Shown here: one piece after another, positions 1 to 53,435 of the stretch | Numbering within the stretch: the first letter of the stretch is position 1 | How the letters are laid out: the number at the start of each line of letters is the position of its first letter | NCBI GenBank assembly: GCA_010093605.1 | Contig: MU004183.1 | Span: forward strand, 2,666,001-2,719,435 | Reading direction: 5' to 3' | Length of the DNA stretch: 53,435 nucleotides | Source: Lophium mytilinum | Lineage: Eukaryota | Notes under the pieces: generated by a model | Told to the model about the DNA's origin: nothing | The model's input: only the letters and a program-made list of their open reading frames with translations | Database searches by the model: none | Made by a program: the position numbers and the translations under genes

Positions 1-224
1 GAGACAATGCGCCAAAACCACATCGAGCTGGATCGCCCAAAACCACCGCTTGTAGAGAACCTTATCCAGCTTATGGAGGCATTGAGGGATACGGCGAAAT
101 GACAGGTCCCATATGTGTGTATCTAGATACCTGAATTCTGCCTCCCGAGAGATGATACAATTGGAAGCTACAGATACATTGCTCTCTAAGACATGAGAAA
201 GTGGAGGGCTTCAAAGTGCCAGTT

Positions 225-1955
225 TCATGACCTTCTGCTCATTGCAAAGCGAACCGCATAATATCCCAACGCGCCCAGTCCCATCAGCGCCGGCATAGCG
301 ATGAGACCAATCCCAGTAAATATACCCTGCTCAAAAAAGCCAACCTGACCTTCTTTCATACGCTTGACACTGGGCAGAAGCTTGTCTGACACTTTCTGAA
401 GCACTTTCTCTGAGGCACTAAAACTAGGATCGTGCAGTGTTTGCCGCACAAGCTGCGACTGGACTGAAGGAGTAACAAACCGAGAGCGTTGAACAGTGAA
501 TAGAGCGGTCGGATAGCGTGTGGACCGTTCTACAGGCGAGCTGAGCGGTGCAGCGGGTCCAACTACAAAGGTGGTCAGAACAACTAGTGAAGTCATTGTG
601 GTGGACGACATGACAATAGACGCAGACTCACGTAACATCTCCAGGGGTATTTGATTGACAAATGACACATGAGCGCCAAGGAACTGGCTCAAATATTTGC
701 TTGCTTTCAAATCGGCAAATACATATGAAGCCAGCAGTTCTCCGTTTCTTCAGAAGTTAGCAGCCACCGCGCTAATATCAACCAATCAGACTATTTGACA
801 ACTTACTGGTTGGCAAGATCAATTGCGTCGTCCAAAGACTTTACACTGTGCACGAGGAGACTGCGGGTTGATATCTTCCTGCTCAACGTCTTGGAGGACC
901 TGCGAGGGTTGTTAGCGTACGAGGATCTTGTCTTGTGGCCGCTTTCCATGACTGCAAGACTAGATGGTCTGGAAGCCTACCTGCTATTCACCTCAATCAC
1001 CGCGCAGTTTGCTATTGAAGTCACCACTTGTATCTCGTCGGTTCTTTTCAACTCTTTCATCAAGCTGTCCGCCTCGCTTTGACTCGTTGACGCTGAAGAC
1101 TTTGATAATTCGAATTCGGTGGCAAATTTCATTGTCTCTTCCACGACAGCGTTCAGGAAAGGCTTCTTGCAGAACTCATTGACCAGAACGATATCCGGGG
1201 CATAGGGAGATCGGCCGCCAAAGCCAAACCTCGCTATGACAAGCGCCTTTGCCGCTTCCGAGAAATTGGCAGTGCGATCAACAACGGCGACGACCTGCGC
1301 TTGTGAAGGTGAGATCAGTCTCATGGCAGTTGCTGGCTCCTCAGATCCTCTCTGGAGAACCTTCATGTGATGTAAACCTAGCTCATCATCTGTGGCGCGA
1401 CTTGAAACGATTTCGAAGATATCGGAATCCAAGGCGATTTTCAGAATTCTTTGAAGCAACGAGGGCACTTCACGGAGGGTCTTTTCCAGCTGTAAGACAG
1501 TGATTGTTAGTAAAAGTGCGTGCCCGGTCTGGAAACTTGAGGTTTTTCGGTCATCTTACCTCGATCACCACACAATTACCAGCTGCGACAGCAGCGGAAA
1601 GCGGTACAACGATGGAGTAAAACAATGAATACGTTGTCGGAACGATATACACGATTCCCACTCCCTCTCTCAATGACGGCGCGTCCTCTCCGCGTGCAAC
1701 CGCGTACTCTTCGTGAAGGGCCTTCGTCGCGTCTAGTGACGCGTAGTATTCTCTCAAGCACATGAGTGCCAGTAAGTACTCAACCCGCGCCTCGGGGATG
1801 CTGTTGCCACCATCCCTGTAGATTGCCTGTATGACTGACTCACTATTGTCAATGAGGACATTGTGCAGCTTTTCCAATTGGGTTTGGCGATAGATCACAT
1901 TCTGGCATCGTCCGTCAATGGCGGCCTCACGGATGCGCTGTAACGGCCCTGGCAT
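225..1955 (-). CDS. Aldehyde dehydrogenase-like protein, probably catalytically inactive, with C-terminal hydrophobic anchor; 5 exons
   Basis: ATG at 1955 (MPGPLQRIREAAIDG). GT-AG introns at ~1559-1490, ~980-900, ~806-751 and ~631-563 join ORFs 1551..2150, 977..1468 and 225..710. ALDH-type segments: GIVYIVP, PLSAAVAAGNCVVIE, RFGFGGRSPYAPDIVLV, SLDDAIDLAN. Hydrophobic tail GIFTGIGLIAMPALMGLGALGYYAV. Confidence 0.8.
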
Positions 1956-2270
1956 GTTGGGGTTTTGGCGAAGGTGGCAGAGTGGCGCAACCAGCAAAGT
2001 GCGACTAAGTCCAATGTAAGGGCTGTCGAATTCTGCTACAAGCCCCTTGTGATATGCTCTAATTGAGTCATGTCTTGCGTTTCGGCTAGCGCTCCCCACC
2101 TGCTTCCCGCTCACTCCACATATCTCCACTTCCCGAACGGCCAAGAACATGAGCTTCGATTTGCTCCAAGCAACCGGAACTAACCTACACGGTTTCGTCG
2201 CCCATTATGAATCTTCATTAGACACCACAATTTTTCCCTAGAAAGTGATCCACCACCAGTCAATTCCAGC

Positions 2271-2755
2271 ATGTCCACCACTACGACCACGGATACAACC
2301 CGCTATGCAGTACACAGCTACTTGGCCGACTACGAGCTCCATCACTCAGACCACCCCTCCACGTCTGCACCCAGACCGAACAGTCATCCAGATCCCCGCC
2401 AATTGGGCTCGTCCGCATCGCCACACACAACCGCAGAACTTGTACAACTAAACCCACCACAATGGCCCTCGAACCACCGCCGCATTCCTCCATATCGGCC
2501 CATCAATAGAGCTTTAGATCAGAGCCAAAGAAAGGTCTTTCTAAGTACAGGGGAGAGGATCTTCTTATTTGTTATGTTCACAGGACTACAGGTGAACGTG
2601 GTAAGCCACAGTCATCTTCTTGCACGTCAAAGTTGGTGTACCCATATAGCTGATACTGACCAAACTGTGCCCAGGACATCAATCGCTTGTGGAATGCCAC
2701 TGGTGGAAGGCTTGCACAATCTGTATTTCAGTACAAGATTGGGGGTGAGTGGTGA
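2271..2755 (+). CDS. Small hypothetical protein (~136 aa, 2 exons) with one hydrophobic segment
   Basis: ORF from 2271; intron 2601-2674 (GTAAGC...CTGAC...CCAG). Spliced exon 2 reads DINRLWNATGGRLAQSVFQYKIGGEW-stop. Divergent from the ALDH-like gene with ~315 bp between starts. Confidence 0.65.
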
Positions 2756-3016
2756 TGCATGAATAGTTGAGTTAGGGTACACTGAAGAGCCAGTCTATTT
2801 GAAGACCACTACAAGCATATGACTGCTCCGATGCAAGCTTAAATATCATGCAATACCACTCCTTTATTCAAGTTAGATCTAGCCAGGCGTTCAATTGAAC
2901 TCTTCACACTGTAATGGCATGAGGAAGTTATACAAGGTGCTACTATTTTGAGCTGCATGCTATGTAGCCTCTGATCCCAGATCTTGATCGCGGTGCTCGC
3001 TCAACTCATCAGCATA

Positions 3017-5024
3017 TCAGGCTGGCGGAATGATAGGAAGGACGATGTAGTTCGGCGATGTTGAGCCAAAATGAATGTGGTTCATTCCGTCGAACTTCTC
3101 TTGACTCCTGCGATGATGTGAGAACAAGCTTTGGATGGATGCTTGGAGCAAGGCGACTTACCTATCAGCTGGATCATTATGCTGGAATCTGTCACAACCC
3201 TGCGTGTCACCAGAAGCGACTTCAAAGATGATCTTCCCTCCCTTCTCAGCTACCACATTCGTCGGCCATATTTCGACGTCTACGGCATAGATCTCTCCAG
3301 GGATGACTGGTTGGGTGTCTTTGCTCGTATAATGTCGATAAGGTAGCCACGGCCGATCTTTGGGGTGGTTGGGATCTGTGTTGCGCAAACTAACTCGGAG
3401 CCAGCCTTTTGTCAAGGGCACAGGATCACCTGCCGTACCAGTGTAGTGCACTTCCTTGCCCTCAGGAGAGATGTACCGGAGTGTGATGAACAAATCGATG
3501 TCCGTCGGAACCGTTTTGTTATTTGGGTAAGGACTCACTGAGACGTTCAGATGCGCTACGACGTGGCCCGTGATTTCGGTATCGGCATCAAATGGCGCGG
3601 TCTCAAATTGGACGGTTTGGGGATTTTCTAGCGTTCCGAGAGCTTGGTATGAAAGCTTCCTTTGCTCCCTGTTCGGCTCATTTTGCGACAGTCTTTTTTC
3701 CGGTGTGAGGTAGAACTTCGAATAGCGAGTGCGTGCTATCGGCCACTCGCTTTCGCTCCTTCGGTGGTACTTTTGCTCTCCTTCGGCGTTGTTGTATCCA
3801 ACATCACCCTGGCGAAGTATCAAACTGACAGGAGGAACTTTGCCCTTCACGGTCCACCCTTCCCGATCGTCCCCTTTAAGAAAAGCGTCGAGGAAGCTGC
3901 GCTGAACCTCAGCTTCGGCTTTGTAGTAGAATGGTAAGTCGTGGCGCCCCGTGATGAAACGTAAGTACTTCATGTCGGAACCTGCCCACGTATAACCTTG
4001 AACATTCCCGCGAAGATGCAGGCAAATACCTCCCCAGTTCGCGACGCTCAACAAAGGGACTTGGATGTCGCTCATAGAATACTCTTTCGACGCATAATAC
4101 GGATCGTCCCGATACTTGAACATCGCATTATCTTTGGTCTGATCCTGCCGGTTGCTCACGAGTTCGGCTTCGGGAAGATCTCCTTCGATGGTATCTGGCC
4201 CCCATTTGCGAGCAGCTCTGCCTCCTCCGCCGTACTGATTCGAAACCACTTGGCGATCCCACCAGAACTTGATGAACCCATTGGACAATATTCCACCCTG
4301 CCGGCATCGATCGCGGTAGTAGTCAGACATGCCCTCCCATGGGATGATTGCAGACAGGCCTTTTGGCTGACGAGCTGCAACACGCCATTGGCTTCCACCA
4401 TAGTAACTATCCCACAGCTTCTTAGTCAATGGCCTCAGAACAGAGCTGGAGATGCCTTACCTGATACCAAGCAAGCCCACTTTGCCTGAAGACCAAGGCT
4501 GTGCTGCTGCCCATTCGACCACGTCGACAAACGCGTCGCTGGTGCCACGCGACATGGTATCTAGGAGACCTGGGGACTGCCCACATCCTCGCTCGTCTGC
4601 GCGGACAACTGCATAGCCATGGCTAGTCCAAAAGCCTGGATCTGGGACTTCCCAAGCTGAGTGGGCTGACTTATGCTCTGGGTTGACCTCGGCGAACGAG
4701 TTTGGATGGAAACTGAGAATCGTTGAAATTTAGCGCTTGTGCTTGCTATAGGGGTCTTTTCTCCTTTTGAAAGTGATGAGAGGTTCTGCATTGCTGCTTT
4801 AATCTCTTGGGGCATTCTTACTCCTCGTAGGGGATGTCTTTTCCGTACGGTCCATAAGTGACAATGACGGGGACCTTGGAGTGTTCCCCCGAGCTCTTCG
4901 GTCGATAAACATTGCAGCGAACTAATCCTTCGCCTGCTTGAAGCTCAATGCTAGCATTTTGCTCAAATATATAGGCAAAGGAAGAGGAGTCAATTGTGTG
5001 AAGGTCTTTGATCGGGTTCGGCAT
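3017..5024 (-). CDS. CocE/NonD family alpha/beta hydrolase (peptidase S15 / cocaine esterase-like); 4 exons
   Basis: ATG at 5024 (MPNPIKDLH). Motifs PVIVTYGPYGKD, GYAVVRADERGCGQSPG and nucleophile elbow GKVGLLGISYYGGSQW (Ser codon split by an intron at ~4460-4407). C-terminal PepX_C-type segment (TEITGH...KGWLRVS...VDVEIWPT...YIVLPII). Other introns ~4821-4713 and ~3160-3108. Confidence 0.9.
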
Positions 5025-6242
5025 GATGTATTGAGACAGCCCCTTTGCTGGAGACAGAGAGAGATGCAAGTGGTGGGCCTATATAAAGCGCGTCCGCCGG
5101 CCCACCTGCACTCGTGAAGCGGGAGTGGCCGGGTGCCGCCGCATGGGGCCGAACTTGGCACTCAGGGCAGCCGTGAAATGTCGGGACCACTCACCTTTGC
5201 TCAATCCGAATGAACAGCCAGTCATAGTGTCTGAGCACATGTCAGGACCTACCGTACTCTCTCCATAATGAGAAGTCCCCTTTGGCACGCCAGTTAATCC
5301 CCTAAATTAAAGGGTGTAGCGGACTGAACCCTAGCTGAAGTACGTATCAGGCCGACTAAGGGGCGGGCGGCCCACAACTCAAGTCGCTCGTGTTGACCTG
5401 ATTCGCTGGATATTTATGCTTGAGATAGCGTGCCAAGGTGAGCTTCCCAGTTGATTGAGAGAACAAACGGCATGCCACGACCGTGGACTGAAGGCTACAA
5501 TAAAGCCAACGCAAAAGACCGAAGGCAAATAACCGCACCTTCTGCGTAAATGCACGCGATGACAGGGGCATCTGCTCGGCGATCGAATTCTCAGGATTAA
5601 CAATTAACAGTTCTTTGGAAAGGGCCACGCTTCATGCGAGTTGCGATGACGAGAGAGAAAGTCGCAGAGACGGAGGGATGCAAAGTTGACAACCAAGATA
5701 GTGACGCAGGAACGATGACTGCATCCTTGCTTCTGGACTCTATACGTCCACTATGAGGTTTTATAGTCAAGTTTCGGTGACGATAAACTTAGTACTATGT
5801 TGGAAATGCAAGAAAATGTAGGAAGGCAATACCCAGGGAAAGAATCTATAGGAAAATGGTCATGATGAGAGTCACGATTCGATTAAACAAAGACACGAAA
5901 GGGAGCGACGCAGAAGCAAGTAATGAGCACGGCGTAGCGACGGTAAGCCATTACAAGTGTGGGGGATAATCGGGTTGCGTCTTTTGCCGTCAATGTATCG
6001 CGCTAACACCCAAAAGAAGTAGCTTTGTGTCTCAACCATATAGACAGGAAGACTTGTGCCAAATAGGCTCAAGAGTTCCTAGAGACTAATTAAGAATAGT
6101 GTACGACCACGATAAGGCGCAGCAAACAGTCAAGGGGTTCGAGATCTTGTAATCATCTTCATTGAGTGCAGTATGGGGTACTGTACAAACGCAAAATTGG
6201 AAGAGAACGATCCTTAGCGGCTGCTTGTAAGACACTAATAGC

Positions 6243-9200
6243 TTAATCAACTAGATCTAGCTCGGCCTTCCGCTTGCCCAAAATAGCTTCAATCTGGCCG
6301 AGTCCAAGGCTCTGACCCACCTGTGCTGGCGGCGCCTTAAAGGAGCCTTTACCATGTCCACTGAAGTGGAGCTTCCAGGCTAGACGTAATGTTAGCGAAC
6401 TGAATATGTTTGGAGGTCTTCGAGGCACAAACTAAGGGTGGGCCGAACTTACTACTTGCATCGAAAGAAAGATAACTCCAACTGTCATTAAGATAGCACC
6501 GCTCCGTGCCAACTTGGATAGTCTTGACCGTTCCCATGAGGCCCGGCGCAGGCCGCAAGTCCTTCAGCCCAGCAGCCAGCTTGACCATACCGACAATAAA
6601 TGCTGTTGCAATCTCGCGACCCACGCAGTCGTGTGGGCCGGTGCTGAAAGCCGTGATCAGGCCGTCTTGCTTGCGGGTTGGGATGAATTTGTCGGCGTCG
6701 CGCACAGCCTTTGGGTCGCGTCCAGCCGCACCGAGAAGCAGCACGACGGCCTCGCCAGGCTTTATGTCCTGTCCCTCGAGTGTCACAGCTTGCGTGGCAA
6801 TGCGAAGGTTGCGCTGTGCTGTTGTCAGTCGCAGTGCCTCGAGCACGTACGACCGCAGCATCTGATCGTCGTTGGCGGCTGCGAGTGACTGCACGCGGTT
6901 CCAGTGCTCCTTGTTCTCTTCTCGAAGGAAAAGTTGCATGATCTCGCAAAGCTAGGTACTCAGTCAGCTGCACATCTTGACCTTGAATGCATGCATCAAC
7001 TTACTGCTGAAACCGGCACACCGATACCGCCGAAGGCCGTCAACCAGCAAATGTCAGCGGTTTCTTCTGGAGTTTTACCCCTGGCAAGGAAGCCCTCGAC
7101 GATCTTGCGCCCACATGAGCGAAGGGAACCCTGTTTGATGGCAGCGCTTCGGGATCTGTACTTCTCCGAGAACATGGCGGCCAGGTAGCCAGCCAAGCCC
7201 AGACTTCCCTTCTCACCTGCCACGTCCTTGACCAGAGTGCGGCCTGTTTCGGTCATAATCGCGGCACCCTCCTGGGCCCAGCGACGCCGGTTCCAAGCCA
7301 TCGCAGGGTCATTGTTGTTGACACCCCACACACGGATGTTGAGCAAGTGCTTGTACAGCTCAGTGGGCGAAAGTGAGCCGCTCTTGTTTTCATCTGTCCG
7401 GATGTCAAGGTAGAAGACGTCCGCGAGCAACTGAGCATTCAGTGGAATTGCAATATCGCGGATAAAGTCAATCTGGTAGAGATCTTTCTTCATCTCGAAG
7501 GTTTCCTTGGCCAGAAGCTTCGAGCCTACCTCTGCGACAAAGTTCGAAACTGCGGCCCCGAAGCCTGGCACGCTATGAAATACATCCTGTACTAGCCGTT
7601 TCTGTGCAGCATTCTCGGGCTTGTCGGCGCCAAGCATGAACCAGCTGAAGTCTTTGCCCGAGCCTGGGAAAAGATCATTGACGGCTGGAAGCCATGGCAC
7701 AACAAATCGTTGTTTGTCCTGGAGGACTTCTTTCACAGCGGCTTGCTCAGCAAGGACATGGATGGGTCGTGGAGCTTTTGGATCTTTGTCCGTATAGAGC
7801 TGGATGGTACCAATCTCCTTTGCGATGGCCTCGTTCGCCTTCTTAGTGTACATAGGCTGCATGACGTGTAATGAGTTAAATGGGAACCAGCCTGGCAATG
7901 CACGCTGAATGAGCTTGTAAAACATGGAGCCACCCAGGGTCTTGTAGTCCTGTTGGACCTCGTTGTAGCCCCAAGCGGTAAGATTGCTAACCGTATAGTC
8001 GATGGTGTTGAACCGGTCGGAGCGGACCAACGTGATTGCATCCGACAAGACGGCTCGGCCGACGGAGTATGTTGGACAGATGCCACAGCCTGGATTGAGC
8101 GCAGGCTTGAAGTCCTCAATCATCAGACCAGGATACAACTCGACCATGTCCGGATGGGTATACAGCTTCTCCAGCAGGCCGGCAATTTCCGTGTCAGAGT
8201 TAATGTCAGAGAATTTGGCATGGCGCTTGAGTCCAAAGAAGTCTCTAAACTCATTCAGGCTCGCAACTTGCCATCTTCGCCCTTGCATGATGCCAAGAAT
8301 CTCAACCACGCGAAGGGCTTTGGGGACCATACGAGCACCGAAGCACCCTGCCGGGTCTTCCATGCTTTCCTTCATCACCTTAACAAGATCTTCATCCTTG
8401 AACATGCCATTGTCTTGTCTGTGAAGACCGCCGAACTCTCGCTTACTGGGATCTGGATCCAGATTGCCGAAGAACTTTTGCAAAGCCCCTAGTAGCTCGT
8501 ACATGTCGATTTTGTTGATATCTTCCATGGTTTTCCCAGGGAACGCCGACAAGAAGAAGTCATTGGTCCACTTCTCGTCTCTCTTGGAAATGCAAGAGTG
8601 GAAACGGTATAAAAGGTTGAACTCAACACTGACCTGGTTTCCAATCCCACGTGGAGCTCCTTCGGGATCGAAGTGCTTGTCGATATCAACGCGAGGATCC
8701 AAAGTCCACGTGCTATCCGAGTGATGTGTATTGGTAATGGCACGGAGATAGTCGTGTAGACAGATGTTGATGTACAAACCGCCGACGATCAGTCTAGCAG
8801 TATTGAAGAGATCGTGGTCCTGTTTAGCGACAGCTTTGGCGATGTCTTCGGGAGTGGGATTCTTGAGCTGTGCGAGAGAAAAGCGTCCGTTCTCATTGAT
8901 CTTCAGTAGTATCCCCGCGACGTAGTTGTGGAATCTGTTGTACATGACAAGCATGACGTTGACACCCGGAGGTTGGCCTAATAGGCGCTTCTCGTGGAAA
9001 GTGTCTGGCTTCAGCTTGCCTTCCTTCATCGTGCGAATCTCCAGCTGGTCTGCAAGGCTGGAACCATACAATGGCGCCAAATCGAGGTACGAAGATGTAT
9101 CCGAGATGTTCATGTTGGTTCTGTTGGTACGGAAAATGTCGTGGATGATGATGGATGCATGGTAGAACAGTATCGACGAGATACCAGCGGGATTCTCCTT

Positions 9201-9935
9201 GAAAGTACCCTCCTCGCGGGCCATCAGTAAGTCGAAAAGAAGTCCTGGGTCTGGCTTCACTCCATGGAGCTTCTTTGTCGTATGCACCGACTTCGCGTAT
9301 GGCGTCCCTGCCCGGCCAAGATCGGGAGTGAGGATGTTGTTGTAGCTTCCGTCGGGCGTTCGGTACTGGTACATGGCATGCGGTGGCTGCGGCATCGTCT
9401 CAGTGATCGTGACGCCATTCTCTGGGGACTTGTACTCGATGGTGTCGGTCAACTTCTCGTCTTTTTTGTCGGTCTCCACCTCAAACTTGACGTCGCCGCC
9501 CATGTAGCTCAAAGGCGGATGCTGAAGGTTGTCCCATAGAGTGTCGATCAGCTTGTTGGTCAAGTTAATCCGGGTCTGTGAGCCTTCAGGTAAGGTGGTA
9601 AGGACATGGATTAGCGTCTCTGTTGATCCTTTCTTGTCATCCAGAGGCTCGCCTTTGTTGAGTAGATCTTGGATGATAGGAATGAGTTCATGAAGCTTGA
9701 TCTTACTCCGCACTGAGGCGTAGTCACGGAGAAGACTGGTGGCAATGGCCTTCGGGTCGGCAAAGAAGTTCCTTGCCTTTTTCTGCTCGCCAGCATAGCT
9801 CTCGCCAGCCTGATATTTCTCTTCTGGTGCTGTCATAGCTGTGGCTTTGGCGATGTCACCGGCATAGTTGTACAACACGAATGCAGCGGCACTGGCAAGT
9901 GCAGCCGTACCGAGTTCCACACTCTTGGCGATCAT
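6243..9935 (-). CDS. Fatty-acid dioxygenase-cytochrome P450 fusion (linoleate diol synthase / Ppo-like DOX-CYP); 3 exons
   Basis: Heme-peroxidase domain: YRTPDGSYNN, IIIHDIF (distal His), SSYLDLAPLYG, EFNLLYRFH (catalytic Tyr, proximal His), LVRSDRF. P450 domain: EALR (ExxR), FSTGPHDCVG (heme Cys). Introns ~7004-6952 and ~6452-6381; ATG probably 9935. Confidence 0.92.
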
Positions 9936-11989
9936 GTTCAGGTAAGGGTAATTGAAAAGGGGAGGATGTGGGCAGAATATCACGAGAATATACTGGGACT
10001 TTTATACAAAAATCCGTGACAATTGGCAGCTACCGTGGATAGAGGTACTTGTGGCTGCATTCACAGCCGACGACGCGAGGATCAGCTCTAGCTAGCTGCA
10101 GCTGATCTAGTTCCAAAGCGCATGGTAAATTCGAGTGGATCATTAATGGCTTGCGGCGCTTCCGGAGATGCATGTGGCCGCCTCGCGTGCACGCTGAAGC
10201 TGGCCTGAAAGACAATATGCCATGATAGACGGCGCCACAAAGCATGGCGCCCGGGAGAGACAGCTATTTCTGCAGGGTACAGGGGCAGAAACGCGAAAGG
10301 TGTCGAATGAAGAATGTAGATCGGAAGCATGTAGAGCGGGGGCACCGGGGAACGGCTGGCTGAGGCGGGAACAGCCAGGACAAGCTCGCCCTGGGCTTGC
10401 ATTCTGGACCCCGAGAGGTCTGTGTGGCTGGCTGTATTCGTGGGGCAGTCCGGATGGGGGTTGCGCAGGTGCCCAGATGGGTGGCTGCAAGAGTAGATTA
10501 CCATACCGGAAGATGATGAGAGAGCTTTGATTGGCCGAAATAGCCTTTGCAGGTTAGAAGGCCTTTTATCACGCAGCATTTACAAGATATACTCACCACA
10601 ACATGTAGCAAGGTGCTGTAGTGTGTGTGCCCGTGTGAGAGTGTCCTTGCAATATGGTATTGTGTGAGGCGGGCGCAAGCTCTGCTTTTACTCCCCTTTC
10701 CATCAACATGGCGAATAACGCTCAAAACGCATCCAAAACCCTTTATTCGAGTAATATTTCTGCACAGTGATTAGAGGAGAGTAGTTTGCGATTAAGGTTC
10801 ATGACTATTGTGGGTGGATACTAGTGATGGAGTTTGTTCGATGTGTGGTGTTTCACTCGCTGTCTCGCCGAGTGCGTCTGGCCCAGCGCATGGATCGCAA
10901 GGTAAGCGACTTACGGGTGCGGTGGCGGACCGCGCCGACAGTTAGGGGCGGTCTGTAGCCCGTGCCCGGGTGGGACACCTGCTGACGATCGGAGCTTCCT
11001 CCACGCCTACAGCTTATGGACGCATGCTATGGTGAGTGTATCGAGTAGATGCTGCGTAACAAAGGCTTCTCAACCCTGCAAAGGCTATTCCGGCCAATTG
11101 GATCTCTCTCATCAGCTTCCGGTACGGTAATTACCCTTACAGCCGCCTGCAAGCTAACCAAAGCATGCGGCCATAGGCTGAAGCCTCAACCCACGTCGTC
11201 TAAGCGAGCATAGCAGTGCTCATTCGGCCCCTTTCGACCAAGTGCTCCGTCGCTAGTGGCGCTGCCATATTGCCGGGTATGGCCCAAATGCGCCATCACT
11301 TGCTCGCATAGCATGTAGTGTCTGGATGCCTCGTAGCTGGACTCTGCAAGAAGGCGAGCTTCTCCACAAGTTGGCGCCAAAGCCTTCTCAAATCGGCATC
11401 TCAGCCAGCCACAGCGGGGCAGCGGTAGTGCTAAAGCCTTTTCGAACCGGTAGCTCAGCCAGCCACAGCCTTGTGTTCAGCTTTGAGCTGATTAGGCTTT
11501 CTGCCAGGACCGCTTTTGGCTATCGGATCGCTAGTCCGTGCTTTCCAAGCACGGGATCAGGAGCTTGCTTGCAGGCAATTGACCCCTCCATGTGGTCAAA
11601 TCTAGGACGACACCATCTCTCTCACCAATACAGTGATCGGCGAGCCCGTCTGCCCTCACCTTTCTTGACAACGCAGTCTAGAACAGCCTTCTTCCAGCCG
11701 TCCTACCACTTGTAGGGTGTGGGAATGGATTCCATGCTAGCTTTACCTCTTTCCCGCAATATATCTATGCCCACTCCTCCGTTCCCCTCTTCCTTGCTCT
11801 AGATTAATGCACGTTCGAAGGCCCATCACCACGAGATTCCATTCTCTATCAAGGCAGTCAACATCCCACGTGTTTGGCGCTGTCAGACGTCGGCGCTTCA
11901 TTCTTTCCAACTCTACACGCCCCTCCCTACCTCTCGTTCAGACCAGAAGTCTGCCTCGTCGCTGGTGTCAGACTGCGTTCCTTACCACG

Positions 11990-13749
11990 ATGCCCCATGC
12001 TAATGATGATATGCCTACGGATGCAGGCAAGCCTGTTCCAAGGAAGCTCGTCCTCTGTTTCGATGGCACTGGAAACGTATTTGAGGGGAACACCTCAGAT
12101 ACCAACATAGTCAAACTTTACGACAAGTTCGACAGAAAAGACCCCATGCAGTACCACTACTACCAAAGTAAGCAACATGCCAACCCTCAATGGTGCGAGC
12201 CTGACTGAATGTCCAACTGTACAGCCGGCATTGGCACCTACAACGTCGATGGGGGTCCTGTCAATAAGACTTTTATTGGCAACATCCAGTCAAACATCTC
12301 TAAAACTCTTGACGGCGGCTTTGCTACAACCTTCGATGCCCATGTTATCGCAGGCTATCGCTTCATCATGCGATACTACAAAGAGGGGGACAGAATCTAT
12401 ATATTCGGCTTCTCGAGGGGTGCTTTCACCGCCCGCTTCCTTGCCCGCATGATTTTCAGGGTCGGCCTGCTCTCTGAAGGCAATGAAGAGATGGTCCCTT
12501 TTGCATACGACCTGTACCAGCAGTATGAAAAGGGATTGATCAATGCGCCTGAGCAGGAACAGGACCCGAAGACTACTTCAAAGCCCTCTGGGCCGGCCAA
12601 TGGAGCGGCCGCGAGCACGGAAACGGAGCTCCTCATCCCCAAAGACCCTGATGAAATTGTGGAACCCGATGAGCAACAGCTCACCAAGAACAAGCTCAAT
12701 GCTTTCAAAACGACGTTCTGCAGGTGCGACAAGATTAACCCAACCGGTGGCGACAGTGCAGACAATTTGGGCGTCAAGGTTTACTTCCTGGGCATCTTCG
12801 ACTGCGTCAGTAGTGTCGCAGTCTTGGACAGTCCCTTTGGCAAGGCCCCCAAAGCAGTCTCCGTGGTCGGGACCGCCCATCACGTTCGCCATGCCGTCGC
12901 TGTTGACGAGCATCGCGTTAAGTTCAAAGCAGCTTTGCTCCAACAAGACAAAACCCACCCTACCACGAATGATGAAGACATCAAGGAGGTCTGGTTTCCC
13001 GGTAATCACGGCGATGTCGGTGGGGGATGGCCAGCTCCAAAACCTCCACAGACTGTCGAGATCAAGACCAAGAGGAGCTGGTGGGAGACAGTCCGCAGAG
13101 TGTTGGCCACCTGGAAGGACAATCAAGCCTCTGTAGCGAGCGAGGATCCCTATCAAATGAGCGACGTGCCTCTTGCTTGGATGATCCGTGAATTGGAGCT
13201 GATAGGAGCAAAGGACCCAAATTCCGCAATCAGATGGAGTAACAGGAAGGACGGGTTCAAACGGAACTTCTTCAAGAAGAGAGAACAAGCGTACGATAGC
13301 CCAATGCATGACACACTCCGGATCGGGCGTGGCTCCTCGCTATTCAAAGTCATGCTTTGGAACTTTATGGGTAAATGCACGCGCAAATCTCCGAGACGGC
13401 CTGTAGCTGACAAATCGAAACAGAATGGCTGCCTATTCGACGTTGGGAACTCCAGATGAAGACGACGTCGGAGACTCGGGGGTATGATTGGGCCTATATC
13501 ATGTGGCCGCCAAACAGAAGAGAGGCGCGAGACATTCCTGACGGCGCTCTTCTGCACGAGTCGCTCCTGCGAAGATTGACAACGAAATCGAACTACCTCC
13601 CGTCCAATAATCGCGGCGACAATTCGCCACCTTGTTTAGTACCCGGAAAGTTCCACCCCAAGCAAAAAGATGAAGGAGTAAGACCGACATCAGCTGCTGA
13701 CTTCACTGAACCTCCTGGCGTTCATACCATCTACACACTGAAAGAGTAA
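11990..13749 (+). CDS. DUF2235 / Tle1-like alpha/beta hydrolase (putative phospholipase); 3 exons
   Basis: [12 protein letters not shown]...[26 protein letters not shown] (GxSxG), [35 protein letters not shown]. Introns ~12168-12224 and 13371-13423 join ORFs 11807.., 12209.. and 13456..13749. Confidence 0.88.
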
Positions 13750-14660
13750 GGCTTGCTTCGTCGTGGGGAACAGGGAAACGGGTGGGCCAAGGTATTTTCA
13801 TGTCCGTGTATTCCACAAGAGTGTCTTTTGTGCTACGGAAGCTTTGCGTTGCCTTTGAATGTATGAGATGTGAGGTCGCGCGAGCTGGCATGTTAGGGAG
13901 GTTCCGGTTCCGCAACAGGGTTAGGGTGTGGCTTTATGCAGCGACGAGGCTGAAATTATTATTAGTGGGGAAGCAGACTGGGTTCTATTTTAGTTTCCGT
14001 GTTTAAAATACTTTATTGCATATATCTTTCTATATACGTGCTATATAAGTCGCCGATTCTACTAATAATTATAAATACTAATTATAGCTATAAAGGGTGC
14101 AGCCTAGTATATAATTAAGTTACTACTAAAATTTATAAGTTTACTTATATAGCTACTATATAGCTATAATAATTTTTCTAGCCTTTTAGTAACTATTAAA
14201 GATATTTCTCTAAATATATCTATTTTTCTAAAACTTATTATTTTATCTTACTATAGAAATATAGCTATTAAAAGGTATTAATTCTAGACTATTTTAATAT
14301 TTCTTACTTTATTTAGCTACTTAAGACTTAATTATACTTTAAGTAGTATTCTTTTATATATCTTTATAGGCTAATATTTATATAGTAATACTAGTATATT
14401 ATTACTATTAGCCTACTAATAATATATAGACTTATAAAGTTATTTTTATAGATATTTTATTATTATTTTCTAACTATATCTAATAAAATCTATCTTTATT
14501 ATAGCTAGTTTAAATATTAAAAGAATTTAACTATAAAAGAACTTTCTATAAAAGAATATTAAAGCTAATATATAGAATTAATTAAAAGGTAGGCCTATTT
14601 TAATTATTTTATTAGTTAATATACTAGTATATAGAGCCTATATTCTAATTACTATCTTTA

Positions 14661-14791
14661 TTATAAAAAGTAGTAGGTTAGAGTTATACTATAGAAGTAA
14701 GTTTAATATAGAGAAAATTAACCTTTAAAAATTATATATAGTATAACTTTATACTACTATATTTAACTACTATAATATAAAATAGAGTATA
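14661..14791 (+). mobile_element. Short left-end fragment of element X (copy 0)
   Basis: Matches the starts of 19841.. and 26564.. (agaagtaagtttaatatagagaaaattaacctttaa...aaatagagtat). The left flank 14590-14660 has uninterrupted paralogues at ~16331-16410 and, in part, ~16653-16705. Confidence 0.7.
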
Positions 14792-16356
14792 CTATAGTAA
14801 AATAGATTAGTATAGGTATATAAGTAGTATATAATAAATATCTAGGCCTCTTTTTAATTATAGAAAGTAAAGCTTTATTATCTATTATCTTTTCTTTTTA
14901 TAAAGTCTACTCTAGGTAGTATAATAGCTATAGCCTTATCTTTAATATAATATAATTAAGGTTATTCTTTTCTATACTTTCTCTTTCTTAGTAAATATAA
15001 TTTTTACTTTTATAACTATTCTACTTTCTACTACTATATAAATAGTAACTAGTATAGAACTTTAATAGTAATAGCCTTATTCTTAGAAAAAGTAACTAGC
15101 TAAGTTTCTTATTTTCTTCTATATTTCTAATAGAGATATCTATCTATTTCTTTTAGTATTAGTTATAAAGTAGTATTAGTAGCCTATTATTAGTTTAGTA
15201 TTACTAGTTAGCCTATAGCCTCTATAGTCTATTAATAGTTTTTCTATTTTATATTAGCTATTATATTCTATATTAGCTACCTTATATAGTTATAGCCTTA
15301 CTATCTAGATTTAATTCTACTAGAGAGACCTAGTAAATACTAGGCTATAGCTAGCTATTTACTTAAGAAGAGAATATAGATAAGTATAGTATTAATAGAC
15401 CGCCTAGTAAGATTAATACTTCTACTTACTATATAGAAAAGACCTTACTAGAGCTTATATAAAATACTCTAGGCTATTTTATAAAAAAAATTAACCTTTA
15501 TTAACTATTCTATAGTTAGCTAAGTAGACTAGCTCTAACTTATTTAAATTAATAATATATATACCTACCTCTTACTAAAGAACTTAATAGATAGACTTTA
15601 TCTTAAATAAAATATAGTTAAGAAGAAAAAGAACCTAGTCTAAAATAGAGGTAATAAGGTTCTTATTCTTAAGAAATAATAAGTAGAGTAGAGCGCTAAA
15701 ATTATTATACTAAAGAAGAAATAGAAGTTAAGGCTAATTCTAGTAAGTAATACTAGATTCTCTAAGAATATAAGATATAAGCTTAGTATAAGAAAGTTAC
15801 TTATAAAAATATAGAACTTTACTATAGATCTAATAGCTAAATATAATTAGGCTATTACTAAGTATAATACGCTTATTAATGCGTCTTCTAGTAAATAGAG
15901 CTAGCTACTTAAGACTAAGACTAATAAGTAAGAATTATAACTTTTAAATAAGTTAAAAAAAATACTCTAATAGAGCGCCTATATTAAGAAGCTAAAGTAT
16001 AAGATTAAAAAAGCTAAGAATAAAGCTAATTAATATAAAGATAAAACTAAACGCTAGATTACTAATACTACTATTTAGAAAGATAATTTCTTATCTACTA
16101 AATAAGTCTATAAGAACTATACTACTTTTATTAAAGCTTTCTAGGCTAAGAATAAGAGACTTAAGTATTAAGTAACTATTATTACGCCTATAATAGTAAC
16201 TATAACTCTATCTAATAAAACTATACTAGTTATAGCTATAGCTATAACTTTAAAGAAGCTAGATACTATTAATAGGCTATTTCTATTTACTAAAGTAATA
16301 CTAGGCTAATATATAAGATTAATTAGAATATAGGCCTATTTTAATTATTTTATTAG

Positions 16357-16948
16357 TAGGCGTACTAGTATATAGGGCCCGCGTTCTAATTACTATCTTT
16401 ATAGAATTAGAATATATATTCTCTAATAGAAGAAATAGATATAAATAATACTAAAGGTATAACCTATATTAGTATATTAAATATACTATCTATATATAAA
16501 AAGAATAATAAATAATAGTTATAATTAATAAGATAAGATATTAGTAAGAAAATATTAATAGAGTTATATTATATATAGAACTATTAGAGTTTTATACTAC
16601 TAATAACTATAACTACTAGAGAGACTTACGCATATAAATAATAAGAAGATACTAGGCGTACTAGTATATAGGGCCTGCGTTCTAATTACTATCTTTATAG
16701 AATTAAAATATATATTCTCTAATAGAAAAAATAGATATAAATAATTCTAAAGGTATAATCTATATTAGTGTATTAAATATACTATCTATATATAAAAAGA
16801 ATAATAGATAATAGTTATAATTAATAAAATAAGATATTAGTAAGAAAATATTAATAGAGTTATATTATATATAGAACTATTAGAGTTTTATACTACTAAT
16901 AACTATAACTACTAGAGAGATACACGCGTATAAATAATAAAAAGATAC
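16357..16948. repeat. Tandem duplication, 2 x 296 bp
   Basis: Units taggcgtactagtatatagggcc...aagatac start at 16357 and 16653; differences are mostly transitions. Confidence 0.9.
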
Positions 16949-18249
16949 TTTATATTTAGCGCATTTTATATTATTATAAAATAGTAGAGTATAAAGTAAT
17001 TATATATAAACTAAAGCTAATATTAAGTATATTACTTAATAGAGTTAGCAGCCTAAATATCTTATATGCGCACCTATTAGTCTATAGCGCACTAAAATAT
17101 ATAAACCTTAAAATCTAGTAGCCGCCTCTACTATTTATAAATATAATATCTATATAAATATAGAGTAGAATTATTATAGTTAATATATATATTAAAATAA
17201 CTATATTATATATATATTTATAAGCTATAAAAGAATTAGAAATATATATTTTAAATTAGCGCGCGTCTAGTAAATATTATAATATTAGTTTATTAGAAAT
17301 TATAGAAAAACTATAGTAGTATAAAAGAGATATAATATATTATAGTTCTTAATTAGTAGGTTAGCTCTAGCTACCTTAGATAGAAAGATAGAAGTAATAA
17401 TAGAATTTACTATATATTCTATAGTTATAGTAAATAGATAGTTAAATAATAAAATATTACTTAAGAAGCTCTAAAGATTCTTAAAAGTAGTTATAGAATA
17501 AGTTTCTACTAAGCTAACTAGTATAGAGATAGAGCTTTAGAGTAATAATATAGAACTTTCTATATTATAAACCCCCTATATAAGATATAAATATCTATAC
17601 TAAATAGCTAGTATTTAAAACTTAAATTTAATACTACTTTTATATATAGCTTTTACTAGTAATATATAACTCTATATATACTATAGTACTCTTTATTTCC
17701 CTTATTCTTTTTCTCTATAGAGTTTTAGGGTTATTTTAATAAGGCTATATAGGTTTAGAGTTAAACTCTCTAATAGAGGGGGGGTAGTATAAGATAACTA
17801 AAGTATTTATAGTAAATAGATAGCTTATAGTAAGGCTATATAGCTTAATAGTAAGACTATATATATTCTTTCTATATAGCGCCTTATAAGCTATAAGCCT
17901 ATAAGGCCTCTATAAGTAATATATTTACTTTAGGCCTAGATATATCTAGGCCCTCTATATATATTATAATTCTATAAGGATTTATCTCTTAATATATAAA
18001 TATTATTAATTCTATCTATAAGCCCCCTACTATATACTTTTCTCTTATAAATAGAAGTAGGTATAGTAAACTTTACTATCTCTAACCTTTATATATTAAT
18101 ATAGTAATCTCTTTAGTACTAGTAGAGTTAAGTTTAACTTATATAGAGGTAAATATATTACTTAAAATTTAGCTTTATAACTCTTTTTAAGGTAAAACTA
18201 AGTCTTTTTCTAGTTATTAGTTATAAAGGTAAGTAGAGGAGATTAAAAG

Positions 18250-18381
18250 TAAATAATAGAGTTAGTAAAGCTATATAAAATAATAGGGATTATTAAATAA
18301 TAGAGTTAGTAAAGCTATATAAAATAATAGAGAGTACTAAATAATAGAGTTAGTAAAGCTATATAAAGTAATAGAAATTAC
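18250..18381. repeat. Minisatellite, 3 x 44 bp
   Basis: taaataatagagttagtaaagctatataaa... starts at 18250, 18294 and 18338. Confidence 0.85.
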
Positions 18382-19840
18382 TAAAAAAAGAGAATAAAGT
18401 TAAAGCTATAGATAGTGTATGCGTAGTTAGTAAAAGCTTATAGAGTTTAGTTATAGGGTAGATTAGTACTAATACTAAGAATTATTTTAGCTTATAAACT
18501 AGACTACTCTTAACTTCTATATTCTACTATAGTATAGTTACTATATTATTACTCTTAGTAGATATATTATTATCTTTAGCCTTAATAATTTTAGCTAGTA
18601 GCTTATTTAATTAGTATATTCTATATCTAGATAACTAGCTATATAGAGAGATATAGTATTTTAATTATATTAGCCCTCTATAGTATCTATTTAATAAGTA
18701 TATAAACTTTTTAGACTAGAAAGTATAGATAGTAACTAACTAGCTTATATTACCTTTATTTATCTTACTTAGCAGCTTCTAGATATTAGGTTAGTTTTCT
18801 ATTCTTACCGCGCCCCTTTATTAGCTATACTAAACTCTATAGCTAGAAGAAAGATTACTAGATAGGGAAGCTTACTACTATAATATAGAGAGAATTATTA
18901 AAACTAGAGTTATAAAGTATAATAAGCTATATATAAAAATACTTTACTACTACTATATCTTTATTATAGCCTATACTACCCTATATAAGGTAATATACTA
19001 GCAGGTAAATTCTAGTAATAAAAAAAGAAATAGATAGTTAGATAAATACCTCTAGCTAATTACTACCTAGGTAGTACTTCTAGTTAGATATATAGTATTC
19101 TCTTATATATAGAATAACTAGGGCATATTAGTTCTAGATAATAAAACTACTACTAGACTTAGTATCTTAACCCCGCTAGAACTTAGAAAGAGGGCGTATC
19201 TACTAGTAGGCTCTATAATCTAGTATATAAAGTATAATATAACCTAGTTATAGAGATAGTACTAGATATATAAGTAGTAGTACTATAAATCTAAATATAG
19301 ATATAAAGTAATTATCCTCTTCTACTATTATATATTTAGGTAATTATATATTTAAGTATATATAGTACTATATATATTAAGTTATTCTATATATAGAGCT
19401 AAGGTTCTTAAAATTCTAGTACTCTAGAAGATTAAAAATTAAAAGAAGAAGCGTATAATTAGAAATTAGCTTAAGTCTAGTAGAGATTTACTAGAGAAGA
19501 AAAGCCTAGAAAGAGCTACCCTACTACTACTTTAGAGGTAGTAAGTAGAGATTTATCTAAAGAAAGCTAATTATTATTATAAAGAGCTTATTAGCTTTAC
19601 CTAGTACTATCTAGAGAACTCTAAAGATATATCTACCTTTTTCTATATAATAGTAATAATATACTAGTTATACTTAATTTAGTTTAATATTATAGAATAT
19701 ATAGCCCTTAACTATAATTTATATAGTAAGTAGCTAGAATTTAAATACTTAAGATATAGTATTAGGGCCCTATATCTATATTAATATAAGCAGGGCATAC
19801 TATAAATATATAGAGGGTAGCTACTATAAAGTTTACTAGA

Positions 19841-21608
19841 TTATAGAGGCTAGAGGGTTAAAGTTATATAGGGAGAAGTAAGTTTAATATAGAGAAAATT
19901 AACCTTTAAGAATTATATATAGTATAACCTTATACCACCGCATTTAACTACTATAATATAAAATAGAGTATATATATAAAGAAGAATACTTAAAATATAA
20001 TATAATAGCGTTCTATTAACTTTAATTTAATTTATAAGCTATAGTAATAGCTTAAGATAGATATAGAGAGGCTGCAGGGTATATAGGCATAGAATAGAAA
20101 TTACTTAAAGGGTTTAGCGTAAGAATAGCCTTACGCTTAAAAATTAGTATAACTACTACTATATACAACTACTATAATATAGTATAGAAGAAATATATAA
20201 AGAATTATATATAATATATAATATAATAGTAATCTATTAACCTAGAATTAATATATAGGCTATAGTAGTAGTAGTAGTTATATATAGAGGTAAGATTCTA
20301 AATAATAGAAGTTACTTAAAGAGTTTAGTATAATACTAGCCTTATACTTAATAAAGACCTTAACTAGCGCTGCATAGAACTACTATAATATAAAATTAAA
20401 GATATTTATAAGAAAAACTACTTATTATATAATATAATAGTATTCTAGCAATTTAGAAATATTTTATAGGCTATAGTTATAGCTCTAGGTAGATATAGAA
20501 AGTAAGAGAAAAGGGCGGCTAGTAGTATAAAGTATAGCCCTATAATTAAGTAGCCTTCTACTACTATATATAATAACTTCTAGATATTAAAATACTATAA
20601 TAGAGCTATAATACTATATATAGTATATATAATTAAATTTAAAGTATTATAGAAAAGGTAAAGTTCTAGTAGTAGGTGCCTATAGAGGGTAATAGATATA
20701 ATAGAAAGAGTTTTATATTATAATAGCCTTATCTTAGTATAGGTTACTACTAGATAGTATTCTTATATAATAGAAATTTTAGCCGCATTAAATAAAATAT
20801 ATAAAGTAAAGAGTAGAATATAGTTTATATAATATTTATAGATAAAGTAATTAATAGGGCTACTATAGAAAGCCTTTCTACTAGGGCTCTTCCCTAGTAA
20901 CCTTAACTAAGTAGCTGTATCTATAAGGGGTGTTAAAATAGATTAGATAGAGTAAGCCCTATAATAAAAATATTAATAAATTCTTATTTTTAACTAATTA
21001 TACTCTCTAACTACTTTCTACTTCTTAGCTTTATATTCTAAACTATTATCCCTTTTACTACTATATCTAGTAGTTAGTATAGAACGCCCCTAAAAGTACT
21101 AGAATAAAGAAAAGTAAAAAGTAGCTAAATTATATTTAATAGTAGATTTAAACTAATATAAAAGAAATAAAAAGAAGAGGGCTATAGACTAAATAGCTAT
21201 AGTAGAAGAGGCTAGTAAGCCTACTTCTACTTCTACTCTAGATCTATTTCTAATTATCTTTAAAAACCCTAGAGGTCTTTCTAGTATAAATATTAGGGCC
21301 CCTTATTCTACCCGCCCTACGCCTATACCCTTTTAATAACTAATTATACCTTAGAAGCCTTTAGAGGAAACTATTATATAACTTATAATTAGTATATTTT
21401 TTATAATTTTCTAGTATTTATAGTTAGGTTCTAATAAACTTAAGTAGAACCTATCTTAATAGAAGAATTATTACCTTCTACCTCTACTTAATCTATATAA
21501 TATACTTCTCTATAGTAGTCTACTTATAGTAGTACCTATTCTACTATTTCTTCTTTATCTATCTAATCTATATAATCTATATAATATACTTCTTTATAGT
21601 AGTCTATC
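19841..21608 (+). mobile_element. Element X, copy 1 (left ~1.77 kb only; heavily RIP-mutated)
   Basis: Colinear with 26564-28331 at an offset of 6723 at every point checked; ends where a gypsy LTR begins. Confidence 0.9.
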
Positions 21609-24600
21609 TATTATAGCTATAATATAACTCTTATTATAATATATTTCTATTATAAATAATAGTATTATATAGCTTCTATTATATACTACTATTATATAAC
21701 CTTACTTAGCGCTAGCCTTATCTACCTCTTAGCCGGCGCTCCGCGCCCTACTCTCTCTTCTTATAGCTACTTTATTATATACTTAATACTATCTAGTTTT
21801 CTATTATAATTCTATATTATACTATAATATAAAGTAGCTACTCTTCTAGCTTCTAGAAGATATTAAAAGTACTCTTTTTACCTATTTATTTATCTATATC
21901 TATCTACCTATATATATACCGGCACCCCTATAGCTACTAAATTTAATTTCTATAACCTTTATTAATAAGAAACTAAAATAGAAGAAGGCCCTATAATCTT
22001 ATAGTAAAGATACTATACCTTATTATCTATATAAACTAACGCGTAGGCCCTATAAACCTACTTACTATAGTACTTCTACCCGCGCGTGCATAAACTAACT
22101 AAACTAAGCGTAGTTATTTACTAATTAATTTAGCCGCTAAGAATAGTGCTAGGCGCCTAGCTACTATATCTACTTACTAGCTTTTATAGAGGCCCTATAA
22201 TCTTTCTTTCTATACTAATCTTTTTCTTTATCTATCTACCTAGACTATTATCTATCTACTAAAATACCCTCTTCTATTAACTAACTAGTAATAGTTAACT
22301 AGTATAACTCTCTAATACTAGTTTCTTTTTATTTAAGACTCTATAAGTAGAATTAACCGCCTATAATACTAAGTTGCGGTAAATATACTATAGTATATTT
22401 AAAAGCTTTCTCTATCGGTGTATATACTAATAAAAGTAGTAATACTAACCTATACTCTACCCTTAATAGCTAAGCTACCTAGTTAATACTAGCCTCTAAC
22501 TCTTAGTAAGTATAATAAGAGACCTAATATACTAAAGCCTTATATAAAAAGGTAGGTAAATTATCTTAATATAGTATTAGTTCTACTCTAGAGTAGCTAG
22601 CCGCTTATAGTAAACTCTATATACTAAAGGCCGGTACTATTAAACTAGGCGCAGCTATAGTTTATAGTTAATAACTAACTACTATTCTTTAGCGCAGTAG
22701 GCGCTCTCTTAATCTAGAGAATAAAGAGTTCTATATTACCTCTAATAAGAAAGATAATAAGTAGCTAGACTAGGAGCTAGATAAGCTTAATAAGAAAGAT
22801 AATAATACTTAATTCTAGTTAGCTATAGACCTTAGAAAAGTAGTTTACTTTACTTAAGGTAACCTTCTTAATATATAGAATAATAATATTTCTATAAGCC
22901 TAGTTCTTCTATTTACTTAGAAAGCCTAGCGTACTAAGAAGTATATAGATAACCTACCTCTATTAGTATAGAGTCCCTCTACTACAGCTATACTATTATA
23001 GCCTAACCTAGAGTTACCTATACTAGGCCTAGTATACTATAACTCTACCCGCTATAAGTTATACTTTACTATAATAGCTAAAGGAATTATATTCTATATT
23101 AACTATAATAGAGTTGCTAATACTATTAATATTAACCTTAACTCTACTAAAGTATTCTATAATATAGTTTCTAAGTACTATAAAGATATATACTATAGAG
23201 TTACTATATTCTAGTAGAACCTAGAATCTTATTAAGAGAATTACTAAGCCTAAGATATAGAGCTAACTACTCTTTATAACTAAGCTTAAGACTCTAATAA
23301 AATTTTATATCTATAAGCTAAAGTTACTTAACTAACTAAAGATATTACACGTCTTTAATTAGAAAATAAGAAGGTATATACTAAGTATACTTAATAGTTT
23401 ATAACTAAATATAAAGCCTATAAAGCTAAAACTCTTCTTCTTACTAAAGTATACTTAGTAAATAAAGCCCTCTAATAAAATATTACTATAGCGTAATAGA
23501 ATTTAGACTATCTATAAACCTAGCGTAATTACTTTAAAGAGCTTAGCCCTATCTATAAGTAGTAGTATACTAATCTAAAAGTAAACTAGATAGTAGTATT
23601 AGCGCCCGCCTAATTATATTACGCTGCCGCCGCCGCTGCAGGCAACCTTAACTATAACTTAAAAGATAATAATAATAATACTAATTATAATAACTTTACT
23701 ATTATAGATAATAATACTATAACTTAGCTTATACGCCTGTAGCTCTATAGAGACTATAAGCCTAAGTTCTATAACCTCTAGAAATTTACTAGTAAGAGTA
23801 ATAAATACTAATACCTATCTTAGAAGAGCTACGCCTATACTATCTTCTAATATAAAAGCCTAGCCTACCTAGATAAGTAGAGTAAGATAGAATATATTAA
23901 ATTATACTATATTAATTATATAGAAGCTACTATCTATAGCTATACCTAGTTTAAGAAGCCCTTACTAAATAAGAACTTTAAGACTCTTAATAAAATATTT
24001 ACCTATATAGACCTATATTTTACTATCTTTAATAAGTCTACCTATATTAATAATATTCTCTATAGTAATAAAATAAAGATAAAGGGCTATAAGTTATAGA
24101 ATATATATATACTATATTTTAAAGAGATAACTAATATTAATAATAAGAACTAGATTTCTTTCGCCTTTAAGAAAGAATAGCTTAAGCGCCTGCTACGCCT
24201 AGATCTTAGCTACTAAGTATTTAGCAGTACTAATAGCTACTAAGATTAGCCTACGCTTATCGCTATAGTATTCCGCGCTAAAGCCTTTCTTTAGAATAAT
24301 GCTTAGCGTAATATAACTACCTAGCTCTCTTAATTATCTAGATTCTAAAATAGCTATAGTAATAACTACTTAAGTAATTACTAACTAAATAACTACTAGA
24401 ACTAAGACCGCCGCCCTAAGTAGAGCTATAAATAATAGTTATCTATTTATAATAATAAGAAGAACTAAGGTAACTGCCCTATTTACCTTCCTCTAGTAGT
24501 TATAGTAGTACTACGCACTAAAGGCTATTATTTCTACTATATTAAGAAGAGCTATTAAGCTAATAACTCTAAGCGCCTATATGCTAATAAACCCCCTCTA

Positions 24601-26563
24601 TTAAAGTGTAAGCTAACTAAATATCTATCTAAAGCTAATAATAGCCTTAAACTTAAGCTTTCTATAATTTATTATATAGATAAAGATAGTAATAATTTAA
24701 TTTCTATTAATAGTAATAGAGAGAACCTTACTATTATTACTTATGCTAATAAAACTTTATTATCTAGTATTCTTAGTAATAGTAATAGGGATAATAATAG
24801 TAATAGTAATAGAAAGAATTTTATATAGGCTCTAACTATAGTTATAGATAGAGCTATATAGAATTCTTTCTAAGTACTATTATAGTCTATATCTAGAAGC
24901 TAGAATAGCTACCCCTAGAGCTAGATAAGATCTAGCTATTAGCTTATTCTACTAACTTAATCTAAGAAGTTACTTATAGTAAATAGTTAAATTTTAAATA
25001 TAGAATTTAGATACCTACTAGTATAACTAATAGCTACTACCTTACTAATATAGGCTACTTCTACTTTACCTTTATCTTATATTTATATGCTAAAGCTAAT
25101 AAGCTTATAATACTACTACTAGCTACCTCTATTCTACTATACTTAGCTAATAGTATACCTATAAAGCTTATAACTTATAAGGCCTAGTTTATATTATTCT
25201 TAGAAGCCTATATAGAGAATATATAGTACTATATTATTAATTTTAAGAGCTATAATATTATATTAGGCATACTATAGTTTAAAAAGTATAAGCCTAATAT
25301 TATATAGGGTAAATACGCCCTTAATTTTAATAAAGACTTCTATTATAATTACTATCTTTATATAGATAGATATAGATATATATAGAGTAATAGTAAAGAC
25401 TATAATATTATTTAAGTAGATAAGCTTATATATAATAACGCCCTATAAAATATTTTTAATAAATATTAAAAACTAGGCTTAGAGCTAGATAAAGCTAAGA
25501 ATATAATAGCGGCCTACTAGAAGCTTTAGTATAATAGTAAAGAGAACTATATTATTTAACTATAAGATAATAATTAGAAAAAGCTATAATAAATAGAAGA
25601 TTATAAGCGCTATTAGCTTTAGCCTATAACTTATTCTCTATAGAGCTCTACTCTAGAAGTAGATCTAGTATTATATAGCCTTACTAAACTTAATAATATT
25701 CTTAATAATGCGTAAATAGCTGCTTTTACTACTAATATATTTACTATTAATCTATCTAATTATTATAAATTCTTTAAAAAGATAAACCGCCCCCCTATTA
25801 CTAACTAGAAAATTAAAGCTTTACTTTCTAACTAGCTATATTATATAGCTAAAGCGTAGAACCCCTAAGAAGTAAATAAACTACTGCCTTATAGGCTAAT
25901 AGATTATATAACTAATATTCTCTCTAGCTCTAAACTATCTACTTATAAGGTATATAGCCTTTTAAGAGACTAGGCTACTATTATTAAAGCCTTTATTAAT
26001 AAGATGCATACTAAAGAATTTATCTATTCTAGCTTATTATTATATACTATACCTATACTAGTTATTAAGAAACTAGAAGAAGAACTTTAAGTCTATATTA
26101 ATTATTAAGGCCTTAATAAAATTAGTATTAAAAGTTATAATATACTACTACTTATTAAAGATAATCTCGCCTTATTAGCTAAAGCTAGGTACTATACTAA
26201 GCTTAATATAATTAGCGCATTTAATGCACTATAAATTAAGAAAGGTAATAAATATAAGATAGTCTTTTTTACTTATTAGAAGTTATTTAAGTTTATAGTA
26301 CTTCTATTTAGATTATATAATATATCTAGTTTCTTCTAGGCCTATATTAATAATACCTTATAGAAATACCTTAATAACTTCTATACTATATATATAGATA
26401 ACGTTCTAATATATAGTAATATATTAGAAGAATATAAAGCGTATATTCTTATAATTATTACTAAGCTTTATAACGCTAGACTATTTCTTAATATCTATAA
26501 ATATAAATTTACTATTAATAAGGTTAAATATCTTAGTATACTTATTAGTATTAACGGTGTTTA
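21609..26563 (+). mobile_element. Ty3/gypsy LTR retrotransposon A, RIP-inactivated, cut off within RT
   Basis: Putative 5' LTR ~21609-21829 (TATTATAGC...TATAATA, RIP form of TG...CA). Gag Zn knuckle relic ~24525 (CFxCxKKGH), protease relic ~25040 (ALTDTG), RT relic 25860-26563 with tatatagataacgttcta = Y(M)DDVL at 26391 and VKYLG..I..DGV at the cut. No RNase H, integrase or 3' LTR follows. Confidence 0.85.
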
Positions 26564-26599
26564 TTATAGGGGCTAGAGGGTTAGAGTTAGGTAGGGAGA

Positions 26600-27470
26600 A
26601 GCGAGTTTAATATAGAGAAAATTAACCTTTAAGAATTACGTGCAGCATAACCTTGCACCGCCGCATTTAACCACTACAACATGAAATAGAGTATGCATGC
26701 AAAGAATAATACTTAGAACGCAATATAATAGCGTTCTATTAACTTTAATTTAATTTACAAGCCGTAGTAGTGGCTTAAGGTAGGTATAGAGAGGCCGCAG
26801 GGTACGCAGGTATAGGATAGAAATTACTTAAAGGGTTTAGCGTAAGAACAGCCTCGCGCTTAAGAATTAGTATAACTACTACTACATATAACTACTATAA
26901 TGTAGCATAGAAGAAATATATAAAGAATTATACATAATACATAATGCAATAGTAATCTATTAACTTAGAATTAATATGCAGGCTATAGTAGTAGTAGCAG
27001 TTATATATAGAGGTAAGATTCTAAATAATAGAAGTTACTTAAAGAGTTTAGCGTAATACTAGCCTTATACTTAATAAAGACCTTAACTAGCGCTATATAG
27101 AACCACTATAATACAAGGTTAAAGATATTTATAAGGAAAATTACTTATTATATAATATAACAGCATTCTAGTAATTTAGAAATATTTTACAGGCTGTAGT
27201 TATAGCTCCAGGTGGGTGCAGAGGGTAAGAGAAGAGGGCGGCCAGCAGCGCAGAGTATAGCCCTATAATTAAGTAGCCTTCTACCGCTGCATATAATAAC
27301 TCCTAGATATTAAGATACTATAATAGAGCTATAATACTATATACAGTATATGCAATTAAATTTAAAGCATTATAAAAAAGGCGAAGTCCTAGTAGTAGGT
27401 GCCTATAGAGGGTAATAGATATAATAGAAAGGGTTTTACATTATAATAGCCTCGCCTTAGTATAGGTTGC
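26600..27470. repeat. Degenerate tandem array of ~200-220 bp units near the left end of X
   Basis: accgccgcatttaaccactac (26657), actactacatataactactat (26878), agcgctatatagaaccactat (27089); gaaattacttaaagggtttagcgtaa (26820) vs gaagttacttaaagagtttagcgtaa (27031). Confidence 0.7.
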
Positions 27471-27849
27471 TACTAGATAGTATTCTTATGTAATAGAAAT
27501 TTTAGCCGCATTAAATAAAATATATAAAGTAAAGGGCAGAATACAGTTTATATAACGTTTATAGATAAAGCAATTAATAGAGCTACTACAGGAAGCCTTT
27601 CTACTAGGGCCCTTCCCTAGCAACCTTAACTAAGTGGCCGTATCCGTAAGGGGTATTAAAACAGGTTAGGCAGAGTAAGCCCCACAACAAGAATATTAAT
27701 AAATTCTTATTTTTAACTAATTATACTCCCTAACCGCTTTCCGCTTCTTAGCTCTATATTCTAAACTATTATCCCCCTTACTACTACACCTAGTAGTTAG
27801 CATAGAACACCCCTAAAAGTACTAGAATAAAGAAGAGCGAAAAGCAGCT

Positions 27850-29760
27850 AAATTACGTTTAATAGTAGATTTAAACCGACGCAAGAGAGATAAAAAGAAG
27901 AGGGCTGCAGACTAAACAGCTGCAGTAAGAGAGGCTAGTAAGCCTACTTCTTCTTCTACCCTAGATCCGTTTCTAATTATCTTTAAAAACCCTAGAGGTC
28001 TTTCTAATATAAATATTAGGGCCCCTTATCCCACCCGCCCTGCGCCCACGCCCTTTTAATAACTAATTACACCTTAAAAGCCTTTAGAGGAAACTATTAT
28101 ACAACTTATAATTAGTATATCTTTTATAATCTTCTAGTATTTACGGTTAGGTTCTAATAAACTTAAGTAGAACCCGTCTTAATAGAAAAATTATTACCTT
28201 CTACCTCTACTTAATCTATATAATATACTTCTCCGCAGCAGTCTACTTATAGTAGTACCTGTTCTACTATTCCTCCTCTATATACCTAACCTACGCAACC
28301 TACGTAATATACTCCTTTATAGCGGTCTACCTATAGTAGTATCTATTCTACTACTCCTCCTCTATCTACTAAACCCACCTAATATTCTACTCTAGGGCGG
28401 GCTACTTATAGCAGTACTTATTCTCTCGCTTCTCTAACCTCTTAACCTATTTAACTAACATAACTTTCTTATACCTAGTAGTCTACTAGCAGTAGTATAC
28501 ACTCTAGTAAGTTAAAAGCGGCCTAATATATACCTGAAATTTAAAGTAATATAGAATTAATAGAAGCTGCAGAGCAAGATTAGAGTAATAGTAGTAAGCA
28601 TGCTATTATATAGACTATTAAGGAAGCAGTAGTTAAAGAAGAAGAAGAAGCGGCTAAAGAAAGCAAAGTAAATAAAGAAGTAGCCTAAGCAGATAAAGAA
28701 GTAGAAGAGGCAGTATTAGAGTTACTATTACCTACATCTTCCGCGTTGTCTCCTTATACACCTGCATTACCACCGCCTCTAGATACTAGAGAGGTATTGC
28801 CCTCTCTATTACTACCTTACAGCGTAGGGACACCTTAGTAAGCCGTAAATAATAATAATAGAGCTCTAGGCTAGGTTCTACCCGCTATACACTATCTCTA
28901 TAAAGCGTTTCTTAAACCCGCAGCTATACTACACATATATATAGGCGTATATACTATTCTTACCCTCTAGAATACCCTATAGATAGCTATAACACTATAT
29001 ATAAGTTTACGCGCTTAATAAACTATAGCGGCTCCTACTCCTATATAACTAGAACTAATAATACAACGCTAAATACTAGCCCTTATTACTATATTACTAC
29101 TCTACGTACTTGCGTAAATAACTAATAAAGAGATTATAGCGGAATTATTCTTAGCGCAATAAAATAAGGCTGTAGAAGTGCTCTCTAGAATAGACGCTAC
29201 AGAATAAATAGATAAGGAGAAAATGCTGGCTAATATAAGTTAGTTTATGCAACTAGCGCACAACAACGGTTGGGTTTAAATAGAGTAGTACGCTGCCTTA
29301 TTATCTCTCCGCCTAACGCCAGTAACCGAGGTCGTAGAAGAGGAATTTACCTAATTTAAGAACAAGGTAGAAGCAGGTGCAGATATAGATAAGGTATTAG
29401 ATAATAGAGTTAAAGAGAGTAGAGAAGGTATATATACGCAAGGATAGCAAGATACTATAGATAAATTACCGGGTTTACTTAATAAAGTTACGCTAGAGAA
29501 TTAAGGCAGTAGGGCAGATAATACAGCCTTAAATAGTAAAGGTAATAGCAAGATTACAAACAAAGTTATAGATAAGATAGACCCTAATAGGTAAGTATTA
29601 TAAGCTCTATAGTTTATATAAAGCTAATATATATAGGTATAATAATCTATTAGTAAATACTCTATATATAGTAAGTATAATCTAATTAGCATTAGAAGTC
29701 TAGTATACTTACTATATATCTTAACTCTTTCTATTTAGATAATATAGTAGCTAATATTAT
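27850..29760 (+). pseudogene. RIP-inactivated ORF of X, low-complexity/acidic protein of unknown function
   Basis: Readable frame with EAVVKEEEEAAKE near 28620, ~84-bp internal repeats at 28241/28325/28401, intron-like gtaagt...gctaat...tag at ~29590-29636. Boundaries approximate. Confidence 0.4.
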
Positions 29761-29789
29761 AATATAGCAAGTAACTATACAATAGTTCC

Positions 29790-32480
29790 TTAGAGTAGAT
29801 CTCTTAGCCAAGTTACTAGCTTTCTTCTAGCTTAGAACCTTCCCTCCTAATAAGAGCCTATTATAGCTAATACAGCCTTCTATTTAATAAGCCAACTAGA
29901 GCTATTATAGAGAGAGGATAATCCTAACAACTTTAATAATGTCCCATAGAAATTAATATTAAGTAGAGAAACTAGTAATATAGAAACTCTAAGGCTTAGT
30001 TTTATAAGGTCTAAAGCTAGCTTTATAGCAAATAAAGAGATTAAAATCTAGCAAGTATATAATATTAATAGCGTTATTATTAGCATCTCTACTTTAGCGG
30101 CCTATAATTTATACTTCTTACTATCTCTATAACTATCCTTTCTCTAAAGCATTACTTAAAACTAACGCATTATAATACGCGGCTATAAGCTCTATATAAT
30201 AAAGCAGCTTTATATAGAGTATAGGTATAAGCATTAATTTAAAACTCACGTGTTTTTCCCCTAGATACCGACACTAAATAAGTAGAAGGGCGACACTTTA
30301 CATCTACTAGATATAATGCAAGCAGCTTAGCTTAATAATATTATCTTACCTACAGTAAAGCATACTCTAATACCCGATAAGTAGCAGTATATACTATACA
30401 GTTTCAATATTATATAGGGTAAAGTAAGCGTTAAGAAAGAAAAATATACAACATTATCTAGAGACTCTTATATTAATACTAAGTATACAATTCTATAGTA
30501 TTAACTCTAAGAATTCTAGAACTAAGTTCTTTATAATATAGAAAACTTTACAGGAATAGATACTATACCTAAAGATTTATTTAAAGAAGTATTCCTAGTA
30601 GTCTTAAGTTATAATCTAAAAATAGTATATAAGTCCTTAAGTATAATTTAAAGCAGAGATTAGCTACTATATACTTTAACTACTACTTTTAATAAAAACC
30701 TAATTAATATGCTAGATAAGGGGATATAGGTTAACTATAGATATAAAGATGTCCCAACTACTAATTAGCTAGATACCGGGGTTACCCTTCTACGCAAAAC
30801 TAGCTACAATAACTACTAGGCCACTTACTTCTATAACGGTGGAAAAGAAAAGATTTATATAATATTATACCCCTACCATCTTACCTAGGGCGCATTATCT
30901 CTAACGGTAGAGCTCTAAGCAGGTAACTATAGCCGTATTAGTAGTATAGCATATAATAAAATCTATAATAGTAATAAGATTATGCTTAAGTTACCTATTA
31001 AGAATATTACGCCCTTTTATAATACTTAACTAGAAGCTCTTACATTCTTAACTAAAATAATTAAGTAGTAGTTTAAAGTGGCAGGTAGCTCTAGAGGATT
31101 ATTAAAAAGAAAATAGCTTTAGAATAGTCTTGCTACTATTCTCTAACGCCACTATACTATACTCTAGAGAGACAGATACTTATCCTATAGGGTTTAAACC
31201 GAGTTCCAAGTACTTCTTACTATACTTAAGCAACTTAAAGAAAGCGCAAGTCCTAAATTCACTATAAAGAATAGGCTAAATAATAGTAGTAAGCCTTATT
31301 ACCCCTACTAGGTTCTTTCTATAGAAGAAGTTAATGCCTTTACTATTATAAACCTTAATTACTAGGTATTTCTTTTCTAGGTACTATCTCTTTAGGTTAC
31401 CCCCGGGCGTAATACTAGGCATATAGCAACACTAGATAAACAGCTAGTAAATAGTTATTTAGCATCTCTTTATATCCGCCTTACGCAAATTACTACTAGA
31501 TGTAGTAATTCTACTTAATTATCCGTACTATAGAAAAAAGAGTAGATAAATTAAAAAGACCCCTAGAATCCTATAACCTTATATAGCCTTAGGTTATTAG
31601 ACTCCCTTAAGAAGTATAGCATAGCTTAGCTAAAGTTAGAGTACTTAGATTAGATAACAACGCCCCTATAACTTAGCCCTTAAGGCGTTAATTGACTGCA
31701 AGCCGGCCTTAGAAATTAATTCCAAGCTATATTTACTAAAGCTTAGATCTAGGTATCTCTTACTAGAGAGGATATAGAGATGTAGTATCTATAGTATAGT
31801 ATTATAGCATAGTACACGCTAGCTATTTAACACAAAAATAGGACTAAAGTGCAAAAAGATTAGCGATTAGCACCGCTATAGATGGGTAAGGCAGCTGCGC
31901 TTATTATTAAGGCATACTATACCAATATATATAAGCTTCTAAGTAGACAGTATATAGAAGAAGATAGAAATACTAAAATATAATAGGAGAGTAAAGAACT
32001 ACGCAACTAATTTCTTAAGAGTATTCTAAATAGATCTATAGTTACGCTTTATTCTAACATACTTATAAAGCTATATAGAAAGTTAGAACTTATAGTAAGC
32101 TACACCTATATATAGAATATAGCTAGAAATAGTAATATAAATTATCTAAGGCACTTAACTAGACGCTAGATTAATTAAGTCTAGCCGCTATTTAACATTA
32201 CAGATCCAGCTGCAGAAACTTAAAAATAGAACAACAGTTCCTTCCGCATAAAATTGCGAAGATTAAATGCAATAATTAGAAACAAAGCGTTACTAAAAAC
32301 AGTAGAATAATTCCTTAATAATCTATAAGTAAGAGCCGCCTTATTACTCTAGGTTCTTCTAAGATACAATAATAACAAAATTTTAACCACGCGTTAAGCT
32401 AAATAAAATAACTCTAAAGATACATAAGATAATATTAGGGGAAGAGATGTAATTATAAATATATAGTAGATCTATATATA
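29790..32480 (+). pseudogene. RIP-inactivated large ORF of X (~850-900 codons), family not identified
   Basis: Long frame whose stops are at RIP-type codons in the parts translated; reverted motifs YDIDSV, HVFFP, WVDxGYEDVP, KIYNxxK, SYGVRTEFQV. Ends approximate. Confidence 0.55.
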
Positions 32481-32502
32481 ACTACTAAATAGCTACTACT
32501 AT

Positions 32503-32693
32503 TATTAGGGCTTAAGGTTAAAACGTTGGATTAAATAGTATTAATATTAACAAAAGATAAATACAAGAGAGAAAGAGGTTCCTAGAACGGACGTTGTAAT
32601 AACCTAAAGGGCGGAGCAACATTCGCCTATTCTATAGAGCCTTCATTACGTGACCTCTAGTTACGTATTATGCGCAATTATATAGCTATAACA
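32503..32693 (-). repeat. 3' LTR of gypsy B
   Basis: tattagggc...ctataaca; direct repeat of 40864-41054. Confidence 0.93.
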
Positions 32694-35600
32694 CGTCTCC
32701 CCCCTCTAAAGAAGCCCCCTAATTAAAGCCTTCGTAAGAGAGAGTTCTTTCTATGCTAGAGTATCTATAACCACTTAAATATCTATTAAATAAAGTGCCC
32801 AATCGTGTTACAACTTAAGTAAACAAAGGAAATAAATTAATTTTGTAGAGGATCGCTTATCCTTCCTATTTTTCATGCAGCCTTCCGCAGCCTTACTATT
32901 TAGTGTAGTGTCTAACCGACTCTAACAGTTTGCCAGTATTACCTCGCGCAGTGCCATCTTATTATTCATTTAAACTGGGGCCGGCTATAACAGGGCCGTA
33001 AGAAGCTATATAGCCTTTATAGCTGCTAGCCTACTACTAGGTACTTATAATAATCTGCGCTATTATATCGCATTTAATTATTGCGCACGTCCGCGGTTAG
33101 GCCTCCTTAATAAATTAATTTAACCGCCAGTCTAGTAATTAAGTTACGTAGCTTCCGCAGCGTTAGTTATACGGAGGTCCATAGCGGCGAGGATAGCAGC
33201 TAAGGTTAGTTTCTAGTCTAATAGTGGTATAAATAACGGGTAAGGTTCTAGCTTCTTAGAGTAGTAGTAGTAGAAGTCTACTATAAGATATAGATAACTA
33301 TCGGCATAATTATAGTTATTCTATTAGGGTTTATTATCCCATCCAATAAACTTAATTTTATATTGCAGCATGCCCCTTTTCCCTATAGCAGGGTTAAGTT
33401 ATCTTCTATTAAGACGGTAGTTAACAACCTCCTTAGCGTTACCTTTCTAATACGTTGGCGTTATCTATATAGGTAGAGGCTTAGAATTACGCTATCCTTT
33501 TATAGGAACTACGTTAGCCGGGTGGAGTAGCCAAGAATAGAAGATAGGGTGTAGGTTTTCTATACCCTTAGGTAGCTTAAGTTTATATGCGCTGCCGTTT
33601 TCATAGCTTTCTAGAACTTTAAAGGGGCCCAGCTTCTTAAAGTTAAGCTTCTTATTTAGGCGGTTCATTTTAATAAACTATCTATTAAGTATAACTTAAT
33701 CGCCTAGATAATATATATATGCTAGTCGTCGTCCTGCGTTAGTATACTCTTTTTACTTAGCTTAGGCCCACTTAATCTCTATACAGAGAAAGGCGCAAAG
33801 CTTATCTATCCTAGCAACAAATTTGTCTGCAAGCTTTATAAGACGAACTGTTAGCGCGTTTGCATTATCGGGCAGTTATGCAGCTAGTATAGTGCCTGCG
33901 CTAGGAATATAGCCCTTAGTAGCTATAAATAGCGCTACTCCTATAGAGGCGTTCTTTAATAAGTTAGCCTTAAATTTAGCAACAGCAAGGAAGTTACACT
34001 AGTTATCTTGCTAGTAGTTAATGTATGCCCTAAGGTATTACTTCAAGCCTATGTTAGCAACTTCTGTTTATCCATCTATCTTAGAATAGAACGCTGTAGA
34101 AAGCTTTAGTTTTATTCCAATGCATTTACATAGGTGGGACTAGAAGGTTAATATAAATTATAATCCGCGATTAGATATAATAGACTCTAGGTATTCTTTA
34201 GTGCGCTAGACCTATTCTAGAAAGGCTTATGCTACTTCTTTAGCCTCCGTTATTACCATTAGAATAAACTTGCGCATCTTAGAAAGTCTATTAATAACCA
34301 CTATAACGTATTAGTAGTCTTATCCAGCTTGTATACATTTAGGCAGTAGGCCAATAAAGTTAACCGTAAGGTTAGTCTAATATCGTTCAGGAATTAGCAG
34401 TAGTTTAAGAAAACCTTGCTTTACCTCTTATGCGTGCTTAATGCGATCACATAGCTAGCAGGCCTTAATATAACAGTCGACGTTAGAGGTTATTCGTGGC
34501 TAGAAATAGTACGTTGAGACACGGTCGTAAGTAGACGTAGTTCTACTATAACTAACTAGCGGAGGCTTATATAGGCTTTTAATAATAGCTAATTAGAGTT
34601 CCTCTTTTATAGAAATGTATAAGCGGTCTTTTTAAATAAAAATAAGGCCGTTATAAATTATACAGTCATGGAGTTTAAGCTTAACACTATAATTTTTAAC
34701 TATGTCAGTAGGGAGGCGGCGTAGCTTAGCTCCGATAGCGTCTTTAATAGCGTTGGCAACAGTGTTATTAGTAAGGGCCTCTCGTATACAATCCACAATG
34801 TCTTATTCTACGGCACCATTAGCAGGGTTATTCTATAACTCCCCCTGCCTACCTAGTAGCTCCTATAGTTTATTATTAAGGTTACTCTAAGACTCCCCTT
34901 AATTAAGTTCTATTTTACTAAGGTTATATATTATTGCTACAAGGGAGACTACGTTATAAGTCACGCCGTTAGTTATAATGTTAGCTAGTTTAATAGCGTA
35001 ATGCATTCCTAGTTTAAGATTATAGTCCTTTAAGATGGTTTATTACTAAATCTTATAGCGCTTGTTGTTTTCGTCCGGTATATTACCTGGGCGCCTAGTT
35101 AGCAGGTCAGCTTTACTATTATCCTTGCCTGGCCTGTATATAATCTAGAAGTTAAACTTAGAGAGAAATTTAGCCTATCTAGCCTATTATTAGTTAAGTT
35201 GCTTAGTCTCTATAAAGTATTATAGGGTCCAGTAATCTAAAAGGACTTTAATAGAATTACTATGCCCGTAGCCGGCAAGTTCTATGCGCCATTCTTTAAA
35301 GGCGCGGACGATTACTAGAAGTTCTTTATTATAGATTTAATAATTAAGTTAAGCTGCGCTCATTTAGTAAGACATAAACGCGATAGGGCGGAGGACTCCG
35401 TTAGCTTACATTTAAGATAGTATAGCGGCCGTAACAGTGTTAGATACATTACATTCCACCTACGTCTCTAGGTCTAGATTAAAATAAGCCATCTAAGAAG
35501 CGTTAACAAACGCTTGTTTTATTTATTTAAATAAAAAGTCTTTAGAGCTGCCTTCCTACTATAGAAAGGCAAACCACTTATAGACCTCAGCCCTAGTAAG

Positions 35601-38600
35601 TCTTATAAGGGGTCCTGCAATATTAGAATAGGCGACAATAAATCGCTAGTAGAAATTATAGAAGCCTAGGAAAGCTTATATATTACAGAGGTTCCGTAGT
35701 TATAGCTAGTTAACTACTGTTTTAACTTTAGCTGGATCTATTTTTAGGCCATTAATGCTAATAATAACGCCTAGATATTTAACTTCCTGTTTATAGAATT
35801 CACACTTAGTAATATTAAGGAAGAGGCCGGCCTTGCGGAGTCGCTGGAGAACCTTCTTAACGTGGCCTACGTGTTCCTCCAACGTCTTACTAAAGATAAG
35901 GATATTATTAAGATAGGCCGTGCAGAAATCATTAAGGTATTTAAGCAGAATATTATTAATAAAGGCCTAGAAGGTCGCTGGAGCGTTACACAGGCCAAAA
36001 GGCAAGACAGTGAATTCAAATAGGCTATATCTTGTAAGAAAAGCCGTATATTTCTTATCTCCTTCTCATATTCTAATGGCATTAAAAGCGGCTATAACGT
36101 CAAACTTCGTATAATACCTAGCGTGTTTTAATAGCGCAAGTGTGTCTTTTATAGCCGGCGGAACATTACAAGCTTTAATTGTAACAGCGTTAAGGCCTTA
36201 ATAGTCTACGTAAATGCAAAGGCCTCCTCCTAGTTTGCGGACAATAATAATAGGAGCGGCGTATTAACTATTACTTTTCCTAATATATCCTTTGCCATAC
36301 ATCTCGTTAATAAACGTTTTAACAACTAGCGTTTCGTCTCGTAAGAGCCTATAGACTTTTCAGGCTAGGGCCTTAGTTCCTAGCTTAATATTAATGTAGT
36401 GGTTAATATTAGTACCATCCTTTACTTTACGCCGGGGTAGAAGCTTATTAGCTTCCTTTAGGTCCTATATATTAAGAAAGCTATAGTATTCTATAGGTAC
36501 CAGTACTTTAAGTGCATCACAAGTTATTAGCTTGCGTTCCATTTTCTTAAAGAACTTTTGTTAGTTATCTTTTAACATTGCGTAGAGGCTAATAGCTGCA
36601 AGGTTATTAGTAAAGTTAGCTGGACCCATAACCTTGTTAGGTTTGTACGGGCGTCCATTAGCGTGCGCTTAGTCTTCCGCTTTTTTATTAGCGAGCGCTA
36701 GTTCAAAGTATTTAGGCCAGATGTAAATAGTGTTCTCTTCTAGTAACTATTGTAAATTATACAAGCACTCGTCGCTAGACACGGCGTTAATATCGAGCGC
36801 TTTAAAGGCCGCGAGCTAGGCGTCGAGTTTCTACTAAAATAGGCGTTTACCGGTGCGGGCTATAGGGTCCTTTAACTAAACGTAGACAGGTTTATAGTTA
36901 ACTAGGCATTAAGAACAGTAGTAGTCTAAATCTAGCTATATTATTTAGGTACTAAACTTTATATAAGCGTTGTGCATTATAAGCCAGCCCATGCTAAGAA
37001 TAATATTATAGCCCTTAAGGTTATAGATTAGAGCCTAGAACTTATTATAGTGGCCTTTAATCTACATAGTAACTTTAGCTGCCTTATTAATAACTAATAT
37101 AGAACTGTTTAGCAGCTTAACGTTGCATAGAGTGGCTTTACAGACGTTAAGCTTATACTATTTTATAAAGCTTATAGAAACGAATATAAAGCCGCCGCAT
37201 CTAGAGTCTATAAGAACAGTTAATTTAACCGTTCCGGTTAAAGTAATAATCTTGCAGTTAAAGTCCATTTGCTTGCTAGAAAGAGAAGTAAGTCTAATAG
37301 CGCATGCGGAGAGCTTAATATTAGGTGGTTTTAGAGAAGGTAGCTTAAGCTCTTAAATACGTGCAAGAACTTAAGCTAGCGTGTCTTCTAACTATCTCTA
37401 ACGACGACTTTCATTAGAGATTAAGCATTTTCCAAGTAGTCGGAATGGACGGCTTTATTATTGTCGTCTTAATCTTAGTCATCCTCGTATTTATACTTAT
37501 ATTAGTACTCCTAATCGCTACCGTAGTTAAACGCGTTAAGTTCTATACTATTAATGCCAGCAGCAGCAAGGCGCTTATCGCGCTAAGCCTCTAATATAGT
37601 CTTTCCAGCTATGGCGCATTTAGGGTTACTAGCTCGGTGGTTCTTCTTAAAGCAGCCGAAGTAACGTCCTTTCTTACTAAGACGCAGGCGGACGTGCGGT
37701 GGGACGCTCAGCAGCGGAACAGTAGTAGTCTTCTTAACTATAATGCAATTATTAGTCTTAGTAATAGACTACTTACGTTGGGCGCGGTTTAAATCTTAAC
37801 GGCTATCCTGCGTATGTGCGTTATTTAAGCGGCGTACTAAAATTTATGCTGCTAGAAGCTTATCCTTAAGTCGCTTTTTACGCTAAATACAATGTTAGTC
37901 TTTATATAGGATATTATCTTTTACCTAATACTATATAGGTAGGTTAAAGTTAATATAGGTAGATAGATCTATGCGCAGTATTTCCTTAAGATAGCGGTAA
38001 CAAGTTACAAGGCCGTTGTTAATCTTACTGTACTTTAGCCCGTTAAGAACAACGTCAAGACGTTATAGAAAGTCAGACGTCTTCTCGTTAGAACGCTATT
38101 TTATGCCCTAGCTATTAAGCTAATTAAGAAGGCAATTACAACGCACGGCATTACTCTCTTAGAATGTGGCGTCTAGGTCCTAGGTAAGTTTCTTAAGTAA
38201 ACGATACGGGTTAGTAGATATAAGGAGTCCTTAATCTTCTACAACTTTATATGCGCGCCCCTTATAATAACTAACAGCAAGCTGGATTTAAGTTATAGTA
38301 GTGGGGTAAGTCTACTAGTCTACTTAGACTAAGTAGATTAGGTAGTTCTTCTAGGCTGCGTATGCTATAGCTCCTAATTTAAAGTCCCACAGGTATGTAT
38401 ATTTAGGGCGAGGGCCCTATTATTATCTATATTAAGGATAGATAGGTCCGTATACCTATAGCTAAGTAAAGCTATCTAGTTAGCTTAGGTTTAGGTTATC
38501 TCTACCTCTACCTCCACCTCTACCTGTGGTGAAGTATTAGCCTAAAACGCAATTACATTAGAAATTATCTAGGTTTAGAGTGTATAGTCCTGTTAGTAGG

Positions 38601-40863
38601 GGAGAAGAGTAATTATCTACGGAATTATAGTTAGATAGATGTCCGTATAGGTCCGCATACGTGTTGCTAGGTCATTCTACGGGCAAGTTGTAACGAAGTT
38701 AGGCTTTAAGCTAAGTAATTCAGTCTAAGGCTTATTAGTGTATAACATCTAGCTTGTTAAGCTAAGCTATCTAAGCTTAGAACTAGGCGTGCTTCTTATC
38801 CCGCCTACAACGCACTTATACTAAGTCTATCTTTAAGGCTTCTAGTATATTGCTAAGGGTGCAAACTTATATATAAAGCTTAGAGAGTTTACCGTTAGTA
38901 AGTAAATATTTCTTGTTTAGCTCTTTAATAGTAGTGTTGGCAGTATCTTATTCTCGGGTGGCGACGTTTATTCTATGCTTATAGTTGTTGCTATCTTAGT
39001 AAGCTAGCATAATGCAGTTCTACTACTATTTAGGTGTAAGTTAGACGTCTTTAATAAGGTCTTATGGACCTTGTAGTTTATATTACTAGTAGACGCCGTC
39101 TCCATAGCGCATCTTAAAGATAGAGCCATTAGCGCGCTGCGCGATTGCAAGACATAACCGCTAGCAATCCTCCGCGCGTATTATAGTATAGTGCCTACTA
39201 CTCTATTCTATGCCCGCTACTTACTGGGCTAGGTCGGAAGTATTAAGTCCCGTAATGGATTTAACGCGGGTAGATTAGTATTATAACGGAGACATATTAG
39301 GTAAGAGAATACTATAAATAGGTAGTATTCTTAGATATTTAGGGTCGCGCGACTAAAGGTTAGATTTAGAAACAGTGTTATAATATGCCGTAGCTTTAGG
39401 GGTGTTAATAGTAACGCCTTAATAGGCTGTCTCGAGCTAATTAACTTCGTCGTCTGCGTTATTGCTAAACTGTCGTTCCTCCTCTTATTAGTTATATTCA
39501 TCGGCCGAATTAAAGTTAGAGAAAGAATCCTTACTATAGGCGGCAGTTATATTATTAAGGCCGGTAGTAGTATCCTTAAGTCCTTTAGGTAAATTAAAGT
39601 CGCCCGGTATATAGCTACTAACGCGGGAGAGTAGAAGTATGGTTTCCTCTACTATAGTTGCTGCTAGAGGGGCTAAGGTAATTAGTAGGGGCTTGCCTAT
39701 AGTACTAAACTTAGTCTAATAATATTACAGATTAGCGGGTGTTACTAGAGGAGCTGGTCCAATAAATAGAACTAATTAAGAAGTGGCAGCTAGTGTCTAT
39801 AACTAGGATTAAGTCGCGCCTTAGAAGGGTGGAATTAATAGTTAAATAAGAGAAGGCTGTAGGCCATAATTAATCTATATTATATTATTATTATTATCTC
39901 CTATAAGAAGGTGCTATAGATTTAGGGCGCCTTCTTAATGTAACATAATGCTAATGCGGCGGGGGTTAATAGGAATGCTATTGGCGTCGCTAAATAGGCG
40001 TCTAGTAGTGGAGCGTCCACTAGAGACCGAGTTGCTAAACTGTAGGGCTTTAGCGCGGTTAAAAGTATAGCGGTTAGAGTTAGCCATGCAAGGAGGTAAA
40101 AAAGTTAGTGTAGGAGGAAGAAAACTTAAAGGGGCGAGGTGTTGAATTTATATATGAGCCGTTGACAAATTTTAGTTATTTACTACGAGCACCGGCGGCG
40201 TAGAAGGCTTAAGAAACTAGCGCCTATTACAGTTAGTCGCGGCGTTATTAGAGGAGCTGTAGTAAATAATAATATTAGGTGGTCTATTTATAAAACGGGT
40301 AGTATATAGAAAATAGGTAGTCTATAGATATTTATTCTATAACGCTAAGCATGCATATAGGCTAGCTGTTATTAATACTAAGCTTTCTAGGTGTTAGTCT
40401 CCATGTGGGCATAGCAATTAATTAGTAACACTAGGCGCGCGCACGCGCTATTATTAATACTAAGCTTTCCGGGCATTAGTCTCTATACGGTAATAGCAAA
40501 GTAGATAAAAGAAAGAGTTGCAGAGCCGTTAAAGTAATAGACAAGAATTAGTAAGAACTTTCTAGAGTGCTGCTACTACCCCTCTATTATGGGGGCTTAT
40601 TATAAGCGCTGCCATAGTTATAAGGTCTATTATCCAGCTTTGCGCACAATAGCTAGATTACTTTATTAGGGGCCCGCGGCGCTGCTAATAGGTGTACTAC
40701 ATTATTAAGTATAGTCTTTATTAGGGGTCCGCGACGCTGCTAATAGTCGCTATATTAGTAGGTATAAGTATACTACAGCTTATTATAAGAGCGCACTCTA
40801 TTACGGAAAATTTTCTAGGGGTTGCTTCTGTCGCTCCCGGAAGCTAGGAGGGTATTTATCTTA

Positions 40864-41054
40864 TATTAGGGCTCAAGGTTGGAACATTAGATTAAATAGT
40901 ATTAATATTAACAAAAGATAAATATAAGAGAGAAAGAGGTTCCTAGGACGGACATTATAATAATCTAAAGGGCGGAGTAACGTTTGCCCGTTCCGCAGAG
41001 CCTCCATTACATAACCTCTAGTTACGTGTTATGCGCAATTATATGGCCATAACA
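40864..41054 (-). repeat. 5' LTR of gypsy B
   Basis: tattagggc...ccataaca; direct repeat of 32503-32693. Confidence 0.93.
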
Positions 41055-42584
41055 ACTATAAGGTAGCCTAACTAAGCTAATATATTAAAGAACGGGCTTA
41101 AGGGGGGGCAGTTAACCTTAGTATAGACGTAGTTGCAAAGAAAGTATAGAATATAACCTAGGGAAGCCCAGGAAAGTTAAAGATAATAATAATAGAGGAT
41201 AATATTATAGGCCCTAGGGGTTAAGTTAATCTAAAATATATCTAGCTTAGATTTAAGCACTATACACTAAATAGCCCAAGGGCTTATTTAGGTAGGATTC
41301 TAATAATTAAAGAATTCCGGAATTATTTAGCAATATAGAAGAAGCAAGAGGGGGATATAAGTAGTTAGTTATTAGATAAAGAGTATAAGTATAAAGAGAG
41401 TTTAGGTAACTATAGCTTAGAAATAGAGGACTTAGAGGACTCAGGGCAAGAGGCCTAGAAGAATAAGGCTTAAGTAGAAGAGTTTTAAGGAGCATATAGA
41501 TTTAAGTATTAATAGGTAGACTAGTAGGGGCAGCGTTATAAAGAAGAATTATTAATAAGGAAGATAGTAAAGTAATTAGTATAAGATATAAAGGGCGTTA
41601 GTAGAAAGGCTTTTAGCTAGGCTCTTATATAGTACGCAAATACTTATCTAGTAGGTGCGTAGCGGTAATATATATAAGAAGAGAGGCAATAATAGGCGTG
41701 CTTAATATAAGTAGTAAAGGGCCCTAGTAGAAAGGCTTTCTAGCAAGACCCTTATACTATAGGCAAATAGTTATATAATAACGCGCAATGTTCTATTAAC
41801 CTATCTTAGCATAGTGCTATATTACTAGAACTAGGTAATATATAGTGTAGTATTGCAGATTAACCGTAAACGCTTACATATTAGTAAAATTAAGTAAAAC
41901 GCCGATATATTTACACCTATAATATTTTAACCTTATATAATACACAGCTATTATATTAACCTTAAGAGTTAACTTAAGCAGTTTACTGTTAAAGGCTTAG
42001 CGTCTTAGCGGCCAGCGGCTATTAGCCCGGCCGCCTATAAACTTATCCGCTACCTAGTAGCTTTAACTTTCTTACTTCTATACTAATCTCTCCTTCTATA
42101 CTACTGCACCCCTATTACTTCTACTTATCTAGCTACCTGCAGAACGGTTGCGCGCTAGTTTCTTACTTGCTAGACAATAGTTAGCAGCTTTCTAGCTACG
42201 TTAGAGCCGCAATTAGCTTATTTTAGGTGTGTTTTTAGCTAGCGGTTAAGCCTTTTAGTAAGTTTACTATCTAGTAGATAAAATCAAGTTACGTTATAGC
42301 TAATTCTGCTAATAGGTTTATTCCATCGCAATTTCTCTAAGAGTAGAGTAAGGTAAGCGTATTATAAGGATTATTATAGGAAGGCTTTCTACTAGAGCCC
42401 TTTACTAGTCTTAGTAGATTAGTCTACCTTAATTTTAAAGATGCGGCGGCAGGAAATATTAAGAAAATAATAATACTAAAAATACCCGGCATAGTATAAA
42501 GGGTCTTAGTAGAAAGCCTTTCTACTAGGGCCCTTTACCTGCCTCTATTCTTCTATTATTTAAAATAAGCTAATACATTAATAG

Positions 42585-45500
42585 GCTAGCTATAAATACC
42601 TTAAGTAATAGGGACCCTAGTAAAGTAGTAGTAAAGGTTGCATCCCTATATATATTACCTGCAACTAACCTAGTAGATAGCTATAAGAAATAATCTACTT
42701 CTTCTAAAGTACTAGAAGATCTAAATTCTACCTTCCTACTAGTTACTAAATTAGGGGTTAATACCTATAGCGATTTAAAGCGCAATTAGCCGGCCACTAT
42801 AATAGATCTAGAGACGCTTACATTAGTAAATAGCAAAGTAGTTTATCTAGATAGTAATAACTATAGTAATAACTCTAATGTCCCTAAGAACTCTAATAAA
42901 AAGTAAGAGAAGATTTAAGCGCTAGTTACTAGCAGTAGGAGAGATAAAGAGTTAGAGAAGTTATAGGCCTTAGTAAACACGCTGTATACTAGTAGAATAA
43001 AGTTAGCTAAGCTTTATAGTTAAATAAAAGCAGAACTTAAAGTAATTCTAGCTAAGCCTAATTTCTAAGCAATTTAGAATAAGTATAAGGATAGGTATTT
43101 AGACCTAAAGCGCGCTATATATAGTTAGGATTAAGAGGCCAGTTTTACTACTATCCTAAACGCTTTTAAGACTAGCGAGTTATATAATCTACAGCAATAT
43201 ACTACTCCTTAGCCTAAGATAGATAACTATAAACCCGTAGATTAGGCAGCTTAATTTATTAGTTAATACTTTAATTACTACTAGAAGCGGTTTAGTAGGT
43301 TTTTATATAACCGCGCTAATATTACTAATAATAAAGCGCTTAGAATCTTCTTTAAATTAAAGAAAAATATAGAATTTAAGAGTAGCCCGTTTTAAGCCAG
43401 TAGAACCGCCTATACTAAGAACTAAATTAAGATATAGAATGTTCTTTAAAAAACAAAGCTTAGTCTAGCACCGGCACCTAAGACCCCGGCCAAAACCATT
43501 ACTTATAGCAGTAAGAATATTAACAGGAAGCCTTTCTATTAAGGCCCTTCTAGGCCTCCCTATTAGCAGTCGCCCTCTTATTTTACTAAGGAGGAACTCG
43601 CGGCCATTAATATAGAGGTTAACGTAGACAACCCTATCTAGGGGTTATCTAAAGAGGAAATTGCTGCAAACCTAGTTAATAAGGAGAAAGGCAATATTAA
43701 TATTACTAGCGCTAAGTACATTACCGGCACTATAAAATAGGAGCTTAAGTTAGTAATTACGCATGCTAAGCACACTAGAGTAATAATTAACCGGAACTTG
43801 TTAAAGTTTCAATATAACGCATATTAGGTAATTAGATAGATAGCAGGAGATTTTATATATACCGTTAAATAGCACCTAAATATGCGCGCTGCAGATCTAA
43901 ATAAGGATAAGTACGCTAATCTAGACGGTATTAAACATGCCTAAAATATAAAGGCTAATATAAGGGCTACTACTATTAATGTAAAGGATATTATCCCCTT
44001 TACTATACTAACCGCGGCAGATCTTACAACGTAGAGTATACTCCGCCTTCTAATAACTAATAAAGCCTATTAGCTAGATAACCTTAAAGAAGCAATAAAG
44101 GCCCTACATATTTATAACTATTAGGAACCCCGCCTTATTATAATAAATAGCAATATTTACTTAAGGTAGTAGTAGATTACCGGGGCTTACTATATATACT
44201 ATATTATATAGAAAGGCTTTCTTAGTAGGGCTTTAATTATAGATAAGGTTAGTATTAGAAAGACATTTTTAATAGCTACCCTTATTAGATATATAAGTAA
44301 TTTCTCTTTAAAGGGTGTTAATAGAAAGCCTTTCTACTACCCCCCTAATAGTTTCTCTTAGCATCTACTAATTTAATTATAGCTTATTGCTAAGCGCCAG
44401 CGCAAAGTTGCAGATAAGAAAGACCCCGGGCCGGCAAAGCCCTTTCTTTTTCTTATGCCTCCCGTTTTAGTACACTAAATAGCGAATAAACTTGCAAAGT
44501 TTAGTTCTAAACTTAAGCTCTATATCTATTTATTAAAGGGCTAAGTTACTTTCTATAGCACTACGTTTCTATATAACACCTTAACTAGGGACTATCCCTT
44601 ATTTAATACTAAAAACGAGGCGAATACTAAGAGTATTATAATCGCTAGCTATTAGGTAATAGCCGGTTAGTATAGTCCCCAGCCCGCATTAAAGTAGTAT
44701 AGCGATAATAATCTTACTAAGCTAAAGAACTAGGTTAAATATTACCTAAGCTCTACCTAGCCCGGTCTTTTAAGTAGCTATTTTAACGTCTAATTTATAG
44801 ATAAGTACTAGCTTATTAAAAGCAACTAAGTAAACCTCTACCTAACCGCGTTATAGCTTTACTTAGACTTTACTATACTCTATAGTAGGACCCCGCTATA
44901 TATAGGCATTACTAATATACCTACTTATATATCTTTTATAGAACTAAGAGATAAGCATCTATAATTCCGCACGTACCGCTTAAAACCCGGTAAAGCTAAG
45001 TTTATTCCAGGTACTAATAATCCGTTTAAGCTTTCTAATAACTATTTAGGTATAATTTTCTAGTATACACGCAAGGCTTTTAAAAATTTTATTCTACCTT
45101 TATTTAACCCGTAAGTTATTACATAAAGGGCCCTAGCAGAAAGGCTTCTAGCCAGGGCCCTTATCTCTCCTCTTATTTACTTTAATTTTCTAACATTTCT
45201 CTAGGATTATATAGGGGCTTTATTTACGCTTAATTTTTAGTAAGTGCATAATTGCTTACTTATACCCTTCTACATGCCTAAATAATTCTACTAATCCTGC
45301 TACCCGAATTAGAGGATTACTTCCGCGGTTAGTTACGCGAGTAATTAAGCTATAGCCTATAAAACTAGGCCATATTATCTATACTAATAAATCGCTAAGC
45401 TACCTTAAGTTATTAATAGTTCCTACTAAGAACTGCGTAGGCTAGCGCACCTATACATTTAACGCATGCTCCGTGCATGCTCTTAACCTTATAAGTACTG

Positions 45501-47970
45501 CGCTATTTTTAGTCTACTCTAAGCGCGCTATAATAGCATATCTGCAAGAGGAGGTCTTAAATTTAGAGGGCAACAAGATTAAGAACAGCCCGAAAATTAT
45601 TCCTCTTAAGAATAATGGCGGTTACTAGTTACAGGAAATAGACATTTTGCGAGGCATAATAAAGTAAATTGCCCGGAATAAGAATGTCTAAACTAACTCT
45701 AATTAGAAAGACTTTAAAGTAAAGTCCGCATTCTTTTATTATATTATCGCCCTTTTTATCTATAATGCCCCTAAAGTAGCTGCACTACTATACTATTTAG
45801 CTAACAACGTTATTAAGCGTATAGAGAAGGTTATTATCTAGACTAACTACCTAGATAAGTAAATAATTCTCGCTAAGATTATTAACTATTACAAAATAGA
45901 TGCTTATATATTAGCCTCCAATCTCTCTACTACTAACCGGGACAACCTTATCTTAGTATTTAACAACCCTAACTCTAAAGTAAAGATCCTTATTACTAGT
46001 TACTAGGCTAATAGAGCTAGGCTTAATCTATAGTCTACTTACTATAATATATATCTTTTTAACCCTACAGGCTCTATTTAGATTAAGGAGCAGGCGATAG
46101 CGCGTTTATATAGAATTAGCTAGAAGTTTACTATTATAGTAACCGCGTTCTTTATCTAGAACACATTTAATGCCTTTACTCTCTCGCGCCAGGTATAGAT
46201 AGCGCTTCCTGGTCTTGCTACTGCGTTAAACACTAACTAGATTAAGGTAGAGGGGACCTCTAAGAAAAAGCTAACCCTAGATAGCTAGTATGCGTAGGTA
46301 ACCTATAATAATAAGAGTATCGCACCCCGCCTTATTACAGGTAAAATAGATATTTTAAATATGCTAGTGGAATTATATATTAAGCGCTTTAACTTCCTAT
46401 AAGATATTCTTATATTTCTAATAACTCTTATATAAGGTAATATAACTTTTTAGTCTAGTAGGTTTAGCAATAAGTTCTAAAAAGAACAAGCGTACGAATT
46501 TACTAAATTAGAATTAGAAGAAGAGTAGAAGAAGGGTGCAAGTAGAGCGCCTAAGAAACCGCGTGTTAATAAGCCAGGTTTAAGGCTTAAGCGTTGTCCT
46601 GCAAGCAGTAAGTTCGCCCTTATAGGTTCTAGCAGGAAGGCTTTCTACTAGAGCCCTACTTACCTCTTTATAATTTGCTAATCTGTATTTTATAGTAAAA
46701 GCCACCCTAAAGCTAAAGCTAAAAACGCTAGAGTAATAAAATAGTAAAGCTTTAAAGTAGAAGCGCAAAGCTAGTACTACACTAGCGGCTGCCGTTAAGA
46801 AGTGTAAGCCTAACCCTAAGTCTACTATTATAGTTAAAGACTTAGATTCTACTAAATCTAATATGCCTACCCCTATAAAGAGCGCCACTAGAAAGGCTTA
46901 TGCCCCTTTTATCTATTAATATAGGCCAGAGCATAACCCTTTACATTAAGTACCCGCTATTTTTAGTAATATAAACGGCGACAACTCTTTTAGTAGGCTA
47001 AATAGTAATAACTCTAAAGGTAAAAAGTATAAGAATAATACTTTATTCCTTATAAAGTATATAGATAAGAATTTATCCTAGGGCCTTTTTAGAAAGCCTT
47101 TCTACTAGGGCCCTTTAGTATCGCCTATTATATTACTTAAGTGCTAACTATTATAGCAGCTCCTACTTCCGCCCGTTAACCCACTTTAACTCTACCTTCT
47201 AGCCCTCTTAGCACCTTTAATAGACGCCTTATTAGGACCCCTTCTATAGACCCCGTCCCGTCGCCTAATATATAGAAGAAGAGGTAGCGCAAAATATCTA
47301 CTATCTCCTTACAGGATTCTATAGATAATCTAGTTTTTTATTTACTACTAAAAGCTAACATTAATATAGATAATAAGCAGAATAAGAAGAATATTAAAAC
47401 CCCCGACGTTAATATAGAGAACGTCCTATCTAAGACTAATAAGTAAAATAGGGGGTATCTTAATAATTACCTGGATTTTACTACTACGCTATCTAAAGTT
47501 GCCTTTAAGTGTAACAGCAACTATAGTAGTAACTTAGACAACCCGCCAGAATTTATAGAAGGGGCCTTGCAGCCAACCCTAAAGACTATATTCTCTAGCA
47601 ATACTAATAAGGGTTAGAAGCACTAAGACGTAAAAAAGAAGCCCACTATAAAGAAGAATAAAGCGGCTAAGAAAGACTCTATATCTAAATCCCTTATATA
47701 TTATCTATATAAGTATATAATAGAGAAAGAGATTACTAAGTAGCGCCCTTAGCGCGAAAGGAAGGCTACTAAGAAGAAAGCTACCGCGCAGAAGTCTGCA
47801 AACTCTACTAGACCGAAAATAGACCTACGCAGGCGGAAGAATAATCCTAATATTAGCTAACCGCCCGCGGCATTAGGTGCAAATACTAACCCTAATAGTA
47901 AAGAGAATAGCAGTAAATTAAAGAGAACTAGCATAGCGCTAGAGAAGTCTAATAGTAAGGTATAACTAGT
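42585..47970 (+). pseudogene. RIP-inactivated SNF2-family helicase/ATPase gene of X, with introns
   Basis: Reverted motifs in consistent frames: LRWWQITG (44161), motif I GALIVDEVGIGKT (~44227), motif II FVDECQLIKS (44800), motif III SGTP (44884), motif V GAGLNLQ (~46013), motif VI EQAIARLxRIGQ (~46090). Intron 45111-45204 links the frames correctly. Gene ends approximate. Confidence 0.8.
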
Positions 47971-50452
47971 AGAGTCTTTATAAGAAGGCTTTCTATAGGG
48001 GCCCTAGCCCTACTTTTTAGATTTAATTTAGCATCTCTTAATATCTTTTTCTTTTTCTTTCTAATAGTTCTAATTAGGACTACTTTCCTTACTATTAGTT
48101 TGCACCTACTTACTTAGTACTACTAACTTTTTACTATTCTAATTTCTTGCTTGCGTTCTATTCCCTACCCTCTAATAGTTAGCACTACTCTATAGTAGTA
48201 GTACACTTTATACCCTTAAAATCTCCTAGTTTATATTTAGCCTCTAGATAGCGGCTTACTTAACTATAGAATATAGCGTAATATTTACTACTATAACTAT
48301 ACCTTACGTATCTTATATATAATATAATATTTATTTTATTTATCTATATTATAGGGGGCGGTCTTATCCGCCGTAGTTTATATAGTTAGAGAGGGTAATT
48401 ACATTCTAATGCTGCTCTATTGTATCTACACTATTAGCATGTGCTCCCTATCTTTTTTATAGTAAAGAATCTACTATTATATACCCTATAATTTAACCCT
48501 CTTTGCTAATATTAATTACACGGCTAGGCTAAGTCCTCTCTATAGACCCTATCTATTAATACGCTGTATATAACTTTATTCTATCTATAGTTTTCTAAAG
48601 CGTATATTATTGCATAATACCTAAACTAACTAGAAGGAGGGTTATTTACATATATTGTTGTTAAGTCTTTAGCGTACTAGGCGGCGGAAGGCAATTTAGG
48701 TGTCGCAGTTATACTTTCTAGTTTATCGGCGATATATTTAAACCTACTTATTATTAGTAAGGATAGTAATTCTTAAGGGGTTACAGTCTTACCGTTTATC
48801 GCTTTTAATATAACTTTCCTTCTTCTTATAGTTATAAATAGTCTCTATATTATAAATAGAACTACTCTTTTATTCTAGTATTTTCCTTTACTTCTATTCT
48901 TATAGCCGTCTTAATAAGCGCTTTAGCCGTATAAGCTTCCTCCTTGCAACTAAATCTAGAGTGGTATTTACAACCTCGCGCCTAGACAGAGTATTAGGCG
49001 TAGTAAGGAAAGAAGCTAACCGCTCTATTAGAATATATATATTAGGTAGACGTAGATATATCTACCCCTACTAAACATTATCCTCGGCGTTTAGAGTTGC
49101 TATGCTGCTGCACGTTAACCTTAGTATACCGGGCTATATTTTATATACTTTAGCCTAGTTTAGGGTTGCAGCCGTCTCTATATTAGGTTAAGCCGCTTCT
49201 TATCTTATAAATATCCGCCGGAACGCTCTAGAAAGGACGTATATAGTATACTAATTAAGACTTATATATAGTATTATGCGTGGGCTGCTACTATACTATA
49301 AGGGGTAGGTAGTAGTTAGAAAAAGGTTTAATACGCTAGTTTCTATTAATCTTAGTATATTACGTGCTAACCTCTTATATTATACCTATACTTATAATTA
49401 ACCTTTAGAGGTTAACTCTATATACTATATATAAATAGCAGCTCTAAGAGTTTTATTTTATTACTATACTATATATATATTTTACCTTAGGCGGGACTAG
49501 TAGGTCCCTATAACGTATAGTTTACGTAACTATACCCTGCGTCGCTTCAGCGCCCGCCCGATTTACTCTTCCTCTCTTTTCTTACTCCTTTAGCTTGTTC
49601 CTCTCTACACTATAGCTATAGGTAAACTAACAGCTAGAACTAGCATAGAAGAGACTCTTAATTATATTTAAAGCACTTTAGAGAGATAGATTAATAGTAC
49701 ATAAAGTTTTAAAGCTGGTAGGCTGTAGGAACACCTATATAACTAACTTAGAAGAGTAGCACGCTAAGAATAGCACCGCCACAACAGGCACACTAATAGG
49801 CTCGGGTACTATTACTTAGAACCCTCTTCTTAACCCTAATATACCTAGCAATACCGCAGATCTCGCCGCATAAAACGCCAGAAAGAAGTCCTTATTATTT
49901 ATTTCTAAAATAACTTCTAAGCTAGCTAATATAGACTAACTCTATACAACTAAACTGCTTACCGCGGAGGATACTACTAACCCTACCTACATCTATGCCT
50001 AGAGAGAAGCACTTTTTATAACTATCTAGAATTAAAACGGAGGTTCCCTCTTTAGTAATAGCCTAGGCACGCCTACTAATACTACTTTTAATATGCAGCC
50101 TACTATAACTAAGTCTTAAACTCTCTATAACTATACTAACCCCCTATCCTAAGCTACTAGAAATAGCGCCCTACCTTTTAAGTCTAATATTAATATTAAG
50201 CCTAAACTAGCCAATAAAGTTAATATAAAGATTAAGCCTAGTATTAAGATTAAGCCCGGCCTTATAAGTAGCCCGGATACTACAAGTTTTTTAAGAATAA
50301 TTCTAAGAATAAGGAGCTTCTACGCTTACAGATTAATATAGAAGAGAAGAAGGCAAGGGCTATATAAATAAGGTTTAAGGCTATAGCTAGAGAGTAGAAG
50401 CAGTAGGGCCTAATCTACTCCTAAATCTAAACCTTAAATAGAAGTAGCAGCG

Positions 50453-51691
50453 CCCTAACCTATTTCTATCTCTACGCGCTTATTAGTAAATACCTAACTC
50501 TTTATCTAGCGCTACCAGGCCCTTACTATCTTCTAACCTATCTTCTCCTTTAATAGTAACGCGTCTCTACCCTTCTAGAACTGCACCCTAGCCCTCCACG
50601 CTACCTACGCGGAAATTATCTAATAGGCTTTACTCTTTTACTTTATCTTACTCTTATTTTCTTCTTTAATAGCTTTATCTCTACTCTTCTACTATTAGTC
50701 TTATTTTCTTCTACTATAGTAGAGCCTCTAGACCTAACTCCTAGTAACGGCACTAGTTTACCCTTTACTACTATAGTAAAACCTAAAGATTTATCTTCCA
50801 TTACTACTACTACCGCGTTACTAACTTGCAAGCCCTAAAATTGCGGACATTATAGAAAGAAAGCCACTCTAAGGTGCAGTCGCTGCGCCAGCGTTATCTA
50901 CTGCAATGCGGATTATTAAAAGGCTAACTAGAAATTATCTAATGCGCCGCCTTCTTATATAAAGGTTATTATACTATAATAAGACTTCTATACTTTAGCT
51001 TAAATTTACTAATAGATAGCAAAGAGCGTAAAGTTTAGCGGATTATTTAAGGGGTAGAAATTAAAACGGGTTCCGGCTCTATTATATAACTATAAGCTGC
51101 GATATACTTTACCTCTTATAAACTTAGCCCGCTACACATAAATATAGAGTCTCTCCTACCTAAGTGCTAAAGAATAACTTCTAGTAGAGTAGCTACAGCT
51201 ACTCTAGCTTATATAGATTAAACTAGCACTCTACCTTAGCCTTCTTAGGCTAGCCTTTAACCTTATATATATACTAGCGTAGGCAGTAATAATTATTCTT
51301 ATTCTTCTTTTATACTAAGCTTAATTACTACACCGCTTTCTAGCTTTAAGAAGAGAAAGATGGAGGTTACAACTCCCCTTAGTAGTTAGAACTCTACCTA
51401 CGCCCCGCCATTAATAGATTAGACACGCGGAGGCTCTATTCTAGGTGCCCTAAGCGTGCTATAAAATCTACTTAGCATTAATAAGTTTAAAAAGTAGCAT
51501 AAAGCCGCCGTTACCGCCGCTAGAGCCTAAGCCTAATCTACTCCCTAACCTATCCCTATCTCTATACGCTTATTAGCAAACACCCAGCTCTTTATCTAGC
51601 GCTGCCAGGCCCTCGCTATTTCCTAGCCTATCTTCTTATTTAATAGTGACGCCTTTCTACCCTTCTAAAACTACACTCTAACCCTCTACGC
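50453..51691. repeat. ~149-bp direct repeat pair (50453-50600 and 51543-51691)
   Basis: ccctaacctat...ctctttatctagcgct(a/g)ccaggccct...ccct(c/t)(c/t)acgc present twice. Confidence 0.85.
50842..50965 (+). pseudogene. MYND-type zinc finger relic within a RIP-inactivated gene of X (~49600-51900)
   Basis: Reads CGH(C)(G)KKATLRCSRCASVIYCNAD(C)(Q)KA(D)(W)K...(H); parentheses mark RIP-reverted codons. Confidence 0.7.
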
Positions 51692-52788
51692 CGCCGGCTC
51701 CCCCTACTCCTTTATAACTACTAGCCCCTGCACCTTAAAGAAAGAAGCTAAAGAAGCCGCCTCTACTCTTAGCCTTACCCTCCTCTCCTCTCTTAAAGCC
51801 TTAGGTACAGTCTCTACCCTAAGTAAAAGTAAAAAATACACTCTAACTCTAACTTCTACTACTTCTACCCCTAAAGAACTCTAAGAAAACTTTACTAGTA
51901 TTCTTATAGAATTCTACTAAGCCTCTAAAATCCCTATTCTAACCTTTGCTAAGTTTAAAACCAGCACCTACTTCTCTACTAAGCTATTGCTAGCCTTATA
52001 CTACTAGTTAGACACCCCCTTTAGCGGCCGCGCTATACTCTACCTATTAAAGAAAGCGGCTTATATAGCTATAGTAAGAAAGGCGGTACTCTAGCTATAT
52101 ATAGAGATAGCTACCCGCTATATATAAGCCCGCGTCTATAAAGAAGTAGTAGAAGACAGTAAAAGGTTCTAAGAACACCGCGGTGTAGCTGCTAGGTAGT
52201 GCGGCGGCGCGGGTGCTAGCGCTAGCAAGCGAGCTAGGGCTACCGTAGCTAGAGTATTAGTAGGCGGCGCTAAGTGCGCTAGCGCCGGGGCTATCTATAG
52301 TAAGTAGTTTATTCCCAGGGAGTAGAGTAGGTAGGGAGGATAGAGTAGTAGTAACAGTAAGATATATAGTTAGAAAGAAGGCGGCAAGAAAGAAGTATGC
52401 GCGGTTAATAGTAATAGAGTTAGAAGAAGTATTAGAGAGGAGGAAGGGGGTGTTAGAAAAGGTATTAAAGAAGGGAAAGAGGAAGGTAGAGATAAGAAAG
52501 AAGGATAAGAACTATTATTCTTATTAGGAGTATAGAGAGACATATAATAGGAACTTATTTATACTTACTTAATTTAGGTTATAGTAGGGGAAGCATATTA
52601 GAAGTATAGTAAATAGAAAGTATAATTACTTCCGCAGTAATATAAGGGTTACTATAGAAAGGCTTCCTATAAAAGCTCTATAAAAAATATTAGTATAATA
52701 TATATATATAAAAAAGATATATAAATTTATAATTAAAAGAATCTCTATAGAAAGCCTTCTAGTAAGAACACTATACTATAATTTAAAA

Positions 52789-53217
52789 TATTTCTATAAT
52801 ATACATTAAAATAGATATATACTTAATAGAATTTAAAGAAGTATTTTATACTATATACTAGTATATAGACATATATTACGCCTAATAAGACTAATAGAAA
52901 TATTTCTATACTATATACTAATATGTAAGTATAGGGTACGCCTAATAAAGCCTTAATAAATGTTTCTATAGTATATACTAAGATAAACGTATATAGTACA
53001 CCTAATAAAATTTTACTAAATATTTCTATACTATACGCTTAATAGTAGGTATATAGTACGCGTCTAGGGATTTTAGAGATACTTCTATACTATACGCTTA
53101 CTAGTAGGTATATAGTACGCGTTTAGGGATTTTAGTAGATGCTTCTATACTGTACGCTTACTAGTAGGTATACAGTACACATAACAAAATTTTACTCAAT
53201 GTTTCTATACTGTACTA
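52789..53217. repeat. Telomere-adjacent tandem array of ~60-bp units (~7 copies), each with an internal inverted repeat
   Basis: t(a/g)(t/c)ttctatact(a/g)ta-like starts at 52841, 52901, 52961, 53021, 53080, 53140, 53200; unit core tactgtacgcttactagtaggtatacagta. Confidence 0.85.
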
Positions 53218-53235
53218 CTGGTCGCCCGCTAGCAC

Positions 53236-53251
53236 AGGGTTAGGGTTAGGG

Positions 53252-53292
<41 letters not shown>

Positions 53293-53294
53293 GG

Positions 53295-53335
<41 letters not shown>

Positions 53336-53337
53336 GG

Positions 53338-53378
<41 letters not shown>

Positions 53379-53435
53379 GGTTAGGGTTAGGGTTAGGGTT
53401 AGGGTTAGGGTTAGGGTTAGGGTTAGGGTTAGGGT
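53236..53435 (+). repeat. Telomere, (TTAGGG)n with three TTTAGGG variants
   Basis: Uninterrupted G-rich repeats to the window end, oriented as a right chromosome end. Confidence 0.98.

Follow-up and report, generated by a model that had tools for sequence, protein, structure and literature searches.

Three same-facing copies of one repeat at a chromosome end of Lophium mytilinum: a possible record of repeated terminal loss and re-capping

The 53,435 nucleotides analyzed here (the window) form one chromosome end in the Dothideomycete fungus Lophium mytilinum; one ORF in them is 100% identical to a protein of that species. The window holds three copies of one repeat, X, which have a common left end (at 14660, 19840 and 26563) and all lie on the + strand; that they point the same way had been stated in the initial annotation. 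Of the two inner copies, a stops after about 150 bp and b after 1.79 kb; the third (c) appears to reach the telomere, and no interrupted sequence continues distally. The distal 27 kb is a later-arrived, less mutated block. Repeated terminal loss, followed each time by re-capping with an X unit carrying its own telomere, is the best reading of this arrangement, and we put it forward tentatively, at slightly less than even confidence. From the layout we infer that every junction had at one time been a free end, and also by what mechanism X was copied onto it. We see the locus as a variant of the subtelomere dynamics already known from fungi, as represented by Y' elements, MoTeR relics and the telomere repeats of Leptosphaeria.

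Normal genes occupy positions 1-14000 and are followed by a 39-kb AT-rich block with signatures of repeat-induced point mutation (RIP) and then by the telomere (Table 1). This anatomy is read from a single chromosome end. RIP load was expressed as the index (CpA+TpG)/(ApC+GpT), and searches in purine/pyrimidine space served as a RIP-proof homology test. Pfam scans covered six frames in small pieces, with stop codons read as the letter X. Contigs from two sequencing runs were laid over the window (5139 and 5114 pieces placed); both runs come from one sample, possibly the source of the assembly, and are therefore not independent. The TTAGGG-like words at 13893-13925 sit in normal GC-rich DNA and are probably due to chance. 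The available parts of the literature on Lophium mytilinum and telomeres hold no description of Lophium chromosome ends.

Table 1. Coordinates of the features in the window
Feature	Position	Strand	Description
Flank Y	14471-14661	+	Adjoins the left end of X copy a; recurs at 16203-16402
X copy a	14660-14809	+	First ~150 bases of X only; RIP saturated, index 0.0
Z	14810-19839		Separates X copies a and b; saturated with RIP; GC 0.228, RIP index 0.04
X copy b	19840-21630	+	First 1.79 kb of X; contains 211-bp and 84-bp tandem repeats
Gypsy A	21631-26562	+	Ty3/gypsy-type; 5' part to just past the reverse transcriptase core
X copy c, proximal	26563-32502	+	Multi-copy in the genome
Degenerate telomere-like tract AGGGTTAGAGTTAGGTAGGG	26577-26596	+	G-strand orientation, 14 bases inside the X left border
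Gypsy B	32503-41054	-	Complete two-LTR Ty3/gypsy insertion into X copy c
X copy c, distal	41055-53235	+	Up to the telomere junction; RIP index uniform, 0.33-0.47
Decayed SNF2-family helicase gene	44050-46350	+	Points to the telomere; broken by stops and short palindromic repeats
Subterminal tandem array	52833-53215	+	~60-bp units, some with TTTAGGG/TCTAGGG-like motifs
Telomere	53236-53435	+	~32 TTAGGG repeats; 3 TTTAGGG variants 43 bases apart; reaches the window end

Copies b and c (19840-21630 against 26563-28356) are 88% identical over 1791 aligned positions, and within copy a the segment 14693-14792 matches 19874-19973 and 26597-26696 exactly in purine/pyrimidine space. The rest of copy a had been reported missing, and indeed the same search reveals no continuation of it; nor does the window contain a hidden continuation of copy b, of the DNA between copies a and b (Z) or of gypsy A. 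Three candidates for homology masked by RIP, namely a continuation of copy a, Z as an old X and the end of Z as a gypsy reverse transcriptase (RT), were rejected with scores of 60, 81 and 114 against controls with a mean of 85 and a maximum of 122. An extension of copy b past 21630 into gypsy A was discarded as well: its score was no better than 18% of controls, and a lenient RIP-tolerant alignment gave the same score as the control. For none of the copies is a target duplication or resumed flank present within the window, and the cut right ends of copies a and b adjoin other DNA, without telomere repeats. The right-hand sides of X insertions could sit beyond a truncation. Judged by eye from a contig of another locus, some X copies may reach about 38 bases further left.

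Flank Y breaks off after 49 bases of a 296-bp repeat unit. It does not resume beside X; an intact paralogous copy lies 1.5 kb downstream and runs into the 296-bp tandem repeat (together at 16203-16949, within Z). The likeness of Y to 16203-16402 is 75% over 202 bases in blastn, with 98 bases at 85%, and its last part (14618-14661) matches both 16359-16402 and 16655-16698 exactly in purine/pyrimidine space. A longer duplication of this flank, apparently of 700 bp, shrank to about 200 bp on inspection, as BLAST had found. No X-like or gypsy-like homology was found in Z. The relic open reading frame said to be cut at 19840 did not hold up: six frames of 14810-19842 contain no Pfam family (E<=0.05), and tblastx to the gypsy elements gave no coherent match.

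Gypsy A had been described as cut inside RT, with its remainder and 3' LTR absent. The absence stands: gypsy A has no RNase H, integrase or 3' LTR in the window, a second LTR was not found, and the pol likeness to gypsy B is seen by tblastx at 25734-26561 only (47% protein identity, 221 residues). The cut itself, however, lies just behind the RT core; the Pfam RVT_1 match, which is below the Pfam cut-off (E 2.2e-4), spans positions 53-203 of the 205-position model, with its end near 26540. The 5' boundary of gypsy A was placed where X homology stops, at 21631, and not at an LTR. Beyond this segment and gypsy B, tblastx detects no gypsy-like pol elsewhere in the window. Gypsy B was correctly taken for a two-sided insertion with a target site duplication: its LTRs are 87% alike, the 5-bp sequence ACTAT occurs at both 32498-32502 and 41055-41059, and contigs of other X copies carry the empty site, joining 32497 to 41055 with 5 bases in common.

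RIP load steps sharply, to the base, at 26563. The index is 0.0-0.14 for 14000-26562 against 0.33-0.56 for 26563-53235 (gypsy B being the least affected segment at 0.56), and GC content is 0.17-0.26 against 0.31-0.38. Copies b and c show 214 differences (204 transitions and 10 transversions) and 3 gaps; at 188 positions copy b has T or A where copy c has C or G, as RIP would produce, against 16 in the opposite direction. The step and this asymmetry therefore show that copy c and the distal 27 kb came in at a later time and derive from DNA with fewer mutations. Copy c has the same RIP level in its distal 25 kb as in its first 1.8 kb, which suggests arrival as one block. Evidence that copy c forms a single unit as far as the telomere is partial: in other X copies, 26563-32497 continues into the distal part across the gypsy B site.

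The same layout might stem from nested insertions (X entered Y and was itself entered by Z, a second X then went into Z, gypsy A into that second X, a third X into gypsy A and finally gypsy B into the third X), followed by one telomerase-healed truncation in the innermost X, an explanation that we consider possible, if rather unlikely. A single truncation is enough here, with all right-hand halves removed at once, and the gradient in GC and RIP from oldest outside to youngest inside fits equally. Gypsy B shows that insertion into X happens at this locus, and in AT-rich blocks affected by RIP transposons are as a rule nested (PMC3105345). X is moreover a multi-copy family with RIP-type divergence (about 15-35 copy equivalents, from summed depth versus the exact-match contigs listed); it has deletion variants (one contig joins 29582 to 44436), and on a contig from another locus its left end adjoins a cut gypsy B-like RT. 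Repeat and Pfam searches, however, detect in X no transposase, RT, terminal inverted repeat or LTR, and its length would need to be at least 18 kb. In addition, all three copies have one orientation (chance 1 in 4), each insertion must hit the newest one, and it becomes a coincidence that telomere-like sequence is found both at the left border (the tract) and right at the end (the 60-bp array).

Those two features would lie at opposite ends of X. An array before the telomere had been noted, and it is confirmed: the array is followed by 20 unique bases and then by TTAGGG at 53236. The tract at the left border comprises about 3.5 degenerate repeats, in which the longest exact stretch is GGGTTAG (approximately one repeat) and an exact TTAGGGTTAG is absent. 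Still, it has the highest + strand telomere-likeness in the AT-rich block, with a score of 15 against a window mean of 4.5 (sd 1.6) that is reached by 0.24% of 5000 composition-matched shuffles (p 0.0024). Because the same degenerate pattern is found in copies b and c, the tract is part of X rather than a healed end. No clean TTAGGG run is present at the X junctions. The idea that the left border is a copy of the terminal array or right end was rejected, as the three borders rank at 0.13-0.65 of background when compared with the last 218 bases.

Within X lies the helicase relic. A phmmer search with it yielded 176 matches at E<=1e-3 (best 1.2e-36); seven of these were scanned, of which five carry SNF2-rel_dom and four of those five Helicase_C as well, and tblastn places the helicase matches on the relic alone. 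Pfam gives a single weak match on 41055-47056, Helicase_C on the relic (E 0.007), and no family in six frames of 26563-32504 or 47000-53235. No RT family appears in six frames of these three segments, where RIP lowers the sensitivity, and an RT-bearing partner may exist elsewhere. For the ORF-like stretch at 28560-30119 (+), 8000 candidates of 286-910 residues were scored and none is a homologue.

It might also be argued that a non-autonomous retroelement with telomeres as its target (of the kind of Athena/RPP_Circe or MoTeR2) makes up the 1.8-kb part common to copies b and c and was reverse-transcribed onto eroded ends, so that the left end is a 3' terminus with templated telomere-like repeats and the variable right end reflects 5' truncation. 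A fixed proximal end with a telomere-like tract, followed by the complex 211-bp and 84-bp tandem repeats, would be expected of such an element. According to the available part of its description, RPP_Circe has a 1719-bp consensus with its 5' end telomere-ward and complex tandem repeats including modified TTAGGG at its 3' end (PMC3105345); the agreement extends to the shared length of 1.79 kb, which is near that of such elements, and to MoTeR relics, described in the accessible text as 3' termini on a short telomere stretch. We nonetheless judge this origin unlikely: the lack of RT holds for either strand of 26563-32504 and 47000-53235, an Rfam scan of 14000-53435 at E<=1 found no hammerhead ribozyme and only one unrelated weak match, no telomere cap is present at the right end of copy a or b, and the distal 25 kb of copy c shares the RIP level of the first 1.8 kb.

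An assembly artefact, in which repeats at a contig end were mis-joined to give false junctions at 14660, 19840 or 26563, is highly improbable. The region is highly repetitive in the genome, and among the contigs listed none was seen to bridge 26563. The copies, however, differ by 12% and their flanks differ too, which makes collapse or mis-joining unlikely; 898 and 988 contig pieces match the window at 99% or more, and the RIP step matches the junction to the base.

We thus return to repeated loss and re-capping. The chromosome end would have been lost and rebuilt several times, with breaks in the 296-bp repeat, in Z and in gypsy A, and the DNA distal to each break gone. Each time a copy of X, as a multi-copy, helicase-bearing, telomere-adjacent unit, would have capped the end left border first and brought its own telomere along, most likely through break-induced replication (BIR) or the capture, from a different chromosome end, of a segment made up of X and telomere. 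The telomere-like tract might guide the joining or be where breakage occurs, and Z, gypsy A and gypsy B, as ordinary transposons, would have entered the then-terminal X between the events. Consistent with this are the fixed left end, the cut inner copies without distal continuation, the RIP step, the 188:16 asymmetry, the border tract, the array 20 bases from TTAGGG, the outward SNF2 relic and the multi-copy nature of X, together with precedents in Leptosphaeria maculans and Magnaporthe, as far as the available text describes them (PMC3105345, PMC7367193). On the other hand, both inner copies are broken within the inserted transposon and not in X, which the model does not predict. Further, the broken end of gypsy A shows no evident homology to the X left border for priming the copying, the sequence flanking copy a is found again 1.5 kb further downstream, and the junctions are without clean TTAGGG.

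Serial truncation with X supplying the new end was also what the initial annotation proposed. The shared left end, the one orientation, the lack of resumption, the tract, the RIP step and the helicase relic with the array speak for it, but all except the tract are equally expected from a nest and one truncation. A further version, in which X caps ends as a self-contained unit (a helicase-bearing linear segment, either free or copied, whose defined left end joins breaks and which carries or seeds a telomere), seems to us quite unlikely.

Yeast Y' and TLH elements are helicase-bearing, multi-copy, telomere-adjacent units with a fixed orientation and short internal telomere-like repeats on their proximal side, and they spread by recombination. 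Like these units and LmTelo, X lies directly beside the terminal TTAGGG in a fixed orientation and contains a helicase gene, here decayed and SNF2-type. To our knowledge, the Y'-Help1 and TLH helicases are not SNF2-type, and we know of no usual Y' picture with stacks of cut copies, each behind a truncated foreign element. Such stacks resemble those of HeT-A, TART and TAHRE in Drosophila, which are arranged head to tail, each fixed end joined to the previous eroded end, and where nothing resumes. However, those are retrotransposons that replace telomerase, whereas here normal TTAGGG repeats are present and X is without RT.

Among fungi, the telomeres of Leptosphaeria maculans, also a Dothideomycete, are described in the available part of one study as TTAGGG with complex tandem repeats, helicase remnants and variously truncated, RIP-affected telomere-specific repeats among ordinary transposons, the distal part being 'highly prone to truncation' (PMC3105345). 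The makeup of the RIP-affected AT-rich telomeric block is thus the same as for RPP_Circe, UTLR, LmTelo1 and LmTelo2, a likeness by description only. In contrast to what that text reports, X has no detected Circe-like RT and its helicase is SNF2-type instead of RecQ; the text mentions no serial stacking of those repeats on one fixed left end. In Magnaporthe, again from the accessible text, truncation, healing with de novo telomeres, BIR and end-joining leave internal relics with one fixed terminus beside telomere repeats (PMC7367193). MoTeR of Magnaporthe oryzae and FoTeR of Fusarium oxysporum are said in the available parts to lie in one orientation at chromosome ends with the other terminus variably truncated (PMC7367193, PMC12857005). 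X is alike in its orientation, its fixed terminus by a short, degenerate telomere-like tract and its truncated other end. Whereas MoTeR and FoTeR are described there as RT-bearing non-LTR retrotransposons in clean telomere repeats, X has no detected RT, a far longer terminal copy and no clean TTAGGG junctions.

What the locus means depends on which of these readings is true. In case of nested insertions it would be an ordinary transposon nest beside a healed break. If X were an end-capping unit, chromosome ends would be renewed by cassette replacement and not by telomerase healing alone. If the serial reading is true, this end would be a fossil record of at least three rounds of end loss and repair in a wild saprobic fungus, time-ordered by RIP load. 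It would then extend the helicase-bearing subtelomeric units to a SNF2-type helicase and, beside the MoTeR relics, provide a second case of internal tags of former chromosome ends.

GC content is about 50% across positions 1-14000 of the window, where ordinary fungal genes are found (a haem-peroxidase-type oxygenase, an S15-type peptidase, a DUF2235/Tle1-like hydrolase and a piece of an aldehyde dehydrogenase). The DUF2235 product matches a protein of the Dothideomycete Lophium mytilinum at 100% identity. Beyond 14000 GC drops to 17-38%, the longest open frame has at most 105 residues and TpA/ApT, which is 0.68 in the genes, rises to 1.5-2.0; this is the pattern that repeat-induced point mutation (RIP) leaves behind. 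The change from about 52% GC to a RIP-saturated 18% or so takes a few tens of bases (13950-14010), and no recognisable element end was seen at this boundary. Approximately 32 TTAGGG repeats terminate the window, which therefore reaches a chromosome end. Within the telomere tract (53236-53435) three TTTAGGG variants (53267, 53310 and 53353) are spaced exactly 43 bases apart, a unit of six TTAGGG and one TTTAGGG occurring three times before pure repeats take over; recombinational copying of telomere repeats could be the source of this higher-order period.

Self-comparison of the AT-rich block reveals three copies (a, b and c) of a repeat, X, with a common left end. As the initial annotation had claimed, all copies point the same way, and the last one appears to run through a structured array (60-bp units, 52833-53215, followed by 20 unique bases) to the telomere. 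Copies b and c agree at 88% of 1791 positions. Because RIP produces transitions only, the self-search was repeated in purine/pyrimidine space. Exactly the same three matches were returned and nothing further, so the ends of copy a (around 14809) and copy b (around 21630) are true breakpoints rather than fading similarity.

Features of the AT-rich chromosome end
Feature	Position	Strand	Basis
X copy a	14660-14809	+	self-comparison
X copy b	19840-21630	+	self-comparison
X copy c, part matching copy b	26563-28356	+	self-comparison
gypsy B	32503-41054	minus	two LTRs and duplication ACTAT
SNF2-type helicase relic	44050-46350	+	tblastn with first 60 matches by id; no other location

Gypsy A, the partial Ty3/gypsy-type element left of copy c, had been described as cut inside its reverse transcriptase (RT) at 26563. 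The element is indeed cut, and RNase H, integrase and 3' LTR are missing from it; however, the Pfam RVT_1 match covers model positions 53-203 of 205, which places the cut just behind the RT core, and likeness to the pol of gypsy B stops at 26561. Gypsy B itself is a normal two-sided insertion with a target site duplication, as proposed: besides its two LTRs and ACTAT, contigs of other X copies connect 32497 straight to 41055 without it. The claim that nothing interrupted by X resumes is borne out for gypsy A, as no gypsy-like pol occurs elsewhere in the window except within gypsy B, but it is weaker for copy a, whose flank recurs 1.5 kb downstream and there runs on into a 296-bp tandem repeat. 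This repeat (16354-16949) comprises two units, 95% alike; its start and about 150 bases upstream are duplicated at 14471-14661, the left flank of copy a. A relic ORF cut at 19840 was not confirmed as stated.

The RIP index, (CpA+TpG)/(ApC+GpT), is 0.0-0.14 in all segments of 14000-26562 against 0.33-0.56 in all segments of 26563-53235, and the step coincides exactly with the left end of copy c. Transitions make up 204 of the 214 differences between copies b and c, 188 with T/A in b and C/G in c against 16 in reverse. This asymmetry indicates that the distal 27 kb came in later and is less mutated; gypsy B (index 0.56) came later still. The gradient is equally compatible with repeated terminal loss, each re-capped by an X unit, and with nesting, in which a mobile X inserted three times, always into the latest insertion, before one truncation inside the innermost X removed all right-hand halves. 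Both also explain the same-base left ends, single orientation and lack of resumption. Mis-assembly is very improbable.

Six-frame Pfam scans of X, with stops read as X residues, yielded a weak Helicase_C as the sole match. A full phmmer search with this frame gave 176 matches at E<=1e-3 (best 1.2e-36); five of the seven scanned contain an SNF2-related domain, four of these also Helicase_C, and one match is named SNF2-family helicase by its source. RT, transposase, LTR and terminal inverted repeat were not found in X by six-frame Pfam and self-comparison, nor was a ribozyme in X. A retroelement version of the history, with a non-autonomous, Athena- or MoTeR2-like unit of 1.8 kb, is unlikely, RT and telomere caps both being missing. 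In and around the helicase relic sits a short palindromic repeat with a core around GGGCCCTAGTAGAAAGGCTTTCTACTAGGGCCC (42372, 42505, 47085, also 44309 and 45124), which resembles a small mobile element able to form hairpins. In copy c, the + strand of 28560-29600 is ORF-like, with few stops and protein-like composition; a word-based search against proteins of 286-910 residues gave no homologue.

A telomere-like tract, AGGGTTAGAGTTAGGTAGGG, lies 14 bases inside the left border of X, oriented like the real telomere. It is the top-ranking + strand site of this kind in the AT-rich block, its score being reached by 0.24% of composition-matched shuffles, and the pattern recurs in copies a and b, where G-to-A changes have degraded it further. 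Two 149-bp repeats (50410-50601 and 51500-51691) lie 1090 bases from each other and are 84% alike. A degenerate tract resembling CCCTAA, opposite in orientation to the telomere, precedes each of them; with a score of 21, the tract at 51521 ranks highest among all telomere-like sites of the window other than the telomere itself.

Contigs from two runs of a single sample, which may be the source of the assembly, were placed at >=80% likeness on 26300-46299 (5139 and 5114 pieces), with overwhelmingly transitional differences. Compared with exact-match contigs, summed depth is about 15-35x over X and 8-17x inside gypsy B; these values give rough guidance, not copy numbers. X forms a multi-copy family. 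Among the matches listed, at least one contig from another locus has the X left end 38 bases past a cut gypsy B-like RT. Further contigs, stemming from other parts of the genome, link 29582 to 44436 via 7-11 filler bases, which suggests internally deleted X variants.

Tentatively, we favour repeated loss and re-capping. Each junction would mark a former end, broken or eroded, to which an X unit was added together with its telomere; transposons would next have inserted into the terminal X, and a new break distal to the X start would have repeated the cycle. We prefer this for four reasons: X resembles a telomere-associated unit rather than a transposon (outward helicase relic, subterminal array with telomere-like motifs, telomere-like left border); X lacks transposition machinery; three same-way insertions, each hitting the newest element, would make an improbable nest; and other fungi are known to show very similar dynamics. 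Nesting is the less likely account. Against re-capping weigh the absence of a clean TTAGGG run from every junction, the telomere-like tract being part of X itself, the breakage of both inner copies within an inserted transposon, no evident homology to prime copying from the gypsy A break, and the basis of one chromosome end. The initial observation is real and mostly accurate; the reading offered with it is plausible and has found some backing, but it competes with a strong ordinary rival.

Yeast Y' and Drosophila HeT-A/TART offer analogies to this chromosome end. The closest description concerns Leptosphaeria maculans, whose telomeres combine TTAGGG repeats, Athena-type RPP_Circe, RecQ-bearing LmTelo repeats and an unclassified repeat that contains large tandem repeats and helicase remnants, all RIP-affected, variably truncated and intermixed with other transposons (PMC3105345). 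Magnaporthe MoTeR arrays and relics involve truncation, de novo telomere formation, BIR and end-joining, and relics with a single fixed terminus mark former ends (PMC7367193); FoTeRs are found together with telomere-linked helicases (PMC12857005). Within the literature covered on Lophium mytilinum and telomeres, no description of its chromosome ends was found. Three things set the present end apart from the known systems compared: its helicase relic is of SNF2 rather than RecQ type, RT is absent, and the copies form a clear stack, three deep, whose left ends agree to the base. It is a variant of known fungal subtelomere turnover.

What the first reader, a model, noticed from the sequence alone, without database searches (positions are those of the whole stretch)
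26564..53235. Unclassified ~18-kb multi-gene mobile element (X) with a SNF2 helicase, ending at the telomere
Seen: the same left terminus (ttatag(g/a)ggctagagggtt...gagaaaattaacc, more diverged in copy 0) occurs at 14661, 19841 and 26564 in three unrelated flanks. The longest copy holds several intron-containing relic genes (unknown large ORF, SNF2 ATPase, MYND finger), tandem arrays near both ends and a private palindrome. I found no LTRs, TIRs or RT, and recognised no DDE transposase or Starship-type tyrosine recombinase near the left end. Inference: X is a large mobile unit that fits none of the fungal classes I can name (Ty3/Ty1, Starship, Helitron with PIF1, Academ with RecQ, MoTeR).
Basis: partly seen in the sequence, partly recalled or inferred. 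Interest (0 to 1): 0.9.

Follow-up and report, generated by a model that had tools for sequence, protein, structure and literature searches.

The report
Telomere-end SNF2-helicase repeat, RIP-decayed
The last 27 kb before this fungal chromosome end is one copy of a many-copy, mutation-riddled 18-kb repeat carrying a dead SNF2 motor-protein gene; it looks more like a helicase-bearing chromosome-end repeat than a proven new kind of jumping gene.

Summary
The same left terminus occurs at 14660, 19840 and 26563 in unrelated flanks. The longest copy is 18.1 kb once a Ty3/gypsy with a 5-bp target duplication is removed. It ends at a TTAGGG telomere.

- It carries a RIP-killed SNF2 ATPase gene.
- It has a weak MYND-finger relic.
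- It has tandem arrays near both ends and a private ~40-bp palindrome at 12-14 sites.
- Public-run contigs show the unit in roughly 10-35 copy-equivalents, and copies that join 32497 to 41055 without the gypsy.

I found no transposase, recombinase or reverse transcriptase, but RIP makes these searches insensitive.

Several features fit a telomere-associated helicase repeat (Y'/TLH-region-like) better than cut-and-paste transposition:

- Three same-orientation copies are stacked here. Each keeps the centromere-side end and, in the two older copies, lacks the telomere-side rest.
- A retroelement is cut off at the junction and never resumes.
- The terminus is telomere-like.
- RIP decay decreases toward the telomere.

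The closest described case is the 26-kb X3X3R8 SNF2/Rad6 repeat of Parastagonospora nodorum. My verdict: a real repeat, a new variant of a known kind, with mobility unproven.

The parts
14660..14792 (+). X copy 0: about 133-bp fragment of the left terminus, the most decayed copy
   Evidence: blastn 85.5% to copy 1 and 75.7% to copy 2; 96% in purine/pyrimidine alphabet
19840..21690 (+). X copy 1: left 1.8 kb only, ending inside the 84-bp tandem array
   Evidence: 1772 bp at 88.5% to copy 2; 99.7% with transitions collapsed. 207 of 228 differences are transitions, and 192 of these have T/A in copy 1. Sequence read.
21700..26563 (+). Context: 5' part of retroelement A, cut off just after its RT domain by the left terminus of X copy 2. 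No remainder lies further on in the window.
   Evidence: RVT_1 E 1.5e-4 at 26139-26541, profile positions 53-203 of 205. Between 39001 and 53235 there are no RT, RNase H or integrase hits.
26564..32502 (+). X copy 2, left part
   Evidence: continuity across the gypsy shown
26564..26600 (+). Telomere-like degenerate terminal motif (TTATAGGGG CTAGAGGG TTAGAG TTAGG TAGGG)
   Evidence: Local alignment score 29 against (TTAGGG)12. This is the second-best locus among 45-nt windows (every 5 nt) of 14-53.2 kb, where the 99.9th percentile is 28.2. Under RIP-tolerant scoring it is only among roughly the top ten loci.
26656..27225 (+). Tandem array near the left end, unit about 211-221 bp, about 2.6 copies (also present in copy 1 at 19933-20502)
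28191..28506 (+). 84-bp tandem array (copy 1 breaks off inside its counterpart)
28500..29700 (+). Possible gene relic with an acidic stretch; no homologue found
   Evidence: Translation P0005; Pfam gives 0 hits at E<=1
32503..41054 (-). Nested Ty3/gypsy B, not part of X. LTRs at 32503-32693 and 40864-41054; target duplication ACTAT.
   Evidence: Pfam RVT_1 1.5e-26, RT_RNaseH_2 7e-18, SH3_Tf2-1, Integrase_H2C2 and RVP_2. LTR pair 87% identical, 100% with transitions collapsed. Target duplication.
41055..53235 (+). X copy 2, right part, running to the telomere
42943..44307 (+). SNF2 gene relic: N-terminal region up to motif I (DKVSIRKTF, matching DKVGTGKTF in the homologue)
   Evidence: phmmer against 1.84 billion representatives: P0006 E 2.7e-32 and P0009 E 3.7e-19. 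In the alignment, the window has TAG or TAA where the homologue has W or Q.
44422..45258 (+). SNF2 gene relic: N lobe. Motif Ia is PFLFLMPP; motif II is D-K-Y-stop, matching DECQ in the nearest homologues; motif III is SRTPLY.
   Evidence: hhalign 99.7%, E 4.4e-26. 8 of the 11 hits that I scanned carry Pfam SNF2-rel_dom.
45773..46195 (+). SNF2 gene relic: C lobe (helicase motifs IV-VI), in a different frame from the N lobe
   Evidence: PDB 1z3i Rad54-like E 2.5e-6 and Rad5 6l8n E 0.0077; Pfam Helicase_C E 0.0015
41589..47998 (.). Cluster of the ~40-bp palindrome (consensus aaagggccctagtagaaagSctttctactagggcccttt). Centres lie near 41609, 41735, 42384, 42517, 43531, 44216, 44329, 45143, 46640, 47097 and 47988. 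Further copies lie at 27596, 52662 and, in copy 1, 20873.
   Evidence: The copies at 44329 and 45143 lie in short insertions relative to homologues, where the reading frame breaks.
47100..47985 (+). Lysine-rich small ORF relic lying exactly between two palindromes; no homologue found
   Evidence: Translation seen; Pfam gives 0 hits
50560..50913 (+). MYND-finger gene relic (finger at 50839-50913)
   Evidence: 92-aa open stretch; zf-MYND E 8.6e-4, below the Pfam cut-off
52785..53215 (+). 59-60-bp tandem array abutting the telomere
53236..53435 (+). Telomere (TTAGGG)n, about 33 units

Best explanation
X is a telomere-associated, helicase-bearing subtelomeric repeat unit. It is the SNF2-type counterpart of yeast Y' elements and of the RecQ 'telomere-linked helicase' regions of filamentous fungi.

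Proposed mechanism, largely inferred:
1. A chromosome end erodes or breaks, here inside resident retroelements.
2. The end is healed with telomere repeats.
3. It then copies a whole X unit from another end by recombination-dependent replication. This is primed in the telomere-like tract that forms X's centromere-side boundary.
4. Repeating the cycle stacks same-orientation X copies. Each keeps its proximal end and has lost its distal part. The youngest, full-length copy lies next to the telomere.
5. RIP then mutates every copy, killing the SNF2 (Rad5/16/Rad54-like) gene and the MYND gene.

Shown: the unit itself, its copy number, its genes, RIP, and the layout of this chromosome end.
Inferred: the copying mechanism, the telomeric distribution of the other copies, and any role of the SNF2 protein in end maintenance.
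For: - The full copy ends at the telomere behind a 59-60-bp array.
- Three left ends lie in the same orientation within 12 kb. Copies 0 and 1 have lost their distal parts (133 bp and 1.8 kb remain).
- Retroelement A is cut at 26563, right after its RT domain. No RNase H, integrase or LTR remainder lies distal to X. A nested insertion would leave such a remainder.
- The first ~37 nt of X are the second most telomere-like locus of the 39-kb AT-rich region under strict scoring.
- RIP decay falls toward the telomere. The index (CpA+TpG)/(ApC+GpT) is 0.05-0.09 and GC is 22-26% over 14-26.5 kb. In X copy 2 and the gypsy the index is 0.36-0.56 and GC is 32-38%. Copy 1 holds the mutated base at 192 of 207 transition differences from copy 2.
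- Summed contig depth is higher over the left part than the right part. In run X1 it is about 5000-6400 against 2100-4400, with exact single-copy pieces at about 160-190. This fits many distally truncated copies. The implied 10-35 copy-equivalents is of the order of the number of chromosome ends in such fungi (that comparison is recalled, not tested).
- Precedent: full and truncated helicase regions with interstitial telomere repeats at Fusarium chromosome ends (PMC12857005, passages). In Leptosphaeria maculans, 935 kb of 'telomeric repeats' include a RecQ telomere-linked helicase (PMC3105345, table legend).
Against: - Only one chromosome end could be seen. No genome is held, so whether other copies are telomeric is unknown.
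- The telomere-like motif is degenerate. Under RIP-tolerant scoring it is not exceptional: LTR starts and an 18-bp array score higher. No perfect TTAGGG tract lies at any of the three junctions.
- A sharply defined terminus in unrelated flanks is also what a transposon gives. A read-derived fourth junction puts X's left end 38 nt from an internal gypsy RT position (table 5c).
- The helicase is SNF2-type, which has not been described for such elements. Searches found none.
- The copy estimate from summed contig depth is rough. The tool itself warns that it is not a copy number.
Confidence: 0.45

Rival explanations
1. X is a large DNA transposon of an unrecognised or undetectably decayed type. 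It inserts into other repeats. The three left ends are three insertions whose right-hand parts were lost by later rearrangement or terminal deletion.
For: The terminus is identical in three (by reads, four) unrelated flanks. There are tens of copy-equivalents. A read joint 29582->44436 suggests internally deleted derivatives. A private palindrome occurs in both halves.
Against: Six-frame Pfam scans of X found no transposase, recombinase, Rep or RT, although these scans are insensitive here. There is no TIR or LTR. No right end or target duplication can be seen. The remainders of A, of copy 1 and of copy 0 that nested insertion predicts are absent distal to copy 2.
Confidence: 0.25
2. X is an amplified block of ordinary host genes (SNF2 repair-type helicase, MYND protein and others). 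It spread by segmental duplication and was then destroyed by RIP, as was proposed for the 26-kb X3X3R8 family of Parastagonospora nodorum. It has no dedicated mobility and no special tie to telomeres.
For: Hane and Oliver 2010 (PMC3017866, passages) describe a RIP-degraded 26-kb repeat holding three Rad5/SNF2-like helicase genes, a Rad6/UBC gene and two unknown ORFs. The window's host is probably a related Dothideomycete (80% protein identity to Bipolaris maydis). X's SNF2 belongs to a fungal 'rad5,16'-type clade (named hits from Aspergillus ibericus, A. avenaceus, Plenodomus lingam, Cenococcum and Emmonsiellopsis).
Against: Segmental duplication does not predict one exact boundary reused in three or four unrelated flanks. 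No UBC domain was detected in X. Homology to the SNOG genes of X3X3R8 could not be tested.
Confidence: 0.2
3. X is a decayed member of a known giant-element class, a Starship (tyrosine-recombinase 'captain') or a gene-capturing Helitron, whose mobilising gene is too RIP-damaged to see or lies in a lost part.
For: The size and multi-gene cargo fit. All three copies have A before TTATAG, and undoing one CpA-to-TpA change would give a Helitron-like 5' A|TC (inference). Pfam misses even the true SNF2 N lobe in this copy.
Against: No DUF3435 or Rep hit appears in any frame of the first 6 kb or elsewhere. The helicase is SNF2, not PIF1. No 3' CTRR plus hairpin end can be assessed, because the copy ends in a telomere.
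Confidence: 0.06
4. X is a giant telomere-attached retroelement (MoTeR/FoTeR, Penelope-like or Terminon-like). The shared proximal end would be its 3' end and the truncated copies would be 5'-truncated.
For: The proximal end is constant, the distal end is variably truncated, the junction is telomere-like, and the location is telomeric. FoTeRs show exactly this truncation pattern, with the 5' end toward the terminus (PMC12857005).
Against: No RT was found outside the two gypsy elements. All recognisable X genes read toward the telomere. That is the opposite of the orientation that target-primed reverse transcription at a chromosome end produces.
Confidence: 0.04

Closest known systems
X3X3R8 repeat family of Parastagonospora (Stagonospora) nodorum SN15 (Hane and Oliver 2010, PMC3017866; passages read)
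   Same: Large (26 kb versus 18 kb), multi-gene, RIP-degraded, multi-copy repeat in a Dothideomycete. Its recognisable genes are Rad5/SNF2-like helicases plus uncharacterised ORFs. No transposase is known.
   Different: X3X3R8 holds three helicase genes and a Rad6/UBC gene. X shows one SNF2 gene, a MYND relic and no UBC signal. X3X3R8 was read as an endogenous gene cluster and, in the passages I read, was not called telomeric. Sequence homology between the two was not testable here. The paper's additional files are old .xls files and were not read.
Telomere-linked helicase (TLH, RecQ) regions of filamentous fungi, and the L. maculans 'telomeric repeats' (PMC12857005 and PMC3105345, passages; Magnaporthe TLH recalled)
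   Same: A helicase-bearing repeat block next to the telomere. Full and truncated copies occur, RIP decays them, and interstitial telomere-type repeats lie at boundaries.
   Different: The helicase family is SNF2, not RecQ. X is longer and carries extra genes, a private palindrome and internal tandem arrays. Presence of X at many chromosome ends is not shown.
Saccharomyces cerevisiae Y' elements (recalled, not looked up)
   Same: A subtelomeric unit that encodes a helicase, is bounded proximally by telomere-type repeats, is found in tandem at ends, and is spread by recombination rather than by a transposase.
   Different: The helicase family is unrelated and the host lineage is different. X is three times larger and is inactivated by RIP.
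Starship giant transposons (PMC9156397 and PMC10104507; search listing and abstracts only)
   Same: Giant multi-gene repeat of Pezizomycotina with cargo-like genes.
   Different: No DUF3435 tyrosine-recombinase 'captain' was detectable at the left end, and no target-site signature is visible. In the listing, the eight Starship-titled papers I examined show 0 occurrences of SNF2.

Membership tests
SNF2-family ATPase (the gene inside X) | N lobe with motifs I, Ia, II (DExx) and III | tested here: met
   phmmer hits to proteins bearing SNF2-rel_dom; hhalign 99.7%, E 4e-26. Motifs were read in the alignments. All are damaged by RIP-type changes.
SNF2-family ATPase (the gene inside X) | C lobe with helicase motifs IV-VI | tested here: met
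   PDB Rad54-like 1z3i E 2.5e-6. Pfam Helicase_C E 0.0015, 19.2 bits, below the 23.5-bit cut-off.
Subtelomeric helicase repeat (Y' / TLH-region type) | Lies directly next to the telomere and encodes a helicase-superfamily protein | tested here: met
   X ends at 53235 and (TTAGGG)n starts at 53236. SNF2 gene.
Subtelomeric helicase repeat (Y' / TLH-region type) | Present at many chromosome ends in one orientation | not testable with these tools
   No genome is held. Reads show only a high copy number.
Subtelomeric helicase repeat (Y' / TLH-region type) | Telomere-type repeats at the proximal boundary or between stacked copies | tested here: inconclusive
   Degenerate motif: second-best locus under strict scoring, not exceptional under RIP-tolerant scoring. 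No perfect internal TTAGGG arrays.
X3X3R8 family (P. nodorum) | Rad5/SNF2-like helicase gene or genes in a large RIP-degraded repeat | tested here: met
X3X3R8 family (P. nodorum) | Rad6/ubiquitin-conjugating enzyme gene, and sequence homology to the SNOG genes named in the paper | tested here: inconclusive
   No UQ_con hit in six-frame Pfam scans, but sensitivity is low. The SNOG sequences could not be fetched.
Starship | DUF3435 tyrosine recombinase as first gene at the 5' end | tested here: inconclusive
   No hit in 26.0-32.5 kb in any frame. RIP hides even the true SNF2 N lobe from Pfam.
Helitron | Rep/PIF1-type helicase protein; 5' TC and 3' CTRR with a hairpin | tested here: not met
   The helicase is SNF2 and no Rep hit was found. 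The 5' end reads TT (TC only if a RIP change is undone). The 3' end cannot be assessed.
LTR retrotransposon / TIR transposon | Terminal direct (LTR) or inverted (TIR) repeats | tested here: not met
   No repeat joins the first and last kilobases of X.
Telomere-targeted retrotransposon (MoTeR / FoTeR / Penelope-like) | Reverse transcriptase ORF, with the element's 5' end toward the chromosome terminus | tested here: not met
   No RT outside the gypsy elements. X genes read toward the telomere.

The most novel reading that the evidence does not exclude
X is an autonomous, transposase-less giant element that colonises chromosome ends. A telomere-like terminal tract lets it be copied onto any healed break. 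Its own SNF2 translocase (with a ~550-aa family-specific N-terminal region) and its repeated palindromes serve that copying. This would be a self-propagating 'end-seeking' DNA element of fungi, related to the unexplained X3X3R8 repeats of other Pleosporales.
Probability: 0.15. Interest if true: 0.85.

Novelty: new variant of a known kind. Interest (0 to 1): 0.5.

Why it matters
Helicase-bearing repeats at chromosome ends (Y', TLH) are thought to support recombination-based end maintenance. So far they involve RecQ or Y'-type helicases.

A SNF2-type unit of this kind would widen that picture. It would also offer an explanation for the large SNF2-containing RIP-degraded repeats noted in Parastagonospora in 2010 and not followed up in any other paper of the held library ('X3X3R8' occurs in 1 paper).

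If the unit instead proves to be truly transposable, it would be a new class of giant fungal element. The stacked, progressively older copies at this end also give a readable record of repeated break, heal and re-capping events.

Tried and rejected
Genome and earlier findings
- A whole-genome look was not possible, as no genome is held.
- Earlier findings of this scan: none for this genome. Word searches gave nothing relevant.

Domain and structure-database searches
- Pfam on whole six-frame read-throughs of 39001-53235 gave 0 hits at E<=0.01.
- Smaller six-frame scans also gave 0 hits: 46600-53235 (E<=0.1) and 29700-32502 (E<=1).
- 14001-19839 gave 0 hits, so the filler between copies 0 and 1 stays unidentified.
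- P0004 and P0005 gave no Pfam hit.
- Simple regex motif scans for SNF2 and MYND found nothing useful.
- PDB search with the N-lobe frame P0002 gave 0 hits.

Homologue and context searches
- Word-indexed homologue searches found none. One used the RIP-damaged C lobe and one used P0006, both among longer proteins.
- ESM Atlas on the P0006 N-terminal region gave only sub-threshold leads (Rad54_N, score 0.84).
- The metagenome locus search with the N-terminal alignment found no relative.
- The same search with P0010 returned 80 loci, none close to X proteins by tblastn; only L001 matched P0172 weakly. No gene-order comparison outside this genome was therefore possible.

Structure prediction
- AlphaFold2 on P0006 with a 2-sequence alignment gave mean pLDDT 35.7. 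That is too poor for a fold search, so none was run.

Considered and rejected
- I considered that the AT-richness might be native composition, for example viral. I rejected this because differences between copies are 91% transitions in CpA context and 90% of changes in reads are transitions.

Full report
**Setting**

The window has ordinary genes up to about 14 kb (GC about 51%). It then has 39 kb of AT-rich DNA (GC 19-39%) that ends in about 33 TTAGGG units. The AT-rich part bears the marks of repeat-induced point mutation (RIP).
- TpA/ApT is 1.65-1.95.
- (CpA+TpG)/(ApC+GpT) is 0.05-0.56, against 0.68 and 1.3 respectively in the genic part.

A psi-producing oxygenase gene at 6999-10001 is 80% identical to that of Bipolaris maydis. 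The host is therefore a Pezizomycotina fungus, probably a Dothideomycete. No whole genome is held.

**The observation**

The left terminus is real.
- blastn of the window against itself aligns 19840-21611 with 26563-28334 (1772 bp, 88.5%).
- It also aligns 14660-14809 with 19840-19988 (85.5%).
- With transitions collapsed, copies 1 and 2 are 99.7% alike over 1778 bp. Copy 0 is confined to 14657-14792.
- Of 228 differences between copies 1 and 2, 207 are transitions. In 192 of these, copy 1 has the T or A, mostly in CpA context. Copy 1 is therefore the older, more mutated copy.
- The three upstream flanks are unrelated to each other.

A minus-strand Ty3/gypsy occupies 32503-41054.
- Pfam gives RVT_1 1.5e-26, RNase H, integrase zinc domain and protease.
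- Its 191-bp LTRs are identical once transitions are collapsed.
- It is flanked by the duplication ACTAT.
- Removing it leaves an X of 18,120 bp.

**Is X one unit, and is it repeated?**

Contigs of two public runs from one sample were laid on 26400-46399 at 80% likeness or better.
- 5092 pieces (run X1) and 5118 pieces (run X2) matched, spread over all identity classes.
- In X1, 2019 of 2245 places with a change are transitions.
- Pieces identical to the window have depth about 160-190 in X1.
- Summed depth in X1 is about 5000-6400 over 26.4-32.4 kb, 2100-4400 over 41-46.4 kb and 1500-3300 over the gypsy.
- This suggests very roughly 10-35 copy-equivalents of X, with more left parts than right parts. 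The tool warns that summed depth is not a copy number.
- A joint from 32497 to 41055 skips 8557 bp, with 5 letters shared by both sides. Two contigs carry it in each run, at depth 1944 (X1) and 586 (X2). Other copies therefore lack the gypsy and join the two halves directly.
- The shorter side of that joint is only 22 nt, so this is moderate support. The target duplication gives the same answer independently.
- A rarer joint 29582->44436 hints at an internally deleted derivative.
- Another record puts X's left end 38 nt from an internal gypsy RT position, which is a fourth flank.

**Genes**

No ORF longer than 105 aa survives in 26-53.4 kb. I therefore read frames through with X at stops.

The SNF2 gene:
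- The plus-strand frame 42496-45285 (P0002) was searched against 1.84 billion protein representatives. It found 43 proteins at E<=1e-3, of which 4 were at E<=1e-10.
- Two hits cover residues 150-614: P0006 (E 2.7e-32) and P0009 (E 3.7e-19). Both are metagenome 'hypothetical proteins'.
- Most of the other hits cover residues about 640-900. Of the 11 hits I scanned, 8 carry Pfam SNF2-rel_dom.
- The P0006 alignment runs from the 'unknown ORF' straight into SNF2 motif I (…LRWWQLTGAH…ADKVGTGKTF).
- A profile built from nine of the hits matches residues 643-921 with 99.7% probability, E 4e-26. Motif II is of the DECQ type, as in the nearest homologues.
- The C lobe lies in another frame (P0003). It hits Rad54-like 1z3i (E 2.5e-6), Rad5 6l8n (E 0.0077) and Pfam Helicase_C (E 0.0015).
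- I looked up names for 27 of the 43 hits. The named ones are Pezizomycotina proteins, among them a 'DNA repair helicase rad5,16' of Aspergillus ibericus and a split 1601-aa protein of Plenodomus lingam. The latter shares the region just before motif I with P0006.

Other genes:
- The MYND relic at 50839-50913 scores E 8.6e-4, below Pfam's cut-off.
- Two further plus-strand stretches look protein-like but have no detectable relatives: 28.5-29.7 kb, and 47.1-48.0 kb, which is lysine-rich.
- The N-terminal region of the SNF2 protein has no Pfam family. ESM Atlas gave only sub-threshold leads. The AlphaFold model is unusable (pLDDT 35.7).

**The palindrome**

- A ~40-bp palindrome has the core TAGAAAGSCTTTCTA flanked by CTAGGGCCC arms.
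- The core gives 20 matches on both strands at 12 sites, against 0.58 expected. Its largest count in 100 shuffles was 3.
- All 12 sites lie in X: one in copy 1 and eleven in copy 2. None lies in the genic part, in the filler, in element A or in the gypsy.
- Two more degenerate copies lie at about 41609 and 45143.
- The palindrome occurs in both halves of X, which again ties them together.
- The copies at 44329 and 45143 lie in short insertions relative to homologues, exactly where the frame breaks. The first coincides with the point where the metagenomic homologue is split into two predicted proteins, P0009 and P0008. They may sit in introns.
- Other copies bracket the lysine-rich ORF.
- What the palindrome does is unknown.

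**What X is**

No LTR, TIR, RT, DDE transposase, Rep or tyrosine recombinase was found in X. This is weak evidence, because Pfam also fails on the genuine SNF2 N lobe of this copy.

The layout of this chromosome end is more telling.
- Three X left ends lie in the same orientation. Each is older and more truncated the further it is from the telomere.
- Retroelement A (21700-26563) is cut 22 bp after the end of its RT match. Nothing of its RNase H, integrase or 3' LTR follows X.
- Nested insertion predicts that the remainders of A, of copy 1, of the filler and of copy 0 reappear distal to copy 2. They do not.
- A terminal deletion could have removed those remainders, so this is not proof.
- X begins with TTATAGGGG-CTAGAGGG-TTAGAG-TTAGG-TAGGG. 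This is the second most telomere-like locus of the AT-rich region under strict scoring (score 29; 99.9th percentile 28.2). Under scoring that forgives G-to-A changes it is not exceptional.

Together with the telomeric position, the distal 59-60-bp array and a helicase-superfamily gene, this matches the pattern of helicase-bearing subtelomeric repeats.
- I compared it with Y' of yeast (recalled, not looked up).
- I also compared it with the TLH regions of Fusarium, which occur as full and truncated copies with interstitial telomere repeats (PMC12857005, passages).
- A further comparison is the 935 kb of 'telomeric repeats' of Leptosphaeria maculans (PMC3105345, table legend).

I therefore favour, at 0.45, a cycle of recombination-driven re-capping: break, heal, and copy an X from another end.

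Rival readings:
- An unrecognised DNA transposon: 0.25.
- An amplified host gene block, as proposed for X3X3R8: 0.2.
- A decayed Starship or Helitron: 0.06.
- A telomere-attached retroelement: 0.04. It has no RT, and X's genes point the wrong way.

**Comparison with what is known**

The nearest described object is the 26-kb X3X3R8 family of Parastagonospora nodorum. It holds three Rad5/SNF2-like helicase genes, a Rad6/UBC gene and two unknown ORFs. It is RIP-degraded and was read as an endogenous gene cluster (PMC3017866, passages only).
- Its .xls additional files, which may say where the copies lie, could not be read.
- 'X3X3R8' occurs in no other paper of the held library.
- Two searches for a SNF2-type telomere-linked helicase element found none (83 papers, 15 listed, 12 papers, 10 listed; listings and abstracts).
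- Sequence homology between X and X3X3R8 was not testable, and no UBC relic was seen in X.

**Verdict**

- 'Mobile element of a new class' is not shown.
- A subtelomeric, SNF2-type helicase repeat is the better reading: a new variant of a known kind.
- Interest is 0.5.

Noticed in passing
window 14001-53235: RIP decay falls toward the telomere. The index (CpA+TpG)/(ApC+GpT) is 0.05-0.09 and GC is 22-26% over 14-26.5 kb. In X copy 2 and gypsy B the index is 0.36-0.56 and GC is 32-38%. The end looks as if it was built outward, oldest inside.
   Followed up: partly
window 44290-44390 and 45105-45215: Two copies of the X palindrome lie in short intron-like insertions of the SNF2 gene, where the frame breaks. 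One is at the point where a metagenomic homologue is split into two predicted proteins. They may be introner-like or MITE-like elements. Splicing was not tested.
   Followed up: partly
window 50405-50475 and 51516-51565: There are degenerate C-strand telomere-like tracts (CCTAA/CCCTAA-type). The one at about 51516-51565 is the top-scoring telomere-like locus of the AT-rich region. Both lie just upstream of, and run into, a 150-bp internal repeat (50453-50605 = 51543-51695).
   Followed up: partly
window 16357-16949 and 14549-14661: A 296-bp unit is duplicated in tandem (95% identity). The flank just left of X copy 0 (14549-14661) resembles part of it (16291-16402). The 5-kb filler between copies 0 and 1 gave no Pfam hit in any frame.
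   Followed up: partly
window 29582 / 44436 and 35966 / 26573 (read joints): Contigs of the public runs join 29582 to 44436 with 11 extra letters, which may be an internally deleted X derivative. They also join an internal gypsy RT position to X's left end through 38 letters that resemble the 22-bp repeat upstream of copy 1 (19779-19830).
   Followed up: no
window 6999-10001, minus strand: An intact 1001-aa open frame encodes a psi-producing oxygenase / linoleate diol synthase (animal haem peroxidase domain, with P450 in homologues). It is 80% identical to the Bipolaris maydis protein and lies 4 kb before the AT-rich block.
   Followed up: partly
window 10480-10605 and 11023-11147: An inverted 127-bp repeat (81% identity) lies in the genic part of the window. 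It was not examined.
   Followed up: no

What the first reader, a model, noticed from the sequence alone, without database searches (positions are those of the whole stretch)
27579..52772. A 35-bp palindrome dispersed 13 times through X, best preserved in introns and overprinted on exons
Seen: consensus AGGGCCCTAGYAGRAAG-S-CTTTCTACTAGGGCCCT (17-bp arms, 1-nt centre; possibly AGGGCCCTGGCAGAAAG... before RIP). Copies start at 27579, 41592, 41718, 42367, 42500, 43514, ~44199, 44312, 45127, 46623, 47080, 47971, 52645 and 52738 (the 44199 copy is core only), plus 20856 in copy 1, in both orientations. Five lie in apparent introns (42353-42417, ~42494-42584, 45111-45204, 46608-46695, 47057-47156). 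Three degenerate ones are in the SNF2 reading frame, one running into motif I. I saw no full copy in the gypsy elements or host genes. Inference: a selected cis-signal, such as a binding site for a dimeric element protein, a packaging/recombination site or an RNA hairpin, or else a tiny intron-associated parasite.
Basis: partly seen in the sequence, partly recalled or inferred. Interest (0 to 1): 0.88.

Follow-up and report, generated by a model that had tools for sequence, protein, structure and literature searches.

The report
Hairpin-bearing introns of a subtelomeric helicase gene
The repeated 35-base palindrome is real, and it forms the hairpin core of a small family of look-alike introns that is confined to one mutation-riddled helicase gene next to a fungal chromosome end and seems to be kept in live relatives of that gene.

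Summary
The palindrome is real. Thirteen windows lie within 12 of 34 mismatches of the consensus, against 0.02 in shuffles. None is in the host genes or the gypsy insert.

It is not a free-standing motif. It sits 14-16 nt downstream of a GTAAG-type 5' splice site in six units (exact GTAAG in 4 of 15 copies, P about 1e-6), and a branch point and AG follow. That makes intron-like units of 86-113 nt. Removing three of them restores the reading frame of a + strand SNF2 helicase gene. Removing two makes the protein align continuously with fungal SNF2 relatives. So the "exonic" copy at 44312 is probably intronic. The copy at 44199 is a core-only match inside an exon.

The locus is heavily RIP-mutated, present in several copies in the genome and 0.5 kb from TTAGGG telomere repeats. 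Genome contigs showed no context for the palindrome outside this element. There are no target-site duplications.

Metagenomic relatives read through the same intron positions into peptides that back-translate to the same palindrome.

Best reading: a gene-private, introner-like intron family whose hairpin is under selection. What the hairpin does is inferred, not shown.

The parts
42441..47954 (+). RIP-inactivated SNF2-family helicase gene (ATG 42441 is provisional; the end is approximate). Motif I remnant (SIRKT) at 44251-44265; helicase C-terminal domain in exon 45205-46607.
   Evidence: The frame-2 translation 42586-45108 (stops read as X) hits 39 proteins at E<=1e-3. P0001 (E 2e-32) and P0003 align over the N-terminal part. 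Pfam Helicase_C scores E 0.0011, below the curated cut-off. Alignments to fungal SNF2 proteins reach E 1e-30.
45111..45204 (+). Intron unit (94 nt): GTAAGT, 16 nt, palindrome 45127-45161, CTAAC, TAG. Phase 2.
   Evidence: It links the frame with codon starts = 1 mod 3 to the frame = 2 mod 3 exactly. After removal, 14 of 40 HSPs span the junction by at least 15 residues on each side, and P0039 is continuous there. P0004's ORF stops at this point. P0002 reads CC|G TAT GT here, in the same phase. The hairpin fold has z -3.29.
46608..46695 (+). Intron unit (88 nt): GTAAGT, 15 nt, palindrome 46623-46657, GCTAAT, TAG. Phase 1.
   Evidence: Restores the frame from 2 mod 3 to 0 mod 3. Fold z -2.04.
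47065..47156 (+). Intron unit (92 nt): 5' site mutated to ATAAGA in this copy, 15 nt, palindrome 47080-47114, GCTAAC, TAG. Phase 1.
   Evidence: Restores the frame from 0 mod 3 to 2 mod 3 only if the intron starts at 47065. Loose-end consensus from genome contigs reads AGGTAAGAATTTATCCT immediately before the palindrome.
44297..44382 (+). Probable intron unit (86 nt): GTAATT, 15 nt, palindrome 44312-44346, CTACTAAT, TAG. It lies between helicase motifs I and Ia. The frame is off by one base in this dead copy.
   Evidence: With the unit replaced by X, 8 of 38 HSPs span motif I to Ia, against 4 of 37 with read-through. Bits for P0012 are 72.0 against 62.8. The ORFs of P0003 and P0004 break at this place, and P0001's tail starts here.
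42494..42584 (+). Probable first intron (91 nt): GTATAA only 6 nt before palindrome 42500-42534 (the best-kept copy, 2 mismatches), GCTAAT, TAG.
   Evidence: It links ATG 42441 (frame 0 mod 3) to frame 1 mod 3. Fold -27.6 kcal/mol, z -4.32. There is no support from relatives.
43511..43569 (+). Undecided unit: GTAAGA, then a palindrome (43514-43548) with a degenerate 5' arm, then CAG. It lies in a poorly conserved linker and is read in frame.
   Evidence: Replacing 43510-43569 with X changes the alignment scores little: P0001 125 to 127 bits, P0003 90.5 to 87.8 bits. P0001 residues 330-342 are compatible with the palindrome (29 of 39) within 5 residues of the aligned place.
44204..44229 (+). 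Core-only match (TAGAAAGGCTTTCT plus a partial 3' arm) inside the exon, ending about 10 nt before the ADE..GKT motif I block.
   Evidence: It aligns without a gap to P0001 (MRAAQLLRGML) and P0003 (KIEKRLMRGVL). The core is listed.
42353..42417 (+). Candidate unit upstream of the provisional ATG: GTAAGC, 14 nt, palindrome 42367-42401, TAG.
   Evidence: Spacing and splice-like signals only. Fold not better than shuffles, z +0.53.
47955..48067 (+). Candidate unit at or after the end of the ORF: GTAAGG, 16 nt, palindrome 47971-48005, CTAATAG.
   Evidence: Spacing and signals. A 9-nt border repeat, TCTAATAGT, has P about 0.018 on its own. No coding frame is evident downstream.
41521..41769 (-). Two tandem units in minus sense, with a 126-nt period between palindrome starts and 4 nt between the units. 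Palindromes at 41592-41626 and 41718-41752. One unit starts GTATTT 17 nt before the palindrome, and both end CTACTAG.
   Evidence: Flanks read and aligned. Self-BLAST pairs 41714-41760 with 42538-42491 at 93.75%.
27579..27613 (+). Copy in the left part of X. Its paralogue is at 20856-20890, in the duplicated fragment 19840-21611.
   Evidence: The pair differs at 4 of 35 positions, which matches the 88.5% identity of the surrounding duplication.
52645..52772 (+). Two degenerate copies (52645-52679 and 52738-52772) in AT-rich tandem repeats next to the telomere.
   Evidence: 52645 has 12 of 34 mismatches. 52738 does not pass the threshold; only its core is seen.
32503..41054 (.). LTR retrotransposon inserted into X (LTRs 32503-32693 and 40864-41054). 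It carries no palindrome.
   Evidence: Self-BLAST at 87% over 191 nt. No half-site there.
53236..53435 (+). Telomere repeats (TTAGGG)n at the end of the window.
   Evidence: period 6, 32.8 copies.

Best explanation
The 35-nt palindrome (about 41 nt with its TAA/TTA flanks) is the stem-loop core of a small family of paralogous spliceosomal introns. The family belongs to one gene lineage: an SNF2-type helicase gene carried by a multi-copy subtelomeric repeat that RIP has since killed.

Unit layout (shown from the sequence). 5' splice site GTAAG, then 14-16 nt, then the hairpin with 17-20-nt arms, then 36-50 nt (62 nt in the 47955 unit) with a pyrimidine run and a CTAAY branch point, then YAG. 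Every interruption of the gene that I could detect carries the hairpin.

Origin (inferred). One hairpin-bearing intron was copied within the gene and beside it, in the manner of introner-like or same-gene intron duplication, without target-site duplications.

Function (inferred). In live relatives the stem is kept by selection, so it probably acts in the pre-mRNA. The most likely role is to bring the 5' splice site and branch point together, or to act as a binding platform that gates splicing and therefore expression of the helicase.

In this window all copies are mutational wrecks with no present function.
For: 1. Real and element-specific. 13 copies against 0.02 expected, and none in the host genes or the gypsy insert. 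Contigs of two whole-genome DNA runs laid on 42440-42600 showed loose ends at the palindrome borders that match, by eye, only the window's own 41718 and 47080 contexts.

2. The unit is an intron. GTAAG lies 14-16 nt upstream in 4 of 15 copies (P 9.8e-7). A fifth is GTAAGA in a sister copy and a sixth is GTAATT. Three units restore the reading frame exactly. Removing 45111-45204 gives continuous alignment to 14 SNF2 relatives. Replacing 44296-44382 with X doubles the alignments that span the site.

3. Polarity. In the sense orientation the 5' arm has 67 mismatches and the 3' arm 24. The 5' arm is the worse one in 11 of 13 copies, including the two minus-sense units.

4. Hairpins fold better than shuffles in the three best-kept units, with z -4.3, -3.3 and -2.0 (3 of 8 folded).

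5. Conservation in relatives. P0002 reads through the same phase-2 intron site (CC|GTATGT) into KGGLQEAFLQPPL. That peptide is the top score (32 of 39) among 54,570 back-translation placements in 39 proteins. P0001's tail after motif I scores 29, within the top 11. The P0002 peptide fits a perfect palindrome with 20-nt arms: 6 forced pairs, 14 possible, 0 impossible. It has a forced G-C where the window has C-G. P0002 and P0004 are only 39% identical, so this is deep conservation.

6. No consistent target-site duplications.
Against: - No RNA evidence. No RNA run holding the locus was available, so splicing is inferred from sequence alone.
- The evidence from relatives rests on back-translated peptides, because their DNA could not be fetched. 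Palindrome compatibility of a peptide is not rare by itself: arms of 17-28 nt occur by chance in the control proteins.
- Within the window the stem shows no covariation beyond shuffles: 80.4% paired against 79.1%, with 81 of 500 shuffles at least as high. G-U pairs (23) do not outnumber A-C pairs (25).
- Outside the palindrome the units share little sequence.
- The 44297 unit leaves the frame off by one.
- Two units stand in tandem in the opposite orientation outside the ORF, with 4 nt between them. Functional introns would not look like that.
- The outer 8-mer AGGGCCCT is itself self-complementary, which an RNA stem does not need.
- The centre alternates between G and C, which points to DNA-level flipping.
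Confidence: 0.55

Rival explanations
1. DNA-level cis-signal. The palindrome is a binding site for a dimeric protein of the element, or a cruciform or recombination signal. It is scattered along the element in both orientations, and it lies in introns only because exons cannot hold it.
For: - Each outer 8-mer AGGGCCCT is self-complementary, as sites for dimers are.
- Copies occur in both orientations and outside the ORF (41592, 41718, 27579, 52645).
- The G/C alternation at the centre fits flipping of a DNA hairpin or cruciform.
- The motif is restricted to the element.
Against: - A DNA site has no reason to sit 14-16 nt from a 5' splice site.
- It has no reason to have one arm kept better according to the direction of transcription.
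- In P0002 the outer stem is not GGGCCC but remains complementary, which argues for pairing rather than for a sequence read by a protein.
- No copy lies in the right-hand 4.6 kb of X, 48006-52644.
Confidence: 0.2
2. A tiny foldback or MITE-like transposon that inserted repeatedly into this element. It survived where it landed in introns or in tolerant linkers.
For: - Perfect inverted-repeat architecture with TA-containing flanks, TAA...TTA.
- Both orientations, a tandem pair, and a possible in-frame exonic copy at 43514.
- One unit has a 9-nt border repeat.
Against: - Border repeats across the 8 units (9, 7, 6, 6, 5, 5, 5, 4 nt) match the null: at least 5 nt in 62% of random GT..AG pairs and at least 7 nt in 11%.
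- Independent insertions would not land at a constant distance from 5' splice sites.
- No copy was seen in non-X contexts in the genome contigs, in the gypsy insert or in the host genes.
- No exact match in JGI metagenome contigs.
- Presence at orthologous intron sites in distant relatives implies age, not recent insertion.
Confidence: 0.12
3. The intronic hairpins are precursors of small RNAs (mirtron-like or Dicer substrates). These would silence the element or limit its expression, so the hairpin would be kept for processing and not for splicing.
For: - Stems of 18-20 bp in several introns of one repeated gene.
- Conservation of pairing in a relative.
Against: - Nothing tested here bears on small RNAs.
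- From recall, the stem (about 41 nt in all) is shorter than typical Dicer hairpin substrates.
- No Rfam family matches: 2 hits, both below their gathering scores and both bacterial sRNA models.
Confidence: 0.08

Closest known systems
Introner-like elements (ILEs) of Dothideomycete fungi, and the 'same gene duplication' class of near-identical introns (Collemare et al. 2013, PMC3609843, part 1 of 3 of the text read; Collemare et al. 2015, PMC4457414, abstract and passages)
   Same: Spliceosomal introns with canonical signals that share sequence with one another, are longer than ordinary fungal introns and have a stable predicted secondary structure. Several can sit in one gene.
   Different: ILEs occur in tens to hundreds of copies in unrelated genes and are reported to degenerate quickly. 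Here the family is confined to one gene or element, only the hairpin is shared, and the hairpin appears to be conserved between distant relatives. GGGCCC is not found in the main text of PMC4457414. Its supplements were not examined.
Internally symmetrical 'sister' (stw)introns of Hypoxylaceae (Fekete et al. 2021, PMC8469720; abstract and section 3.5 read)
   Same: Canonical introns of about 93 nt with internal symmetry around a central palindrome. They are flanked by no tandem duplications, have no Rfam match, and carry the true intron on one strand only.
   Different: There the inverted repeats are 45-55 nt and reach the intron ends, the central palindrome is TTTCTAGAAA, and the introns have spread to many unrelated genes. 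Here the arms are 17-20 nt, start 14-16 nt inside the intron, and the family stays within one gene lineage.
Transposon-type introners with inverted repeats and target-site duplications (algae, dinoflagellates, some fungi; PMC12130899 and PMC7789003 seen as search listings only)
   Same: Short inverted-repeat elements that supply or recruit splice sites.
   Different: The defining target-site duplications were tested here and not found. No genome-wide spread was seen.
Autoregulatory stem-loops in introns of yeast ribosomal-protein genes
   Same: A conserved hairpin inside a gene's own intron that controls its splicing. This is a model for how the hairpin here might work.
   Different: Those are single-copy structures bound by the gene's own product. 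Nothing of that kind was tested here.

Membership tests
Introner-like elements (ILE) | Spliceosomal introns with canonical 5' site, branch point and 3' AG | tested here: met
   Sequence level only. Three units restore the frame. Two behave as insertions against relatives. GT..CTAAY..AG signals are. There is no RNA evidence.
Introner-like elements (ILE) | Many near-identical copies in unrelated genes of the genome | tested here: not met
   No copy lies in host genes or the gypsy insert. Contigs of two DNA runs show only X's own contexts at the palindrome borders. The whole genome was not available for a full scan.
Introner-like elements (ILE) | Stable predicted secondary structure compared with shuffles or ordinary introns | tested here: inconclusive
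   3 of 8 units have z <= -2 (-4.32, -3.29, -2.04). The other five are not better than shuffles, and their stems carry many mismatches.
Introner-like elements (ILE) | Longer than the regular introns of the same genome | not tested
   Most units are 86-94 nt, but no set of host introns was measured here.
MITE / foldback DNA transposon | Target-site duplications of constant length flanking each copy | tested here: not met
   The longest border repeats are 9, 7, 6, 6, 5, 5, 5 and 4 nt. The null gives at least 5 nt in 62% and at least 7 nt in 11% of 3000 random GT..AG pairs.
MITE / foldback DNA transposon | Dispersed copies outside the parent element | tested here: not met
   No exact match in JGI metagenome contigs.
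Hypoxylaceae sister (stw)introns | Terminal inverted repeats of 45-55 nt that reach the intron ends | tested here: not met
   The arms are 17-20 nt and begin 14-16 nt from the 5' site. Symmetry extends only 3-4 nt beyond the 35-mer.
Hypoxylaceae sister (stw)introns | No flanking tandem duplications | tested here: met
SNF2-family helicase (the gene that holds the introns) | Walker A (motif I) and helicase C-terminal domain in SNF2 order, with similarity to SNF2 proteins | tested here: met
   Alignments to fungal SNF2 proteins reach E 2.6e-30. Pfam Helicase_C scores E 0.0011, below the curated cut-off. The relatives P0002 and P0004 hit SNF2-rel_dom below the cut-off. JGI names P0004 'SNF2 family DNA or RNA helicase'.

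The most novel reading that the evidence does not exclude
A family of spliceosomal introns that is private to one selfish or subtelomeric helicase gene lineage. Its hairpin would be kept across species by compensatory change. It would serve either as an element-specific switch that gates splicing and so expression of the helicase, or as the structure by which these introns copy themselves into new positions of their own gene, a homing-like behaviour for a spliceosomal intron.
Probability: 0.22. Interest if true: 0.8.

Novelty: new variant of a known kind. Interest (0 to 1): 0.6.

Why it matters
Repeated, structured introns (introners, ILEs, sister introns) are the main lead on how new spliceosomal introns arise. 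The known cases are genome-wide families that decay fast. A family that stays within one gene lineage, supplies every detectable intron of that gene, and keeps its hairpin between relatives only about 39% identical would be different. It would show that such a hairpin can be functional rather than a by-product of proliferation. It would also give a compact system for testing what the stem does: one gene and an 18-20-bp stem. Separately, the host gene belongs to a sparsely sampled fungal SNF2 lineage that sits beside a telomere, where the helicases described so far in fungi are, from recall, of the RecQ type.

Tried and rejected
- Whole-genome scan: no genome is held for this window.
- Earlier findings: three look-ups returned nothing.
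- Pfam on whole 4.1-kaa six-frame readings with X at stops: 0 families.
- DNA of relatives: the search for related loci on the A1 alignment in metagenome contigs matched 593 pattern stretches, none confirmed. The exact pattern GGGCCCTRGYAGRAAGSCTTYCT gave 0 matches in metagenome contigs. The contigs that carry P0001-P0004 are therefore not in that collection.
- Word-based protein searches: the A2 alignment returned only P0001. P0002 returned itself and P0007, which ends before the intron site.
- RNA evidence: no RNA holder was listed. The one run guessed to be RNA (X3) laid nothing on 42440-42600. This says nothing about expression.
- Target-site duplications: not above the null.
- Stem covariation among the window's copies: not above shuffles. 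A sense-strand G-U excess is absent, 23 against 25.
- Palindrome compatibility of peptides as a test on its own: rejected as too permissive, since control proteins reach arms of 17-28 nt. It was replaced by scoring against the specific consensus.
- Rfam: two hits below gathering scores to bacterial sRNA models, treated as chance.
- Terminal repeats of X: only weak AT-rich matches between the left part and the telomeric end.
- Extra core-only sites (21354/28077, 24280, 25986, 32725): their flanks are not palindromic.
- Literature: searches for a subtelomeric SNF2 element with RIP (passages) and for introner/hairpin/palindromic/fungal found no description of this motif. bioRxiv supplements are closed and PMC supplements were not examined, so ILE consensus sequences could not be compared.


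Full report
SETTING

The window has three parts.
- Bases 1-14000 are ordinary fungal DNA: GC 0.52, TpA/ApT 0.68. The 995-codon ORF at 6996-9983 looks like an ascomycete haem peroxidase.
- Bases 14001-53235 are AT-rich, with RIP indices far outside the host's. TpA/ApT is 1.7-2.0, and (CpA+TpG)/(ApC+GpT) is 0.07-0.56 against 1.3 in the host. The usual thresholds for these indices are recalled, not taken from a call.
- The window ends in 33 TTAGGG repeats (53236-53435), preceded by 60-nt tandem repeats.

An LTR element with LTRs at 32503-32693 and 40864-41054 splits it. A 1.8-kb piece of it (26563-28334) recurs at 19840-21611 at 88% identity.

THE OBSERVATION

The half-site occurs 15 times against 0.8 expected. 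The full 35-mer occurs 13 times within 12 of 34 mismatches, against 0.02 in shuffles. No copy lies in the host genes or the gypsy insert. Ten of the 13 lie in 41.6-48.0 kb. The palindrome extends by TAA/TTA to arms of about 20 nt.

THE GENE

Read with X at stops, 42586-45108 in one frame finds 39 proteins at E<=1e-3 among 1.84 billion representatives.
- Two JGI metagenome fragments, P0001 and P0003, align over the N-terminal 450 residues up to helicase motif I.
- P0002, P0004 and many fungal SNF2 proteins align downstream.
- Named relatives come from Aspergillus, Plenodomus, Tothia and Coleophoma.
- The next exon carries a weak Helicase_C match.

Stop-codon density shows the coding frame changing at exactly three places. 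Each change is bridged precisely by a GT...AG unit that contains a palindrome: 45111-45204, 46608-46695 and 47065-47156. For the third unit the window reads AT at the 5' site. A less mutated copy elsewhere in the genome reads GTAAGA (loose-end consensus).

Removing 45111-45204 yields a protein that 14 of 40 HSPs span, with P0039 continuous across the junction. Replacing 44296-44382 with X doubles the alignments that span motif I to Ia (8 against 4) and raises their scores. This "exonic" copy is therefore most likely an intron, although the frame is off by one base in this dead copy. A fifth unit, 42494-42584, links a candidate ATG to the main frame.

For 43511-43569 I cannot decide. The core-only match at 44199 is exonic and aligns to relatives without a gap.

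THE UNIT IS LARGER THAN THE PALINDROME

In six units a GTAAG-type donor lies 14-16 nt before the palindrome. Exact GTAAG in that 3-nt window occurs in 4 of 15 copies, P about 1e-6.

The unit is also polar. In the sense defined by the splice signals, the 5' arm carries 67 mismatches and the 3' arm 24. The 5' arm is the worse one in 11 of 13 copies, with one reversed and one tied. The same holds for the two copies at 41592 and 41718. These are tandem units with a 126-nt period in the opposite orientation, upstream of the ORF. For those two I partly chose the orientation by the same signals. RIP context cannot explain the polarity, because the two arms are reverse complements of each other. I leave it unexplained.

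Outside the hairpin the units share little beyond AT-rich and pyrimidine-rich sequence.

WHAT IT IS NOT

- Border repeats are no longer than in random GT..AG pairs, so there is no target-site duplication.
- Contigs of two whole-genome DNA runs from one sample, possibly the source of the assembly, were laid on 42440-42600. They show many RIP-type variants of the whole stretch (43 and 24 pieces), so X is multi-copy. The loose ends at the palindrome's borders match, by eye, only the window's own 41718 and 47080 contexts. Summed depth over the palindrome is at most about 2-3 times that of its flanks. No context outside X appeared.
- Neither an exact-pattern scan nor a protein-guided scan of JGI metagenome contigs found anything.
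- Rfam has no match.

CONSERVATION IN RELATIVES (INDIRECT)

The metagenomic relatives are ORF calls that run into introns.
- P0004 stops exactly where the window has CC|GTAAGT.
- P0002 continues as P-Y-V, which fits CC|G TAT GT, and 22 nt later reads KGGLQEAFLQPPL.
- When every placement in the 39 retrieved proteins is scored against the window's consensus with best-case codons, this peptide is the single best of 54,570, at 32 of 39. Two placements in P0001's tail after motif I, and two at P0001 residues 329-343 (near the place aligned with 43514), are among the 11 best.
- The P0002 peptide is compatible with a perfect palindrome with 20-nt arms: 6 pairs forced, 14 possible, none impossible. 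One forced pair is G-C where the window has C-G, and one is T-A where the window has R-Y.
- P0003's tail (..RRALGAFGEGFTKGPFSY) looks like the 3' arm with a different inner part. This is my reading and was not scored.

P0002 and P0004 share only 39% identity, and P0001 and P0003 only 31%. An unconstrained intron sequence should not survive that divergence.

Caveats: the DNA was not seen, and palindrome compatibility of peptides alone is common.

WITHIN-WINDOW TESTS OF AN RNA STEM ARE NEUTRAL

- 80.4% of cells pair, against 79.1% in shuffles.
- G-U and A-C cells are equal, 23 against 25. That is expected for copies that decayed after inactivation.
- Three of eight units still fold better than shuffles.

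VERDICT

The palindrome is the hairpin core of a gene-private family of related introns. It stands closest to introner-like elements and to the symmetrical sister introns of Hypoxylaceae. It differs from both in its confinement to one gene lineage and in its apparent conservation.

The mechanism is inferred: a pre-mRNA stem that assists or gates splicing, with the family built by intron duplication without target-site duplications. A DNA-level site, a tiny foldback transposon and a small-RNA precursor remain as rivals.

Noticed in passing
window 53236-53435 and 52833-53215: The window ends in about 33 TTAGGG telomere repeats, preceded by 59-60-nt tandem repeats. Element X is therefore the last thing on the chromosome arm.
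   Followed up: partly
window 44204-44229: A 14-nt exact match to the palindrome core plus part of the 3' arm lies inside the exon just before helicase motif I, and it aligns to relatives without a gap. It could be chance, the source of the palindrome, or gene conversion. Unexplained.
   Followed up: partly
all palindrome copies: The centre base alternates between G (5 of 13 copies) and C (8 of 13) among copies of the same sense. A G/C swap is not a RIP change. It is what flipping of a hairpin loop or cruciform would produce.
   Followed up: no
all palindrome copies: The 5' arm is much more decayed than the 3' arm (67 against 24 mismatches), although the two arms are reverse complements and offer RIP the same contexts. 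Unexplained.
   Followed up: partly
window 50839-50913 (+): Weak MYND zinc-finger remnant (Pfam E 6.8e-4, below the cut-off) in the right-hand part of X, which carries no palindrome.
   Followed up: partly
window 28602-29621 (+): A stretch with few stops that reads like a further degraded gene of X. It has no Pfam match. The 27579 palindrome lies about 1 kb upstream of it.
   Followed up: partly
window 16357-16949: A 296-nt unit repeated twice at 95% identity in the most AT-rich block (GC about 0.2).
   Followed up: no
window 6996-9983 (-): Host ORF of 995 codons whose nearest ESM Atlas clusters are animal-haem-peroxidase-domain proteins of Ascomycota.
   Followed up: partly
proteins P0016 / P0040 / P0041: In Plenodomus lingam JN3 a related SNF2 gene is annotated as two proteins (859 and 732 aa) with consecutive accession numbers, while a 1601-aa Logan protein falls in the same 90% cluster. 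The split may mark a misread intron between the two helicase lobes.
   Followed up: no
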